64,000 nt of DNA from an uncultured delta proteobacterium (lineage in GTDB: Bacteria; Desulfobacterota; Desulfobacteria; Desulfobacterales; SG8-13): NCBI GenBank assembly GCA_963848135.1, contig CAWKCK010000005.1, forward strand, positions 310,001-374,000, given 5' to 3'. Made by a program: the position numbers and the translations under genes. The notes under the pieces are model-generated. The model was not told the DNA's origin and ran no database searches. It saw only the letters and a program-made list of their open reading frames with translations. This document shows positions 1-64,000 of this stretch, piece by piece; the stretch's first letter is position 1; each line of letters opens with the position of its first letter.

Positions 1-19
1 ATATTTTCAGTAATGAGAA

Positions 20-94
20 TGGAGGCGGCACCCGGAGTCGAACCAGGGGATCACGGCTTTGCGAGCCGCTGCCTTATCACTTGGCTATGCCGCC
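20..94 (-). tRNA. tRNA-Cys(GCA), atypical (C33, D-loop GA instead of GG)
   Basis: The reverse complement GGCGGCATAGCCAAGTGATAAGGCAGCGGCTCGCAAAGCCGTGATCCCCTGGTTCGACTCCGGGTGCCGCCTCCA folds as a cloverleaf with a 7-bp acceptor, U73 discriminator, encoded CCA and anticodon GCA. Confidence 0.88.
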
Positions 95-384
95 ATACTG
101 GAAAGGATTGGGACTGGGTATGGTCATATTGCGGGTGATTACCGAGAATCCACCTTACTAAATTGAGATTGTTTTGCAAACATTTTTCGATTTAGCGTCA
201 CTATTTTCAATAGCGAATGTTCCTTTGATCAGTCGGTGCATGAAAGCACAATAACAATCGTAGCGTCTTTTCCTGTTTATTATGATCCTTCGAACTTCAG
301 TCACCAGTGCCTAATTTCTTTGAGCGTTGAACCCTTGTCTTGGAACCAAGCTGAATACCTGCATATGCATGTTCCGCTACGGGC

Positions 385-645
385 ATTCAACCGGGCAGGC
401 CCGTAACTCGTATCCCCCGACGGCCAACCCGGGACCCTGAACTCAGAACCCGAACCACCAAACACTAAACACCATTTCTTAATCCCTCAATTCCTCAATC
501 TCCAAATCTCCATTCCTTTCAGCTTTCGCATAGCGCGAAATGCCTTACCCAAACTCGTAATGCGCAACTCGCAACTCCTTTTTTATTCCTTTCAGCTTTG
601 AACTTTGAGCTACTATAACCCGTACCCTGCAACCAGAAACACCGT
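385..645 (+). repeat. Heptamer-mosaic intergenic tract A
   Basis: Runs of GTAACTC/GCAACTC, GAACCCG/GAACTCA, CAAACAC, AATYCCTC and TTTCAGC/TTTGAGC. Confidence 0.8.
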
Positions 646-664
646 CCGCTTCTATCCCTTCTTA

Positions 665-1966
665 TCACCGCGGCTTCTTTTCACCACCGGGTCGGTAGGT
701 CTCACACTTGATGCCGTATTTATCATACACTTTCTCTTCAGCACGGGGGTCGATCTGAAGAACCACCTTCGATGTTCGCCGCATGGGAATGAAATGGACC
801 TGTTCGGATGCCGGCACTATCTCAAGTGCCTCCCTCTTCCGCAGGACATAGGCCAAAAAAGCATACCCTCCGCTGACCACCAGGCTGTATACAAAAAAGC
901 CGGACGGCTCATTGACAAAGGCCATGGCACTGGTTGCCGCGATCGGGCCGATGCTGGCACCGATGCCGTAAACAATCAACAGAACCGAACTGACGGCAAT
1001 AACGTCCTTGGGCTCGAACACATCGTGAGCGCGGGCCACGGAGACCGGATAGACCGTAAAAATGAGCCCCCCGTAAATGCCCGTAACGATAAGGAATAGA
1101 AGGTATGCGTCCTTCGCAATGACCATCATGACGATACTGACCGCGGCAATGGCAAGGCCCAGAACCGATAGCACCCGGGTTCGATCGAAGCGGTCGGAAA
1201 GCTTGCCTATCGGCCACTGCAGAACCAGGCCGCCGATGATGGCGGCGGTCATGAACCATGAAATTTCGGTGACAGTCAGGCCGGCTCGTGTGCCGAACAC
1301 CGGACCGATGGAATGAAACGCACTGTTCAACAGGCCGGAAGCGAAGCAACCCATCATACCGATGGGCGCCTTCCGAATCAACGCAAGTATACTGAATCGT
1401 TCGAGTTTATGCAATTCGGGGTGAATGGAATGGGTCACCGATACCGGCACCATGCTCAAAGCAAGGAAAATGCCGACAATGAAAAAGAGCTCATGGCCGA
1501 GCACATTGCCCACGTTGAGCAGCTGTTGACCCATCGCCATCCCCAAGTAAGTCAACAGCATGTAAACCGCCAGGACACGTCCACGGGAACAGGGTTCGGT
1601 ACTTTCGTTCAACCAGCTTTCAATAACCGTGTAAAGCCCCATGGTGGAGATGCCGGCCAGAAACCGGTATACCGCCCAGACCGCTGGGGAAAAGAAAAGG
1701 CCGTGCAGCAGCGCGATAGCCGTGACGACGGCAGCAAATGTCGCGAACGCGCGAATATGTCCCACCCGCTCCACCAAACGATGGCAAAACAGACCGCCCA
1801 CAACCAAGCCGAAGAAGTATAACGCCATGATCAATCCGGTGAGTTGAACCGGCACGTTCTCGAGGGTTAACCGGAGGCTCAGGGTTGTATTCAACAAACC
1901 GATACCGGTCGTCAACAGCAGGACGGCGGCAAAAATGGCGGGAAATGAAAACAAGGTCGCAGCCAT
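665..1966 (-). CDS. MFS transporter (YcaD-like)
   Basis: 433 aa with about 12 hydrophobic segments, MFS motif 'GKLSDRFDR' and 'VIESWLN'. Confidence 0.9.
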   Translation of the reverse strand: MAATLFSFPAIFAAVLLLTTGIGLLNTTLSLRLTLENVPVQLTGLIMALYFFGLVVGGLFCHRLVERVGHIRAFATFAAVVTAIALLHGLFFSPAVWAVYRFLAGISTMGLYTVIESWLNESTEPCSRGRVLAVYMLLTYLGMAMGQQLLNVGNVLGHELFFIVGIFLALSMVPVSVTHSIHPELHKLERFSILALIRKAPIGMMGCFASGLLNSAFHSIGPVFGTRAGLTVTEISWFMTAAIIGGLVLQWPIGKLSDRFDRTRVLSVLGLAIAAVSIVMMVIAKDAYLLFLIVTGIYGGLIFTVYPVSVARAHDVFEPKDVIAVSSVLLIVYGIGASIGPIAATSAMAFVNEPSGFFVYSLVVSGGYAFLAYVLRKREALEIVPASEQVHFIPMRRTSKVVLQIDPRAEEKVYDKYGIKCETYRPGGEKKPR

Positions 1967-2114
1967 TGTGTCTTTCCACGTAACGTGTTTTCCGATCAGA
2001 CAAATAAAAACGACGCAATCTGCCAGATTTTGCTTCCCTTTGCAATCCCAAAATAATTTACCCCTATGCCCCTATTTTATCACATGTTGCCTGAAATCCT
2101 CACCTTTTAATCGC

Positions 2115-2390
2115 CATCCACAACCCGTAATTCGCAACCCGAATCCTTGCATCCCAAACACAAATTACAAAACACCAAATAAATACCAAATACCAAACAC
2201 TTTCTATTCACATTTGACCTTTCAGCTTTGACCTTTGAGCTCATTTCCCGTTTCCCGCAACCTTTGCCCCGCCTGCCCCTTAACTCCGGGAGATGGTACC
2301 GGGGTTGAATTCCCGAAGGCAAGACGCGCAGTGGCATTCAACCGTGGCGGAACCCTGAACCCAGAACCAGAAACACCAACCACCAAATCC
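2115..2390 (+). repeat. Heptamer-mosaic tract B with embedded 41-bp hairpin
   Basis: GCAACCC, CAAATAC, TTTGAGC and GAACCCT runs. 2304-2344 matches 36398-36438 at 39/41 nt. Confidence 0.8.
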
Positions 2391-2560
2391 TATCCCCTAT
2401 TATTGCTCCTCATCACAGATGTTGTTATAGTCCATTCAAGCGCAGATGAAGACCGCCATTAAAAACATCGTTACCAGCGGGTGTCGCGACGCTCTGATTT
2501 TGGCCATGGTCAGCTACGCCCGCAGTGCGGTTTTGACCGATTTTTTCTTCGAAAACGGCA

Positions 2561-2725
2561 ATGGATTGTTACCGTTTCGTTTTGTCCAACCCGGCTGTGG
2601 ATGTGTGCATGATGGGCGCGAGAGATACCGATCAGATGCGTGAAAATCTGAAGGTGCTTGACAGCGGACCCCTGAACGAAGAAAAACTTGAAGCGATGCA
2701 CAGGAAAGAGAGGATTACCTGCTGA
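2561..2725 (+). pseudogene. Aldo/keto reductase C-terminal fragment
   Basis: Manual translation MDCYRFVLSNPAVDVCMMGARDTDQMRENLKVLDSGPL resembles an AKR C-terminus. No N-terminal part is present. Confidence 0.6.
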
Positions 2726-2733
2726 CGAAAATC

Positions 2734-2964
2734 TTGGGGAATAACGATATGAAACCAAATTTGACCACCAAGGCCCAGATATTATGGGATGCCATTCCCG
2801 GCGATGTCCGCCTCAGAATTTTAAACAATGTATGGTGCGCGAACTGCTCTCAAGTCACCGGTATCGGCAACATCTCGGGCAAAGTTGAAAAGGGCGACCT
2901 GATCCTGCGCGGCGTGTGCACCCGCTGCGGCGGAGACGTCGCCCGGCTCATCGAAAACGATTAA
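2734..2964 (+). CDS. Small hypothetical protein with two CxxC motifs (putative Zn ribbon)
   Basis: 76 aa with WCANC and CTRC. Confidence 0.7.
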   Translation: MGNNDMKPNLTTKAQILWDAIPGDVRLRILNNVWCANCSQVTGIGNISGKVEKGDLILRGVCTRCGGDVARLIEND

Positions 2965-2970
2965 TTTATA

Positions 2971-3188
2971 CCTAATTTGAGCAATTGTTGAGGTTGCTGC
3001 AGATACAAGGAAGATGTCGTTCCGTCCCGCCGCTGGTGGGATCGGCTATGCGGGACGGCATATGACGCCGTAGATGCGGTAAGATCGACAATCCCAAGGG
3101 TTTCAGATTTTAAAATCAAACGATGATAGAATTCCTTAAATATAAAGCAGTTCCCCCTCCATTTAAAATTTGAAACGCTCACTTTAGG
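2971..3188. mobile_element. MITE family 1, copy 1
   Basis: Terminal inverted repeats (TIRs) CCTAATTTGAGC...GCTCACTTTAGG with 5-bp TSD TTATA on both sides. An inverted homologue lies at 61959-63390. Confidence 0.8.
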
Positions 3189-3373
3189 TTATATATTTCA
3201 AGAACCTTGAACGGAACCATATTGGCTGGAGTATAAAAACATTCTGATCAATGTCGGTGAAATTTAGATTTATTTTCCCTACTGCATAACATCCACGGCT
3301 CTTTGCCCTCTCACCCCTGTTTTATGGTGGAAGCCACTCTCCCACCGTTGACGCGAACTCTCCGGTCGCGCCC

Positions 3374-4693
3374 CTACCGCCCCAACTCCTCTTCCAAAGC
3401 TTGACGGAGAGCGGCTGCAACCGTATCCATTTCCTGCTCGGTGATGATAAAAGGCGGGGCCACCACCAGCCCGTCGCCGTCGGCTCCGGCCAGGGCCAGG
3501 GACTTATAGAGTATCACGCCCTGCCCGAACAGGTGATCCCACATCCGCTCGGCCACTCTTTGTGCTCTCGGGAAAGGGGCCAGGGTTTTCTTGTCCGCCA
3601 CCAATTCGATCCCCCACATCATGCCCAATCCACGGATGTCGCCCACAAAGGGCGAATCACCGAGCGCTTCGGACAATTTGCCTCCCAGCAACGGGCCCAT
3701 GGCCGCAACTCTCTCCACCAACCCCTCACGCTCCAGAATGCCGATAGCCGCCAGCCCGGCGGCAGCGCACACCGGATGATGAGAGAAAGTGCCGCCATGC
3801 ATGAAGCCGCCCTTCTCGGCCACTGTCCGGTACAACTCTTCCTTCACGCCCACGGCCGAAAGGGGCAATGCCCCGCCGGAAAGGCCTTTGCCCATGGTGA
3901 CGATATCTGGCACAACCGCATAGTGCTCGCTGGCAAACCACTTGCCGGTACGCCCCATGCCACTCATCACCTCGTCCTGGATCAGAAGGACACCGTGGCG
4001 GTCGCAGATCTCCCGCACGAGCGGCCAATAACCGGGCGGAGGTGGATACACCGCCAGGGAAGCCCCGCTCACTGTCTCGCCGATAAAAGCCGAAACACTT
4101 TTGGGGCCCTGGTCGAGAATGACTTCATCCAGGGCCACGGCGCAGCGCAGCCTGCAAGTGGACGGTTCCAGGCCGTAAGAACACCGCAGGCAATAAGGCG
4201 GCGGAATGTGCATGGCGTCCAGAAATGTCGGCAAAAAAGGCGCCCGGAAGCTGGTGCGACCGGTGGCCGCAAGGGCACCCAGGGTCAGGCCGTGATAAGA
4301 CCGCCAGCGGGAAATCAGCTTGTGCCGGCTTTCCTGCCCCCTGGCCACATGAACCTGGCGGGCGAGCTTGATGGCGGTTTCCACCGCCTCGGAACCGCTG
4401 GTCATGAAATAAAAGCGGCTGATGCCGTGTGGTGCATGTTCGGCCAGTTTGTCGGCCAACGCCTCCACCGCATCGCTGGAGAACATGGTCGGATGAAAGT
4501 AATACCCGCGCCGCAGCTGTTCGGCCACTGCCCGGGCAATCTCTTCCCTGCCATGCCCCAGATTCACCACCACCGCACCGCCGCTGGCATCCAGGTAGCG
4601 CCGACCCTCCCCGTCCATGATAAAAGCCCCTTGCCCTTCTTTGGCGACGGGCAGGTCCTTTGATAGAACACGGTGAAAAACATGACCGGTCAT
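3374..4693 (-). CDS. Class III (PLP-dependent) aminotransferase
   Basis: Motifs YLDASGG, SGSEAVETAIK, SYHG, DEVMSGMGRTG, TMGKG, HGGTFS. Confidence 0.92.
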   Translation of the reverse strand: MTGHVFHRVLSKDLPVAKEGQGAFIMDGEGRRYLDASGGAVVVNLGHGREEIARAVAEQLRRGYYFHPTMFSSDAVEALADKLAEHAPHGISRFYFMTSGSEAVETAIKLARQVHVARGQESRHKLISRWRSYHGLTLGALAATGRTSFRAPFLPTFLDAMHIPPPYCLRCSYGLEPSTCRLRCAVALDEVILDQGPKSVSAFIGETVSGASLAVYPPPPGYWPLVREICDRHGVLLIQDEVMSGMGRTGKWFASEHYAVVPDIVTMGKGLSGGALPLSAVGVKEELYRTVAEKGGFMHGGTFSHHPVCAAAGLAAIGILEREGLVERVAAMGPLLGGKLSEALGDSPFVGDIRGLGMMWGIELVADKKTLAPFPRAQRVAERMWDHLFGQGVILYKSLALAGADGDGLVVAPPFIITEQEMDTVAAALRQALEEELGR

Positions 4694-5523
4694 GCCGTTT
4701 CTCCTTTAACGGTGTTGAGTTGCAGTATTTGCCGGGCTTCGTTCGGGGCGGCCACCTCCCGCCCTAATATTCGGCTGATCTGGACGATGCGCTCCACCAG
4801 CATCGGGTTGGTGGCCAGCTCACCCTTGCGGAAGTAAATATTGTCTTCCAGGCCCACGCGCACGTGACCGCCCATCAAAATGGCGTGCACCGCCATAGGC
4901 AATTGGGCCGCGGCCACCCCGCTGACACTCCAGGTGGATCCCTTTGGCAAACATCCCACCAAATGGACCAGATGTTCGATGCGGGCCGGCATGGCTCCTT
5001 TGAGTCCCATCACGAAGTTGAAGTGCAGGGGTGCAGGTACGACGCCCTTCTCGAACAGGGCGATGCCGTTGAACAGCATGGCCAGATCGAAGACTTCGAT
5101 CTCCGGCTTGATGGCGAGCCGCTGCATTTCTTTTGCCAAGCCGTCAATCAAATCGGGCGGGTTCACATAAGCGGAATTGGGGAAGTTGACACTGCCGGTG
5201 GTCAGGGACGCCATTTCACCGCCCACAGATAGCCGATTGTGCCGACTTTCATAGCTCACACCCGCCCGGCCGCCGGTGGATATCTGCAATATCAATTCGG
5301 TTCGTCCCTTCAAGGCGTTGACCACCTCGGCGAACCGTGCCGGATCATCGGAAGGATTCTCCTGCTCATCCCGTGTGTGGATGTGCAATATGGAGGCTCC
5401 GGCCTGTTCGCAGCTCAAGGCGTCCGCCACGATCTCTTCCGTGGTCACCGGAACGTGAGGGGTGTGCTCTTTTTTGGGCACCGAACCGGTGGGGGCTACG
5501 GTAATAATCAGTTTGTCTTTCAT
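4690..5523 (-). CDS. kce: 3-keto-5-aminohexanoate cleavage enzyme family (BKACE/Kce)
   Basis: Motifs IITVAPTG, HIHTRD, STGG, GGHVRVGLEDN. Overlaps the aminotransferase start (ATGA). Confidence 0.9.
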   Translation of the reverse strand: MKDKLIITVAPTGSVPKKEHTPHVPVTTEEIVADALSCEQAGASILHIHTRDEQENPSDDPARFAEVVNALKGRTELILQISTGGRAGVSYESRHNRLSVGGEMASLTTGSVNFPNSAYVNPPDLIDGLAKEMQRLAIKPEIEVFDLAMLFNGIALFEKGVVPAPLHFNFVMGLKGAMPARIEHLVHLVGCLPKGSTWSVSGVAAAQLPMAVHAILMGGHVRVGLEDNIYFRKGELATNPMLVERIVQISRILGREVAAPNEARQILQLNTVKGETA

Positions 5524-5585
5524 CGCTCGCTCATTTCTTTACTGTTTCCTGACAACGAATGATTGATGGCACGAGTAGGTATTCA

Positions 5586-5599
5586 TTTCATATATGAAA
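5586..5599. promoter_or_regulatory. Perfect palindrome, putative IclR operator upstream of kce
   Basis: TTTCATATATGAAA, about 65 bp upstream of the kce start. Confidence 0.5.
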
Positions 5600-5691
5600 A
5601 GTTTTTTATGGGGCTAGTTTGCAACCGGAGGTCTACGCAGAAAGCCAGCCAGCGGAACCAAAGCCACTTTTAAATAGGAACGAAGTTAACC

Positions 5692-6489
5692 TCAGACGTT
5701 TTCTATCGTACCCAAAGCCCGTTGAATCTTTGCGGCCGTCTTCACCGCCAAAGGGGCCAGATGCTGTTCCAACTCCTCCCGACTCACCCGCTTGGTGGGC
5801 ACGGCGATGTTCAAGGCAGCCATGGCATGACCGTCGGAATCCATGATCGGGGCCGACACGCTGCGCAGTCCCACAGATAGCTCCTCGTCGTTCAAAGCAT
5901 ACCCTTGACTTCTTACCCGGGCCAACTCCTGGCGGAATCCCTTCTCATCGTTGATGGTGCGGTGAGTCAGGGAGGAGAACTCGTAACCGTTTAAAATTCG
6001 ATCCAACTCTTCTTGATCGAGGAAAGCCAGAAGCGATTTGCCCATCGAGGTGCAGTGCAGGGGCAGACGCGAACCGAGTTGCAAATCGAAGGGGAGAATA
6101 CGGCCGGTGTTGTTGATGCGCACGAGATACATCAACTCGTTGCCTTGCAGCACGGAGAGGTTCACCGTTTCCCCGGTTTTTTCAGCCAACCGTTCCAGAT
6201 AGTGCTGGGCCACTTGGCGCCAGCTCAGATTGTTCATGGAGGCATATCCCAGAGACAGCATTTTCGGTGTGAGGTGGAAACGGCGTTGCCGATCCCGCCG
6301 CACATACCCCAGTTCAGCGAAAGTGTAGCAGATGCGGGTAACGGTGGCGTTGTTGGATTTGGACCTGCGGGAAAGCTCGACAAGTCCCAGGGGCTCATCT
6401 GAATTGGCCAGGGTGTGCAGGACTTGCATACCCTTGGCAAGAGACTTTAAAAAATAGCGTGAATTATCCCCAGTCACCGATTCTCCCAC
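5692..6489 (-). CDS. IclR-family transcriptional regulator (PcaR/PobR-like)
   Basis: N-terminal HTH 'KSLAKGMQVL'; motifs GSRLPLHCTSMGK and GYALNDEELSVGLRSVSAP. Confidence 0.92.
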   Translation of the reverse strand: MGESVTGDNSRYFLKSLAKGMQVLHTLANSDEPLGLVELSRRSKSNNATVTRICYTFAELGYVRRDRQRRFHLTPKMLSLGYASMNNLSWRQVAQHYLERLAEKTGETVNLSVLQGNELMYLVRINNTGRILPFDLQLGSRLPLHCTSMGKSLLAFLDQEELDRILNGYEFSSLTHRTINDEKGFRQELARVRSQGYALNDEELSVGLRSVSAPIMDSDGHAMAALNIAVPTKRVSREELEQHLAPLAVKTAAKIQRALGTIENV

Positions 6490-6504
6490 TTCCCACAGGA
6501 TTTA

Positions 6505-6533
6505 CGCATAGCGAAAATATAGTTTGCTATGCG
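6505..6533. promoter_or_regulatory. Inverted repeat, putative autoregulatory operator
   Basis: CGCATAGCGAA-N7-TTTGCTATGCG immediately upstream of the IclR gene. Confidence 0.4.
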
Positions 6534-6833
6534 ACATTAATAAAATGAGTCGGCAGCTCCTGTCAATAGCAAAGACACCTCGCATTTGAAGCGATTCTAC
6601 AATTAGGATTTTGGTTCAAGGTCAGTGCGGAATCGTATATTGTGCGCCTTGATAAACAGCAGCGGGGGCATCCTCGGCCATCGCGCAGAAAAAAGGATAA
6701 TAAATGGACATTCACGACTCACCATGAAAAGAGTTGATAAATTGAGCCTCTAATTACACATTGCTCGTGAAATCAAATATAAATAACCTGTCTTTTTTTT
6801 ACGATCATTAAATTTGCGGGTTAGGATTGTATT

Positions 6834-7715
6834 ATGACACCAATAACTCAGAGCCTGATTCAGTTAAATGTCGCCGTAATATTGCTCGGCGGCACGACGC
6901 TTTTCGCTAAATTAATCAGCCTTCCGGCCCAAACCATTACCCTCTATCGCGCCGTCATTGGTTTTGTTGCCCTGGCCCTTTTTATCCGTCTGAGTAAAAC
7001 CGGTTTTCGTTTGAAAAACGGAAGAGAATATATATTGATGAGTATCGTTGGCATTCTGCTCGGTCTGCACTGGGTCACTTTTTTCCATGCGATACAGATA
7101 TCGTCCGTCGCAGTAGGTATCTTATCCCTGTACACTTTCCCGGTCATCACTTCCTTTATGGAGCCGCTGATGGACAGGCAAACGATCCGGATCGCGAGCA
7201 TTGCCAAGGCGCTGATTATCTTCATTGGCATATCGTTGATGGTCTCCGAGTACGAGATATCGAACCGGGTCATGGCGGGGGTCATCTGGGGCGTTTTATC
7301 CGCTGTCGTCTTTTCTCTGCGCAATATCCTGGTTCGTAAAAAACTCGCGCATATCCCCGGCACAGTCGCCATGGCCTATCAGCTTTTTGTAATGGTCTTT
7401 ATGCTGCTTCCCTTCTCTTCGTTTTCCTGGAATCTATATGCAGATCATCGTTTGATTTTATTGATCGTGCTCGGCATATTGTTTACCGCCGTTCCGCATG
7501 TGCTCATGGTCTTGAGCTTCCGGAACCTGACAGTGACCACCGCCAGTCTTATCATGTGTCTGCACCCTTTTTATGCCATTGTATTTGCAGTTTTCGTACT
7601 GGCCGAGTTTCCCGATACCAGTGTTGTGGCCGGCGGCATAATTGTCGTCAGCGTTGCAATATATGAGGCGGTAAGGGTCAGCTTAAAAAGAAATATGGGT
7701 AGATTTAATCAATGA
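6834..7715 (+). CDS. EamA/DMT family transporter
   Basis: 293 aa, about 10 TM segments in two EamA-like halves. Confidence 0.88.
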   Translation: MTPITQSLIQLNVAVILLGGTTLFAKLISLPAQTITLYRAVIGFVALALFIRLSKTGFRLKNGREYILMSIVGILLGLHWVTFFHAIQISSVAVGILSLYTFPVITSFMEPLMDRQTIRIASIAKALIIFIGISLMVSEYEISNRVMAGVIWGVLSAVVFSLRNILVRKKLAHIPGTVAMAYQLFVMVFMLLPFSSFSWNLYADHRLILLIVLGILFTAVPHVLMVLSFRNLTVTTASLIMCLHPFYAIVFAVFVLAEFPDTSVVAGGIIVVSVAIYEAVRVSLKRNMGRFNQ

Positions 7716-9044
7716 CACTGCTGTCCGGTTAAGATTTTTTGTATAGCATTTAACCATATGAAATAACGTTAAATAATGGCTAAAATCGGTGTTATCGACT
7801 TGAATTCGAGTTAGCCGGGTTGATACGTACCCTCCGAGTATCTGAAAGGAGGGTCGAGCCCATGTACGAAGGACAAACTGTCTTTTCACAGATCATCGAT
7901 TTTATGCCCAAGTACAAATTCCGGCAGTGTGTCAAACGCTATAACGGTAATTATCGAACGCGTTCTTTCTCATGTTACGATCAGTTTTTGTGCATGGCCT
8001 TCGCTCAGTTGACATACCGCGAAAGTCTTCGCGATATCCAATGCTGTCTGCGAGCCCTGCAGGACAAGCTTTATCACATGGGCATTCGCAGCAAAGTCTC
8101 AAAAAGCACATTAGCAGATGCGAATGAAAAACGTGACTGGCGCATTTACAGAGACTTTGCCAAAATTCTGATCGATGAAGCCCGCAGACTCTATGCCGGT
8201 GAAGATTTTGGTCTGCAATTGCAAGAGACCATCTATGCTTTGGATGCGACCATCATAGATCTATGTCTTTCCGTATTCCCATGGGCGCAATTTCGGAAAA
8301 CAAAAGCGGCAATCAAGTTACATACCCTGCTTGACTTGCGCGGCAATATTCCCTCTATGATTGCCATTACCGATGGCAAGGTGCATGAGGTAAACATCCT
8401 TGACCGGCTGGAGGCTGAAATCGGTTCGATTTATATCATGGATCGCGGCTATCTGGATTTTAAAAGGCTCTATACGCTCCATCAGGTGCCGGCCTTCTTC
8501 ATCATTCGTTCAAAATCGAACCTGGCCTTCCGTCGCATTTACTCGCGGCCGATCGATAAAAGCTGCGGTCTGCGCTGTGACCAAATCATTGTGTTGGCCA
8601 ATTACTACGCCAAAAAAGATTATCCGGAGCAGATCAGGCGAATCAAATACCACGATGCGCTTACCGACAACCGGTTGACTTTTTTGACCAATCACTTTCG
8701 CCTTCCGGCGATAACGATTGCCGATCTTTACAAGTGCCGATGGCAAGTGGAATTGTTCTTCAAGTGGATCAAACAGCATCTGCGAATTAAAAAGTTCTAT
8801 GGTACGTCTGAAAATGCCGTAAAAACCCAAATCTGGATTGCCATCAGTGTCTATGTGCTGGTTGCCATTATGAAAAAAAAGATGAAAATCGACCTGAGCC
8901 TCTACACAATGTTACAGATTTTTAGCATCACTCTTTTCGAGAAAATCCCCATTTTACAAACGCTCACAGAGACCAATTACAAAAACAAAATGACTAGCAA
9001 CTGTATCCAATTGAAATTATTCGATAGTTAACCGGACACTAATG
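7716..9044 (+). mobile_element. IS4-family insertion sequence
   Basis: IRs CACTGCTGTCCGGTTAA / TTAACCGGACACTAATG; 9-bp TSD AATCAATGA at 7707-7715 and 9045-9053. Confidence 0.92.
7862..9031 (+). CDS. IS4-family DDE transposase (DUF4372 N-terminus)
   Basis: Motifs LDATIIDL, MDRGY, and YKCRWQVELFFKWIKQ (YREK signature). ATG at 7862 follows GGAGG. Confidence 0.93.
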   Translation: MYEGQTVFSQIIDFMPKYKFRQCVKRYNGNYRTRSFSCYDQFLCMAFAQLTYRESLRDIQCCLRALQDKLYHMGIRSKVSKSTLADANEKRDWRIYRDFAKILIDEARRLYAGEDFGLQLQETIYALDATIIDLCLSVFPWAQFRKTKAAIKLHTLLDLRGNIPSMIAITDGKVHEVNILDRLEAEIGSIYIMDRGYLDFKRLYTLHQVPAFFIIRSKSNLAFRRIYSRPIDKSCGLRCDQIIVLANYYAKKDYPEQIRRIKYHDALTDNRLTFLTNHFRLPAITIADLYKCRWQVELFFKWIKQHLRIKKFYGTSENAVKTQIWIAISVYVLVAIMKKKMKIDLSLYTMLQIFSITLFEKIPILQTLTETNYKNKMTSNCIQLKLFDS

Positions 9045-9339
9045 AATCAATGATATTTCTAACAACCAGGATTGCATACTACTTAATATCGCGACAATAA
9101 CTCTTTGAATGTATTTATTACGATTTATTTGCTTACACCTCATTATTTTTGCAAAACACAGCAGCTTTGCAAAAGAACCGGGTTTTGTTGCCCGAAGGGC
9201 AGGGATTATTAACTTTCTGCCCTCTCAGCAGAAAGTTAAAAGAAATACTCCTCAGCGATCTCTGCGGCTCGAGCGAAGCGGGCGGTAAAGTCATTGCTAA
9301 GAAATGGTGATAAATTCATAGAATTAAAAGGAGGAGCAA

Positions 9340-9696
9340 ATTTTTCCGGATGTCAGTGAAATAAGAAAGGCACGTAAGAAGTACAACTGGAAAATGTCCC
9401 AAAGTGGCATTAAAACGTATCGAGAATTGAGTGACCTTGAAGAAAGTGCGCTGAAGGGCGGTGCTCTGGCTCAAAAATACAAAGAACTGATTGCCCTGGG
9501 GATCAGTATCAGTAACAGCTGTTATGGCTGAATCGAGTATCACGTCAGCAGTGCTGTTGACCTGGGGGTGAATCGCAAAGAGATTCTGGAAACTACAGCC
9601 GTCGCCTTGGCGCTAAGTGGCAGTCTGGCCGATTGGCCGGCACGATTTGTTTTCAAAGTTCTGGATGAACTGGAAGTTCAGAAAGAAAATAAATAG
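9340..9696 (+). CDS. Carboxymuconolactone decarboxylase/AhpD-like selenoprotein (CxxU)
   Basis: Manual translation ...KELIALGISISNSCYG[TGA 9529-9531]IEYHVSSAVDLGVNRKEILE... continues in frame to TAG at 9694. SECIS-like hairpin follows the TGA. SD AAGGAGG precedes ATT 9340; first in-frame ATG is 9394. Confidence 0.8.
9544..9561 (+). promoter_or_regulatory. Putative bacterial SECIS hairpin
   Basis: GTCAGCA-GTGC-TGTTGAC, a 7-bp stem starting 12 nt after the UGA, with a loop beginning GU. Confidence 0.6.
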
Positions 9697-9998
9697 AGCA
9701 TAGGTTTTTTTTATATGTAAATAGCAGGATTTGATCTTTCACATGCAATTGGAAGATCCGATCTCTCCAGACAATCCCATTAATTGTCATCCGTGTAATG
9801 AATACAGATACATTGATCTTATCTTGAGAAAATTGAAAAAGGCCAACTACCATTGTAGTCGGTCTTCTTGGTTTCGGAGTTACTAAAAGTTTCGCTTAAT
9901 AGCTGGTAAAAAAACTATTGCCAACATTTTATGGCCACATATAGTGGTTGTTTGAAAAATTAAAAAGTGCGGCATTGAAATTGCATCTGTAAGAAGGC

Positions 9999-10060
9999 CA
10001 TAACTAGTATCAAATCATTCCAGCGGATTCGCAAAGCTCGCTGCTGACTTCGTCGTTCAA
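9999..10060 (+). other. Degenerate integron attC-like site (solo)
   Basis: CATAAC...CAAATCATTCCAGCGGATTCGCAAAGCTCGCTGCTGACTTCGTCGTT is an imperfect palindrome with AAC...GTT ends. Confidence 0.4.
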
Positions 10061-10251
10061 GGTCGAGTTCATATAATGTTGGGATGGTGGCAATTCCTGT
10101 TTTTTATGATCAAACAATTTTTAGACTCCGCATCTCCTGTGCGACGTGGAATACATAGAAAATAGGGTATTCAATTATTTGATAATTAAAGGTTATGAAA
10201 TTTGCTGTGATACTTTCGTAAGGAACAATAAGGATCAAAAGGCTTAATGCA

Positions 10252-11067
10252 TTGGAAGACAATAACTTTACTTTTAACATGGAAATGTCTTATAGACGCA
10301 GCCGCCATATCATGTGGCGTGTCACTCAACTGATATTCCTGGCGTTGGCGGCTGATGTTGCCGTTCTCCTTGTAGAGTTTGCAGTAGGACTTGATCCATT
10401 CATGGATTTCCAGCAACGCCCAGTTCTCTATCTGTATATTCTCGTGGGAACAATCGTGGTATTCGGCGTCTTTGGGGCTGTCTTGGGCTCTCGCGAGGCA
10501 CAGTTGGAGGAGATGGCGCTTAGAGATTCCCTCACTGGATTGCTCAACTCCCGATATCTACATGCGCGCCTGCGTGAAGAACTTGCGTCTGCCAAAAGGC
10601 ATGATAGGCCTACCTCGTTCGTGTTGTTCGATATCGACCATTTCAAGAAGATTAATAATGAATATGGACATCCTGTTGGCGACCATGTGCTTAAACTCAT
10701 AGGCAAGACTATGCTGTCACCGAGCCGTACAGGAGAGATCGCTGCCAGGGTAGGAGGTGAAGAGTTCGCGCTACTCTTGCCGAGCACTTCAGTTCGTGAA
10801 GCAGCAGTTGCGGTTGAACGCTTTCGCGAAGCAATAGGCCAGGGAGCGGTGAGCATCCACAACGGGAAACGAATCAAGGTGACCGTTTCCGCCGGTTTGG
10901 CATGTGTCACCGATGATCCTCAAGACGCAGACTATCTTTACTCTCTCGCGGATTCGGCGCTCTATCAGGCAAAAAAGCAAGGACGTGACAGGATGATCAT
11001 CGGGACACCGAATCATCGGTTGCCAATCAGACCAGATATCAGGGATGTCAACCCCAGCGTTGCATAA
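10252..11067 (+). CDS. Membrane-bound diguanylate cyclase (GGEEF)
   Basis: Two TM segments; motifs DSLTGLLN, DIDHFK, ARVGGEEF. The last codons are supplied by the IS1380 end. Confidence 0.9.
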   Translation: MEDNNFTFNMEMSYRRSRHIMWRVTQLIFLALAADVAVLLVEFAVGLDPFMDFQQRPVLYLYILVGTIVVFGVFGAVLGSREAQLEEMALRDSLTGLLNSRYLHARLREELASAKRHDRPTSFVLFDIDHFKKINNEYGHPVGDHVLKLIGKTMLSPSRTGEIAARVGGEEFALLLPSTSVREAAVAVERFREAIGQGAVSIHNGKRIKVTVSAGLACVTDDPQDADYLYSLADSALYQAKKQGRDRMIIGTPNHRLPIRPDIRDVNPSVA

Positions 11068-12593
11068 AATCTGATAATTTTACTACCATTTGATCACGCT
11101 GTTTTTTGCAACACATCGAGAAAATGTAGAAGATTTTGGCGGACGGCATGATTGGCACTCATTGTTAGGGTCAATTCACCCTGAGGCCGGGTGAAACGAC
11201 CGGCTCTTTGAATGATCCGATGGCGCAGGGTGTCTAACTTTTCAAATGCCCATGCCGCCGGACGTATCGGCAGCGCGCGAGTCATAGCACCAGCCGCTGC
11301 CACCATCTGCACCTCACGGGAAAGGTTATGCGCCATCATTGCACACAGGGTAAACAGCTGGTTGCCGGCAAGCCTTTTGGAAGGGATCACATCCAATACC
11401 GCATCATTTTTGGCATCGCCAAAGATCCTTTCCTGAGATCCACGGCCATTGTGGAACAAGACGACGCTTTTGGCAGATTCGGTCTTATTGGTCACGATGA
11501 CCTTGTAATCGAAATCAAAATCACGGGGCTCAAACAGGTGTAATTGGAGCATGCCTTTTCGCTGTTGCTTGGTTCTCTTACGTGTAAAAATAAATCGATA
11601 GCCCCTTTCCCAGGACTTGGGTTTCCACGCGGTTTCAAAATAGGACCACTGGCTGTCGATTCTGCGCCAGCGTTTTCTGCTTTCGACCATCTCTTTGAGT
11701 TGGGTCAGCCTTTCGAAAGGGACCGAAGCGGAAAACTTTACATGATTGCTGTTAAATATTGACAAGATGTGCTGGCTGAAAAAAGCTGCGTCCGTGCGTG
11801 ACTCCAATACGGCGTCAGGTAACTGTGCTTTCGCTTCTGATAAACAGCTAAGCATGAATTGGCCAGCACCATTGGAATCATGCACATTGCCGGGGCGGTG
11901 GTGAAGGTCGAAGAATTGTCCAGTTTGTGCCACAGTACAAAACAGCGGGTAGTAACTCCGAGCCCCTTTGCTAACCTTGTTAAAACCCACGGCACTACCT
12001 TCAGCGTGTCCTTTGGTGGATTGGACAGAGCCATCAAAGTCCAGGGTTAGTCGGGGTAGATGTTCGCGTTGAAGTCCTTCAATGACCATTGAACGGGACA
12101 ATAGTCGCACATTTTCGACAGCATCAGTTTTCATCTGGGACAGTGCTCTGGAGATGGTGGAAACATCGGGAAGCTTTCGCAAGCCCATTAAGCGCAGCAC
12201 AATTGGATCATCTCGATAGTAATCGATCTCCCGCAGTCGTCGGAACCCGATAAGCAGGTGAATAATGATCAGCATCACAATCAGGTGACGGCCGAAGATC
12301 GGTGAAGCCGTCAAATGTCCAAAACATTTTTTCAGGCGAGCCTTCAGGTTGATCCGCTTGAATAGAAGTTGAAAAATGAGCAGGCCTGAAAAAGATGTGA
12401 GTTGTTGGTCTTCGAAACGGAGCATCGGGATTTTATGGAATTTTGCCGTAATTTGTGCTTTACTGGATTTCACTTGCGGTGGCCTCCTGGATCGGGGTGA
12501 TTGTTTGGTAGACAATCTGTTTATACCCTTATTCCAAAGGCTACCGCAAGCTTTTGACTTCTCATTGTCTCACTTTTTAATGCAACTATAGGG
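11052..12593 (-). mobile_element. IS1380-family insertion sequence
   Basis: Imperfect IRs CCCCAGCGTTGCATAAAA / TTTAATGCAACTATAGGG; TSD TCAA on both sides. Confidence 0.82.
11094..12515 (-). CDS. IS1380-family transposase
   Basis: Motifs LTSFSGL, LDFDGS, YYPLF, RPGNVHD, RTDAAF, HNGRGSQE. Confidence 0.9.
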   Translation of the reverse strand: MSTKQSPRSRRPPQVKSSKAQITAKFHKIPMLRFEDQQLTSFSGLLIFQLLFKRINLKARLKKCFGHLTASPIFGRHLIVMLIIIHLLIGFRRLREIDYYRDDPIVLRLMGLRKLPDVSTISRALSQMKTDAVENVRLLSRSMVIEGLQREHLPRLTLDFDGSVQSTKGHAEGSAVGFNKVSKGARSYYPLFCTVAQTGQFFDLHHRPGNVHDSNGAGQFMLSCLSEAKAQLPDAVLESRTDAAFFSQHILSIFNSNHVKFSASVPFERLTQLKEMVESRKRWRRIDSQWSYFETAWKPKSWERGYRFIFTRKRTKQQRKGMLQLHLFEPRDFDFDYKVIVTNKTESAKSVVLFHNGRGSQERIFGDAKNDAVLDVIPSKRLAGNQLFTLCAMMAHNLSREVQMVAAAGAMTRALPIRPAAWAFEKLDTLRHRIIQRAGRFTRPQGELTLTMSANHAVRQNLLHFLDVLQKTA

Positions 12594-12647
12594 TCAACAC
12601 AAGTAAAGAAATGACCTAAAAATAATCGGTTTCCTCTTCCATGGGGC

Positions 12648-12866
12648 AAGCTATGCATAAATAATTTTTGAACATAAAAATCAGGAACTCTGTAGGTCCA
12701 CAAGATCCACAATATTCCGCTGAGTACTTACGTGGATCTCTTGGGGGCCGCCCCATGGGATCTTTGGGTGGTGTTGACCAACGATGACAGGCTCTGTCCG
12801 TTTCCATTGTTCGCTCATGAATTCCATCTTGATTATACCGCATAATCAAGATGTTATGCATAGCTT
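12648..12866 (-). mobile_element. Internally deleted IS5-family remnant
   Basis: 13-bp perfect IRs AAGCTATGCATAA. The interior encodes a frameshifted 'EQWKRTEPVI..GRPPRDPR..LSGILWIL' transposase N-terminus. Confidence 0.65.
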
Positions 12867-13255
12867 TATTTTCAATTTCTACAAGTAGTTTCGCTCGTCC
12901 TGTTTTATTATCTATTTCAGCCGGTTAAGTGTTTAGCTACTTGGCTCTCAACTGGCAGTTTTTTTTAGTGGCTTCTACATAATTTTTCAGGAAATGGTTC
13001 CCCTAACTTCATCGCAACCGGGGAATTTCGCCCCACTGCGACCATTCTCTCCGCATGGTTTCCTATTCAACTGGTAAAATTGCAGTTTCGCTGTCTATAC
13101 AGAACTTTCCGATAACCGAAAAATATCGATAAGTTATATAACTTTTTGGGTTAAAACAATTGGCAAAAGCCAGCTTGGCACAAATTCTGTAAAGAAGATC
13201 TATAAGTTATACTTAGCTGATGTGCAGACAAACTTAAGGCAAGGATGTCCGAAGG

Positions 13256-15088
13256 ATGAATACCGAGACAAAAAGAAACAAGTATTACCGATCGCTCCAG
13301 CGAAATCTGGTTATTGCCATCCTATTGACGGCCATAACACCTACTGTGTTGGTCAGCATTTTCATCCTGGATGCGTTTCGCGTTTCATACAAAGAGAAGG
13401 TCTATGATCACTTTGACGTGCTGACAAGAAAGCACAAACGCAGCATTGACATATTCCTGGAAGAAAAATTGATGGACATCCGCCTATTGGCAAAGACAAA
13501 TCGGTTCGAAGAATTAACTGATGAAGTTATCCTTAACCAGAAATTTAATGAACTGCAACGAGCCTTTGACCGTTCATTCGTTGACCTGGGTGTTGTGGAC
13601 CATCAGGGCCGCCAAATCGCTTATGCGGGTCCATTGGATCTAACCGGAGTGAACTATTCCAGCGCAGAATGGTTCGAACAGGCGATCAGTAACCCGTTTT
13701 TCATCAGTGACGTGTTCAAAGGAATGCGTGGTGCACCCCATTTTATCGTATCGGTACGTCAAGAGCGCGATGGTAGACCGTGGATTCTCAGAGCAACAAT
13801 CGATTTTGGGGAGTTCAACAACTTGGTCGAATTCTTACGAATCGGTGAGACCGGTTTCGCTTTCATACTGAATGCTGCAGGCCAGTTTCAGACCGAACCC
13901 ATCGCCAAGATCGATACAGATGAACTAATTGGGCTCTTTAAGGGCAGTGGATTAACCGACCAATCTAGCCTAGTAACCAGGAAAAGCACAATAGATGGAA
14001 TCGAAACCATATACGCCATGACCACCCTAAAAGGTGGTGATTGGATCATGGTGATTCAACAGGATGCTGCTGATGCTTTTTCAGACTTGAGGCAAACCCA
14101 GAGAATCGTGTTGTTCTTCATTCTGATTGGCGGTCTTGGCATTATCGCAGCGAGTCTGATTGTCTCGAATCGCCTTGTGAAGCGCATCTCGCAGGCAGAT
14201 ACGGAAAAAGACCTGGCCGTCAAGAAGGAGGAGATAATGTCGCAGCAGGTCATTGAGACCGGCAAACTGGCATCGGTTGGAGAATTGGCATCTGGCATCG
14301 CACATGAGATCAATAATCCAGTCGCCATCATGATCGAAGAGGCAGCCTGGATCGAAGACATGCTGGAGGAAGAGGATCTCACCGGAAGCGAGAACGAAAA
14401 AGAATTGGACAGAGCTTTAACGCAGATTAAAACCCAGGGCAGACGATGCAAGGAAATAACGCACAAACTTCTGAGTTTCGCCCGTAAAACCGACTCGCGG
14501 ATAGTTGAAATATCGATAACCAATCTGCTCAAAGAAATTGCCTATCTTTCATCCCAGCGAGCGAAGTATAGCAATGTCGAAATCAGGACCCGTTTCGAAG
14601 AAAATCTGCCACCTATTCTCGCATCCGAAACCGAAATGCAGCAAGTTTTCCTAAACCTAATGAACAATGCGCTGTATGCGATGGAAAAAACCGGTGGCAT
14701 CATCACACTGGGCGCCAAACGTACTGGCAACGATATCATCGTCACGGTCAGCGATAATGGGCCGGGTATTGCGGAAGCCAATCTGGCGCGCGTATTCGAT
14801 CCCTTTTATACAACCAAACCCATTGGCAAGGGGACTGGTTTGGGGCTTTCCATCTGTTACGGGATCATCAATAAAATAGGCGGCGACATTAACGTTCGTA
14901 GCACTAAAGGTGAGGGAGCAGAATTTGAGATACGCCTTTCCGCTGCACAAGCACCAGAATCGCCTGAAATAGATCTGGACAACAATAAGGATCAAAAAAA
15001 ATTTGTAAGTCCGGATACGCCGCAGCTTGAAGAGCAACAATCACCAATTGGTGGTTCGTCCACCAATGACGCCGGCCATTTCCGGTAG
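13256..15088 (+). CDS. Sensor histidine kinase (periplasmic Cache-like domain)
   Basis: 2 TM segments, H-box IAHEINNP, N-box NLMNNA, DNGPGI, GKGTGLGL. Confidence 0.93.
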   Translation: MNTETKRNKYYRSLQRNLVIAILLTAITPTVLVSIFILDAFRVSYKEKVYDHFDVLTRKHKRSIDIFLEEKLMDIRLLAKTNRFEELTDEVILNQKFNELQRAFDRSFVDLGVVDHQGRQIAYAGPLDLTGVNYSSAEWFEQAISNPFFISDVFKGMRGAPHFIVSVRQERDGRPWILRATIDFGEFNNLVEFLRIGETGFAFILNAAGQFQTEPIAKIDTDELIGLFKGSGLTDQSSLVTRKSTIDGIETIYAMTTLKGGDWIMVIQQDAADAFSDLRQTQRIVLFFILIGGLGIIAASLIVSNRLVKRISQADTEKDLAVKKEEIMSQQVIETGKLASVGELASGIAHEINNPVAIMIEEAAWIEDMLEEEDLTGSENEKELDRALTQIKTQGRRCKEITHKLLSFARKTDSRIVEISITNLLKEIAYLSSQRAKYSNVEIRTRFEENLPPILASETEMQQVFLNLMNNALYAMEKTGGIITLGAKRTGNDIIVTVSDNGPGIAEANLARVFDPFYTTKPIGKGTGLGLSICYGIINKIGGDINVRSTKGEGAEFEIRLSAAQAPESPEIDLDNNKDQKKFVSPDTPQLEEQQSPIGGSSTNDAGHFR

Positions 15089-15105
15089 ACATGGAGGAAA
15101 GTATT

Positions 15106-15537
15106 ATGAGCGAAGTAAAGATAATGTTGGTCGACGATGAAAAACCGTTTGTCGAAACCAGAATGAAACGTCTGAAAAAGCGAGGGATTGAGGTTGTCCC
15201 GGCCTATGACGGTTTGGAGGCACTGGATTGTTTAGAGAAAAATAGCGGCATCGAAGTGGTCATTCTGGACATTAAAATGCCGAAAATGGACGGAATGACA
15301 GCGCTTAAAGAAATCAAAAGTAAATTTCCTTTAGTTGAAGTGATTATGCTTACCGGTCATGCCACTATTGAGACCGGCATCGAAGGAATGAAAATGGGTG
15401 CTTTCGATTACCTCATGAAACCCTACGATACTGAAGAATTGATAGTAAAAGTAAATGAGGCGGCCAAGCGAAAACGGGACCAGGAAGAGAAAATAATGGA
15501 AGCGCGAATACAAGCGATCACCTTGCGGCGGCACTAG
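15106..15537 (+). CDS. Single-domain response regulator
   Basis: LVDDE, LDIKMP, LTGH, KP motifs. SD GGAGG precedes ATG 15106. Confidence 0.92.
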   Translation: MSEVKIMLVDDEKPFVETRMKRLKKRGIEVVPAYDGLEALDCLEKNSGIEVVILDIKMPKMDGMTALKEIKSKFPLVEVIMLTGHATIETGIEGMKMGAFDYLMKPYDTEELIVKVNEAAKRKRDQEEKIMEARIQAITLRRH

Positions 15538-15564
15538 GCAAATGACAAAACCTGGGAGGGTAGA

Positions 15565-15966
15565 ATGCCGACAGTGAAAGATTCTCGTAATTTTCCCATA
15601 AGGGTGCTGCTTATCGATGACGAGGTTGGCTACATATACGTTTTGTCCAAAAGGCTTTCAAAGCGTGGCTTCGAAGTTAGCAAGGCTAGCAGTGGTTCTG
15701 AAGCTCTTCAGATTCTGCGGCAGCGTAGTTTCGATGTCGCTATCTTAGATCTTAAAATGACGGACATGGACGGCATTGAAGTCCTCAAGGTCCTAAAAAA
15801 GATGGCCCCTGAGCTGGTTGTAATCATGCTCACCGGCCACGGCTCTGCGAAAGCAGCTCATGACGGGATTCGTCTAGGTGCTTACGACTACCTGACAAAA
15901 CCGTGCGAGACTGAAGAGTTGATCAAAAAAATCATGGAAGCCTACGCTAAACGACCGGCTCTATGA
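15565..15966 (+). CDS. Single-domain response regulator
   Basis: LIDDE, LDLKM, LTGHG, KP motifs. Confidence 0.92.
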   Translation: MPTVKDSRNFPIRVLLIDDEVGYIYVLSKRLSKRGFEVSKASSGSEALQILRQRSFDVAILDLKMTDMDGIEVLKVLKKMAPELVVIMLTGHGSAKAAHDGIRLGAYDYLTKPCETEELIKKIMEAYAKRPAL

Positions 15967-16085
15967 CGTGTGGCACAGTTGAGGCCAACAAAGCATCTGT
16001 TAGATAAGCATTTTCCAAAACGATTATATTGGCTTCACGGTTTGTGTCCCTTCCGTCATGACGATAATTGAGCGGAGATGAATAG

Positions 16086-17672
16086 ATGACTACGATCCTT
16101 AAGTACAAAGGGTTCCAGCTAAGCATGGCGTTCTTGCTGGGAGTCGCTGTTTTGATACTACCCAGACCCGACGGGACGACGTTCAAGATCGTGGGCGACC
16201 ATGATCTCTCTTTTTATCAAACGGTCAGCGACCGTTTCACAATACTCCCCAATGCTGATTCTGATCCCGGTGTTTATGTTGTTCATGCCAAGGCGGACAA
16301 ACAGGCGGAGCCACCGGGAGCCTATCTGAAACGGCAGGCGACCGTGCATCCAAGCAATGGAATCGAGGTGGTACATCAGGATGGGCTCTCACCAAAGGCA
16401 CAACGCTTTCTGGCTGTATTGGCGGTGCTGATTTTCTTGTTTATGTTGGAACCGATTCCGTTGGAGATCACTGCCATACTGATTGGTGTCTTTCTGGTTG
16501 TGATGCAGATCGTAGATGTCAAAACCGCATGGGCATCGTACATGCATCCGGTCGTTGTCTTCATCATGTGCTGCCTAATTTTTGCCATTGCGCTGGACAA
16601 GGCGGGAATCACCAGACGACTGGGGCATTTCATCGTGGCCAAAGCAGGCACTAGCGTGACGAAGTTCACCTTCATCATCAGCGTAGGGCTGGGGCTGGCC
16701 TCTTCCTTCATGCACGACGCGGCGGCGGTATCCATCGGCATCGTTACCATGTTACCCCTCATGCGCAGTGCCGGTATCGAACCCCACTCTCGAACAGCGA
16801 AATTCATGCTGATTTCATTGGCGTTCGCCTGTTCATGCGGTGGCATGGGGACCCTGGTCGGTGGTGGTCGAACGATGGTTTCGGCAGCTTTTTTGAAGGA
16901 GTTCACGGGTATTGAGATATCCTTCATGGATTGGATCAAATACGCAATGCCCATGGCCATCGTTACCGTACCGGCTGCAGTGGGAGTGGTCTATCTGGTC
17001 TTTCGTCCAGATCCCGCGTTAAAACTGCCAAAATTGGATGACGAGGTCCCTCCATGGTCCAAAAAGGAGATCGTGACACTTCTCATCATTGTGAGCTGCT
17101 TTATAATGTGGTTAACCAAGGAAATTCATGGCCTGCATTACTCGGTAACCGGCATGGTGGGCGTCGCCGCTCTTGTACTCGCCAGAATTTTGAAATGGGA
17201 TGACGTCCACGAAAACTTAGAGTGGGGAACCGCGCTGTTCATATTTGGTGGCGGTATTTCTCTGGGCCTGGCAATGGGTGAATCTGGAGCAGCGACCTAT
17301 TTTGCCAATTTATTTTTCCCCCTCGTTGAAGGTGGCGGGTGGCTGCTGCTTTTCGGTGGTGTGGCCGTTTTTGGGGCATTGGTGACCAACGCCATGGCCA
17401 ATGTGGCAGCGGCGGCTCTGATTTTACCCATCGTCATTCCTATGGCACAACTTGAGGGAGTGGATCCAAGAGTGTTGGCCTTGTGCATGGGAACTGCAAC
17501 CTCCTTTGCCATGCTGCTGGTCATCGGCTGTCCGCCCAATGCGATCGCTTACAGCTTCAAGGAATTCAAGGCCGCCGATATCACCCGTGCCGGTTTGGTG
17601 GCGACCCCCGTTCTATTGATCCTGCTGGTCCTTGTCGCCGCTGTATGGTGGAATATCCTGGGACTCGTTTAA
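16086..17672 (+). CDS. SLC13/DASS family anion:sodium symporter
   Basis: Many TM segments; motifs GGMGTLVG and IGCPPNAIAY. Confidence 0.88.
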   Translation: MTTILKYKGFQLSMAFLLGVAVLILPRPDGTTFKIVGDHDLSFYQTVSDRFTILPNADSDPGVYVVHAKADKQAEPPGAYLKRQATVHPSNGIEVVHQDGLSPKAQRFLAVLAVLIFLFMLEPIPLEITAILIGVFLVVMQIVDVKTAWASYMHPVVVFIMCCLIFAIALDKAGITRRLGHFIVAKAGTSVTKFTFIISVGLGLASSFMHDAAAVSIGIVTMLPLMRSAGIEPHSRTAKFMLISLAFACSCGGMGTLVGGGRTMVSAAFLKEFTGIEISFMDWIKYAMPMAIVTVPAAVGVVYLVFRPDPALKLPKLDDEVPPWSKKEIVTLLIIVSCFIMWLTKEIHGLHYSVTGMVGVAALVLARILKWDDVHENLEWGTALFIFGGGISLGLAMGESGAATYFANLFFPLVEGGGWLLLFGGVAVFGALVTNAMANVAAAALILPIVIPMAQLEGVDPRVLALCMGTATSFAMLLVIGCPPNAIAYSFKEFKAADITRAGLVATPVLLILLVLVAAVWWNILGLV

Positions 17673-17702
17673 GAGAACTTCAAAGTTTTCGAGGATACTG
17701 CT

Positions 17703-18875
17703 ATGGATCCTGCAATATTGAAACAAATCAGTATTTTACTGGTAGATGACGAAACCCAGTATCTTAATATATTGACCAAAAGACTGCTGAAAAGAGGAAT
17801 CCAGCCACTTCAAGCCTCTGATGGAGAAACATGCCTCGTTATGCTGGCGAAACATCCGGTGGATGTCGTCGTGATGGACGTCATGATGCCCGGAATGAGC
17901 GGTATCGATGCATTGTTTCGTATCAAAAAGCACCACCATGAAACGGAAGTTATCCTGCTGACCGGCAACGCAAACACCCAGGATGGCGTCAAAGGAATTA
18001 AATCCGGTGCATTTGATTACCTGAACAAACCGGTGGAATTTGAACATCTTTTGGGAAAAATTGTTCAAGCATACGAAAAAATTATATCGGACAGACAGCA
18101 AAAAGCTGCTGAGGAATACAAGGCCCGCATCGAGCAGCAAATGATAGCCACAGAAAGGCTTGCGGCATTAGGGACGCTTGCGGCTGGTGTGGCCCATGAG
18201 ATCAACAACCCGCTGGCCATCATCAATGAGTCGGCCGGATACCTACGAACCGTGCTGCAAAAAAAAGACTTGGCCGAGATACCCTACCGGGCGTCTTTCG
18301 ATAAAGCGCTGGAAAAAATCGAGACCAGTGTTAAACGGGCCCGAACGATTACCCATCAACTCCTTGCCGATGTTGGTAAAAATAAACCGGTTTTGGCGGA
18401 AATCGACATGCAGGCACTGGTCAACGAAACCGTCAAACTGTTTGGCCGAGATGCTGAAAGGAAGGGGATTCGGGTAAATCTCGAAGCGGACCGAGATCTG
18501 CGCACCCTGTGGGCAGATCCCAATCAAATTCGGCAGGTACTCATCAACTTGTTGAACAACGCCATTCATGCTACCGATGAAAACGATGAAATTACAGTCC
18601 GCATTCAGGCGACAGGCACTGGAGCGTCCATAGACATCATCGATTCAGGAGTCGGAATCCCCAAGGAAAACCTGGACAGAATATTCGAGCCTTTCTTCAG
18701 CACCAAATCACCGGGGGAAGGAACCGGACTGGGCCTATTTGTCACCCGCGATATCGTCGAAAAATTTGGCGGAAAATTAATGGTCGAGAGTGAATTGGGA
18801 AAAGGGTCTCGGTTTAGGGTTCACATCCCCGATCAAAATCGTTTTGGTGGTGGTGGACCTGGTCTCCAGTCATAA
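17703..18875 (+). CDS. Hybrid REC-histidine kinase
   Basis: N-terminal receiver domain; VAHEINNP; GEGTGLGL. Confidence 0.92.
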   Translation: MDPAILKQISILLVDDETQYLNILTKRLLKRGIQPLQASDGETCLVMLAKHPVDVVVMDVMMPGMSGIDALFRIKKHHHETEVILLTGNANTQDGVKGIKSGAFDYLNKPVEFEHLLGKIVQAYEKIISDRQQKAAEEYKARIEQQMIATERLAALGTLAAGVAHEINNPLAIINESAGYLRTVLQKKDLAEIPYRASFDKALEKIETSVKRARTITHQLLADVGKNKPVLAEIDMQALVNETVKLFGRDAERKGIRVNLEADRDLRTLWADPNQIRQVLINLLNNAIHATDENDEITVRIQATGTGASIDIIDSGVGIPKENLDRIFEPFFSTKSPGEGTGLGLFVTRDIVEKFGGKLMVESELGKGSRFRVHIPDQNRFGGGGPGLQS

Positions 18876-18900
18876 ATCGTTCAATGAGGAGAATGCGATA

Positions 18901-19341
18901 ATGATTCATGTTCCCATAAACATTTTACTGGTTGACGATGAAAAAGACTTCGTGGAGATGCTGTCGATGCGGCTTGAGGATGCGGGTGATAAGGTGACGC
19001 CGGCCTATGACGGCAACATGTGCCTTGAAAAACTCAAAGAGACGCGCATCGATGTGGTCATCCTTGATATAAAAATGCCAGGAATGGACGGGATTCAGGC
19101 ATTGAGGGAGATCAAATCCCGATATCCGCTGATCGAAGTCATTCTCCTCACGGGCCATGGGACCACAGAAACCGCCATAGAAGGGATGAAGCTAGGCGCT
19201 TTCGACTACCTTCTGAAACCGGCCGATTTCGAGGAATTGAAAAGCATCCTGGATCGGGCCAAGCAAAGAAAGGCCGAGCAAGATGAGCGGATCAGGAAAG
19301 CTGAAGCCCGGCAACTGCTTCGCAAAGGTGGCAACATTTAA
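18901..19341 (+). CDS. Single-domain response regulator
   Basis: Receiver motifs. SD GAGGAG precedes ATG 18901. Confidence 0.9.
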   Translation: MIHVPINILLVDDEKDFVEMLSMRLEDAGDKVTPAYDGNMCLEKLKETRIDVVILDIKMPGMDGIQALREIKSRYPLIEVILLTGHGTTETAIEGMKLGAFDYLLKPADFEELKSILDRAKQRKAEQDERIRKAEARQLLRKGGNI

Positions 19342-19353
19342 TCGGAGTACTCC

Positions 19354-19914
19354 ATGAAAACAGTCTTAATCAAAGAATTAATGGTTCCGCTGAACGAGTA
19401 TGCAACGGTTTCAGAGAATGCTACCCTCGACGACGCCATATTGGCGCTTGATCACGCCCAAGAGACCTTTTGCCAGAACAAATATCGCCATCGGGCGATC
19501 CTGGTGCTCGACAAAAACCAGCAGCCGATGGGGAAAATCAGCCAAATAGATGCGTTACGAGCACTGGAGCCCAAATACAAAGAAATACAGAATCAGGATA
19601 CCAGGGGGGCCTTTCGCCATTTCAGCCGTATGTTTTTGAATTCAATGATTGAATACCATCGCCTCTTTGACGGCTCGCTGGAGGATCTGAGGAAAAAGGC
19701 CGCCAATATCTACGTGCGTGATTTCATGCATACGTTGTCGGCAGATGAATGTGTGAGCGAGGATGCAACGTTAGATGAGGCCATGCATTTATTGATTATG
19801 GGCCACCAGCAGTCCTTACTGGTGAAGCGTGATGAAAAAATTGTCGGTATACTGAGGCTCACCGATGTATTTTCTGCGGTTTTCCAACCGCTGGTATCTC
19901 CGGCCCGCCTTTAG
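19354..19914 (+). CDS. CBS-domain protein
   Basis: Paired CBS-like motifs (ELMVP...ATLDDA; GILRLTDVF). Confidence 0.82.
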   Translation: MKTVLIKELMVPLNEYATVSENATLDDAILALDHAQETFCQNKYRHRAILVLDKNQQPMGKISQIDALRALEPKYKEIQNQDTRGAFRHFSRMFLNSMIEYHRLFDGSLEDLRKKAANIYVRDFMHTLSADECVSEDATLDEAMHLLIMGHQQSLLVKRDEKIVGILRLTDVFSAVFQPLVSPARL

Positions 19915-20016
19915 CGCCAGCATGCCAAAACACCGCTTCCAACGCTGTGCACTGATGCTTATATACACAAGCGACCCCGGCAGGGATGCCATTAACATTG
20001 TTTTACTAGGAATCCG

Positions 20017-20502
20017 ATGATAGCGAATTTGAAAATTACGACCATTGTTCTTGTTATTGCATGCATCATCGCTATACCGTTGCCACTGGATGCGCAAGAA
20101 CGTCTGGAAGGTTTGTCCAAGGGCCAAACCGTTTACGTGCCGGCTTATTCGCATATCTATATTGGTGGTAAAAAACTTCCCTTTGCCTTAGCCATCACGC
20201 TGAGCATCAGAAACATCGATCTTGATGCAGACATCACGTTTACCCAAGTCAGCTATTACGGCTCCGAAGGCAGACAGATAGAATCGTTTGTCGACAAAGC
20301 GTTATCCATCAAACCACAAGAGTCCGTACGTTTCGTTATCGCTGAAGATGATAAAGGCGGTGGATCCGGTGCCAACTTTATCGTCAAGTGGAAGTCCGCC
20401 ACCAAGGTAAATCCACCGATCATAGAATCAATCATGATTGGAACCCGATCCGGCCAAGGCATATCCTTCACATCTCGGGGTAGAGCTATCATCATCAATT
20501 GA
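20017..20502 (+). CDS. DUF3124-family exported protein
   Basis: Signal peptide; motifs GQTVYVPAYSHIY, GGSGANFIV, QGISFTSRG. Confidence 0.82.
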   Translation: MIANLKITTIVLVIACIIAIPLPLDAQERLEGLSKGQTVYVPAYSHIYIGGKKLPFALAITLSIRNIDLDADITFTQVSYYGSEGRQIESFVDKALSIKPQESVRFVIAEDDKGGGSGANFIVKWKSATKVNPPIIESIMIGTRSGQGISFTSRGRAIIIN

Positions 20503-20735
20503 CTCCCTTTCGTTTCCAGATTGTACGGAAAGACTCGGTTCCCTCCAGGTCGCCGGCCCTTACGAATCGTTTTGGGGACCACGGCACAAGCACGGCGTTC
20601 ACGGAACCAACACAGCAACAATGAAGGAAGCGCATCAACGTATTCGAGGGTATCTTTACAGCTCACCGAAAACGGTAACGATATGAAGGGGGTGTGGTAG
20701 CGGGGAAAGAGGCATCGGCGGGAAGAAACGCACCG

Positions 20736-22082
20736 CTAATTGTCAGCAGCTATTCTTTTCAGTTTCTCTCGCAACGTCTTGCGATCTATCTTCAAAATTT
20801 TGGCCGCCTGCGTTTTGTTACCGCTGACACTGGCCAACACATTCTGAATGTGCTCATTTTCGACAGCTACCAGTGAACGATTCAGCCCTATTTTATGATC
20901 GATAGAAAACCGCATCGGTCCGGGCAAATCAGTAATATCCACTCTATTGTTGTCCATGGTGACAGTTAGTTTTTGAATCAGGTTCTCAAGCTCCCTCACG
21001 TTTCCCGGCCACGAATAGGCTGTCATTGTTTTCATTGCGCGGTCTGAGAAAGATAGCGGTTCACTACCGATCTCGTCACAGAGTTGGGCCGTGATGTGCT
21101 GAATTAGCAGTGGCACATCCTCACTGCGCTCGCGTAACGGTGGAATAGGAATGTCGATCACATCAATGCGGTAATACAGATCTTCCCGGAACAACTTCCT
21201 GTTGATAAGGTCCAGAAGCTCTTTGTTTGTCGCAGCCACAATACGTGCATCGACTTTGACGACCTGACTGGAACCCACCTTGATGATCTCCTTGTTCTGC
21301 AACACGCGGAGCAGCTTGGCCTGTAAGTTCTGGCTGGCGTCACCGATTTCGTCCAGAAATATAGTGCCACCGGCGGCCACTTCAAAAAAGCCTGCGCGAG
21401 CTACGTTCGCACCTGTGAAGGCGCCTTTCTCATGACCAAAAAGTTCACTTTCAATGAGACTTTCAGGGATTGCCGTACAGTTTACCGGGACAAAGGCTGC
21501 CGATGAGCGGGGACTGTTGTAGTGAATGGCCCGGGCGACAAGCTCCTTACCTGTCCCGCTCTCACCCGAAATCAGAACATTGGCCGTCATGGTTGCCGCC
21601 TTGGCGATTAGTTTGAACACTTTTTTCATTGGTTTGCTTCTACCCACGATACCAAAGGACGCCTCCAGTTCCAGCCTGCTCTGAGTAGCTCTCTGGGCTG
21701 CCAAACGTTCAAGCGATTGTCGAACAACGGACATCAATTCATCGTCTGTGTATGGTTTGGCCAGAAAATCATCCGCACCCATCTTTATGGCCTCGACCGC
21801 TCCCTCGATTGACGGGTAAGCGGTGATCATGATGACAGCTGTATCGTAAAAATTCTCGCTGACGTAGCGGACTAGATCAAACCCGCTGTGCTTGGGCATT
21901 TTTAAATCCGTTATCACCAGATCAATTCGGTGATCATTCAATATTTTTACGGCATCCGGAACGTTTTCACTGGTGATCACTTCGTAGCCCGACTGGCCCA
22001 AAATTCGTCTGATGATCTCCAAAGCATTGCGGTTGTCATCAACCGCCAAAATATAATATCGTTGTCCAGATTGTTTAGCCAT
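20736..22082 (-). CDS. Sigma-54-dependent response regulator (NtrC family)
   Basis: REC domain, GESGTGKE, GAFTGA, WPGNVREL, Fis-type HTH. Confidence 0.95.
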   Translation of the reverse strand: MAKQSGQRYYILAVDDNRNALEIIRRILGQSGYEVITSENVPDAVKILNDHRIDLVITDLKMPKHSGFDLVRYVSENFYDTAVIMITAYPSIEGAVEAIKMGADDFLAKPYTDDELMSVVRQSLERLAAQRATQSRLELEASFGIVGRSKPMKKVFKLIAKAATMTANVLISGESGTGKELVARAIHYNSPRSSAAFVPVNCTAIPESLIESELFGHEKGAFTGANVARAGFFEVAAGGTIFLDEIGDASQNLQAKLLRVLQNKEIIKVGSSQVVKVDARIVAATNKELLDLINRKLFREDLYYRIDVIDIPIPPLRERSEDVPLLIQHITAQLCDEIGSEPLSFSDRAMKTMTAYSWPGNVRELENLIQKLTVTMDNNRVDITDLPGPMRFSIDHKIGLNRSLVAVENEHIQNVLASVSGNKTQAAKILKIDRKTLREKLKRIAADN

Positions 22083-22101
22083 TTGATCCTCTTGTCATCA
22101 C

Positions 22102-23211
22102 TTATATGGGGAACTTTATTTTAAAAATGGAACCGTGTCCCTTCTTGCTGTCAATTTCAATGCTTCCACCGTGCTCATTGACAATCCCATAAACTACGGA
22201 GAGCCCAAGACCGGTACCTTCATCGACTTCTTTCGTGGTAAAGAAAGGAAGGAAAATTTTATCCATATTTTCTTCTTCGATGCCTTGCCCTGTATCCTCT
22301 ACGAGGATCGAAACCCAGCCATGCTGAAACATGGTCTTGATGGTCAACGTGCCACCAGTAGGCATGGCTTGAATGGCATTCACCACAACATTGATTAGCA
22401 CTTGATTGAGCTGCGCAGGATCACCATTCACAATCGGCAGGTTCTCATCCATATCCACCACGATCTGAATCCTACTTTTTGTGCATCGCGATTCAAAAAA
22501 ATCCATCCATTCGCCAATCAGTTTGTTCAGGTCGGTCTTGGCCTCCCTTGGATGCGTCTGCCTGCCGAAATACAATACTTTCTTAATGATTTCTCTTGCA
22601 TATAGCGTTGATTTCACAATTTTGACTAAATCCTGATATACGTCTTCATTCAAATCAGGATATTTGGAGGCCAATTGCGCAAACCCCAGGATATCTCCCA
22701 ATGGGTTATTCAATTCATGGGCAATTCCTGCAGCCAACTGACCAATGGTCGCTAATCTGTCCGCGTGCCTGAGCTGTTCCTCCAAGATTTTCTTTTTATC
22801 GAAAGCCTCTTTACGATCGATTATGTAGGCTACCTTTTTCGCTACCGCTTCCATCAAGTTATTTTCTTCTATGGTGCAAGCCCATTCCGATCTCAGGGCA
22901 AGAACTTCGTCTTCAATAAATCTAATTTCTAAACGTCCTCGAACTTCGCCACTGACAACAATTGGCTTATGGGCACTATATTTAGATAAGGCATAACCGG
23001 AGGTTTGATAACATGTTTCGCCCAGCAGAATTGCTGCAGCAACCTTCTCAGGATATTCAAAGGCTTGAGGTATAAGGTCTACAATGGCTTGAATGGTTTT
23101 TTCAAATGCATTGGTTCCATCGACCACCAGTTCGGAGATCTGATACAGGCAGTTTAACACGCGGATTTTTTCGAAAAGTTCGGCCTTTTCATCAATTGTT
23201 ATGTTGGGCAT
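22102..23211 (-). CDS. Cytoplasmic sensor histidine kinase
   Basis: IAHELNNP, NVVVNA, EGTGLGL motifs. Confidence 0.9.
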   Translation of the reverse strand: MPNITIDEKAELFEKIRVLNCLYQISELVVDGTNAFEKTIQAIVDLIPQAFEYPEKVAAAILLGETCYQTSGYALSKYSAHKPIVVSGEVRGRLEIRFIEDEVLALRSEWACTIEENNLMEAVAKKVAYIIDRKEAFDKKKILEEQLRHADRLATIGQLAAGIAHELNNPLGDILGFAQLASKYPDLNEDVYQDLVKIVKSTLYAREIIKKVLYFGRQTHPREAKTDLNKLIGEWMDFFESRCTKSRIQIVVDMDENLPIVNGDPAQLNQVLINVVVNAIQAMPTGGTLTIKTMFQHGWVSILVEDTGQGIEEENMDKIFLPFFTTKEVDEGTGLGLSVVYGIVNEHGGSIEIDSKKGHGSIFKIKFPI

Positions 23212-23494
23212 TCGTGTGTCCCCTTGTCTCCTGGAATACTTGAGATTTCAATCATGTGCAGCCATTAGCACTGTTCTCATATTTATTCATTTGCATAAAC
23301 TTTCCTACTTTGAACCGATTTAGCACCATGGGCGTTGAAATATCAATATTTGTCCAGATGTCTGCATCTATTACCGAGCACATGATGCGGAGAGCAAACA
23401 TCGTAGTTGATCCGATGGCGTCGCAGAAACCGACAATTTGAGTGCTGTACGCAAGACTAATATCCAAGAGCAGACCTGATACCAAAAACCAGCT

Positions 23495-24391
23495 TCAAGC
23501 GAACAATATTGACTTGGCGGCTATGCAGACTGCCGCCACGGCAGGGTGGCGGACCTTTCGCTCTAATGAGATAGCGTAGAAACGTTCTACAATTCCTTCT
23601 GCCACGCCGATGGGTTCAACACCATACTGTCTCCCTACCTCGTCCTGGATCACGGAAGGGACTGCAAAAACCCCGACACCTGCCTGACCAAATACTTTGA
23701 GTAAAGCACTGTCCTCAAACTCTCCCACAACCATAGGACGAATTTCCAGGCTATCAAACCATTGTTCGAGTGTACCTCTTAGGGTCGTACCCTCCGCAGG
23801 AAGGAGAATCGGTGCACCGTTCATCGATTCCGGGAATCCTTTCCGGCAGTTCCGGACCAATCTATCGCTAGCCATAAACGTTACCTGGCTCTCTCCAAGT
23901 AGATGGTTGTAAGCGCGGATCTTGACCGCAGGCGGAATTGGCGCATCGGTTAACACGACATCCAACTTGTGAATCGCCAACGCGGCAAGGAGCCTATCCG
24001 TTCTTCCTTCTCGACAAATGACGCGTACCGGTTCTTTCAACTGTATGGCCGGCTCTATCAAATGATGTGCGATGAGCTTGGGGACGACATCCGCTACCCC
24101 AACGGCAAGGTACATGGCGCGGCCGGGCAAACCCCGCACGACATCTTGAATCTCCCGGCCGATATTAAAAATCTCGTTGGCGTAGCGATAAACGACTCGC
24201 CCGATATCCGTGAGTACGAGGCGACGTCCTACTCGGGAAAATAGTTCCACCCCGAGACCCTTTTCGAGATCGCGGATCTGGGTACTGACGGTTTGGGGTG
24301 TCAAAAGAAGCTCGGCACTTGCTCGTGTGAGATTACCATGACGCGACACAGCCCAAAAGTATCTGAGATGTTGATAGTTTAGGGAATACAC
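23495..24391 (-). CDS. nhaR: LysR-family transcriptional activator NhaR
   Basis: Motifs LNYQHLRYFW, EFEDSALLKVFG, ERKVRHP. Confidence 0.88.
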   Translation of the reverse strand: MYSLNYQHLRYFWAVSRHGNLTRASAELLLTPQTVSTQIRDLEKGLGVELFSRVGRRLVLTDIGRVVYRYANEIFNIGREIQDVVRGLPGRAMYLAVGVADVVPKLIAHHLIEPAIQLKEPVRVICREGRTDRLLAALAIHKLDVVLTDAPIPPAVKIRAYNHLLGESQVTFMASDRLVRNCRKGFPESMNGAPILLPAEGTTLRGTLEQWFDSLEIRPMVVGEFEDSALLKVFGQAGVGVFAVPSVIQDEVGRQYGVEPIGVAEGIVERFYAISLERKVRHPAVAAVCIAAKSILFA

Positions 24392-24477
24392 AGGAAACCT
24401 CCTATTTCGATTATATCGAATAAAATATGCTAACTTATCGAATGGACAGAATCAATTAGACCATGGGAGCCTGCAAC

Positions 24478-24798
24478 ATGGATGTTGTTATTTCCGGAAA
24501 AGAGGTTGAAATTGACAGTACACTAAAAGCTTACATCCGGCGTCGAATCGATTTTGCGCTGAGCCGGTTCTCGACCAGAGCCGGGCACATTCGTGTGGTT
24601 GTCACAAACAAAAGTGGGCCCTTTGGAGGGATTGAAAAATCATGCCGTATTCGTGTCCAAATTCATGGAGATACGAATGTAGCCGTTTCTTCCTCGGATG
24701 AAGACCTTCATGTAGCGATCGCTCATGCGACTCACCAAATCCACAGTATGGTCGCCAGAAGGATCGAAATGGGTCGGACACATGCAATAACGAAATGA
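24478..24798 (+). CDS. HPF/RaiA-family ribosome-associated protein
   Basis: [13 protein letters not shown]...[12 protein letters not shown], typical of the HPF-like genes that sit beside nhaR. Confidence 0.75.
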
Positions 24799-24844
24799 AT
24801 TGACCTGGATTGGATGGAAAAATAGCGGAAAAATGAACATTATC

Positions 24845-24985
24845 AAACAATTCGCACGAGACTATTTAGAGAAGATACCGTGGGATAAACAACCGCCTGT
24901 TCCTGAATTGCCAGATGATGTAGCCACCAAGACGGCGGGAAAGTACGAAGAGGCCCTTCGTCGATTAATCGATAAACAACAGTAA
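24845..24985 (+). pseudogene. purC: SAICAR synthetase C-terminal remnant
   Basis: [42 protein letters not shown] matches the PurC C-terminus. The rest of the gene is absent. Confidence 0.75.
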
Positions 24986-24995
24986 GGAGAAAAAA

Positions 24996-25535
24996 ATGAT
25001 CCAAAGAAATCATGCCGGCGACAAACCCCGAGTAGATGTTTCTGCTTTCCTGCACCCATCGGCCGTTGTAATCGGTAATGTTCAGATCGGTGAAAAAGTC
25101 TTTGTGGGACCCAATGCCGTCATCCGCGCTGACGAGCCATGTCCCGAGGGGAAGGTAGAGGCGATTGTCATTGAACCGGAAGTCAACATCCAGGATGGCG
25201 TTATCATCCATGCCTTAGGCGGCTCGCCGGTCCGGATCGGCAAAGGCGCTTCCCTGGCCCATGGGGCTGTAATCCACGGACCCTGCGATGTGGGAGAGAG
25301 CTGCTTTATCGGCTTTAAAAGTGTTGTGTTTAATGCCTCTTTGGGCCGTGGTGTCGTCATCCAGCACCAAGCACTGGTGGAAGGAGTAACCATTCCTGAG
25401 GGCATGCATGTTCCGTCCATGGCTGGCGTGCTGACCGAAGAAGATGTTCGGAGACTTAAACCGGCCCCTGTTGAATTGGCGACCTTTGCCGACAAGGTCC
25501 GCCGAACCAATGTCTTTTTAGCAGAAGCGTCCTGA
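24996..25535 (+). CDS. Gamma-class carbonic anhydrase family protein
   Basis: Hexapeptide repeats; IRADE, NIQDG-IIH, LAHGAVIHGPC. Confidence 0.88.
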   Translation: MIQRNHAGDKPRVDVSAFLHPSAVVIGNVQIGEKVFVGPNAVIRADEPCPEGKVEAIVIEPEVNIQDGVIIHALGGSPVRIGKGASLAHGAVIHGPCDVGESCFIGFKSVVFNASLGRGVVIQHQALVEGVTIPEGMHVPSMAGVLTEEDVRRLKPAPVELATFADKVRRTNVFLAEAS

Positions 25536-25536
25536 T

Positions 25537-25750
25537 ATGAGTGATACCCCAACACGGGCAAATCCCACAGTGGTCGTCGATATGGGAGGTAAATCCGATT
25601 ACGAAGTGATGAAAGAGAGCGCCAAGGTATTGGACAAATTCAACGTACAATAGGAGATACGGGTTATTTCTGCCCACCGGACCCCGGATCGCGCCCAAGA
25701 ATTCGCCACCGGAGCCGAAGATCGGGGCACTCAAGTGATCATCGCCGCTT
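25537..25750 (+). pseudogene. purE: PurE N-terminal remnant (in-frame TAG, 3'-truncated)
   Basis: MGGKSDYEVMKESAKVLDKFNVQ*EIRVISAHRTPDR...QVIIAA. Stop at 25651; similarity is lost after IIAA. Confidence 0.8.
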
Positions 25751-26213
25751 GTGTCACCATGTATGTCCGTGGCACCGACAGACCTGCCGTCCTCAGATGT
25801 GGCCGTTAAGCTGACCAGGCAGTCAAATCCGTATCACTTCCATGCCGCCCCTTTATATTTTCATTCGACCTCGGGTGCGTGAACTCCATGCATATTAAGT
25901 TTAATCAAGACGAATAGTGGGATAATATAGGTATCTGCCTTCGACAAGGTGATTGAGCATCAGTTCGGTTTTGCTCTGCCCCCCCTTCCGGGGACTGGAG
26001 TTAATAGTTAGTAATTTCACGGCACCCTCCTTTCTGTCCTGCCACTATCTATTCAACTCTTCAAGAGATTATCTGGCTTTGAACACATTGAGACTATATG
26101 GAAATCGGGAGATAGGTCAATACTTGGAACAACTTGCCTGTATCTGTATCGAAAGGCTAAGCCTTAGCAACCCAAGATGATGTGGAGGACAAATATGCTG
26201 GGGAAACTATGAT

Positions 26214-26357
26214 TAGAAACTATCTCAAGAATAAGGTCAGGATTCATGGCAAGGCACGAAACGACGAGAAAGCATTGCATACATGCAGTATGTGAGCATT
26301 TTGAACCGGTTCGAAACAAAACCATGGGCTCTTAGAATATATTTAGGATGGGTTCTA
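26214..26357. mobile_element. MITE family 2, diverged copy
   Basis: Imperfect TIRs TAGAAACTATCTCAA / TTAGGATGGGTTCTA; central CATAC-NNN-CAGTATG-type hairpin; similar size to 38192-38337. Confidence 0.5.
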
Positions 26358-26422
26358 CATGCTATAAACTACAAATCGGGAAGGATTTAAAATGGTACCG
26401 ATGTAATCATTGCTGTCGGATA

Positions 26423-27749
26423 GGGAGTGTTCAATATTCTGTGTCAGCCTGTTTTTTGATTAGCAATCATATCAGAGCCTTAATTCTTTATCCAGCCTTC
26501 CTTCAAAAAATATGGCTAACTGAGATATGGTCAAAGACCAGTTTTGAACCGGCATCGTCCATTTTTTACTGGCATTCTGAATACCCATATAGAGCAGTTT
26601 GAGCAGGCTGTCCTGGTTTGGGAAAGCCCCTTTGGTCTTGGTTAATTTTCGGAATTGCCGGTGAACCGCCTCAATGGTGTTGGTCGTGTAAATGATCCTT
26701 CGAATATCATCCGGATACTTGAAAAATTGACTGAGCCGCTCCCAGTTGTTTCGCCAGGATTTGATGACAATTGGATATTTGTTGTTCCACTTGTCTTCAA
26801 GCCTGTCTAACTCAGACTCGGCCAAATCCTTGTTAGTGGCCTTGTATACTCGCTTGAGATCGACCATGAATTCTTTTTGATTCTTTGAACCAACATATTT
26901 CAAGGTGTTGCGAATTTGATGCACAACACAAAGTTGGACTTCCGTTTGGGGAAAGATTGTTTCGATGGCTTCCGGAAATCCCTTAAGACCATCGATACAG
27001 GCGATCAGGATATCGTCAACACCTCGGTTGGATAGATCGGTCAGAACCTGCAACCAGAAGTTGGCCCCTTCGTTCTCTGAAATATACAGCCCAAGGACTT
27101 CTTTGCGGCCTTCAATATTGACACCAAGGATCGTGTAAACAGCTTTGCTGAAGACCTTGCCGTCCTCACGAATTTTGTAGTGAATGGCATCCAGCCAGAC
27201 AATGGGATAAATCGATTCTAATGCCCGGGCCTGCCACTCTTTTACTGTATGGATGATTTTATCGGTAATCGCCGTCAGGGTGCCCTTTGAGACCTCAATG
27301 CCATAGATATCCTCAAGATGGGCGGATATATCTTGATAGCTCATCCCCAGGCCATACAGGGCCAGGATTTTTTCTTCAATCTCATCACTGAGGGTCGTTT
27401 GGTGCTTTTTGATCAGCTTGGGCGAAAATGTACCGGCGCGATCGCGCGGTGTGTCGAGTTCAAAAGATCCATTGAGAGTCTTGATCGTCTTTTTGCTCTT
27501 GCCATTCCTGCGGTTGGCAGCTATCTCCTGGCCGAGGTGGGAGTCTATCTCCCCTTCGAGGGCTGCTTCCGTCAGATTCTTTATCAGTGGGGTGAGAACC
27601 CCGTCTTTACCGGTGAGGGGCTTGCCTGATTGGATGGCTTTGAGGGCTTTCTGGAAATCAAATTCGCTGTCGTCTTTTGCCATGTCAGTCTCCTTTTAGC
27701 TTTATATATCAGCTTTTTATTTGACTGACACAAAATTATGAACACCCTC
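26423..27749 (-). mobile_element. IS256-family insertion sequence, copy 1
   Basis: IRs GGGAGTGTTCAATATTCTGTGTCAG / CTGACACAAAATTATGAACACCCTC; 8-bp TSD GTCGGATA; 1327 bp. Confidence 0.95.
26472..27683 (-). CDS. IS256-family (mutator) transposase
   Basis: Motifs RRNG, PRDRAGTF, WLDAI, DGLKGF, QLCVVH, YTTNTIE. Confidence 0.95.
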   Translation of the reverse strand: MAKDDSEFDFQKALKAIQSGKPLTGKDGVLTPLIKNLTEAALEGEIDSHLGQEIAANRRNGKSKKTIKTLNGSFELDTPRDRAGTFSPKLIKKHQTTLSDEIEEKILALYGLGMSYQDISAHLEDIYGIEVSKGTLTAITDKIIHTVKEWQARALESIYPIVWLDAIHYKIREDGKVFSKAVYTILGVNIEGRKEVLGLYISENEGANFWLQVLTDLSNRGVDDILIACIDGLKGFPEAIETIFPQTEVQLCVVHQIRNTLKYVGSKNQKEFMVDLKRVYKATNKDLAESELDRLEDKWNNKYPIVIKSWRNNWERLSQFFKYPDDIRRIIYTTNTIEAVHRQFRKLTKTKGAFPNQDSLLKLLYMGIQNASKKWTMPVQNWSLTISQLAIFFEGRLDKELRL

Positions 27750-27809
27750 GTCGGATAGTGTCAGGACCCGGATTATAATTTATCAGATGTTATCTATATA
27801 TTTACAGTT

Positions 27810-28010
27810 TTAGCCCCGAGCTTTATGCTTTGAATTCAATCCCCGTAGCCTGTATCCCAAACCACCAAACACAAAACACCAATTTCTAATCCCTTTCAGC
27901 TTTGAGCTTTCAACCAGCGCGAAGCGCCTACCCCGCAACCCGCAACTCGTTTTCCCGCAACTCGTAACTCGCAACTCGTTCCCCCGCATCCCGTAACTCG
28001 CAAACCCGCC
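27810..28010 (+). repeat. Heptamer-mosaic tract C
   Basis: CAAACAC, TTTGAGC, a GCGCGAAGCGC hairpin at 27917, and GCAACTC/GTAACTC runs. Confidence 0.8.
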
Positions 28011-28013
28011 TCT

Positions 28014-28613
28014 TCATTCTGTTGAGCGTGAATTCGCTTTCGGGTCGACAAGACCATTCAATATATCAACCATTTGTTTTTCATAACGTTCAAATAGCTT
28101 CTCAGAGGTTGCCGCAGAAACACTCACGCCGCCGGATTTAGTTGTTAATATATATATTACGCTGATTAACGGCTCCGGTTCTACTTTTAAATTGGATTTA
28201 ATATAAAGAACATCATTTCCGTTAACGTTTCTTATCTGCTTGTCTAATATTTGGCCCTTATTACTTCTTATCCATTTTGCATAGTGCTTAAACGATTCCT
28301 CAAATGACATCTTTTCCCAGGTTTCTTCCATTGAAACAAACACATCATTGGCGGCATTGGTTAGGACCCTGCTAATGGTTTTTAGATTTTTTGCCGCATT
28401 ATCACCGGAAACTTCCTTACGATAGAAATCCCATTCTTTATCGTTATACCACAATTCATACTCCACCGCGTATCCCTCAATGACCTGTTTTGAAGTCGCG
28501 GGCTTTTCATATCGAATATCCGATTTTTCTATTGGACCATTTGAGTCTGAATCCGAACAGCCGACAATGAAGACAATAATGAAGAGTGAAGCAAAATATA
28601 ATGTTTTTGCCAT
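28014..28613 (-). CDS. Hypothetical lipoprotein
   Basis: Signal peptide with lipobox IVGC; AT-rich. Confidence 0.7.
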   Translation of the reverse strand: MAKTLYFASLFIIVFIVGCSDSDSNGPIEKSDIRYEKPATSKQVIEGYAVEYELWYNDKEWDFYRKEVSGDNAAKNLKTISRVLTNAANDVFVSMEETWEKMSFEESFKHYAKWIRSNKGQILDKQIRNVNGNDVLYIKSNLKVEPEPLISVIYILTTKSGGVSVSAATSEKLFERYEKQMVDILNGLVDPKANSRSTE

Positions 28614-28967
28614 TGTTTGGTATCGCTCCTGTTTTAAAATTAAGGCTCACCTCCAAAGGAGTGGGGGTAATCTGTGAATAGGTAACGCAGAACGAATCGA
28701 AAAAATAGCTTAAATGGCCACAGACTTACGCAGACAATATCATTCGAACAGTCCATATCGCATATTGACATCTATGTATATGTTAAAAACGTGCTACTGA
28801 ACCGTGATATTTATCACCTTGCTGGCCATGATCGTTATATCGGTCAATAACACGGCTGAGAAAAGCAAGAGAGTCAAACCGATTAGCCCGAATATTTCAT
28901 GAAATCTTTTCACCGAGTAGAAAAAAAGGAAGCCATATCGGGGCATTGGTCAAATTTATGATCCGTA

Positions 28968-29148
28968 TAAACCTGGGACAATTTGTACCTCCCCAAGATC
29001 TAATGAAAGAACTGAAAAGATTGCACCCTTCGGGTCAACCGGAGGCTCCTGTGGCCGGCGTTATTCGAGGATCGTAGTAGACTGGTTACAGCATCACCTC
29101 GAAATGCCTTGGCCATAAAAGCCTCCGATTGATGAAATTTCCGGGTTA
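28968..29148. mobile_element. Possible MITE family 3
   Basis: Imperfect terminal IRs (AACCTGGGACAATTT / AAATTTCCGGGTT) and internal hairpins (GGAGGC...GCCTCC, TTCGAGG...CCTCGAA). Confidence 0.4.
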
Positions 29149-29449
29149 AGTTCCTTACTGATAATGAAATATTCAGGTTGATATGGTGAACGGTTCACGG
29201 CATTCTTTCTTGCTGTTCGCCGTATTTTGGGATATTTCATCCTTTAGTGAACTAGGCTCACCGCCGGGCAGGATAACCCAGGTGTCACCGTCCGGCCCAT
29301 AGCCCGGGCATTTCACGCCCCGAGGGATTCAATGGCTGCCTTAGGACGCGCCCAAAGGGTGAAAACTTTTCGGCTTTTCTCTAAAATTCATAAGTTGCAA
29401 ACTGTACCCGGAATAGAGATACCGAATCAATGCTGAAGGAAAGTGCCGG

Positions 29450-31510
29450 ATGAGAGCATCGGTCCTCATTTTCATGAACCTGCTGGTGATGGTCTGGGTA
29501 TCGGTCCTGCCGCCGCTTGGTAGGGTCTGCATTGCGGCGGATAACCAGGCCCAGAGCGAACCACTTGATTTTACGAAGTTTTCCCTGGAACAACTGAAAA
29601 CCGTCGAAATCATATCGGCTTCCAAGAGACCCGAAGTCGTTTGGGACGCGGCCTCGGCTGTATATGTCATTACGCAAGAACAGATCCGGCGATCAGGAGT
29701 GACCAGCATCCCCGAAGCGCTGCGGTTGGCCCCGGGTGTCCATGTGGCCCGCATCAGCGCCACGGAGTGGGCCGTCAACATCAGGGGGCTCAACAACCAG
29801 TTCGCCGAAAACCTGCTTGTGCTCATGGACGGCCGCAGCGTTTACACACATGTCTTTTCCGGCGTGTTCTGGGATGTGCAGGACACGGTCATGGAGGACA
29901 TTGAGCGGATCGAGGTGATCCGGGGGCCCGGAGCCGCCCTTTGGGGGAGCAACGCCGTCAATGGCGTCATCAACATCATCACCAAGAATGCATACGAAAC
30001 CCAGGGTGGAGAAGCCGTGGCTTTGGTCGGCAGCGAGGAACAGATTGCCAGCTTCCGCTATGGCGGTAAGTTGGGCCAACAGGCGTCTTACCGGGTCTAT
30101 GGCAAGTTTTTCAACCGGGGGGAATTGGATAGTGTCGCTGGCAGCTTAACCGGTGACACCGGCAATCCACAGTCGAGCGATAACTGGCGTTCCGGTCGGG
30201 CAGGGTTTCGCCTCGACACAGCGCCCGCCAATGATGCACCGGCCGCCGGAGCCAACACCTTCAGCCTGCAGGGGGTAGCATACAGAAACAGGTACGACAA
30301 GGAGTTCGAGCGCCGCTCGATACTATTTCCAACCGCCCCCACGGGTCAAGGCCTGCAAACCAACGACTCCGAGGCCACTGGGTTCTACTTGCTGGGGCGA
30401 TGGCAACACGCCTTCTCCTCGGATTCGAATACATCGCTGCAGGTCTATTTCGACCACGCCGAAAAAGATTACGATCCGGCCAGCGGCAAAGTGAATACGG
30501 CCGATCTGGATTTTCAGCACCAACTGACCGTCGCGAAATACCACGACATCGTGTGGGGCCTGCAGTATCGATTCATCTCCGATGAGTTCCGGAACAGCCC
30601 CAACTTCACGATGGATCCGCTGGATTTGAATCAAAGCCTGTGGAGCGCCTTCATCCAGGATCGTGTCCAGCTGGCGCCCGATCTGCTTACGTTGACCGTG
30701 GGTTCGAAATTCGAACACAACGAGTTCACCGGGCTGGAAGTCCAACCCAGCTTGCGGCTGATATATACGCCGCTACAGCAACTGGCCCTTTGGACGGCCG
30801 TCTCAAGGGCCGTGCGCAATCCGTCACGACTCGAACTGCACGGCAGGATTAGCGACGAGCTTTTTCTGCCTGCTGTCGATCCCGATGTTCCAGTGCTTGT
30901 CAACATCCAGGGCAACGCAGATCTCGATGCTGAAAAACTCACGGCCTACGAATTCGGCCTGCGCCTGATGCCGAAGCCATCCCTATGGTTCGATGTTGCC
31001 CTGTTTTACAATGATTACGATGACTTGATCGGCCTTGAGCAGATCTCCGGTACCCCGCCGTCCGGGCCGTACGACCTGACCTATGCCAACAACACCACCG
31101 GACGAGCCTATGGCGTGGAGGTTGCCGCCGATTGGCAGGTCATGCCCAAGTGGCGTTTGGGGGCCACCTATACCTACCTGAACACGCAAATCGACAAAAA
31201 CCTTGTCGCTGACCCGAACATCACCGTACTCGTCTCCGAGGGCGTCAATCCGCGCAATGTCGTCTCCATCCGGTCATTCCTGTTCGTGACACCACAGATC
31301 GATTTCGATGTGGCACTCCGCTTTGTCGGCAGCCTACCGGAAAGGAACATCGACAGCTACACGGTCATGGATGCCCGGCTGGCCTGGCGCCCTTTCCCGA
31401 AACTGGAACTGTCCATTGTGGGGCAGAATCTCCTGGAGGAAGGGCATGCGGAGTTCTCGACGCTGGAGGTCCAACGCAGCGTCTACGGTAAGATCGACTG
31501 GCATTTCTAA
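29450..31510 (+). CDS. TonB-dependent outer-membrane receptor
   Basis: Plug motifs (VITQEQIRRSG, LVLMDGRS, IERIEVIRGP, GSNAVNGVINIITK) and a C-terminal Phe. Confidence 0.93.
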   Translation: MRASVLIFMNLLVMVWVSVLPPLGRVCIAADNQAQSEPLDFTKFSLEQLKTVEIISASKRPEVVWDAASAVYVITQEQIRRSGVTSIPEALRLAPGVHVARISATEWAVNIRGLNNQFAENLLVLMDGRSVYTHVFSGVFWDVQDTVMEDIERIEVIRGPGAALWGSNAVNGVINIITKNAYETQGGEAVALVGSEEQIASFRYGGKLGQQASYRVYGKFFNRGELDSVAGSLTGDTGNPQSSDNWRSGRAGFRLDTAPANDAPAAGANTFSLQGVAYRNRYDKEFERRSILFPTAPTGQGLQTNDSEATGFYLLGRWQHAFSSDSNTSLQVYFDHAEKDYDPASGKVNTADLDFQHQLTVAKYHDIVWGLQYRFISDEFRNSPNFTMDPLDLNQSLWSAFIQDRVQLAPDLLTLTVGSKFEHNEFTGLEVQPSLRLIYTPLQQLALWTAVSRAVRNPSRLELHGRISDELFLPAVDPDVPVLVNIQGNADLDAEKLTAYEFGLRLMPKPSLWFDVALFYNDYDDLIGLEQISGTPPSGPYDLTYANNTTGRAYGVEVAADWQVMPKWRLGATYTYLNTQIDKNLVADPNITVLVSEGVNPRNVVSIRSFLFVTPQIDFDVALRFVGSLPERNIDSYTVMDARLAWRPFPKLELSIVGQNLLEEGHAEFSTLEVQRSVYGKIDWHF

Positions 31511-31521
31511 GGACCCGCCCG

Positions 31522-32109
31522 ATGGCAGTAATATCCGGAAAATGGCACACGAGAACAATCGGCGCCGCGCAGGTCGCCGTGTCTCTCCTGTTCTGCCTGT
31601 TGATCTTCCGGGCGGCGGTGGTTTGGGGCGGCCCCCTCACCGGTACCGAATATGACGTCAAAACCGGCTTCATTTACAATTTCGCGAATTTCGTCTCGTG
31701 GCCCCCGGCAGCTTTTAAGGCCAAGGACGACGATCTGATCGTGTGCTTTGCCTCCGACAAACCGGCCGCAGACGCCCTGCTCAAATTGAACGATCAGATC
31801 ATCAGGGGAAGAAAAATCAAGGTCATCCCCTACACACAGGAGGGTTGTCTCGACGCCAGCCATATCCTCTATATCGCCACCCAAGACAAAAACCTGGTTC
31901 AGAAGCTTCTCGGCACCGCGCGGGAACGCAGCATATTGACTATAGGAGAGATCGAGGGCTTCACCCAGATGGGCGGTGTCATCAATTTCTTCGAAGAACA
32001 AAATCGCCTGCGCTTCAAAGTCAATATCGATGCTGCCAAGAGGGCCGGATTGACGATGAGTTCGCAATTGCTCGGCTCCGCACAGATTTACAGAGAGGAG
32101 CATAAGTAA
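31522..32109 (+). CDS. yfiR: YfiR-family periplasmic protein (DUF4154)
   Basis: Motifs EYDVKTGFIYNFANFVSWP, GGVINF, RFKVNIDAA, SSQLL. Confidence 0.88.
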   Translation: MAVISGKWHTRTIGAAQVAVSLLFCLLIFRAAVVWGGPLTGTEYDVKTGFIYNFANFVSWPPAAFKAKDDDLIVCFASDKPAADALLKLNDQIIRGRKIKVIPYTQEGCLDASHILYIATQDKNLVQKLLGTARERSILTIGEIEGFTQMGGVINFFEEQNRLRFKVNIDAAKRAGLTMSSQLLGSAQIYREEHK

Positions 32110-32110
32110 G

Positions 32111-34413
32111 ATGCGCGCATTTCGGGACGTCTCGATCCGATGGAAGCTGAAATTGATCATAATGCTCACCAGCGGCATCGCCCTGCTGTTTGCTTCCGCG
32201 ACCCTGATGTTCAGGGACATCACCAAGACACGCAAGAACCTGCGCAACGATCTCGCCAGCGTGGCCCATGTGATCGGAGCCAACAGCATCGGGGCTATCG
32301 TTTTCAATGATCGGGGCACAGCGGAAACCAACCTGGCGGCCCTCAGCGCCAAGCCATTTGTCGTGTTGGCCAGCATCTACGATCGCGACGGACAACCGTT
32401 TGCCGTGTATATCCACAAGGACGAAAAGGGCCATCTTTCCGTTCCCCCCTGCGGGAGCCCGGCCAATACTTTGACGGCAACTACCTGTTCGTGTTCAATC
32501 CCATCCTACAGGATGAAAAATTAATCGGCACGATTGGCATCCAATACGATCTGAGCGGCACCCAAAGGGAGATATACGCCTCGGTGGCCATATTCGGGCT
32601 CATCGTTTCGGCCGCGTTCCTGATCGCCTGGTTGTTGTCTGCTTCCTTCCAGAAGGTGATCTCCCAGCCGATCCTGAACCTGACCCAGGTGGTCGGGTCT
32701 GTTTCCGAACAAAAGGATTTTTCGGTCCGGGTCCAAAAACACTCCCAGGATGAAATCGGCGTGTTGATCGATGCCTTCAACGGAATGCTCGCCGCGCTCC
32801 AATCCCGCGATCAAAAACTCCAGGAATACCGCGAACACCTGGAAGAACAGGTGACCGCCCGTACGATGGCTTTGAGTGATACCAACAAAATGCTCCAGGC
32901 CGCCAAGGAGGCGGCCGAATCGGCCAGCCGGGCCAAAAGCGAATTCCTGGCCAACATCTCCCATGAAATCCGCACGCCGATGAACGCCGTCATCGGTTTC
33001 GCCGACCTTCTCAAACCGTTGATCACCGAGCCCAAACAGCAAAACTACCTGGCATCCATTAGTTCCAGCGGCAGAAACCTTTTGAGCCTGATCAACGGCA
33101 TCCTGGATTTGTCCAAAATCGAAGCGGGCAAGATGGAACTCGAGTACGAACCGGTCAGGCCGAGCGCATTGTTCGATGAGGTCTACAGGATGTTTGCCGC
33201 GCAAGCCGCTTTGAAGAACATCGCAATGGTGATCGATTTTTCCGGGGATATTCCCGACTGTTTGATCCTCGATGAGGTGCGTTTGAAGCAAATCCTCTTC
33301 AACCTCGTTGGCAACGCCGTCAAATTCACCGAAAAGGGATTCGTGCGCATCGAAGTTCAAAAGCGGGATTGCGTGGACGGCGACGGAATCGACCTGTCGA
33401 TTGCAGTCGAAGACACGGGCATCGGCATACCGGCGCAGTATCACGCCGACATCTTCGAGGCCTTCAAGCAGAAGGACGGCCAAAGCACAAAACGCTTCGG
33501 CGGCACCGGCCTGGGCCTTTCTATCACCAGGCGGCTGGTGGAAATGATGGCTGGAACCATCACCGTTCAAAGCGAAGAAAACAAAGGCAGCCGATTCCAG
33601 ATCCTCATCCCGCACGTTTCGGTCGTACCAGCGGCGATCGAACCCGAGGCCGTGCCCAGTGAAGTCTCTGACGATATTGTCTTCGACCCGGCCTGCATCC
33701 TCGTCGTGGATGACCTGACCCTCAACCGTTCGTTGATAAAGGAGTATCTGGCCCAGACGCCGTTGACAATCATGGAAGCCGAAAACGGCGAAGATGCCGT
33801 GCGCCTGGCCAGGCAACACCAACCGGACCTGATCCTGATGGATATCCGCATGCCGGTCCTGGACGGCATCGAAGCAACGAAACAGATCGGCCGCGACGAG
33901 GCCACCCGAGGCATTCCAGTGGTGGCCCTCACCGCTTCGGTCATGGAAGAAGAAAGAGATTCCCTTATGACCATGGGATTTGCCGGTTTTCTGGACAAGC
34001 CGGTCACCGAAAAAGCTCTTTTGCGGGAACTGAAGCGTTTCATCGGCCATGCCGCTCGGCAGCACGAACCCCAAGAGGCGCCGGCCTCGGACCTGACCCC
34101 CGCCCGCTTCGAACTTTTTCCGCAGATTCTGGAAATCCTCGAAAACGAGTACATGCAACGCTGGACGGCCACCCGGCAAAACCTGTTTTTCGACGAGATC
34201 GACGACTTCGCCATCCGGATCAGCGCCCTTGGCGACGCCCATTCCCTGGCGATACTGAGCCGATATGGAACGGATCTGAGTGCCCATGTCAAGACCTTCG
34301 ACGTGGAACAGGTCAATAGCGCGTTGAACCTCTATCCGCAGATCATTGCCAAGTTGAAATCCTTTTACCTGAAGAGAGAAAGGGAATCTATCGATGGACC
34401 TGAATCGACATAA
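32111..34413 (+). pseudogene. CHASE8-HAMP hybrid histidine kinase (HisKA-HATPase-REC), split by a -1 frameshift
   Basis: ORFs 32111-32524 and 32491-34413 join if the C6 run at 32444-32449 is C7 (VPPLREPGQYFDG). Motifs SHEIRTPMN, GGTGLGL, MDIRMP. Confidence 0.85.
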
Positions 34414-35476
34414 TCGTTTCAAAATACTCATCGTTGATGATGTGCCTAAAAACATCCAAGTCGCCGCCAGCATCCTGCAGAGCGACAGTTACCATATAGC
34501 GTTTGCCCAGGATGGCCCGACGGCTTTGAACCAAGTCGAGAGCAACCGTTTTGACCTTATCCTACTGGATATCATGATGCCGCAGATGGACGGGTTCGAG
34601 GTCTGCCGCCGCATTCGAAACCGGCCGGACAGCCGGGATACGCCCATTATTTTCCTGACAGCCAAGAACGATACCGACAGCGTCGTCAAAGGATTCGCCA
34701 TGGGAGCCATGGATTATTTGAGCAAGCCGTTCAACGGTGCTGAATTGCAGGCCAGGGTCAAAACCCACTTGGAACTCTACCGAACCAAGAAAGCGATCGA
34801 GGAGGTTAACCAGCGTCTGCAGCTGGAAATGGCTGAGCGTATCAAAGCCGAGGAGGAACTCAAACGGAGTGAGGAAAACTACCGCTATTTATCCCTGCAC
34901 GATAATTTGACCGGCCTGTACAATACGCGCCATCTTTATCGATCCTTGGAACAACTGGTCGAAGAGGGCCGCCGCCAGAGCACGACCTTTTCCCTGATCT
35001 TTTTCGATATCGACAACTTCAAGCGCGTGGTCGACACCCACGGCCATCTTAACGGCAGCAAGGCCTTGGCGGAAGTGGCCGCAGTGCTGGACAGCTGCCT
35101 CGCTGAACCCTCTTATGGCGTGGCATACGGTGGTGACGAATTTGTGGCCGTCCTTCCCGGCCATGACAAGACCCAGGCCCTGCAAAAAGCCCAAGAGATC
35201 CGCGCCACGCTGCTGCGAACGACGTTCCTGCCCAACGTCGATAACGGCGTCCGGCTGCAGGCCAGCTTCGGCGCATCAACCTATCCCGACGACGCCGGAA
35301 ACATCATCGCCATTCTTGCCCGGGCGGACCAGGCCATGTTCAACGTGAAAAGCAAAGGTAAAAACGCCGTGGGCGATGTGAACGGCGCCATTCTTTTGCA
35401 AGGTCAGGATGAGGATGCCGGCGAGCCGGTGCGGTCGCCTTTGACTTCGCAGGCCTTGAATGGCGAGGAGGCATGA
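34394..35476 (+). CDS. REC-GGDEF diguanylate cyclase response regulator
   Basis: Receiver domain; DNLTGLYN, DIDNFK, GGDEF. Confidence 0.92.
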   Translation: MDLNRHNRFKILIVDDVPKNIQVAASILQSDSYHIAFAQDGPTALNQVESNRFDLILLDIMMPQMDGFEVCRRIRNRPDSRDTPIIFLTAKNDTDSVVKGFAMGAMDYLSKPFNGAELQARVKTHLELYRTKKAIEEVNQRLQLEMAERIKAEEELKRSEENYRYLSLHDNLTGLYNTRHLYRSLEQLVEEGRRQSTTFSLIFFDIDNFKRVVDTHGHLNGSKALAEVAAVLDSCLAEPSYGVAYGGDEFVAVLPGHDKTQALQKAQEIRATLLRTTFLPNVDNGVRLQASFGASTYPDDAGNIIAILARADQAMFNVKSKGKNAVGDVNGAILLQGQDEDAGEPVRSPLTSQALNGEEA

Positions 35477-35499
35477 TCGACGACCGGCTGTAACCAGCT

Positions 35500-35545
35500 T
35501 GCCCAGAACTCGTAACCCGAAACACGCAACTCGCATCTTGATTGT
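35500..35545 (+). repeat. Short heptamer tract D
   Basis: GAACTCGTAACCCGAAACACGCAACTCGCATC. Confidence 0.65.
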
Positions 35546-35572
35546 TTTTGCTTTCACCTTATAGGATTGAAT

Positions 35573-36127
35573 ATGCCCAAGAAAGCCATTCAAAACTCAC
35601 TACTCCCAACTGAAACAATCGCAAGCAAAATTTACCTCATCCGCGGTCAAAAGGTCATGCTTGACCGGGATCTGGCTGAGCTATATGGGGTGGAAACAAA
35701 AGTGTTGAAACAGGCTGTCCGTCGAAATATTGGTCGTTTCCCGCCGGATTTTATGTTTGAGATTAACAAAAAGGAGTTTGAAACCTTGAGGTCACAAATT
35801 GTGACCTCAAGTTGGGGAGGCCTAAGGTACATGCCAATGGCTTTCACCGAGCAGGGAGTAGCCATGCTCTCGAGCGTATTGAACAGCGACCGCGCCATTC
35901 AGGTGAACATCCAAATAATACGAACCTTCACAAAACTTCGGAGCTTGTTGGCCACGCACAAAGACCTCAAACGTAAAATAGAGGCGATGGAGAAAAAGTA
36001 TGACGAGAACTTCCGGATCGTATTCGAGGCCATAAAGCATCTGTTCGATGAAGAGGAAAAACCGAAAAAGAAGATTGGGTATATAAAAGAGAAAACAAAA
36101 AAATACGGCAAGCGCACGAAAAAATAG
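35573..36127 (+). CDS. ORF6N-domain DNA-binding protein
   Basis: Motifs IYLIRGQKVMLDRDLAELYGV, RFPPDFMF, AFTEQGVAMLS. Confidence 0.9.
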   Translation: MPKKAIQNSLLPTETIASKIYLIRGQKVMLDRDLAELYGVETKVLKQAVRRNIGRFPPDFMFEINKKEFETLRSQIVTSSWGGLRYMPMAFTEQGVAMLSSVLNSDRAIQVNIQIIRTFTKLRSLLATHKDLKRKIEAMEKKYDENFRIVFEAIKHLFDEEEKPKKKIGYIKEKTKKYGKRTKK

Positions 36128-36220
36128 ATAACCGTAATTGGATTGAATTACCCCATGACCCAAACTGGTTTATCATTTTGAATTATGGTCATTATGATTT
36201 GTTTGCTGCTATGTTGAGCA

Positions 36221-36490
36221 GTTCAGGGTTCCACGTTCTGGGTTAAAAGCCATAAACAGCTTGTAACTAAATAACCTGGCTTCATGGTGTTTATAAAACC
36301 ACTTCACTCAATGGGGTTTGGCGAACATTTCGGATCTTGATCAATAGTTTGTGCCGTATCAATCGGTTCAAACCTTTGAACCCAGAACCTTCACCCCGTT
36401 GAATTCCCGAAGGTAAGACGCGCAGCGGCATTCAACCGGGGCGCAACCCAGAACCCTGAACCCAGAACCTAAAGCACCAAACACAATTTA
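36221..36490. repeat. Tract E: inverted GAACCC-heptamer ends around a spacer, plus 41-bp hairpin
   Basis: GTTCAGGGTTCCACGTTCTGGGTT on the left faces AACCTTTGAACCCAGAACC...GAACCCTGAAC on the right. Hairpin 36398-36438 is shared with tract B. Confidence 0.7.
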
Positions 36491-36520
36491 CCGAACCCTT
36501 ACCCCGAGAAAGTCAAACGA

Positions 36521-37162
36521 ATGGACATTGTACTCAATGATAAAGAGGTCCGGGTGCTCGGCAGTCTGATTGAAAAAGAGCTCTCAACACCGGATTATTA
36601 CCCCCTATCCGTTAACGCCCTGACCAACGCCTGCAACCAGAAATCCAGTCGCGATCCGGTCGTCTCCTATATGGAGCAGACGGTGGAGGAGATTGTGGAC
36701 GATTTAGTCCAAAAAGACCTGGTCCATAAAAGCCGCGTCGGCCGAGTCCCGAAGGTTGAGGAGCGTTTTACCCATGCGCACAACCTCGTTCCTCAGGAAT
36801 CCGCAGTCCTTTGCGTGTTGCTGCTTCGCGGGCCGCAGACAGGCGGTGAGATCAAGGGACGCACCGCGCGGCTATGCAAGTTCGAAAACCTGGATGAGGT
36901 TCATGAAACTCTGGGCCGTCTTGAAGAATACGGCTTTGTCGGGTGCCTCCCGCGGCAGCCCGGCCGCAAGGAATCGCGCTACATCCACCTTCTTTGCGGT
37001 GAACCGGAAATCGATAAAGAAGAAAAAGCGCCTGCTGCCGGGTACGGCGCCCCCGTGGAATCCGAGCGTATCGAAAAAGTGGAACAGGACATCCAGACGT
37101 TACAAAATGACCTGGCAGAGCTAAGAAGAGAGTTCCAGGAATTCAAAAAGCAATTTGACTAA
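36521..37162 (+). CDS. YceH/DUF480 family protein
   Basis: Motifs EVRVLGSLIEK, TPDYYPLS-NAL-NACNQK, LLLRGPQT. Confidence 0.9.
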   Translation: MDIVLNDKEVRVLGSLIEKELSTPDYYPLSVNALTNACNQKSSRDPVVSYMEQTVEEIVDDLVQKDLVHKSRVGRVPKVEERFTHAHNLVPQESAVLCVLLLRGPQTGGEIKGRTARLCKFENLDEVHETLGRLEEYGFVGCLPRQPGRKESRYIHLLCGEPEIDKEEKAPAAGYGAPVESERIEKVEQDIQTLQNDLAELRREFQEFKKQFD

Positions 37163-37189
37163 TAACCCCTAAACCTATGGAGGTTCAAA

Positions 37190-38194
37190 ATGGCAGACAC
37201 ATCATTTAAGGCCCTGGTCGTACAAGAAACCGAAGACAAAAAATACTCACGTCAGATCCTCGACAAAACCATAGATGACCTACCCCCTGGAGACGTGGTG
37301 GTCGAGGTTCACTATTCATCGCTGAATTACAAGGATGCGTTATCTGCCAGCGGCAATAAAGGCGTCACGCGCAGCTATCCCCATACGCCCGGCATCGACG
37401 CCGCCGGTGTGGTGGCGGAAAGCACAGACAGTGCGTTCAAACCCGGAGACGAGGTTATCGTCACCAGTTATGATTTGGGCATGAACACGGCAGGGGGATT
37501 TGGCCAATATATTCGCGTCCCCGGCCAGTGGGTGGTTCCCCTGCCCAAAGGGCTGACGTCAAAAGAGGCCATGTGTTACGGGACGGCGGGGTTTACGGCT
37601 GCCCTGTCAGTCTATAAACTGACGGTCCATGGGGGCATTTTGCCGGAGCATGGTGAAGTGCTGGTATCGGGCGCCACGGGAGGCGTCGGCAGTATCGCCG
37701 TGGCGATTTTGTCAAAATTGGGCTACACGGTCGCTGCCGTTAATGGTTTGATCGATGAGTCGGATTATCTGAAAAAAATCGGCGCGCAGCGAATCATCAG
37801 CATCGAAGACGCCTCTGATAAAAGCGGTCGTCCCCTTCTCAAGTCTCTCTGGTCAGGCAGCATCGACACGGTCGGCGGCGATATTCTGGCCACCTCCATC
37901 AAATCCGTGCACGCCAATGCCGTGGTCACAAGTTGCGGCAATGTCGCGTCACCTGAGCTGCCAATCAACGTATATCCCTTTATCCTGCGCGGGGTCACCC
38001 TGGTCGGTATCGATTCCCAGAATTGCCCGATGCCGAACCGGCTAAAGACTTGGGAAAAACTCGCCGTTGAGTGGAAGATCCCAATGATGGAAGCCGTCGT
38101 GGAAGAAATTACCTTGGCCGACCTGGATCAGGCCATCGACCGTATGTTGAAAGGCAAACACAAAGGCCGGGCAGTGGTAAACATGAAAGCCTAA
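37190..38194 (+). CDS. acuI: YhdH/AcuI-family NADPH-dependent (acryloyl-CoA) reductase
   Basis: Motifs YSSLNYKDAL, GTAGFTAAL, GATGGVGS, PFILRGV-L-GIDS. Confidence 0.88.
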   Translation: MADTSFKALVVQETEDKKYSRQILDKTIDDLPPGDVVVEVHYSSLNYKDALSASGNKGVTRSYPHTPGIDAAGVVAESTDSAFKPGDEVIVTSYDLGMNTAGGFGQYIRVPGQWVVPLPKGLTSKEAMCYGTAGFTAALSVYKLTVHGGILPEHGEVLVSGATGGVGSIAVAILSKLGYTVAAVNGLIDESDYLKKIGAQRIISIEDASDKSGRPLLKSLWSGSIDTVGGDILATSIKSVHANAVVTSCGNVASPELPINVYPFILRGVTLVGIDSQNCPMPNRLKTWEKLAVEWKIPMMEAVVEEITLADLDQAIDRMLKGKHKGRAVVNMKA

Positions 38195-38337
38195 AAGCTA
38201 TCTCAAAAATGTTTTTTGGCCCAATCTCCGCGTTGGTTCCTCGTTTCAAGTCCTCGACATACTTCAGTATGCCTGCGGGCTGAAATTCGGATCCGCCTTG
38301 ACCTTGAACCAAAATCCTAATTTTGAGATAGCTTTTA
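38192..38337. mobile_element. MITE family 2
   Basis: 17-bp perfect TIRs TAAAAGCTATCTCAAAA overlapping the acuI stop codon. A partial inverted copy lies at about 6589-6636. Confidence 0.75.
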
Positions 38338-38403
38338 ATCTGGGTATAAAAAAGAGGAAATTCTAGTTTACATGCAGTTGAATACTTTTCATCAGGAACT
38401 GTA

Positions 38404-38718
38404 ATGAACCTTTACACCGAGCCAACGGGCTACGAAAAAACAATTATTTCGGATTTACAGGGCGCTTGGGAAAACTTACGCGACGCCGTCGCCAGTAATG
38501 CAGGGTTCAAAGAGTGGGATCGAATTCTCTTTCATGTGGACGAGGCGATGAGTTGGGAAAGCGTACGGGACCTTCAAAGAATGCATTCAACCTTTATAGT
38601 AATTCGCAATTTAGCAGCCAAATCTGAAATACCGGATACTTTGGCCAATTGGATCAAAGAAGTTTCGATGATTCTTGAGGATGTGTTAAAGCGGATAGCG
38701 AATGGCGAAAGATTATAA
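38404..38718 (+). CDS. Hypothetical protein
   Basis: 104-aa ORF with AGGA SD and protein-like composition. Confidence 0.65.
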   Translation: MNLYTEPTGYEKTIISDLQGAWENLRDAVASNAGFKEWDRILFHVDEAMSWESVRDLQRMHSTFIVIRNLAAKSEIPDTLANWIKEVSMILEDVLKRIANGERL

Positions 38719-38819
38719 TTTCGGGCCTCAACTGAACAATATTTATGTACACGGGCACCAATTAACCGGAAGATTGAATAAATTTGGAGGTCACAATTTG
38801 TGATCTCCAAATAAAGTAT

Positions 38820-39641
38820 TCAGCCTCTCTTTTTAACGATCGGTTTTCCGTTCAAACCATCTATAATTTCCATCAGCCTGGTTTTGCGGGCGTGCTGCTG
38901 CCTCAGATACTGAAGGTACTGGTCCCACTGCATCTGCTTTTTTTGCCGCGCCATGACCGCCGATGCTTTGCGAAGGTATTTGGCTGCCTCCCGGTAGGCT
39001 TTAGGCTTGACTTGGGCGATAAACCGTTCTGCCTTTTTCTTCCAGATGTCCACCGCCCGATCCGGCGCGTGAGATTGAACTGCCGCAGCGACCTCATCTT
39101 CGTCGGCGCCGTACAAACCGAATCCTCCGTTGGAAAGTTGATCATACCAGTACAGCACTTGATCGGGCTTCTTCTCCAGAATGGCAATACCGATGAGTTG
39201 ATCTACCATGGGGTATCGTTTTCTTCCCTCTGGTTCGGGCTCGTCCAAACCGGATGCCGGGAGCGGCCATCCCTTATGTTTCCAGGGCAGGTCGCCCTTT
39301 TCGAGGTAGCGTAACAGAGACTCACGTACTTTGCCCCAAATTTTCACTTTATCTGAAGCTTTCTTGCAATCCGCAAAGGCCTTACGCGAGGGGTAGCGCA
39401 CGAATTCCTCGGCCTGAATGGCCGCAACGGCAGGCCAGTTCTTTTCTTTGGCCCGTATTTCCCGTAATTTTTCGCGCAATCTACTGGCACTGCCGGACCA
39501 TTTCCCCTTTGTGGCCCGAATTCCGATAAGAATCCAGCGTTCGGCGTCTGGATAGCGTCGAGCCGAAATCAACCTTTCGACCAATCGATTGTAACTGCCC
39601 GTTCGTTTGCCCTCCTTGCGTTTTGAGCACTTATCTCGCAA
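38820..39641 (-). pseudogene. 5'-truncated protein resembling the C-terminal helical part of SWIM zinc-finger family proteins
   Basis: Helical-repeat sequence ending ...YREAAKYLRK...LRQQHARKTRLMEIIDGL. The ORF start lies inside heptamer tract F and has no SD. Confidence 0.55.
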
Positions 39642-39750
39642 CCCGCAACTCGCAACAGTATCGTTTCCCCTGGCGCGAAGCGCCTAACCCGTATCCTCGC
39701 ACCCCGGCACCCGGGTCCCGCAACCCGCGCCACCAAACACCGACACTTGA
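39635..39750 (+). repeat. Heptamer-mosaic tract F
   Basis: GCAACCC/GCAACTC runs; GGCGCGAAGCGCC at 39672-39684. Confidence 0.8.
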
Positions 39751-39804
39751 CAATATTATGGAATTTCAATAGGTTTTATTCTTAACAAAAATAAGAGGTG
39801 CATT

Positions 39805-40026
39805 ATGACCAGGAAACTAACCGCAATTATTGAGCGTGAGGATGATGGGTTTGTCAGTCTCTGTCCCGAATTGGATGTCGCAAGTCAGGGACGCACAGTC
39901 GACGAGGCCAGAAAAAACCTGCAGGAGGCTCTGGAACTTTTCTTCGAAACAGCCTCACCGGAAGAAATCAAGGACAGGCTACATAACGAAGTTTATATAA
40001 CCCAGGTGGAGATAGCCGTTGGGTAA
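39805..40026 (+). CDS. hicB: HicB-family antitoxin
   Basis: Motif AIIEREDDGFVSLCPELDVASQG-T-DEAR-NL-EA. Confidence 0.88.
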   Translation: MTRKLTAIIEREDDGFVSLCPELDVASQGRTVDEARKNLQEALELFFETASPEEIKDRLHNEVYITQVEIAVG

Positions 40027-40235
40027 ATTACGCATTCTTTCCGGCAAAGAGGTCTGCAAAATAAAAAAAACATGGATTTATGGAAATAAGAAGGCGTGGC
40101 AGCCATATTGCGATTCAGCGGAAAGAAAAAGTTAACACGGTAACGGTGCCCGTACCGGATCACAAAGAGATTCGTATGGGGACCTTGCTTTCAATCATAC
40201 GCCAATCAGGTGTTGCCCGCTCAGAATTCGAATAA
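40019..40235 (+). pseudogene. hicA: HicA-family toxin, frameshifted in a poly-A run
   Basis: MGKLRILSGKEVCKI / KHGFMEIRRRGSH...VPVPDHKEIRMGTLLSIIRQSG. The frame break falls in the A8 run at 40063-40070. Confidence 0.82.
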
Positions 40236-40292
40236 TTCAAACCAATAAACGTTTTTCAAACATCCCGACCCGCAACTCGTAACGCGCAACCC

Positions 40293-41619
40293 GAGGGTGT
40301 TCATAATTTTGTGTCAGTCAAATAAAAAGCTGATATATAAAGCTAAAAGGAGACTGACATGGCAAAAGACGACAGCGAATTTGATTTCCAGAAAGCCCTC
40401 AAAGCCATCCAATCAGGCAAGCCCCTCACCGGTAAAGACGGGGTTCTCACCCCACTGATAAAGAATCTGACAGAAGCAGCCCTCGAAGGGGAGATAGACT
40501 CCCACCTCGGCCAGGAGATAGCTGCCAACCGCAGGAATGGCAAGAGCAAAAAGACGATCAAGACTCTCAATGGATCTTTTGAACTCGACACACCGCGCGA
40601 TCGCGCCGGTACATTTTCGCCCAAGCTGATCAAAAAGCACCAAACGACCCTCAGTGATGAGATTGAAGAAAAAATCCTGGCCCTGTATGGCCTGGGGATG
40701 AGCTATCAAGATATATCCGCCCATCTTGAGGATATCTATGGCATTGAGGTCTCAAAGGGCACCCTGACGGCGATTACCGATAAAATCATCCATACAGTAA
40801 AAGAGTGGCAGGCCCGGGCATTAGAATCGATTTATCCCATTGTCTGGCTGGATGCCATTCACTACAAAATTCGTGAGGACGGCAAGGTCTTCAGCAAAGC
40901 TGTTTACACGATCCTTGGTGTCAATATTGAAGGCCGCAAAGAAGTCCTTGGGCTGTATATTTCAGAGAACGAAGGGGCCAACTTCTGGTTGCAGGTTCTG
41001 ACCGATCTATCCAACCGAGGTGTTGACGATATCCTGATCGCCTGTATCGATGGTCTTAAGGGATTTCCGGAAGCCATCGAAACAATCTTTCCCCAAACGG
41101 AAGTCCAACTTTGTGTTGTGCATCAAATTCGCAACACCTTGAAATATGTTGGTTCAAAGAATCAAAAAGAATTCATGGTCGATCTCAAGCGAGTATACAA
41201 GGCCACTAACAAGGATTTGGCCGAGTCTGAGTTAGACAGGCTTGAAGACAAGTGGAACAACAAATATCCAATTGTCATCAAATCCTGGCGAAACAACTGG
41301 GAGCGGCTCAGTCAATTTTTCAAGTATCCGGATGATATTCGAAGGATCATTTACACGACCAACACCATTGAGGCGGTTCACCGGCAATTCCGAAAATTAA
41401 CCAAGACCAAAGGGGCTTTCCCAAACCAGGACAGCCTGCTCAAACTGCTCTATATGGGTATTCAGAATGCCAGTAAAAAATGGACGATGCCGGTTCAAAA
41501 CTGGTCTTTGACCATATCTCAGTTAGCCATATTTTTTGAAGGAAGGCTGGATAAAGAATTAAGGCTCTGATATGATTGCTAATCAAAAAACAGGCTGACA
41601 CAGAATATTGAACACTCCC
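40293..41619 (+). mobile_element. IS256-family insertion sequence, copy 2
   Basis: Same IRs as copy 1; 8-bp TSD CGCAACCC (40285-40292, 41620-41627); inserted into a heptamer tract. Confidence 0.95.
40359..41570 (+). CDS. IS256-family transposase
   Basis: Protein identical to 26472-27683. Confidence 0.95.
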   Translation: MAKDDSEFDFQKALKAIQSGKPLTGKDGVLTPLIKNLTEAALEGEIDSHLGQEIAANRRNGKSKKTIKTLNGSFELDTPRDRAGTFSPKLIKKHQTTLSDEIEEKILALYGLGMSYQDISAHLEDIYGIEVSKGTLTAITDKIIHTVKEWQARALESIYPIVWLDAIHYKIREDGKVFSKAVYTILGVNIEGRKEVLGLYISENEGANFWLQVLTDLSNRGVDDILIACIDGLKGFPEAIETIFPQTEVQLCVVHQIRNTLKYVGSKNQKEFMVDLKRVYKATNKDLAESELDRLEDKWNNKYPIVIKSWRNNWERLSQFFKYPDDIRRIIYTTNTIEAVHRQFRKLTKTKGAFPNQDSLLKLLYMGIQNASKKWTMPVQNWSLTISQLAIFFEGRLDKELRL

Positions 41620-42110
41620 CGCAACCCGCAACACTCAACACCAATCCCCAAACACAAAACACCAAATACCATTTTTTTCCCTTTCACTGTTCACCTTTGA
41701 GCTCAATTCCCGGTTTCCACTGGCGCGAAGCGCCTAACCCGCACCTCGCAACCCGTAACACGCAACTCGCAACGCTACTCTCGTAACCCGCAACGCGGCA
41801 AACCAAACACAAAACACCAAATACCAAACATTCTCTCGTTGCTTTCAGTTCTCTGCCTACTTCCAGCTTTTAGCCCTTTACCCGCAACACGTAACTCGTA
41901 ACGCGTAACTTGATGGTTACTCCTTTCCCCTCTCACCTGGCGCGAAGCGCCCTACCCGCACCTCGCAACCCGGAACGTTGAACCCGGAACCCTGAACTTT
42001 GAACCCGCATCTTGATTTTTATTCCTTTCAGCATTGAGCATTGACCTTTGAGCTTTCTCCCCTTCCTTTGATCATTCAGCTTTCAGCTTCGAGCTCCAAC
42101 TCCAATTCCC
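41620..42110 (+). repeat. Heptamer-mosaic tract G (continues 40236-40292)
   Basis: Longest tract, with two cycles of GCAACYC > CAAAYAC > TTTYAGC > GGCGCGAAGCGCC (41722, 41939). Confidence 0.85.
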
Positions 42111-42458
42111 CTTTTGAGAAATTAATTCCAATCTTATGCAGATTTATTATTTTCACGGCATTAATATTGCAGCAAATTCAACCGAAATATAGTGATTGTC
42201 AAAAAGAACGCTCCGTTATTTGAACGTTTTTTCTTTACAACCACTTATATCGCCCTTCTATATATCGGAATGTATTTTTGAAAAGCAGTATAATACTTCC
42301 TTAAAAGAATACATGCCAATTCAATAAGTTTATGGCATCTCACAATTTTGGTGAATTTATGGTTACGAAAAAATGACAGTAAAGTGTTTAGACATTCGAT
42401 TATGAAATAGGAATTTAATCTATTGGTACAGACAACGCACCAGCAAAGGAATAATATA

Positions 42459-44093
42459 ATGAGGCGGTTCAAGCAGCAAAGCATAAATGTATTTACGTCT
42501 TTTATACTTACTTTGCTCTTGTCATGCGGAGGTGGCAACGGCGGTAACGGCGGTGACAGCAGCGGCGTTTTGACAGCCACTAACCATACGCCTACGGCCG
42601 TTTTAAGAACCTCTGTTATTAACGGGCTTTACGTCACTTTTGATGCCATTGGTTCATCCGATCCGGATGGCGACCCCCTCACCTTCAATTGGGATTTTGG
42701 CGATGGAAATACTGGAAATGGAAGAATATGCACCTACACGTATAATGCCCCTGGTGCATACACCGTCACTATTACAGTCAGCGATGGGCAATTGAGCGAT
42801 ATCGCCACTCAAACGATCACAGTCGTTCAATCTGCCGTTGCTTTCCCGCAGCCATTCGATGTTAATGCCCTATACGTAGAAGACATTTATGTGGCACTGC
42901 CGCCCACAGGAAGCGACAGCAGTGGCAACGGAAGCCTTGCCGCTCCGTTTGCCACCATCCGTCATGCACTCTCACAAGCGGCGTCAGGCAGTCGTATCCG
43001 TGTGCAGGCCGGCACATACGGCGTTATCGGCTCAGTGGCTGACGTTCATGGCACTGAAACCTACCCCATACTCGTCACGACCGATGGCCAGGTCGTCATT
43101 GATGCCGGCGGTTCGGGCAGCGGCATGCAGATCAGCAACGTATCTTACCTCGTCATTGAAGGGTTAATCTTTCAGAACACCGGTATACACGGATTGAATA
43201 TCGACGACGGCAGCGACTACGCCACTCCCAGCCATCACGTCGTGTTCAGAAACGTCTCCTTTCGAAACATAGGCAGTGGCGGCAACAATGACTGTCTGAA
43301 GATGTCAGGTGTTGACGATTTCTACATCACAGGTTGTGAATTCCAGGAGTGCGATCGAGGTGAGGCCATCGACATGGTCGGCTGCCACGACGGGATCATT
43401 ACCGGCAATTTCTTCCACGATGTTGTGCAAAATGGCGTGCAGACCAAGGGTGGCAGCGCCGACGTGCTCATCCATGGCAATCGTTTCGAAGATATTCCCC
43501 AGCGGGCCATAAATGCGGGAGGCAGCACGGGAAGCCCCTACTTTCGCCCCTTGAATGCCGAATACGAAGCGGCCCGTATTCAGATGGTCGGCAACACCTT
43601 CCTGCGAACCGGCTCAACTCCGGTGGCGTTCGTTGGTTGTGATACGTGCGTGTTTGCCAATAACACCATCATCGAACCCCTCAGCTATGTTGCCCGGATA
43701 CTGGAAGAGAACACCAGCCGGACTGCAGGCCGCGATGGTTATTTTATCAACAATCTTTTGATGTTCAACACCGCTGACATCAACAGCTGGTCTTATGTCA
43801 ATGTCGGACCCAACACCCGGCCCGACACATTCATCTTCGGCTGGAATTTATGGTATGCATTGGATGATCCAGGTTTCAGCGGTCCTGTCTACCAAGGTGG
43901 CTTGCCGGCCGAGTCCAACGCAGTTATACAGCAGGATCCCCTTCTAACCAATTTGGCTGGCGGCGATTTTCACATTATGCAGGGCAGTCCCGCCCAGGGC
44001 GCCGGCCGCAACGTTCCGCGGGGTGCAATGGCCGATTTCGACTATGCACCCTTCAACGATCCACCCAGCATTGGAGCCTTCGAAGTACAATAA
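42459..44093 (+). CDS. Lipoprotein with PKD domain and right-handed parallel beta-helix
   Basis: Lipobox LLSC; PKD motif SSDPDGD...WDFGDG; GSDSSGNGS..PFATI; beta-helix repeats; C-terminal IGAFE. Confidence 0.85.
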   Translation: MRRFKQQSINVFTSFILTLLLSCGGGNGGNGGDSSGVLTATNHTPTAVLRTSVINGLYVTFDAIGSSDPDGDPLTFNWDFGDGNTGNGRICTYTYNAPGAYTVTITVSDGQLSDIATQTITVVQSAVAFPQPFDVNALYVEDIYVALPPTGSDSSGNGSLAAPFATIRHALSQAASGSRIRVQAGTYGVIGSVADVHGTETYPILVTTDGQVVIDAGGSGSGMQISNVSYLVIEGLIFQNTGIHGLNIDDGSDYATPSHHVVFRNVSFRNIGSGGNNDCLKMSGVDDFYITGCEFQECDRGEAIDMVGCHDGIITGNFFHDVVQNGVQTKGGSADVLIHGNRFEDIPQRAINAGGSTGSPYFRPLNAEYEAARIQMVGNTFLRTGSTPVAFVGCDTCVFANNTIIEPLSYVARILEENTSRTAGRDGYFINNLLMFNTADINSWSYVNVGPNTRPDTFIFGWNLWYALDDPGFSGPVYQGGLPAESNAVIQQDPLLTNLAGGDFHIMQGSPAQGAGRNVPRGAMADFDYAPFNDPPSIGAFEVQ

Positions 44094-44184
44094 AATCAGA
44101 AAAACGAGTCTCGCAGAGAAAACAAGGGTTTCTGAAAGTGATTTCATTTAAGCAAAAAATCATTTGCCATTTTCCGGTCAGGCT

Positions 44185-44365
44185 TCCCGCTACCGCAACG
44201 CGCCTCACTCGCAACCCGTAACGCGCGACACGGATCACCAAACACAAATGACGAATCGCAAAATACATATCCCAAATAAAAAATACTAAAGACCAATTAC
44301 AAAACACCAAACACCGCCCTTTTGGCCCTCCCCTTCCTTTGAGTATTGAGCTTTGAGCTCACTAT
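44185..44365 (+). repeat. Heptamer-mosaic tract H
   Basis: GCAACCC, CAAACAC/CAAATAC and TTTGAGC runs. Confidence 0.75.
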
Positions 44366-44650
44366 CCGCGCCCCTGCCACCCCGTGGTATTATCCAATAT
44401 TATTGATTATTTATGCCATTTTTGCTATTATTATGCCATCTTTTTTGTTCGAGATCTCAAAAACCGAGGTGGATGGCAATAAATGCCAAATCAGCAGCTC
44501 ACGATGGAGAGGCTCATGATTCTCTCCCTTTTCTTTTACCGAATGAATCATGGCCTTGTTAGTACCCGTCCGCTCGACATGTGGGTGAATGGTAAAAAAT
44601 AGTATCTATCTTGGTCCATCTGTGTGGTTCCGTGTCCAAAATTTAATTTT

Positions 44651-45436
44651 ATGGCAAGAAAAAACCAATCCATCCTAAATCAACTCGCCGTCCTCCCCTG
44701 GTGGGTCAGCCTGTTGATGGCTGCTATTCTGTACATCTTTCTAAAGACCATTCTACCGAATATTTCTTTCGGCAATTGGGTTATAGATGCATTTGCCAAT
44801 GCCGCCACGATATTTGCCCCTATAATTTCTCTCATTTTGGTCATCACCTCAGCCGCTGCGGCTTTCAACCAAATGCGTAAAAGCAAAATGCTGGAGTCGG
44901 TTTCGGGGCCGGATTCAATTCAAAACCTGAGTTGGCGGGAGTTCGAGGAGCTCGTTTCCGAGGCCTTCAGGCGCAGGGGGTATTTTGTGCTGGAAAACCC
45001 GGACAAAGGACCTGATGGCGGAGTAGATATAAGGCTGAGGAAAAACGGCCAGCTGGTCTTCGTTCAGTGCAAGCACTGGAAATCCAGGAAAGTCGGGGTA
45101 AAAATCATTCGGGAACTGTATGGCGTGATGACGGCAAAAAAGGTGGTTCATGGAATCGTTGTAACCTTCGGTGAGTTTACACCTGATGCCAAAGCTTTTG
45201 CTAAAGAAAATTCCATCCATTTGGTTGCCGGCAACCAGTTATTGAAATTAGTTTCTTCAGTGCAGAAGAATCAAAAAATAGTAGAAACCGATAACACCAA
45301 AAAGGTTCCAAGCTGCCCGAAATGCGGAAAGAATATGGTTTTAAGGACTGCAAAGAAAGGTAAGTTTGCAGGCCGAGAATTTTGGGGGTGTACAAGTTTT
45401 CCGGATTGTCGTGGTCTTTTGGCTTATGAAGCATAG
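44651..45436 (+). CDS. Membrane-anchored Mrr-like restriction endonuclease with C-terminal topoisomerase-type C4 zinc finger
   Basis: 2 TM segments; SWREFEELV, DGGVDI, VQCKHW; CPKCG...FWGC..FP.C. Confidence 0.88.
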   Translation: MARKNQSILNQLAVLPWWVSLLMAAILYIFLKTILPNISFGNWVIDAFANAATIFAPIISLILVITSAAAAFNQMRKSKMLESVSGPDSIQNLSWREFEELVSEAFRRRGYFVLENPDKGPDGGVDIRLRKNGQLVFVQCKHWKSRKVGVKIIRELYGVMTAKKVVHGIVVTFGEFTPDAKAFAKENSIHLVAGNQLLKLVSSVQKNQKIVETDNTKKVPSCPKCGKNMVLRTAKKGKFAGREFWGCTSFPDCRGLLAYEA

Positions 45437-45458
45437 GCACGGTTGAGGACAGTAATAT

Positions 45459-46217
45459 ATGCAAATCAGAATCTTTTTATTCTTGCTGACATTATCGTTT
45501 AGTAATTTCGCTTTAGCCGATACGATTGTTCTGAATAATGGCCGGCGGATTGAAGTCGAAAGGGCGGGGGAAGATAGCAGCCAGATAAAGGGGACGGTTT
45601 ATGGCGCAACCATTGGTTATCCGAAGGATCAGGTCAAAAGTGTTGAGCGCGAGCGTAGTAGCCAAAATGTTGAAGAAGATATGATTGGGTTTGATGTCTG
45701 GACATTGGGGATGACCATTAACGAAATGATGATTGTAGCTGAAAGAAACGGCATTCCTTTACGAAAAGAAGGCCTCAACGGCGTCAATAAACACTTTCAC
45801 CCTTCCGTTCGAAAACATGCCGAAAACGCCACTCAATTTTATTACGATAGTGAACTAATGGGTCGTTGGGCAAAGGTTAAACTAAATTTCACACCTACAA
45901 GTAAAAAACTGTCGAAGATCACAGTACACTGGTGGGGTCTTAACGCTAATAATAGGAAAAATTTTAAGGATGAAATCGAAGAATTGCTCTTCAATAAATA
46001 TAGCGCACCTAAGCGTCGATCGAAGGAAAATCTATTTTCCGTGAAGACTGAATGGGATGTTCTTAGTACAGGTACTATCACGATACGGACAAGCAGCAGT
46101 ACTTTGGATGTTGAATATTCTGATAGCGAAATGGTCAGGCAGGAACAGACAGAGATCCAAGATATTAAAGGAAAAAATAAGGAGCGTTATCGGTCTAAAG
46201 ATAAGGGCAAATTTTAA
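45459..46217 (+). CDS. Hypothetical exported protein
   Basis: Signal peptide (ALA-D) followed by DTIVLNNG. Confidence 0.72.
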   Translation: MQIRIFLFLLTLSFSNFALADTIVLNNGRRIEVERAGEDSSQIKGTVYGATIGYPKDQVKSVERERSSQNVEEDMIGFDVWTLGMTINEMMIVAERNGIPLRKEGLNGVNKHFHPSVRKHAENATQFYYDSELMGRWAKVKLNFTPTSKKLSKITVHWWGLNANNRKNFKDEIEELLFNKYSAPKRRSKENLFSVKTEWDVLSTGTITIRTSSSTLDVEYSDSEMVRQEQTEIQDIKGKNKERYRSKDKGKF

Positions 46218-46262
46218 GGCCAATTCTATATTAAGCCTTATTTCATCGACTTGTTAACTGGC

Positions 46263-46291
46263 CGCGGGTTCGACTCCCGCCGCCTCCACCA
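46263..46291 (+). other. ssrA: Orphan tmRNA (ssrA) 3'-end fragment, att-like scar
   Basis: CGCGGG-TTCGACT-CCCGC-CGCCTCC-A-CCA gives a T-arm plus an acceptor strand with U70 and an A discriminator. No 5' half is present upstream. Confidence 0.65.
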
Positions 46292-46472
46292 TTTTCTTAT
46301 TATAAAAACAATCAGTTAGCAATTTTCTGATTGTTTTTTTGGTTGTAGGTATGTTGTATGTAGGTCATTGATTGTTGGATAAACCTGGCATCCCTTGCCT
46401 GACTTTGGAAATACCTTTCAAAAGCTTTATTTGTTGAGTGACCTGCACCCTGTTTGATCTGTTCAGGGGTCA

Positions 46473-47284
46473 ATGGTTGGCAAAATCCGTTGGAATGACC
46501 CTCGCTTGGCCCACGAGGGCTCCAGGAGCATCAAAGTCAGACTGGAAGAAATTTGGTACCCTTATGTTTACTTCTCAAGCTTACTAAAGCAATGGTCACC
46601 CGCGTTAAGGTTTGCTAAAGTATTGCCCGACGGGGAGGTTGTTTACAGAATAAATATACGGGGGAATTTTCTCAACCATTGAAATTGAAAAATTACCCGT
46701 TTGACCGGCAGGTTATCAGAATTCCCATAGTTACAGATTTCAGCGAAGAAGATGTGGTTCTGCTTCCAGATCCCGAAGAACCCTCGTTTATTGCGGAGAC
46801 GGTTACCGTTACCGACTGGGATATAAAGAATTTTGGTGTCAGATCCATTGAGAGCCAGGTTAATCGGTATGAATTATCAAGCCGTTTCGATGTTTACTTT
46901 GAAGCTGACCGGCGGAGTGAATTCATCATCCTTACGTTTATTATTCCATTGGCTTTGATCGTCGGGATGTCATGGATCGTTTTCTGGATTGACCCCAGGG
47001 AAATCAGGAGCCAGTTCAGCGTGTCGGTGACAACGGTTTTGACACTGATCGCCTATTACATTATGTTGACATCGAGACTGCCGGAAATTCCCTATTTGAC
47101 CCGCATGAATTTCTATGTTTTCGGGTCAACCATCATCGTTTTCGCAAGCTTATTGGAGGTCGTGGTAACATCGCGCCTATCAGTAACCGGCCGGTTGAAC
47201 ATCGGCCGTAGGATAGACCTTATATGTCGCTTGCTTTTTCCGCTTTCTTTTGCCCTTGTTGTCATTTTTTCGTTTTTTACCTGA
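46473..47284 (+). pseudogene. Pentameric ligand-gated ion channel (GLIC/ELIC-like), 5'-truncated and frameshifted
   Basis: Motifs WNDPRL, IWYP, PDGEV, NYPFDRQ, 4 TM segments and LPEIPYLT. The frame break is at the T run near 46667-46670. Confidence 0.78.
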
Positions 47285-47462
47285 TAATCAGCAATTAAAT
47301 TCTATGCCTTTGATCGGTTGTTTTTTATTGTTTCAGTGTTTTGTCGGTATTTTTTATGGTTTTTTGTCTCCAATTCTGCTCACTATTCGACATTTCAAGG
47401 TGAGGGAGTTGTCGGACAGGCTCTATGTATTACACTATTCCATCAAGCCTTTTAATTTCAAG

Positions 47463-48635
47463 ATGATTTCAACTACGTCCAATAGGTATGGATTAACGAT
47501 ATTTCAGCGCCATGGGTTTGTTTACAGAACCTTTGCTTTTACTCTTTCCATTGCACTGCACAGACGGCATTTCGTCACCAGTTTACTTATAGGCGTTGGG
47601 TTGATGGTTCTGTCTGGCTGCACGCCAAAACCGATGATCCCGTATTCCACCGAAACGCCTCCGATGATCCTAGTTCCTGCGTCCATAGCCGGTGTCGTTG
47701 ATAGCCGCGCCCGGTTTCGGGAAATCTACTGCGCGGTTACAAACGAGCGCGGCCCTGAGATGCCGGATTACCGTCCCTGCGAAGAAGCCCTTGTCACATT
47801 GGCAAACGAGCCTTCACCCCCGGGCATACCCGTTGATTTGGGGGTCAGTAGTTCCCCTCTGAGGATATTGATTGTTTTTGGGCTTGGGGCAAAATGCATC
47901 GAAAAGTTCGTCGACCAGCAAATGACTGTGGTCGAGCACCTCGCCCAGTTTGGTCACACGGTCGAGCCATTAGAGGTTGAAGCCATCTCAAGCAGCGCCC
48001 GAAATGCCAGTATTATCCGGGAGACTGTTATGGCGATGCGTGCTACAGAAGATGAACGCCTGGTGCTCGTGAGATACTCAAAGGGAGTTCCAGACATCCT
48101 CGAAGCAGTGACAACCTATCCGGATTTGCAACAAAGAGTCACGGCAGTTGTGAGCATCTCCGGTTCCGTGGGGGGGTCTCCGTTGGCCAACACCGCAACC
48201 CAGTCAATGCTAAACCTTCTGCAATATTTTCCGGATGCCGAGTGTGACCCGGGTGATGAAGGCGGACTCGAGAGTCTCAAACCGGATGCACGTAAGAGGT
48301 GGTTGGCAGACCACCCTTTGCCCGAATCGATCCGGTATTACTCGATCATAACTTATCCCGATGCCGAAAATATCTCTTCCATACTGAAGGGTAGTTACGA
48401 TAAGTTGAGTCAGGTCGATTCGCGCAACGACAGCCAGATGATCTATTACGATCAGCTGATACCGGGAAGTGTTCTGCTGGGCTACCTGAACGCCGATCAC
48501 TGGGCCGTGGCGGTTCCAATCAACCGAACGCACTCCTTACTCGCATCGACTTTAATCGACAAAAACGCCTTCCCGCGTGAGGTGTTGGTTGAGGCGATTG
48601 TCAGATTTGTCGAAGAAGATTTAAATCGGAGATAG
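47463..48635 (+). CDS. Putative alpha/beta-hydrolase-fold lipoprotein (start uncertain)
   Basis: Lipobox LSGC; nucleophile-elbow-like RYSKG; GGSPLA; ND-QM; ADHWA. Confidence 0.65.
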
Positions 48636-48684
48636 CGTCTTTGTTCAACACATAAACGTTTCTTTAGAATCTGGGTGTTTCAGG

Positions 48685-51117
48685 ATGAAGCGGACAAATT
48701 CAAAAACACCAAAACTATTCTTGATCTACCCTTTGGCACTTCTCGTCATTGTCCTGCAGGGATGCGCAACAACCAAACCACCAGCAGATCCATTAGCCTA
48801 CAAAAACCGAACGAAGGTCAGCGTCAGCGGGGATGTGGTGGTTACGGTCGCCGTACCGACCATCGCTGAAGCCCAGGCGATCTATGATGCCGATTTAGCA
48901 TCGAAACACATTCAGCCGATATGGGTGGAAATCAAAAACGACAGCAATGAAGCTTACTGGCTATTGCCATCCGGTTTGGACCCCGAGTATTTCAATCCGT
49001 CGGAGGCGGCCTTCGCTTTTCACACGGGTTCGGATGAAACCGATCGGAAAATCGATGAGCAGTTTCAGAGACTGAGTTTCAAAAACCCCATTCGATCGGG
49101 ATCAATCAAAGACGGTTTCGTACTCGTAAACCTGGATGAAGGCTTCAAAGCCGTCGATATCGATCTTATTTCCCATAGAGAAGTCAAGAGCTTTTCGTTT
49201 GTCATCACCGACCCGGAATTCAAAGGCGACTACAACGAGGTCGATTCCAAATCCCTATACCCCGACGAAGATATCATCGACATCGAAGACGAAGAAGAAC
49301 TACGCCGGGCACTTGATAAACTACCCTGCTGCACGACAAATAAGGATGGAGATCAATACGGCGACCCCCTAAATCTGGTCCTTGTCGGGAACGGAAGTGA
49401 TATCTTACCAGCTCTAGTTCGCCGCGATTGGCACGCCACGGAGATGTTCTGGTCACAAGCTTTAATGCGCACGATTAAATCATTTTTACATGGCGAGCGC
49501 TATCGTTACTCACCCATAAGCCCTCTGTATGTTTACGGAAGGCGTCAGGACATTGGCTTCCAGAAGGCTCGCAGCACAATCCATGAACGCAACCACATGC
49601 GGCTTTGGCAGAATCCTATCCGTTTCCGCGGCAAGAAGGTATTTGTCGGTCAAATCAGCCGGGACATCGGCGTTAAATTCACCTTAAAGTCGCCGACCAT
49701 CTCGACCCATGTCATCGACCCGGATGTGGATGAAGCTCGTCGGTATCTTGCCGAAGACCTGGCCTATTCACAGGCAGTCGCCGGAATCGGCTATGTCAAA
49801 GGTGTCGGAGGTGTCACCAGGCAGGCGCCCCGAATGAATCTTGTGGGAGATCCGTTCTATACTGACGGGTTGCGGATCGTGCTCTTTTTCGAACCGAGGC
49901 CTCACGCACTTTCTGATATAGAATTGATCGAATGGGAAAGCCCATCGGAATATTATGCGAAAATTAATCCCAACGCTACCTTGAAGAAATCGGTTGCCAT
50001 GAACGAGGCGCCGGTTAAGAAACGAGCGCTGACAAAAGAAAGCAATGGCATTCGGGTATCGACTGCCGTTGTTGGTGACAAGGAGGCCAATCAAATCTTC
50101 GGAATCGATCTTGCCCGCGAGAATATTCAGGCCGTGTGGCTCGAGATCGAAAACAACGGCGACCATTCGGTAATTTTGCTGCCGACGGCCATAGATCCCG
50201 AATATTTTTCCCCGCTGGAAGTCGCCTTTGCCTACCACAAATCCTTTTCTGGCAATGCGAACGCAACACTTGACGAACATATTCTGAAACTAAATTTTCC
50301 CATCCGAAATCGAATCGATCCAGGAACGCAGGCTTCCGGTTACATTTTCACCAGCTGGACTAAGCGAACGAAAAGAATTGATGTCGATCTGATGGGACGT
50401 AATTACAGCCAGAACTTTACATTTTTTTACACTATCAACCCAGATACGACAAAGGGACAAGATTTCGTCGATCGCATTGAAACGATGTTTTCGACTTCGG
50501 AGTTGCAAAACCTGGAGAGCGAGGCTGCACTGCGTCAGGCCTTGGAGCAGCTTCCCTGTTGCGTATCCGATGAAAACGGTCGGCCCACTGGCGAGCCTCT
50601 CAATATCGTAGTGATTGGAATGCTTGACGACTGGTCCACCGCTTTTGGCCGCCGAGGCTACCGACAGCATTTGCTGAACCCACGTTATGCTTTCGGGCGC
50701 CTTCAGGATATTTCCGCGAGCAAGCAGAGGAAGGGATACATTAAATCCCAAGCACATACCATCTGGCTCTGGCAGACGCCGTTACGATACCAGAGTAAAC
50801 AGGTTTGGGTAGGCCAAACCAGCACCCGGCTGGGGGGGCGTTTTGCAAACAATGCGCCTCCCGAGGAAACGCTGCCCTTGGATCCTCGCGTAGATGAGGC
50901 ACGCTATGACCTTGTGCAGGATTTGGTATACTCCCAAGCATTGACCAAAGCTGGTCATGTAAAAGGGGCAGGGCGAGCACCATCAACGCAAGCGGACGGA
51001 TTGTTAACAGATAACCAATATACAACCGATGGTCTGCGCGTGGTGTTGGTCTTTGATGATCGGCCCGCCTCTCTGGCTGAAATCGATTTCTTTAACTGGG
51101 AGCGAGTTGCCGACTAA
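48685..51117 (+). CDS. LssY C-terminal-domain lipoprotein with internal duplication
   Basis: Lipobox LQGC; two homologous halves, each with LPCC..G(D/E)PLN, GQxSxxxG, DP.VDEAR and YTDGLR-like motifs. Confidence 0.8.
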   Translation: MKRTNSKTPKLFLIYPLALLVIVLQGCATTKPPADPLAYKNRTKVSVSGDVVVTVAVPTIAEAQAIYDADLASKHIQPIWVEIKNDSNEAYWLLPSGLDPEYFNPSEAAFAFHTGSDETDRKIDEQFQRLSFKNPIRSGSIKDGFVLVNLDEGFKAVDIDLISHREVKSFSFVITDPEFKGDYNEVDSKSLYPDEDIIDIEDEEELRRALDKLPCCTTNKDGDQYGDPLNLVLVGNGSDILPALVRRDWHATEMFWSQALMRTIKSFLHGERYRYSPISPLYVYGRRQDIGFQKARSTIHERNHMRLWQNPIRFRGKKVFVGQISRDIGVKFTLKSPTISTHVIDPDVDEARRYLAEDLAYSQAVAGIGYVKGVGGVTRQAPRMNLVGDPFYTDGLRIVLFFEPRPHALSDIELIEWESPSEYYAKINPNATLKKSVAMNEAPVKKRALTKESNGIRVSTAVVGDKEANQIFGIDLARENIQAVWLEIENNGDHSVILLPTAIDPEYFSPLEVAFAYHKSFSGNANATLDEHILKLNFPIRNRIDPGTQASGYIFTSWTKRTKRIDVDLMGRNYSQNFTFFYTINPDTTKGQDFVDRIETMFSTSELQNLESEAALRQALEQLPCCVSDENGRPTGEPLNIVVIGMLDDWSTAFGRRGYRQHLLNPRYAFGRLQDISASKQRKGYIKSQAHTIWLWQTPLRYQSKQVWVGQTSTRLGGRFANNAPPEETLPLDPRVDEARYDLVQDLVYSQALTKAGHVKGAGRAPSTQADGLLTDNQYTTDGLRVVLVFDDRPASLAEIDFFNWERVAD

Positions 51118-51209
51118 CGATAAAGACACGGGAATTAACACATTTCCGTTGCGGCCAACAGAGTAACACAGCTTTTTTATCGCATATCACTATGTCTCTT
51201 AGGTTTTTC

Positions 51210-51536
51210 GATCCTTTTTTCAAAATTTCCTCTACCCAATTGCGATGATAATCCGGTAGCTGATTGCTGTTTTTGATACCAAGCAAAGCGGTTAATTTTT
51301 GCCGATCTATCAGTGAATAGCGCTGCTTTGGATTTTGGATTTCATTATATCCACCAAACATCCATTCATAAGGATGGCGCACAACACCGGCTCTCACCAT
51401 ATTTAGATCCATATATATATGCCAAGCATCGGATTAAATGGTTGCCGGTTTTGACTGCGGTCGCATGATAGCGGTCTTGCCAGAATGCTCCCGTTCGGTT
51501 CTTTCTTTGATTATATTCTCTTGCCGTTCTGCCGGC
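51210..51536 (-). pseudogene. REP-associated/IS200-like Y1 transposase remnant
   Basis: AGRTAREYNQRKNRTGAFWQDRYHAT...CLAYI/DLNMVRAGVVRHPYEW, with a frameshift in the (AT)n run at 51411-51420. Confidence 0.7.
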
Positions 51537-51544
51537 TATGAGAG

Positions 51545-51676
51545 TGAGGCGATGCAATGGATCAATGTCAGCTACGCAACCTATTTCAATCGCCAACGCG
51601 GCAGACAGGGGCATCTGTTCCAGGGAAGGTTCAAGGCAATTTGAATAAATGCTGACGCGTATCTCAAACATCTATA
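51545..51676 (+). pseudogene. Second RAYT/Y1 transposase remnant, opposite strand
   Basis: AMQWINVSYATYFNRQRGRQGHLFQGRFKAI*INADAYL. Confidence 0.65.
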
Positions 51677-51693
51677 GCGCTATTGGAGATTGA

Positions 51694-52785
51694 ATGAAAT
51701 TACTTTTTCTTGAATCATATTTTGGCGGATCCCACGGTGAATTTGCCAAAGGCCTGGTCGAGCATTCACATCATGATATTGACCTGATGACAATGCCTGA
51801 GCGTAACTGGCGATGGCGTATGCGGGGGGCGGCGCTTTATTTTTTTTATGCGATCAAAAACTTAAAGAAATATGACGGTCTGATTGTAACAGACCTGATG
51901 AGCCTCTCCGACTTTAAAGCGTTGGCCGGTAATAATTGTCCGCCGGTTCTGGCCTATTTTCATGAGGACCAGATTACATATCCGGGTGTGCCTGGTGCGA
52001 ATAATGATTTTCATTTCGGTATTATCGATATTACAACGGCCCTGTCAGCTGATAAAAATCTGTTTAATTCAAAAATGCATCTGAAAAGCTTTCTGACCGG
52101 TGTTGAAAGATTTGCCGGGCGTGTTCCGGATTTTCAGCCAAGCTGGATACACAATCACATTGCAGCAAAATCCGATTATTTGCATCCGGGTATGAGATTT
52201 CCAGATAAGATCGATCCTTGCAAGAGAGATGATGCCCTGCCCTCATTGATCATCTGGAATCATCGATGGGGATATGACAAGAATGCCAAAGCGTTTTTTA
52301 AAGCCCTTGATAAGGCTTTATCCAATGGCCTTGAATTTCGTCTGGCAATATTGGGTGATAATTTTACGGTTGACCAAGAGGAATTCTCAGAAGCAAAAAA
52401 ACGATATGGAGATCGGATCGTCCAGTTTGGATACGTATCGGAGAGAAAAAATTACATTGGATGGCTGAAAAAAGGAGATATAGTTATTAGCTCTGCTTTA
52501 CAAGAAAATTTCGGACTTTCGGTTGTTGAAGCGATACGCTATGGGTGCCTTCCGCTCTTACCCAACAGGCTCTCCTACCCTGAAATTCTTCCGGATATAT
52601 TTCATTCGGATTTTATCTATGAGAACAGAAAAGATATGGACCGAAAACTGGCAGATATGATTGTGAATAAACAAGCCTATGGTAAAAAGCGTCAGGCACT
52701 CTCAGATTCAATGGACCGGTTTGCATGGAAAAATATGATTAAAGAATATGATAAGGTATTTGAACACCTGTTTGAGAAAAAATGA
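51694..52785 (+). CDS. DUF3524 + GT-B glycosyltransferase (GTDC1/QTMAN-like)
   Basis: Motifs LESYFGGSH, WRWRMRG, YFHEDQ-TYP, WNHRW-YDKN, ENFG-SVVEA, LSYPE. Confidence 0.85.
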   Translation: MKLLFLESYFGGSHGEFAKGLVEHSHHDIDLMTMPERNWRWRMRGAALYFFYAIKNLKKYDGLIVTDLMSLSDFKALAGNNCPPVLAYFHEDQITYPGVPGANNDFHFGIIDITTALSADKNLFNSKMHLKSFLTGVERFAGRVPDFQPSWIHNHIAAKSDYLHPGMRFPDKIDPCKRDDALPSLIIWNHRWGYDKNAKAFFKALDKALSNGLEFRLAILGDNFTVDQEEFSEAKKRYGDRIVQFGYVSERKNYIGWLKKGDIVISSALQENFGLSVVEAIRYGCLPLLPNRLSYPEILPDIFHSDFIYENRKDMDRKLADMIVNKQAYGKKRQALSDSMDRFAWKNMIKEYDKVFEHLFEKK

Positions 52786-52965
52786 GATATGAGGATATCT
52801 CAAGTCGGTCTGCCCTTTTTTGTCGGAACCGAAAAATGCATCCAATCTCCGAGGATCAAATTATACAACGTCCACCAAAAGTCTATTCGTTTCCATGTTG
52901 ACACACTCAAAAAATTTTATTAGATTATGATCAGAATTATGGTCAACTATAAAAGAGGTCTAATT

Positions 52966-53223
52966 ATGGAGACACTATCTTTGTCTGAAGCAAAAATGAA
53001 ACTCAGTGAACTCATCGATAGAGTTCAGTCAACCGATGCAGAGGTTGTCATTACAAAAAATGGCCGACCGGCTGCCGTGTTGGTGAGTCCTGATGAATTC
53101 GATGGCTGGAGGGAAACCATTTCGATTCAATCCGATAAAGAGCTGATGGTCGAGATAAAAAAGGGTATGTCAGCTTTAAAGAAAAAGGCCAAGCTGTATA
53201 CCTTGGAGGAACTTTTCGAATAA
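52966..53223 (+). CDS. Phd/YefM-family antitoxin
   Basis: Motifs SLSEAKMKLSELI, VITKNGRPAAVLVS. Confidence 0.9.
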   Translation: METLSLSEAKMKLSELIDRVQSTDAEVVITKNGRPAAVLVSPDEFDGWRETISIQSDKELMVEIKKGMSALKKKAKLYTLEELFE

Positions 53224-53535
53224 ATGATGACTTCGAAAGATCCGACGCGAATAAAACTCAGAGTGCCCGATGACATCGTTGCCTTGATCAGAGGCTGTCA
53301 CCCACAGCTGAAAAGAAAAATTCGGTCCGGGTTGCGGCATATTTTGGTTGAACCTGAATCGGGTAAGTCCCTCAAGGATGAATTGGAAGGTTTGAAAAGT
53401 TACCGAATCAGCAGATTCAGGATCGTTTACCGTATATCGCCAAAACGGATTATTGACATTGTGGCCATTGGACCGCGTAGAACAATTTATGAAGAAACGT
53501 ATAAAATCATCAAAAAAGAAGCAGATCATAGATGA
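53224..53535 (+). CDS. RelE/ParE-family toxin
   Basis: Motif GKSLKDELEGLKSYRISRFRIVY...AIGPRRTIY; directly follows the antitoxin. Confidence 0.88.
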   Translation: MMTSKDPTRIKLRVPDDIVALIRGCHPQLKRKIRSGLRHILVEPESGKSLKDELEGLKSYRISRFRIVYRISPKRIIDIVAIGPRRTIYEETYKIIKKEADHR

Positions 53536-53660
53536 GGATCAATTGTGCTCAAATTGCACCTGTCAAGGTCAACCAGCTCCAAGCGAAATCATACGGTAAT
53601 TGGAAAGTGTCATAGAGTAAACTATCTGTAATTACAATATTTTTGAATTCTAAGAAACTC

Positions 53661-53708
53661 GCCCTTCTAAACTGTAGGCCGAAAGTTCGAATCCTGCCGG
53701 GTGTACCC
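53661..53708 (+). other. Degenerate tRNA-Arg(TCT) 3'-half remnant
   Basis: CCTTCTAAACTGTAGGCCGAAAGTTCGAATCCTGCCGGGTGTACC retains anticodon loop CT-TCT-AA and a TTCGAAT T-loop. No D-arm or 5' strand. Confidence 0.5.
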
Positions 53709-53769
53709 GATATATGAACGGGTTATGTCTCATAGCATAACCCGTTTTTCTTTACGCTGCGGTTTCCCT

Positions 53770-55299
53770 TCACATATCATACCTATCGAGCAGGGTGCGT
53801 TTGAGAACTTTACCGGTTGCGGTTCGCGGAAATTCATCCAGAATGACGACATCCTTCACTTTTTGAAAACGCGCTTCAACTCGATCGTTTACCCATTCCA
53901 GGAGTTCCCGGGGAGTATTCGTGGCTTCGTGATGCAGGATCACCGCTGCCACCGGTGTCTCCCCCCATTTCTCACTGGGAACCCCATATACCGCAACCTC
54001 CCGAACAGACGAATGTTTTATGAGAACTTCTTCAATGTCTCTTGGATAGACGTTGATACCACCGGAAATGATCATGTCCTTCATGCGATCCACCAGATGC
54101 AGGAAGCCTTCATCATCGGTGAAACCCAGGTCGCCACTGTGGATCCATCTGTTTACAATGGTTTGTCGGGTAAGCTCAGGCTGCTTGTAATAGCCCGTCA
54201 TTGCAAGGGGCCCACGCCCGATGATTTCGCCGACTTTCCCGACTGGCAGTTCCTTTCCTCGATCATCAACAATTGTGATATCGGTAAAAGGCGTCGGACA
54301 TCCAACCGATTCCGGCTTACGATCAAAATCGTTTTTGTCCAGAACGGTAAAAAACCCTTCCGTTAACCCGTAGGCTTCGTAGAACGTGCCGGGCAAGTGC
54401 CGGTTCCACAATTCCTTGTGCTTTTGATGCAACGGGGCGCCCATACAGCAAATCGCTTCGATTGAAGACAAGGCTTCAGGTGAAAAATTAGGCGCATTGA
54501 GCATGGCAATCATTTGGGCCGGAACAGTTGTAATATGAGTGACCCTCTCTTTTTCGACGAGTTCGACGAGTTGTTGGCCGTCTAAGTGACGTCCGAAAAT
54601 AAAAGTTGACCCGAGGTACATGGCCGGCATCATAAGCATGAACGCACCGTTGAAGATGACCGCGCCCGTGTGCAGGCAAATGGATTCGGGCTGCATGCGC
54701 CACGATGAGGCAAATGTCGAACAGTAGAGTCCCCGAATATAGTGGGTATGAACGATTCCCTTGGGCAGTCCGGTAGTGCCGCTGCTGTATATGATGTTCA
54801 CTGGATCATCCTGATGAATGTCGATTTCATCAGGTTCACTGCCCTTCGAACCGGCTTTAAGGGATTGATAATCCATGAAATTGGGATTCTTACCGGAGAC
54901 CGAATAAAAGCGCTCCGGTGGAATATGACGCAGATCCGGCTTTACCGCATCCAAAAATTCCTCAGCCTCGGCCTCCGTGATGACCCAAACGGCATCCGCG
55001 TCCGAGATCAGGCTTGAAAGACCTTTTCCGCGCAGGAGCGGGCTCAGCGGTACAGCCACCGCACCAATTTTGGCTGTCGCCCAAAAAACTTCCAGCAGTT
55101 CAACACAGTTATTTAAAACTGTCGCGATTTTGTCGCCTTTTTTTATGCCCAATTTTAGCAAACCGTTGGCCAAACGGTTGACATGGGAATTCAAAGACTC
55201 GAAAGTGAGCCGTTCGTCACCGAAAATAAGTGCCAAATGCTTGCGACGAAATTTGGCGTGGCTTGGAAGCAGTCTGCCGATATTCATATTTTCCTCCAT
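53770..55299 (-). CDS. Acyl-CoA synthetase (class I adenylate-forming enzyme)
   Basis: Motifs YSSGTTGLPKG, YGLTE, SGDLG, RMKDMIISGG-NVYP, PRTATGKV. Confidence 0.93.
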   Translation of the reverse strand: MEENMNIGRLLPSHAKFRRKHLALIFGDERLTFESLNSHVNRLANGLLKLGIKKGDKIATVLNNCVELLEVFWATAKIGAVAVPLSPLLRGKGLSSLISDADAVWVITEAEAEEFLDAVKPDLRHIPPERFYSVSGKNPNFMDYQSLKAGSKGSEPDEIDIHQDDPVNIIYSSGTTGLPKGIVHTHYIRGLYCSTFASSWRMQPESICLHTGAVIFNGAFMLMMPAMYLGSTFIFGRHLDGQQLVELVEKERVTHITTVPAQMIAMLNAPNFSPEALSSIEAICCMGAPLHQKHKELWNRHLPGTFYEAYGLTEGFFTVLDKNDFDRKPESVGCPTPFTDITIVDDRGKELPVGKVGEIIGRGPLAMTGYYKQPELTRQTIVNRWIHSGDLGFTDDEGFLHLVDRMKDMIISGGINVYPRDIEEVLIKHSSVREVAVYGVPSEKWGETPVAAVILHHEATNTPRELLEWVNDRVEARFQKVKDVVILDEFPRTATGKVLKRTLLDRYDM

Positions 55300-55877
55300 A
55301 GAAAACGATTATTTGCTCATCCATCAATAAGAAAACCTCGGCAACTTAATATTATGCACCCCTGTAGGATTCGATCGACCTCTTGATTTGCCGGTGTGAA
55401 TTTGAATGGCAGCGACGGATGTTTCTGCCGTGCAATCCGGTATTTCTAGAAATACAAATAACAGCTTGGTGTGCGCTGCGCAAGATTGGCGTTGTGGTAT
55501 CTGCCGACTTTCTTGGGTTTCCCCGTTTTCCCAGATGGGACCACGTCATCGTATGGTTATCTTGTTGTTCAATTGTAAATCTCTCAATATTACTCATTTT
55601 GAAGTCTTATCGCCACATATTCATGCGGATAACCCTGCCCCCGAGCTTTCCCTTCGTCTCTGTCGCAAATGTCCGGCGGCCGACTGCGGCACTCTCCGTC
55701 CCCCCTTCACCCTGGTCGGGTCCGGTGATGTGATACCCTGGGAGCAGGGATTCCGGATAAAATTTTTTTATTTTAAAATTTGCAAAAATTGGAATTGCTG
55801 ATAAAAAAAAGGAATGCTGATAAACCGGCAAACCGGAACGGATGGCTTGAATACTAAAACAGCGAAAGGAGCTTAAG

Positions 55878-56297
55878 ATGATGTTAAAAAAGATCTGCAC
55901 ACTTTCAGTTCTTGGTATGTTGATAGCCGCCCTGCCAGCCTGGGGATTGGATCTCGAGCCGGGCAAGTATGAAATTACAACAAAAGTAGAGATGTCGGGA
56001 ATGCCCAGCGGGGTGCCACCCCAAACAATGACCCAATGTCTGGATGAGCAGGACCCGGTGCCCGATTCCTCCGCCGACGCCCAGGGATGCAAGATCACAG
56101 ACATGAAGACCACAGGCAACACGGTCACCTATACGATGGAATGCGACCAACAAGGCATGCAAACCAAGAGTACCGGTGAAATCACCTACCAGGGGGACAC
56201 CTTCGAAGGCACTACTGAAACGAACATGGGGCCGGCAGCAGGCAACATGACCATTACCACTGTGGTTAAAGGCAAACGCATCGGAAAGTGTGAGTAG
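55878..56297 (+). CDS. DUF3617-family exported protein
   Basis: Signal peptide; LEPGKYEITT; conserved Cys pattern; terminal GKRIGKC. Confidence 0.82.
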   Translation: MMLKKICTLSVLGMLIAALPAWGLDLEPGKYEITTKVEMSGMPSGVPPQTMTQCLDEQDPVPDSSADAQGCKITDMKTTGNTVTYTMECDQQGMQTKSTGEITYQGDTFEGTTETNMGPAAGNMTITTVVKGKRIGKCE

Positions 56298-56454
56298 GCT
56301 ATCTGAATGAGGCGTGAGGGGTTCGGCGCCGAACTGTTTTTGTTCCTGGTGCTTTCACTGCCGCCAACAACGCCTCAAAGAACGTCTGACAAAAACAAAA
56401 CAACTCACATACAGCGCCGTCAGGATGATGTCTGACGCCACCGGGGGGGGCTCC

Positions 56455-59181
56455 ATGAAAAAGACTGCCATTAAAATTGGGTTGATGCTTATTCTATCCC
56501 ACTTTTTATTCATGCCGGCAGGAACCGAGTCGCTCCTGGCGGCATCTTTTTATGCCAACATGGTGGAAAGCGGCATACGCGCCTGGGTGGAACAGCCTGA
56601 AAAACCCGGTATAATAGCGCCCGCGCGGAGCGAAGCGACGGCCCCCGCTTTGGTGGCGGCGAACTCGCAAACGAGTGCCTCACCCCAAAAACCATCCGAA
56701 GCAGATGCCCCTTCTGCCACAGGTCCGACCGTGAAAAATGCGGATACCGCCCGCATGGTGCTGGTGCTGGATGCATCCGGTTCCATGTGGGGCCAAATCG
56801 ACGGCAAATCCAAAATCGAAATCGCCAAAGAGGTTGTGGCCGAGCTCATCGATCAAATTCCCGCCGATTTTCAGACAGGTCTCACGGTTTATGGCCATCG
56901 CCGTAAAGGCGATTGCAAGGATATAGAAATGGTGATCCCCGTGGGACCACACAACGCCGCCGCCATGAAAGCCAAAGTAAAGGACATCAGCCCCAAGGGC
57001 AAGACCCCTCTGAGCGAGTCGGTCAGACAGGCGGCCCAGGCCCTGCGTTACACTGAAGAGCGGGCTACAGTAATCCTGGTCAGCGATGGACTGGAGACGT
57101 GCGATATCGATCCATGCGCCTTAGCCGCCGAGCTGGCCATGAGCGGCGTGGAGTTTACCGTGCATGTGATCGGATTTGACATCAGCAAAGAAGACCAGGG
57201 GCGCCTGCGCTGTATGGCCGACAAAACCGGCGGTCTTTTTCTTGCCGCGAGTAATGCCGGTTCTCTGCGCGACGCTCTTTTCAAAACCGTTGAAGAAGTG
57301 AAAGCGCCGCCGCCGCCAGTGGTGGAAGATCCCGGTACGGCCGTATTGGACGGACCGGCCAGTGTGCCGGCCGGATCGACCTTCTCGGTTCAATGGGAGG
57401 GCCCGGACAGTCGCGGCGACTATATCGCTATTGCGGAAAAGGGCTCAAAGGACCTGAGTCATAGAGACTACAGGTACACCAAAAAAGGCAACCCCGCCGA
57501 TTTCACAGCTCCGGGAAAAGTGGGCGAATATGAACTGCGCTATGTCCACGCCCATAGCCGCAAGGTGATCGGTCGCGCCGGTCTCGAAGTCACACCGGTC
57601 CAGGCAACGGTTCAGGCGCCGGCCGCGGCCGATGTCGCCGTCCAGTTTGAAGTAAAATGGCAAGGCCCGGACTATCCAAGCGATTATGTCGCCATTGCCC
57701 GGCCCGATCAGCGCTCGGGCAGCCAGGTCCATTATACCTACACCAAAAAAGGATCCCCGCTAAAGCTGCGAGCACCATCCGATCCCGGCACCTATGAAGT
57801 GCGCTACATTATGGGCCGAGGCAGTCATTTGTTGGCCAAAACCACCATCGAGATCGAGGCGGTCAGCGCTGCGGTAGAGGCACCGGCCGCGGCCGACGTG
57901 GCATCCCAATTTGAGGTAACCTGGCAGGGGCCTGACAATAAGTCGGACTACATCGCCATTGCGCGGTCCGAACAGAAACCGGGCAGCCAGGTCCATTACA
58001 CTTACACCAAAGAAGGCTCTCCGCTAAAGCTGCAGGCACCATCCGATCCCGGCACCTATGAAGTGCGCTACATCCTGGGCCAAGGCAGCAAACTGCTCGC
58101 CAAAACCACCATCGAGATCAAGGCGGTCAGCGCTGCGGTAGAGGCACCGGCCGCGGCCGACGTGGCATCCCAATTCGAGGTGACCTGGCAGGGGCCCGAC
58201 AATAAGTCGGACTACATTGCCATTGCGCGGTCCGACCAGAAACCGGGCAGGCAGGTCCATTACACTTACACCAAAGAAGGCTCTCCGCTAAAGCTGCAGG
58301 CACCGTCCGATCCCGGCACCTATGAAGTGCGCTACATCCTGGGCCAAGGCAGCAAACTGCTCGCCAAAACCACCATCGAGATCGAGGCGGTCAGCGCTGC
58401 GGTAGAGGCACCGGCCGCGGCCGACGTGGCATCCCAATTCGAGGTGACCTGGCAGGGGCCCGACAATAAGTCGGACTACATTGCCATTGCGCGGTCCGAT
58501 CAGGATCCGGGCAGACAGGTCCATTACACCTACACCAGAAAAGGCTCTCCGCTAAAGCTGCAGGCACCGTCCGATCCCGGCACCTATGAGGTGCGCTACA
58601 TCCTGGGCCAAGGCAGCAAACTGCTCGCCAAAACCACCATCGAGATCGAGGCGGTCAGCGCTGCGGTAGAGGCTCCGGTCGCGGCCGATGTGGCATCCGA
58701 ATTCGAGGTGACCTGGCAGGGGCCCGACAATAAGTCGGACTACATTGCCATAGCGCGGTCCGATCAGGATCCGGGCAGACAGGTCCATTACACCTACACC
58801 AGAAAAGGCTCTCCGCTAAAGCTGCAGGCACCGTCCGATCCCGGCACCTATGAGGTGCGCTACATCCTGGGCCAAGGCAGCAAACTGCTCGCCAAAACCA
58901 CCATCGAGATCGAGGCGGTCAGCGCCAAGGTACAACCCCCTGCTTCGGCAACTGTCAACACTGAGTTTGAAGTCACATGGCAGGGGCCGGATTATAAGTC
59001 CGATTATATATCCATTGCGCGCCCAGACCAGGGTCCGGGCCGTTATGTAACGTATACTTACACCCGCAGGGGTAATCCGCTTAAAATTAAAGCCCCCGGG
59101 GAACCCGGCACCTATGAAGTACGCTATATCCTCGGGCAGGGTAGCAAAGTGCTGGATAAGGCGACCATTACAATCAAGTAG
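56455..59181 (+). CDS. Exported VWA-domain protein with 7 tandem ~88-aa Ig-like repeats
   Basis: MIDAS DASGS, TPL, VSDG-ETC; C-terminal repeats V.WQGP...DYIAI...PGTYEVRY. Confidence 0.9.
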   Translation: MKKTAIKIGLMLILSHFLFMPAGTESLLAASFYANMVESGIRAWVEQPEKPGIIAPARSEATAPALVAANSQTSASPQKPSEADAPSATGPTVKNADTARMVLVLDASGSMWGQIDGKSKIEIAKEVVAELIDQIPADFQTGLTVYGHRRKGDCKDIEMVIPVGPHNAAAMKAKVKDISPKGKTPLSESVRQAAQALRYTEERATVILVSDGLETCDIDPCALAAELAMSGVEFTVHVIGFDISKEDQGRLRCMADKTGGLFLAASNAGSLRDALFKTVEEVKAPPPPVVEDPGTAVLDGPASVPAGSTFSVQWEGPDSRGDYIAIAEKGSKDLSHRDYRYTKKGNPADFTAPGKVGEYELRYVHAHSRKVIGRAGLEVTPVQATVQAPAAADVAVQFEVKWQGPDYPSDYVAIARPDQRSGSQVHYTYTKKGSPLKLRAPSDPGTYEVRYIMGRGSHLLAKTTIEIEAVSAAVEAPAAADVASQFEVTWQGPDNKSDYIAIARSEQKPGSQVHYTYTKEGSPLKLQAPSDPGTYEVRYILGQGSKLLAKTTIEIKAVSAAVEAPAAADVASQFEVTWQGPDNKSDYIAIARSDQKPGRQVHYTYTKEGSPLKLQAPSDPGTYEVRYILGQGSKLLAKTTIEIEAVSAAVEAPAAADVASQFEVTWQGPDNKSDYIAIARSDQDPGRQVHYTYTRKGSPLKLQAPSDPGTYEVRYILGQGSKLLAKTTIEIEAVSAAVEAPVAADVASEFEVTWQGPDNKSDYIAIARSDQDPGRQVHYTYTRKGSPLKLQAPSDPGTYEVRYILGQGSKLLAKTTIEIEAVSAKVQPPASATVNTEFEVTWQGPDYKSDYISIARPDQGPGRYVTYTYTRRGNPLKIKAPGEPGTYEVRYILGQGSKVLDKATITIK
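57604..59178 (+). repeat. 264-bp intragenic tandem repeat
   Basis: Unit starts at 57868, 58132, 58396 and 58660 are near-identical; flanking units are more diverged. Confidence 0.92.
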
Positions 59182-59468
59182 GCGAGTGCTGGATATTCCT
59201 AATCTTCAAAGTTTTTGAATCAGTTGGTAGTGATTCTCTATTACCAGTTTCTACTCTGCTGAACCGATTGCCTGACTGTCGCCGAACTGATGTGCGGTCG
59301 CCGTGACAAGCAGTTTGAAGTAAATGACAAACGCATCAGGCCGGAAGTAAAAGAAAACTGACGTCGGGCTTCTGGCCACTGGCTGCCGACAATCCCTGCT
59401 CGACGAAACAGCTTTCCCCTAAAATCCTTTCATCACCCTTTTATCGAATCCCGATTTTCCACAACATC

Positions 59469-60284
59469 TTAGTCCGATGCCAGAATACGTTTGTTGCGCA
59501 AGGCATGAACCACTAGAAACGTCTGCCACTCCTGGTCGGCAGAACCCCAGGTGCCGTCGGTGTTCTGGCTGTCGATAATTTGTATCAATGCATTGCCGAA
59601 CTGGGCATCGGCCTCCGGAATATTCAGGTGAGCCAAGGCGTTGACGGCCTGGAAAAAGGGGATTTTCGGGCCCCAGTCGCCCCGTGCAGTCTGCCGAGCG
59701 GCAAACCAGGAAACAGCCGAACGGATCGCCGGCCGGAATCGATCATCCGGATGCACGACCAATGCTCGCAGGGCATTGTGCATGGCCACCGTGTCGCGCT
59801 GAAACTCAGCGGATTCCGCCACATCTGCCGCCAACTGTGCATAGAGTTGGTTCGCTTCCAGAGTGGTTGCCTTACCAAAAATGGCCAAAAGAAAAAGTGT
59901 CGCCGGTAAGATAAAATACGTCCAGCGTGTCGCCGCAAACGGAAGGCCTCGAAGTTGGTCTGGCATTAACACCATCTCGATTGTCTGCGACCTCACCTCA
60001 TTGTCGGCAATGAGTTCACTCAGGGCTGCGTCGATGATAGTGTTCGGGTTCCTCACGGTCAAATGCAGGCCGAAAAGCCGATGGTGCGTCTCGAGAATAC
60101 GTTCGGATCGGCTGTTGGGCCTCGCACCAATGGATACCAGCTCGGCAACCGTGGCATCGAAATCGGTCCTGTAGGATTCGGTTTCACCCTGGCTCAACCA
60201 CTTTTGGCGGGCATAGAGGCCGGGTGGTGTTCGGCTGTCTTTAAATATTGCGTAGGGGTTATGTCTGAGAGTCGGTGGCGACAT
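59469..60284 (-). CDS. Hypothetical protein with prenyltransferase/squalene-cyclase QW-like repeats
   Basis: Motifs RQTARGDWG and SQNTDGTWG. Confidence 0.65.
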   Translation of the reverse strand: MSPPTLRHNPYAIFKDSRTPPGLYARQKWLSQGETESYRTDFDATVAELVSIGARPNSRSERILETHHRLFGLHLTVRNPNTIIDAALSELIADNEVRSQTIEMVLMPDQLRGLPFAATRWTYFILPATLFLLAIFGKATTLEANQLYAQLAADVAESAEFQRDTVAMHNALRALVVHPDDRFRPAIRSAVSWFAARQTARGDWGPKIPFFQAVNALAHLNIPEADAQFGNALIQIIDSQNTDGTWGSADQEWQTFLVVHALRNKRILASD

Positions 60285-60379
60285 GGGCGCAGGTGCTTAA
60301 TAAATCGCTCGAATTAGGTGCAAGCTAAATTAAAAGTGGCAATTAATGGGACCGACAAACGTGTTTCTCAGGGTGTGAA

Positions 60380-61867
60380 TCAGCTAACAGCCCGGACCAA
60401 CTCTTCCAGCAGTTTCACCTCCGCCAGGGTGTCCAGTAGGCAGTATTGCTGCAGGTCGGCGTAAATCCGTTTCTTTTCGTCATCCGAAACTTCGTTTTTA
60501 TGGGCTTTGAGGTACATCAGCGAGGCGGTTTCTCCGTCGGCGATCGCAAGGCCCGAATAGGTGAGGTCCGGCACAAGGGCCGGCAGCACGCTCTTGAGCG
60601 AGGCCGAACCCTTCATGGCTGGGTGGTACAGGATCCTTGACCGGAAAGGGACCAGCAGGTCGACCATGCGGTCGTTGATGGCCCGCAGCGCCGCCGCGTG
60701 TTCCGGAAACGTTTCGGCGAGCGTTTCGTTGACACCGGCCTCGAACGTCTGGTTGTAGACCACCACCGATCCCGTAACGCCGCAACTGCCCACGAGCTCT
60801 TTGACGAAATGCGGCCGCGGGTCACCGGCGCCAGTGTGAAGGAAACCGGCGTGCGTGACGGGGTCGCCGTTTGCCTGCTGCACGTGCAGCGAAAACTGAA
60901 ACGGGATTTTCTGGTAGGGGCGCGTGCCGTCGTAAAGAGGCACGGCCGGATTGATGGTCTCGTAGTCCAGAAAGAAGAGCGGGTAAATGATCCCGTCGAG
61001 AAACTTGCTGATGGCGACGCGGTCCACGTGTATCCGGTGCTCCTTAAATGTGTCGATCTCGATGCCCTGACGCTGGGTGACGTCGAAGCCCTCCGGGATG
61101 TCGGCGACATCGAGAACGCCTCTCGACAGCAGCGCTGCCAGTTTGTCGCCCCTGAAAATATTGTAGACCGAGTAGGCCGGAACGTGTTGCCAGCAGTAGG
61201 GAATGTAGTCGCAGGCGAAGGGCGCCTTGCACTGCTCGCCGATGGGAACAGCAGGTTCATTCGGACTCGCCAGCACGGTCTTGAGCGGTTCCAGAAACGC
61301 CCGCACCACCGCCAGCTGAGCCTCCACATCCGCAGTGCAGTCATCGAGGTGAAACAGCTTTTGCACGTCAAGGGGCCCGCTTTTCACGTATTTGTTATCG
61401 ATGTGCATCAGAATCGATTTGCGGATGTTGTAGCCCGCCCCGTCAAAAGCGTGGCGCTGCAAGGCCATGTCGTCGATGTGGTAACCCTTGACACTCGTGG
61501 TGGACTTGACCTCGACCAGGTCCCACACCCCTGCCCCCCGGCACCTTCTCAAGATGTCGATCCGCGAGTATGCCCCGTCCGGTGAACACGCGGCCGCCTC
61601 GAAGATTGCCGGCGGATTCAGGGCGACGGCTTCTTCCGTGGAACGGATGGTCGCGGCAATCTTGTAATACTCCTCGACGATCTCGACCCCGCCTTCGAAG
61701 CACTTCTGCGCCAGGAGCCCCACCTCTTGGCCGCTGTCGAAAAGGTGCTGCAGAGCGGGGGAGACCTCCGGCTTCAGATCCGGCCGGTGGCGGTATAGCC
61801 ACAGGGCCTTTTGGCACTGCCGCCCTCTGAGGTACTGCGATTTCGAGAGAACGGGATCATTTCTCAT
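60380..61867 (-). CDS. DUF2779-domain protein (PD-(D/E)XK nuclease-like N-terminus, RNase H-like C-terminus)
   Basis: LSKSQY..GRQC, RIDIL...LVEVKS, CxxPxxCxYxxxC, FLDYET, PFQFS.H, YC.LD. Confidence 0.8.
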   Translation of the reverse strand: MRNDPVLSKSQYLRGRQCQKALWLYRHRPDLKPEVSPALQHLFDSGQEVGLLAQKCFEGGVEIVEEYYKIAATIRSTEEAVALNPPAIFEAAACSPDGAYSRIDILRRCRGAGVWDLVEVKSTTSVKGYHIDDMALQRHAFDGAGYNIRKSILMHIDNKYVKSGPLDVQKLFHLDDCTADVEAQLAVVRAFLEPLKTVLASPNEPAVPIGEQCKAPFACDYIPYCWQHVPAYSVYNIFRGDKLAALLSRGVLDVADIPEGFDVTQRQGIEIDTFKEHRIHVDRVAISKFLDGIIYPLFFLDYETINPAVPLYDGTRPYQKIPFQFSLHVQQANGDPVTHAGFLHTGAGDPRPHFVKELVGSCGVTGSVVVYNQTFEAGVNETLAETFPEHAAALRAINDRMVDLLVPFRSRILYHPAMKGSASLKSVLPALVPDLTYSGLAIADGETASLMYLKAHKNEVSDDEKKRIYADLQQYCLLDTLAEVKLLEELVRAVS

Positions 61868-62069
61868 TAGTTGTGCTTTTGAAGGGTTCAATTAAGCAAT
61901 TGCTCGTTAAATTAAAGCCATACGCAAAGCTCTTCCGTTCAAATTCAATCCTCTTAAACCTAAAGTGAGCGTTTCAGATTTTAAATTTAAAATTTGAAAC
62001 CCTGGATTTACCCCATTTTAGTGGACACCTCAGAAAGCCCGAGGTATATGGGCAACAGGAGGTGTTCCA

Positions 62070-62369
62070 ATGTCAAAGAAACAAAGAAAGACCTACAGCC
62101 GAGAATTCAAGAAGGAAGCTGTGGCGCTGATCACCGAAAAGGGATACAGCATGGCCGAAGCCTCCCGGAATCTGGGTATCGAATACAGCATCCTGCGCCG
62201 CTGGAAAAAACAGCTGGCCGATGACCCCCAAAACGCATTTCCCGGCAAGGGACAACTTAAAACTGCCGACCGGGAAATGCGGGAACTCCAGCGTAAATTG
62301 GAGCGAGTTACCGAAGAGCGTGATATCTTAAAAAAAGCACTGGCCTACTTTGCGGAGGATCAGAAATGA
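62070..62369 (+). CDS. IS3 OrfA (HTH)
   Basis: Motifs YSREFKKEAV and EERDILKKA. Confidence 0.92.
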   Translation: MSKKQRKTYSREFKKEAVALITEKGYSMAEASRNLGIEYSILRRWKKQLADDPQNAFPGKGQLKTADREMRELQRKLERVTEERDILKKALAYFAEDQK

Positions 62370-63229
62370 AATTTCGTTTCATCTCTGCCCACCGGGAGAC
62401 GTTCAAGGTAGGCCGCATGTGCACGCTGCTCAAAGTCTCCCGCTCTGGTTACTATACCTGGCTGAAGCGTCCAGAGAGCCGTCGAAGTCTTGAGAACCGA
62501 GCTCTGGAAGACAAGATCCGCGTCTTTCATGCCGCCAGTCACGGCATCTACGGATCACCCAAGATTCACCGGGATCTTATCGATGATGGCGTGCGATGCG
62601 GTAAAAACCGTGTCGCCCGAATCATGCGTGAAGCCGGTATCCGGTCTCGGACCAAAAAGAAATTCAAAGCGACGACCAACTCCCGGCACAACCTGCCGGT
62701 AGCGCCAAACCTGCTGAACCAGGATTTCACTGTGGATGCTCCTGACCGTACTTGGGTTAGCGATATTACCTACATCCATACCGAGAAAGGATGGCTATAT
62801 CTGGCCGTGCTGCTGGATCTGTTCAACCGCGAGATCGTCGGTTGGGCAACCTCATCTCGGATGACCCGCCAACTGGCGATTGATGCACTGCAGATGGCTC
62901 TTGGCCGTCGAACTCCTGCACAGGGCTTGATTCACCACTCGGATCGGGGCAGTCAATACGCTTCCGGCGATTATCAAAAACTCCTTTCCAAGCATGCCAT
63001 TACTTGCAGTATGAGCCGCAAAGGAAACTGTTACGACAATGCTGTTGCGGAAAGCTTTTTTCGTCTGCTCAAAACCGAATGGGTGAACCATCACCGGTAC
63101 CTGAGCAGGTCTCAGGCAACCAACAGCCTTTTTGATTACATAGAAATCTTCTACAACCGAAAAAGGCGTCACTCGGCACTCGGATATGCAACGCCGCAGG
63201 AATACGTAACTTTCTCTCTTGCGGCTTAA
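62366..63229 (+). CDS. IS3 OrfB (DDE integrase core)
   Basis: Motifs WVSDITY, HSDRGSQY, DNAVAESFF..LKTE. Confidence 0.93.
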   Translation: MKFRFISAHRETFKVGRMCTLLKVSRSGYYTWLKRPESRRSLENRALEDKIRVFHAASHGIYGSPKIHRDLIDDGVRCGKNRVARIMREAGIRSRTKKKFKATTNSRHNLPVAPNLLNQDFTVDAPDRTWVSDITYIHTEKGWLYLAVLLDLFNREIVGWATSSRMTRQLAIDALQMALGRRTPAQGLIHHSDRGSQYASGDYQKLLSKHAITCSMSRKGNCYDNAVAESFFRLLKTEWVNHHRYLSRSQATNSLFDYIEIFYNRKRRHSALGYATPQEYVTFSLAA

Positions 63230-63390
63230 CTCGGTGTCCACTGATTCGGGGGAAATTCACCCATCGGGATTGCCGATCTTGCCGTATCTACGGTGTCATA
63301 TGCCGTCCCGCGTAGCTGATCCCGCCGGCGGCGGGACGGAACGACATTTTCCTTGTATCTGCAGCAACCTCGACAATCGCTCAAATTAGG

Positions 63391-64000
63391 TTAAACTGAC
63401 TTGTATGTTTCCTCAACAATGTCTTTACCGTATTTCCTTTCAAGACGACGGATTATAAAATGACCACGTGCCATATCCTGAAAATGATCGATGAATAACG
63501 TGTTGACGATAGCCCCTCCCGCTGCGCCAATTGCCGGCACTGCCTGCGCTGCCGCTTTCTCGGATACCTGGAGACTAAATCGCTGTGCAATTTGAGTAAT
63601 TAACCGCACAAGGGCCGGCGCACCCTCTTCAGAGAGGCCTCTTTTTGCAATATATTCTGCCGCTTTCGAAATGGTTTGCGCCAAGGTTGCCCGAACTGCA
63701 AAATACCCGGACTCAGAAGCATCATCACCCATGCTCGGCCCACCCAAAGCAAATACTTCGATGCATGCTATTTGAGACTCGATTTCTTGGATATTTTCAT
63801 CTTCACTTCTCGCAATATCAGCTATAGAGCGCAACATAATTGTTGTTGATATGGGAAGCTCGATTGACAGAGCGGGTAACCCAAATAAGCCCCCGATGCC
63901 ACCTGTTGTTGCCACTGCCAATTTATGCCAGATATTGGATGCTTCTTCCCCTGACGAAGCTTTCATTGTAAGAACTGCAGCCCTGACAGCCTTGGATAAG
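63391..64000 (-). CDS. EcsC-family protein (5' end outside window)
   Basis: Motifs ELPISTTIMLRSIADIARSE and QDMARGHF.IRRLERKYG. Confidence 0.82.
   Translation of the reverse strand, partial: LSKAVRAAVLTMKASSGEEASNIWHKLAVATTGGIGGLFGLPALSIELPISTTIMLRSIADIARSEDENIQEIESQIACIEVFALGGPSMGDDASESGYFAVRATLAQTISKAAEYIAKRGLSEEGAPALVRLITQIAQRFSLQVSEKAAAQAVPAIGAAGGAIVNTLFIDHFQDMARGHFIIRRLERKYGKDIVEETYKSV

Follow-up and report, generated by a model that had tools for sequence, protein, structure and literature searches.

Heptanucleotide tracts in an uncultured desulfobacterial genome as probable slippage arrays at sites of rearrangement

Heptanucleotide repeats in other bacteria

Tandem heptamers are a long-known kind of bacterial repeat whose function is still unexplained in the other bacteria that carry them; STRR-like heptanucleotide arrays have been published for cyanobacteria, Xanthomonas, Beggiatoaceae and Geobacter, and the tracts analyzed here, from a 64,000-nt stretch of an uncultured delta proteobacterium (hereafter the window), fall into this known class; further heptamer vocabularies were present at 33/122 loci from other phyla. 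The new elements are a vocabulary shared across a genus, a 7-base register that is kept between unit families, an orientation independent of GC skew and of gene direction, and the concentration of the arrays of this genome both in islands with many toxin-antitoxin (TA) modules and insertion sequences and at breaks of synteny.

The STRR (short tandemly repeated repetitive) heptanucleotide sequences of filamentous cyanobacteria, reportedly described by Mazel et al. in 1990, resemble the present tracts in having tandem 7-base units and several families per genome, and in being dispersed, mostly intergenic, shared within a lineage and without known function. They differ in unit sequence and in host, which here belongs to a dsrA-bearing lineage of sulfate reducers; moreover, several families stand here serially on one strand, in an order that recurs locally. 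Integron attC sites and their cassette arrays likewise place repeats between small accessory genes, TA pairs included; however, no IntI is encoded near the tracts, their repeats are direct and not imperfectly inverted, the genes face both ways with promoter-like sites of their own, and backbone and housekeeping genes are flanked too. REPs are palindromes of 20-40 nt that occur in hundreds of copies and are linked to a RAYT transposase. The REP and BIME sequences of enterobacteria and pseudomonads share with the tracts the extragenic mosaic of short motifs with a small palindrome, but here the only palindrome is a core of 13 nt, present 7 times, and tandem heptamers make up the bulk of each tract.

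As for the GGGNATC heptamers of Xanthomonas and Nostoc, the cited passages of Rehm et al. 2015 (PMC4692102) report that they form G-quadruplexes, that four units are preferred, that genomic stability is increased near the repeats and that the majority of the GGGAATC repeats are transcribed. Judging from these passages, both systems consist of genome-wide heptamer arrays with variable unit number, over-represented in non-coding DNA and placed near gene ends; in the present tracts, however, GGG arises (on the opposite strand) only from GCAACCC and GTAACCC, which are mixed with units lacking it, CAAAYAC and TTTSAGC have no G runs, and the tracts lie at synteny breaks instead of in stable surroundings. 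MacGregor 2015 (PMC4679880), in the sections drawn on here, describes TAACTGA direct repeats in Beggiatoaceae, cyanobacteria and Bacteroidetes, spacers mixing several heptamer arrays in Microcystis, Gramella and Aequorivita (Bacteroidetes among them), shorter and repeat-free spacers in close relatives, and a sample of repeats, located between two stop codons, that all had the same chromosomal orientation; TAACTGA is placed immediately before start codons, and it is proposed that each molecule of a cold-shock protein binds one heptamer. Intergenic direct heptamers common to distant lineages and mixed-array spacers are thus features in common with that account, whereas most sets of the Guaymas genome face the nearby start codon, and here the unit is another and the orientation is independent of the genes. 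Finally, the part of Aklujkar et al. 2009 (PMC2700814) on repeats of Geobacter metallireducens lists the heptanucleotide elements GGACCGG x4 and MTYCTGA x5, which are similar in being tandem repeats present in dozens of copies in a deltaproteobacterial-type genome, with a proposed regulatory role; these are uniform, fixed in unit number and also found within genes, whereas ours are variable, degenerate and chained.

Composition of the tracts

The preliminary description had listed eight intergenic tracts built from one small set of heptamers, and all eight were confirmed, TRF giving period-7 arrays in each. Their building blocks are the degenerate heptamers GYAACNC (A), CAAAYAC (B), TTTSAGC (C) and GAACCNN (D). 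Under a strict scan (three units required, and no more than 1-3 mismatches depending on the family), the 6.03-Mb genome yielded 125 arrays, whereas a genome simulated with a Markov-3 model yielded 1; the window is 1.06% of the genome, yet it holds 27 of them (A 12, B 6, C 6, D 3). ORFs of at least 100 aa contain 11 of the 125 arrays, the other 114 lying outside, and many are only tens of bases from gene ends. BLAST alignment between tracts fails apart from a shared hairpin core and a stem-loop piece.

Tract 1 (385..645, + strand) lies between a tRNA-Cys gene (20-94, - strand) and the 3' end of an MFS transporter gene (665..1966, - strand; Pfam MFS_1, 1.6e-30), and comprises a D/B array, an 8-mer run, one TTTCAGC, a degenerate hairpin, a GYAACNC array and a TTTSAGC array; the orthologous gap of the relative G003 is 167 nt long and holds remnants only. 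On the other side of the MFS gene, tract 2 (2115..2390, +) runs GYAACNC > CAAAYAC > TTTSAGC > 50-nt stem-loop element > GAACCNN, and its stem-loop piece matches 36398-36462 (91% over 65 nt), C17:53553-53655 and C5:691279-691337. Tract 3 (27800..28010, +), whose start is separated by about 50 nt from one end of a copy of IS256, has degenerate TTTSAGC, a CAAAYAC array, a TTTSAGC array, a hairpin core (27916-27928) and three GYAACNC arrays.

Right after the stop codon of a GGDEF response-regulator gene, tract 4 (35495..35545, +) is a short degenerate GYAACNC lattice. It is separated from tract 5 by an ORF6N-domain gene (35567..36127, +; Pfam ORF6N, 3.2e-37), which is multi-copy and whose placement varies among relatives, with other positions in G005, G008 and G001. 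Tract 5 (36221..36490, no strand assigned) is an inverted heptamer pair around unique DNA, with arms GGTTC... at 36221-36245 and GAACC... at 36370-36471, plus the 50-nt stem-loop element; it belongs to a dispersed element of ~240 nt with copies at C3:22889-23066 and C17:1287538-1287722. A 5'-truncated gene (38820..39641, -) then corresponds to residues 390-653 of a protein whose intact form, found in G003, has 653 aa. Tract 6 (39616..39750, +) consists of one TTTGAGC, a GYAACNC array, a hairpin core (39672-39684), degenerate GYAACNC and CAAAYAC units; a TTGACA promoter-like site follows downstream, then hicB (39805-40026, +; a weak match to Pfam UPF0150) and a hicA-like short ORF of 51 aa from the ORF listing (40080-40235, +), these two genes lying between tracts 6 and 7a.

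For the tract labelled G (40236-42110) the first description needs a correction: it is a single tract split by an IS256-family element (40293..41619, +; transposase 40359-41570, Pfam Transposase_mut, 1.8e-107) that inserted within a GYAACNC array with an 8-bp target duplication, CGCAACCC, and that does not itself belong to the repeats. Four full IS256 copies with 8-bp duplications were found. The left part, tract 7a (40236..40292, +), ends in the left duplication (40285-40292); the right part, tract 7b (41620..42110, +), reads A, B, C, hairpin (41722-41734), A, B, degenerate C, A, hairpin (41939-41951), A>D, C, C, which amounts to two module cycles. Tract 8 (44185..44365, +), with GYAACNC units, a long degenerate CAAAYAC lattice and a TTTSAGC array, is preceded by a gene for a PKD/beta-helix protein (42423..44093, +, between tracts 7b and 8), whose sole match in the searched relatives had 72% DNA identity and came from one other family.

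Order, register and strand

Regarding the order of the motifs, the succession GYAACNC > CAAAYAC > T-run > TTTSAGC > small hairpin > GYAACNC does recur, in tracts 1, 2, 3, 6, 7 and 8, and the two cycles claimed for tract G are present. The recurrence holds on contig C5, which carries the window, and at orthologous sites, such as the tract 2 of G003, upstream of MFS and with equal A>B>C order, but it is not a lineage-wide grammar: CAAAYAC arrays elsewhere in this genome, outside C5, stand alone, and the 24 CAAAYAC loci of relatives include 12 inverted pairs, three A>B, two B>A and one B>C, the last being an orthologous junction. The hairpin core exists in 5 exact and 2 degenerate copies, every one of them on the + strand of C5, and its exact form was not found in 30 relatives; neighboring C5 tracts share a core of 35-45 nt, TTTCAGC-TGGCGCGAAGCGCC-TTACCCGCA. 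As a structure, the hairpin proved slight, with a stem of only 5 bp, a GAA loop and about -6 kcal/mol (z -0.3 to -1.7 versus shuffles).

The change from A to B occurs at an offset of 5 mod 7 in 6/6 transitions of the window, 3/3 strict transitions of this genome (G000) and 4/8 in the loci of relatives, the chance expectation being 1 in 7; a unit-by-unit gradient, GCAACCC GCAACAC TCAACAC CAATCCC CAAACAC, can be read directly. The tracts had been held not to be simple slippage microsatellites; the 7-base register kept from A to B and the whole-unit differences between orthologous arrays contradict this.

All 27 strict arrays of the window are on the + strand whichever way the flanking genes face, so that the near-universal + polarity proposed earlier stands for these; it does not for tract 5, which is mostly the inverted GGTTC.../GAACC... 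pair and therefore has a minus-strand arm. Of the A loci flanked by + genes, 9 are plus and 3 minus; of those flanked by - genes, 5 are plus and 2 minus. The orientation of A arrays was unrelated to the sign of the GC skew, used as a proxy for the replichore (Fisher p = 1.0). On each of the contigs C5 (10/10) and C4 (7/7), GYAACNC loci are co-oriented, and the two contigs have GC skew of opposite sign.

Three consecutive GYAACNC units occurred in 13/15 congeners, 2/3 other genera of the family and 2/12 other families of the order, while the reversed control gave 0 in all 31 genomes; CAAAYAC x3 was likewise found in 13/15 congeners. The retention of a tract since the split of G000 and G003 (81% gene identity) suggests maintenance or selection, a point against slippage alone.

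Gene neighborhood and origin of the tracts

In the syntenic comparison, some tracts coincided with breakpoints. In 8 congeners, the conserved block 29419-35484 loses its homology at tract 4, and the gene break at ~39616, where DNA homology with G003 ends, is the exact outer edge of tract 6; the truncated gene product is 84% identical to the intact G003 protein over 264 residues (BLASTP), and the remainder of the G003 segment beyond the break had no match in G000. TA genes were enriched near arrays: 10/14 TA-toxin matches lay within 5 kb of one, where 0.78 were expected and none of 2000 randomizations gave more than 4, a test that overstates independence because these matches cluster in 3-4 islands. 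Other array-rich regions of the genome are also filled with TA modules.

The tracts had been interpreted as handles of a system of gene-cassette gain and loss. Such a reading would make the module TTTSAGC - hairpin - GYAACNC - CAAAYAC a junction site with or between which hicBA, brnTA, higBA and ORF6N move, served by a recombinase encoded elsewhere or by recognition of the single-stranded hairpin. It draws on the breakpoints, including the gene cut at tract 6, on the TA co-localization, and on a mosaic module that precedes hicBA in the window and each of two unrelated TA operons that follow one another (BrnT first, HigB second) at 691-692 kb of C5. The hicBA homologue of G002 (81% identity; that of G001, 72%) also has period-7, same-strand tracts on both sides, has an upstream motif centred on GCGAAGC, and differs in its left neighbor; tract-flanked hicBA with different left neighbors in two species fits a mobile unit and fragile-site breakage equally, and its flanks cannot be aligned with those of the window despite the identity of the genes. 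The MFS gene, previously counted as a cassette, has a syntenic counterpart of 81% identity in G003:C21, where tract 2 is conserved too, and is therefore backbone, inherited vertically with its tract; in the congener G001, mosaic tracts built alike separate housekeeping genes. Against the cassette reading stand also the local nature of the motif order, the flanked genes in both directions, the 7 copies of a core with so weak a stem, and the different junction repeats of a TA array on C4. Furthermore, neither a tyrosine recombinase nor a Y1 transposase is encoded in the window, in agreement with the first description, no enrichment of integrases near arrays was found in this genome (3/23 matches within 5 kb), and the sole nearby Y1 match is an 88-aa fragment 4 kb off. 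Overall, the first interpretation finds partial support, and we regard cassette boundaries as quite unlikely.

An action on RNA or transcription, with length changes tuning the neighboring genes, is rather unlikely as well; the arrays could be C-rich, G-poor stretches for Rho loading, spacers of promoters or ribosome sites, or binding arrays for a cold-shock-type single-strand-binding protein. Proposals of this kind occur in the cited parts of PMC4679880 and PMC4692102 for other heptamers, and both the proximity to gene ends and a CAAAYAC array that adjoins, in G000, G003 and G007, the start codon of the same conserved gene for a small membrane protein, with a copy number that differs among the three, would suit it. 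It accords poorly with an orientation unrelated to the flanking genes, which in G001 flips from one co-directional gene pair to the next, and with the exchange of unit families at orthologous sites: the same GGDEF-gene stop codon is followed by A-type units in G000 (tract 4) and by CAAAYAC-like units in G005. That the tracts are healed breaks, to whose ends a polymerase added heptamers copied from a short template, is very improbable. The coincidence of tract start and gene cut, the register maintained between families and the identical units in distant lineages, among the matches listed, are in its favor; however, no candidate enzyme was found, slippage predicts register and gradients equally well, tracts persist at orthologous unbroken sites, and end addition would not give the inverted pairs so common in relatives.

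We therefore favor, with a probability of roughly 0.6, fast-evolving STRR-like slippage arrays that persist at, and possibly favor, sites of rearrangement; heptanucleotide simple-sequence arrays are a repeat class typical of the host lineage. In this view direct 7-base repeats form each tract as a degenerate lattice, whose length changes in 7-base steps through slipped-strand mispairing or unequal exchange, and in which single point-mutated units would be re-amplified into sub-arrays, GYAACNC, CAAAYAC and GAACCNN presumably being in-register variants of one unit, NNAACNC. All arrays of a tract would share one strand because the tract is a direct-repeat lattice; since a young core of 35-45 nt is shared on C5, whole modules have probably been copied locally, which may have produced both the repeated succession of motifs and their shared strand. 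Tracts would have kept their intergenic positions since the species of the genus diverged, with turnover of units, as seen for tract 2 in G003, at the GGDEF-gene stop codon and at the start codon of the membrane protein gene, and would accumulate in the long spacers of the flexible genome alongside TA modules, insertion sequences and MITE-like repeats, lying at the borders of inserted, deleted or replaced segments. As putatively fragile or recombinogenic DNA, they may tolerate and possibly favor illegitimate recombination and transposon insertion, for which no dedicated enzyme would be needed.

Slippage alone leaves unexplained the recurrence of identical heptamers across an order, and it does not account for GYAACNC loci that face the same way on C5 and C4 despite opposite GC skew; on C5, local copying with the shared core as its marker accounts for the polarity, while no such marker was found for C4. 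It also leaves unexplained that GYAACNC arrays occur, among the matches listed, in many phyla.

Heptamer arrays and the anatomy of the tracts

The source genome (G000) comprises 6.03 Mb in 18 contigs with 50% G+C, and its dsrA match scores 611 bits against a cut-off of 393, so that, judged from this gene, the organism is of the sulfate- or sulfite-reducer type. Regarding its repeats, five unit families were scanned, namely A (GYAACNC), B (ACHAAAY, the same as CAAAYAC), C (TTTSAGC), D (GAACCNN) and E (TCYAAAA), and an array was called where three units occurred with few mismatches. The scan returned 125 arrays, compared with 1 in a Markov-3 simulated genome; at equal threshold, the tracts of period 7 numbered 74, those of period 8 25 and those of period 6 37. 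The arrays are spread over 9 contigs and strongly clustered in few regions; 11 overlap ORFs of at least 100 aa and 114 lie outside them. The window holds 27 of the 125, all 27 on the + strand, compared with almost all in the preliminary description, and the eight tracts listed there are all present, each with period-7 arrays detected by TRF (tracts 1-8: 385-645, 2115-2390, 27800-28010, 35495-35545, 36221-36490, 39616-39750, 40236-42110 and 44185-44365).

Some of these tracts needed a revised anatomy. Tract 7, or tract G, is one tract, but it is not uninterrupted, as an IS256-family element at 40293-41619 splits its array, with the 8-bp target duplication CGCAACCC lying within the A array; the three other full copies of this element have the duplications TATCCGAC and AAAAAAGT and a 13-nt direct repeat. 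The copies at 26423-27750 and 40293-41619 are identical, in opposite orientation and 12.5 kb apart, and two further full copies lie on contig C18, one of them between oppositely oriented TTTSAGC arrays (C18:724718, C18:726866). Tract 5 is mostly an inverted GGTTC/GAACC pair flanking unique DNA, plus a 50-nt stem-loop element. An element of about 240 nt, bounded by inverted arms of heptamers (GGTTC.../GAACC...), occurs at 36149-36389, C3:22889-23066 and C17:1287538-1287722, and inverted D pairs of this kind are found in at least 8 places in the genome.

The hairpin placed in the recurring motif order exists as the 13-nt core GGCGCGAAGCGCC, but it is not unusual when compared with shuffled sequences: it has a 5-bp stem, a 3-nt loop and about -6 kcal/mol, with z from -0.3 to -1.7. 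The core lies within a conserved stretch of 35-45 nt, TTTCAGC-TGGCGCGAAGCGCC-TTACCCGCA, and has five exact and two degenerate copies, all on the + strand of C5, the contig of which the window is 310001-374000, each between a C array and A units; its reverse complement has 0 occurrences in 6.03 Mb, against 5 of the core itself. With up to 1 mismatch allowed, the core has no match in the 30 relatives covered; since the hicBA homologue of the related genome G002 is preceded by a diverged variant centred on GCGAAGC, a search at this stringency is too strict for dating the motif. A stem-loop pattern one base longer than the window copies matched, across the source genome and the relatives, only the copy at 691 kb of C5, so that the lack of matches in relatives carries little weight.

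BLAST of each tract against the genome returned array-level matches and a stem-loop piece of 65-100 nt, and no long shared element; the idea of a single dispersed composite element, MITE- or BIME-like, was rejected because, beyond these matches, the tracts align neither with one another nor with the rest of the genome. Rfam gave only a tRNA-Cys at gathering score in the window. A coding reading was dropped as well: a Shine-Dalgarno-like site and a minus-strand ATG are present in the B/C linker of the congener G005 and of one window tract, and the others lack them.

Order, register and strand

The cyclic order A, B, C, hairpin, A is confirmed in the tracts of the window and at 691-692 kb of C5, but not elsewhere, as the remaining B arrays of the genome stand alone. 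Among 24 distinct B arrays (23 from relatives and 1 from G000), 12 form inverted pairs, 3 come after A and 2 before it, and 1 comes before C, the last lying at the junction in G005 orthologous to tracts 4-5; in the related genome G001, A and B arrays alternate within tracts. A motif grammar common to the lineage is rejected by these contexts, and the order is a matter of local inheritance.

Read 7 bases at a time, the tracts pass from A to B gradually, by changes in single units. The offset from A to B is 5 mod 7 in all six window transitions, in 3/3 strict ones genome-wide and in 4/8 at the relatives' loci, where 1 in 7 is expected; with this offset, A, B and D can be read as versions of a single unit, NNAACNC. 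The locus shows unit families interconverting in register within one lattice. The 7-base register starts anew beyond the T-run, the C arrays and the hairpin.

At orthologous sites the number of units and the unit variants change, a trait of STRR-type repeats. In tract 2 the order A, B, C is kept about 150-166 nt upstream of the start codon of the MFS gene (665-1966, - strand) in G000 and in the congener G003; directly 3' of the stop codon of a GGDEF gene there are A-type units in G000 and B-type units in G005; and a B array adjoins the start codon of a conserved small protein in G000, G003 and the congener G007, with different unit numbers. The CAAAYAC array that runs to the ATG of a conserved small membrane protein (MYFPYLI...; C7:35554-35595 in G000, locus L153 in G007, locus L157 in G003) has 5 to 7 units, with no visible ribosome-binding site. 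Persistence with unit change at orthologous sites is the behavior of slippage arrays; the claim that simple slippage does not explain the tracts is therefore not upheld, since both this unit change and the register-keeping A-to-B transitions fit slippage.

Regarding polarity, the strand shared within one tract follows from its being a direct-repeat lattice. Between tracts, A loci are on the + strand in 10/10 cases on C5 and 7/7 on contig C4, and elsewhere 6 are plus and 5 minus. GC skew is positive throughout C4 and negative throughout C5, and A arrays at positive skew are 10 plus and 2 minus, those at negative skew 20 plus and 3 minus (Fisher p = 1.0); a replichore rule is rejected by this independence, with skew taken as the proxy on contigs. 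A transcription rule is rejected too, as the orientation of A is unrelated to the direction of the flanking genes, in agreement with the independence first described. The locus shows array orientation set neither by replication-linked skew nor by transcription. The syntenic block of G003 has the same polarity as G000; elsewhere in G003, and in G001, orientation is coherent over short blocks only and flips between adjacent tracts. On C5, the young core that the tracts share speaks for local copying of modules as the source of the common polarity; for C4 no comparable marker was found, and the two contigs share polarity despite their opposite skew.

We regard the tracts, with a probability of roughly 0.6, as slippage-driven heptamer lattices that are locally copied and that persist in, and maybe promote, rearrangement-prone spacers. 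Such lattices would grow by slippage while modules are copied locally, and the tracts would then persist in spacers where rearrangement is frequent, possibly furthering it.

Flanking genes and the cassette reading

The proposal that the tracts are handles of a gene-cassette system holds as an association with flexible islands and breakpoints, but not as a mechanism. In G000, arrays mark flexible islands and delimit rearrangements exactly: 8 congeners share the block 29419-35484 at 85-91% identity, and in all of them homology ends at tract 4; the distance between the IclR and ADH genes is 1.7 kb in G003, with one gene between two tracts, and 30 kb in G000; and the ORF at 38820-39641 corresponds to residues 390-653 of a 653-aa G003 protein (84% identity), its break at about 39616 coinciding with the outer edge of tract 6. 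The missing segment of that protein was not found anywhere in G000. Breakpoints at tracts, expected from the preliminary description, are thus borne out by synteny. Other array-rich regions of the genome are full of toxin-antitoxin (TA) pairs, IS elements and polysaccharide genes; of 14 matches to four families of TA toxins, 10 have an A, B or C array within 5 kb, where 0.78 would be expected and 2000 randomizations gave 4 at most; the matches are clustered and so not independent. The hicBA pair (39805-40235, + strand) lies between tracts 6 and 7, and its G002 homologue (81% identity) also lies between same-strand period-7 tracts, with another left neighbor; the flanks of the two are not alignable. 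The hicA-like ORF (40080-40235) has only 51 aa, and the homologues in G002 and G001 start earlier, directly 3' of hicB, suggesting that the G000 ORF may be damaged at its 5' end.

Other observations speak against cassettes. The MFS gene, counted as one at first, is backbone instead, conserved and syntenic in G003, and array-rich regions of G001 and G003 hold ValRS, NadC, LepA, FabH, flagellar and other ordinary genes. The window has an ORF6N gene (35567-36127, + strand) between tracts 4 and 5, but three ORF6N copies and an Mrr unit on contig C1 of G001 have no period-7 tracts. In line with the preliminary description, in which no dedicated enzyme was visible, the only transposases in the window are of the DDE type. 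Phage_integrase has no match in the window and 23 in the genome, none of them in C5:310-354 kb; 3 of the 23 lie within 5 kb of arrays, with no enrichment. Y1_Tnp, the family of the RAYT transposases to which REP elements are tied, has 4 matches in the genome, and the one nearest to arrays is a fragment, with an open frame of 88 aa (C5:696141-696392) at a distance of 4 kb from the tracts at 692 kb of C5.

Several known systems were compared with this arrangement. An integron has an IntI-type tyrosine recombinase and attI beside its array, whereas no integrase matched in the window; attC is an imperfect inverted repeat forming a long hairpin, whereas the tracts are direct repeats whose only palindrome has a 5-bp stem; and integron cassettes are co-oriented and mostly promoterless, whereas the flanked genes here lie on both strands, and a TTGACA site precedes hicBA and is also found upstream of its homologues. 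REP/BIME elements are high-copy imperfect palindromes, and GGCGCGAAGCGCC has only 5 copies; MITEs have a unit of fixed length, terminal inverted repeats and a target-site duplication, whereas the tracts vary in length and are not mutually alignable. As for quadruplex-forming repeats of the GGGNATC type, these need a G-run of at least 3 per unit in at least 4 consecutive units, which the window tracts lack: GGG arises on the opposite strand only from GCAACCC and GTAACCC, interspersed in the window with GCAACTC, GTAACGC and GCAACAC, and units of the CAAAYAC and TTTSAGC families contain no run of G. Elsewhere in the genome, arrays that are long and pure (C3:618762-618948) would qualify.

It seems improbable that the series TTTSAGC array, GCGAAGC hairpin, GYAACNC array and CAAAYAC array is the boundary of a mobile unit carrying TA operons and other small accessory genes, with the tracts as substrates of an undescribed strand-specific exchange, guided by array homology or performed by an enzyme encoded elsewhere. 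If true, this would account for the common polarity, for the truncation of a gene where tract 6 begins and for a tract-bracketed hicBA in two species with differing neighbors. Of the sampled words, about a quarter were present, as short contigs, in four metagenome runs from a single sediment study, and no RNA run was found. Where tracts are joined in these contigs, the sides are short (20-48 nt, at 90% likeness), and the joints resemble tract combinations of a different make-up in related organisms; they speak neither for nor against excision, circles or length variation. Were the arrays cassette ends, they would represent a new route of gene exchange; should they be recombinogenic, they would serve as an inexpensive indicator of how plastic the genomes of uncultured sulfate reducers are.

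Relation to known repeats and other features nearby

To our knowledge, few features of bacterial non-coding DNA that still await an explanation are as common as heptanucleotide arrays, whose period, units and role are all unaccounted for. The STRR sequences were reportedly described by Mazel in 1990; the cyanobacterial STRR units are not known to include GYAACNC, CAAAYAC, TTTSAGC or GAACCNN. The arrays of G000 share the traits of this type: head-to-tail 7-base units occur above chance (TRF, Markov-3 control), the arrays are mostly intergenic and dispersed, and several unit families are common to related genomes. Three A units in a row (A x3) are found in 13/15 congeners, 2/3 other genera of the family and 2/12 other families of the order, and the reversed A pattern has 0 occurrences in all 31 genomes; B x3 is likewise found in 13/15 congeners, the reversed-pattern controls for A and B being at 0 or 1. 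A x4 matches at least 122 stretches from many phyla; among the matches listed, distant A x4 arrays are mostly lone and intergenic, and 33/122 loci have other heptamer vocabularies nearby.

The tracts are therefore STRR-like heptanucleotide simple-sequence arrays, a lineage trait of a known class, of which the locus is a well-documented further example. Heptamer repeat arrays and heptanucleotide elements are already in print, in Rehm 2015 (PMC4692102) and Aklujkar 2009 (PMC2700814), respectively. MacGregor 2015 (PMC4679880) describes spacers holding several heptamer families, relatives with shorter spacers lacking the repeats, and one sample of repeats with a common chromosomal orientation. Among the literature matches listed, no paper joined heptamer repeats with Desulfobacter.

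Other repeats lie near the tracts. A MITE-like repeat of about 146 nt at 38192-38337, directly 3' of the ADH gene, has 16-nt terminal inverted repeats (AAAAGCTATCTCAAAA / TTTTGAGATAGCTTTT), about 45 BLAST matches in G000 and many in relatives, including one from another family of the order (G019). A dispersed repeat of about 265 nt at 28883-29149, with no match in Rfam, is present in G000 in more than 20 near-full copies, at 82-95% identity, and occurs also in G007 and the related genome G006; its first 30 nt stand alone at many sites, several of them in array-rich parts of C4 and beside the 691-kb tract of C5. Another, of about 228 nt at 2964-3195, occurs at least 13 times in G000 and often in congeners, and contains a palindrome built on TTTAAAATTTGAAAC, which scores as period 7 too. 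Two homopolymer stretches without interruption, about 190 A (C3:1082794-1082997) and about 730 T (C17:142360-143101), may be assembly artefacts.

As for TA genes apart from the tracts, a Phd/YefM-ParE pair lies at 52927-53535, 9 kb past the last tract, and C4:183800-193100 (locus L173, 9800-19100) holds co-oriented TA pairs in a row, namely DUF433/DUF5615, three MNT/HEPN-HepT pairs and PIN; the junctions of this row have the hairpin CATAAAATCG...CGATTTTAT and 9-base repeats AACCAATNN, without the heptamer module. Finally, the gene for a von Willebrand factor A protein of 955 aa (56314-59181) contains a 264-bp tandem repeat at 57691-58925 (4.7 copies, 95% identity), and a 201-aa ORF at 46679-47284 matches the transmembrane region of neurotransmitter-gated (pentameric) ion channels (Pfam Neur_chan_memb, 1.7e-11).
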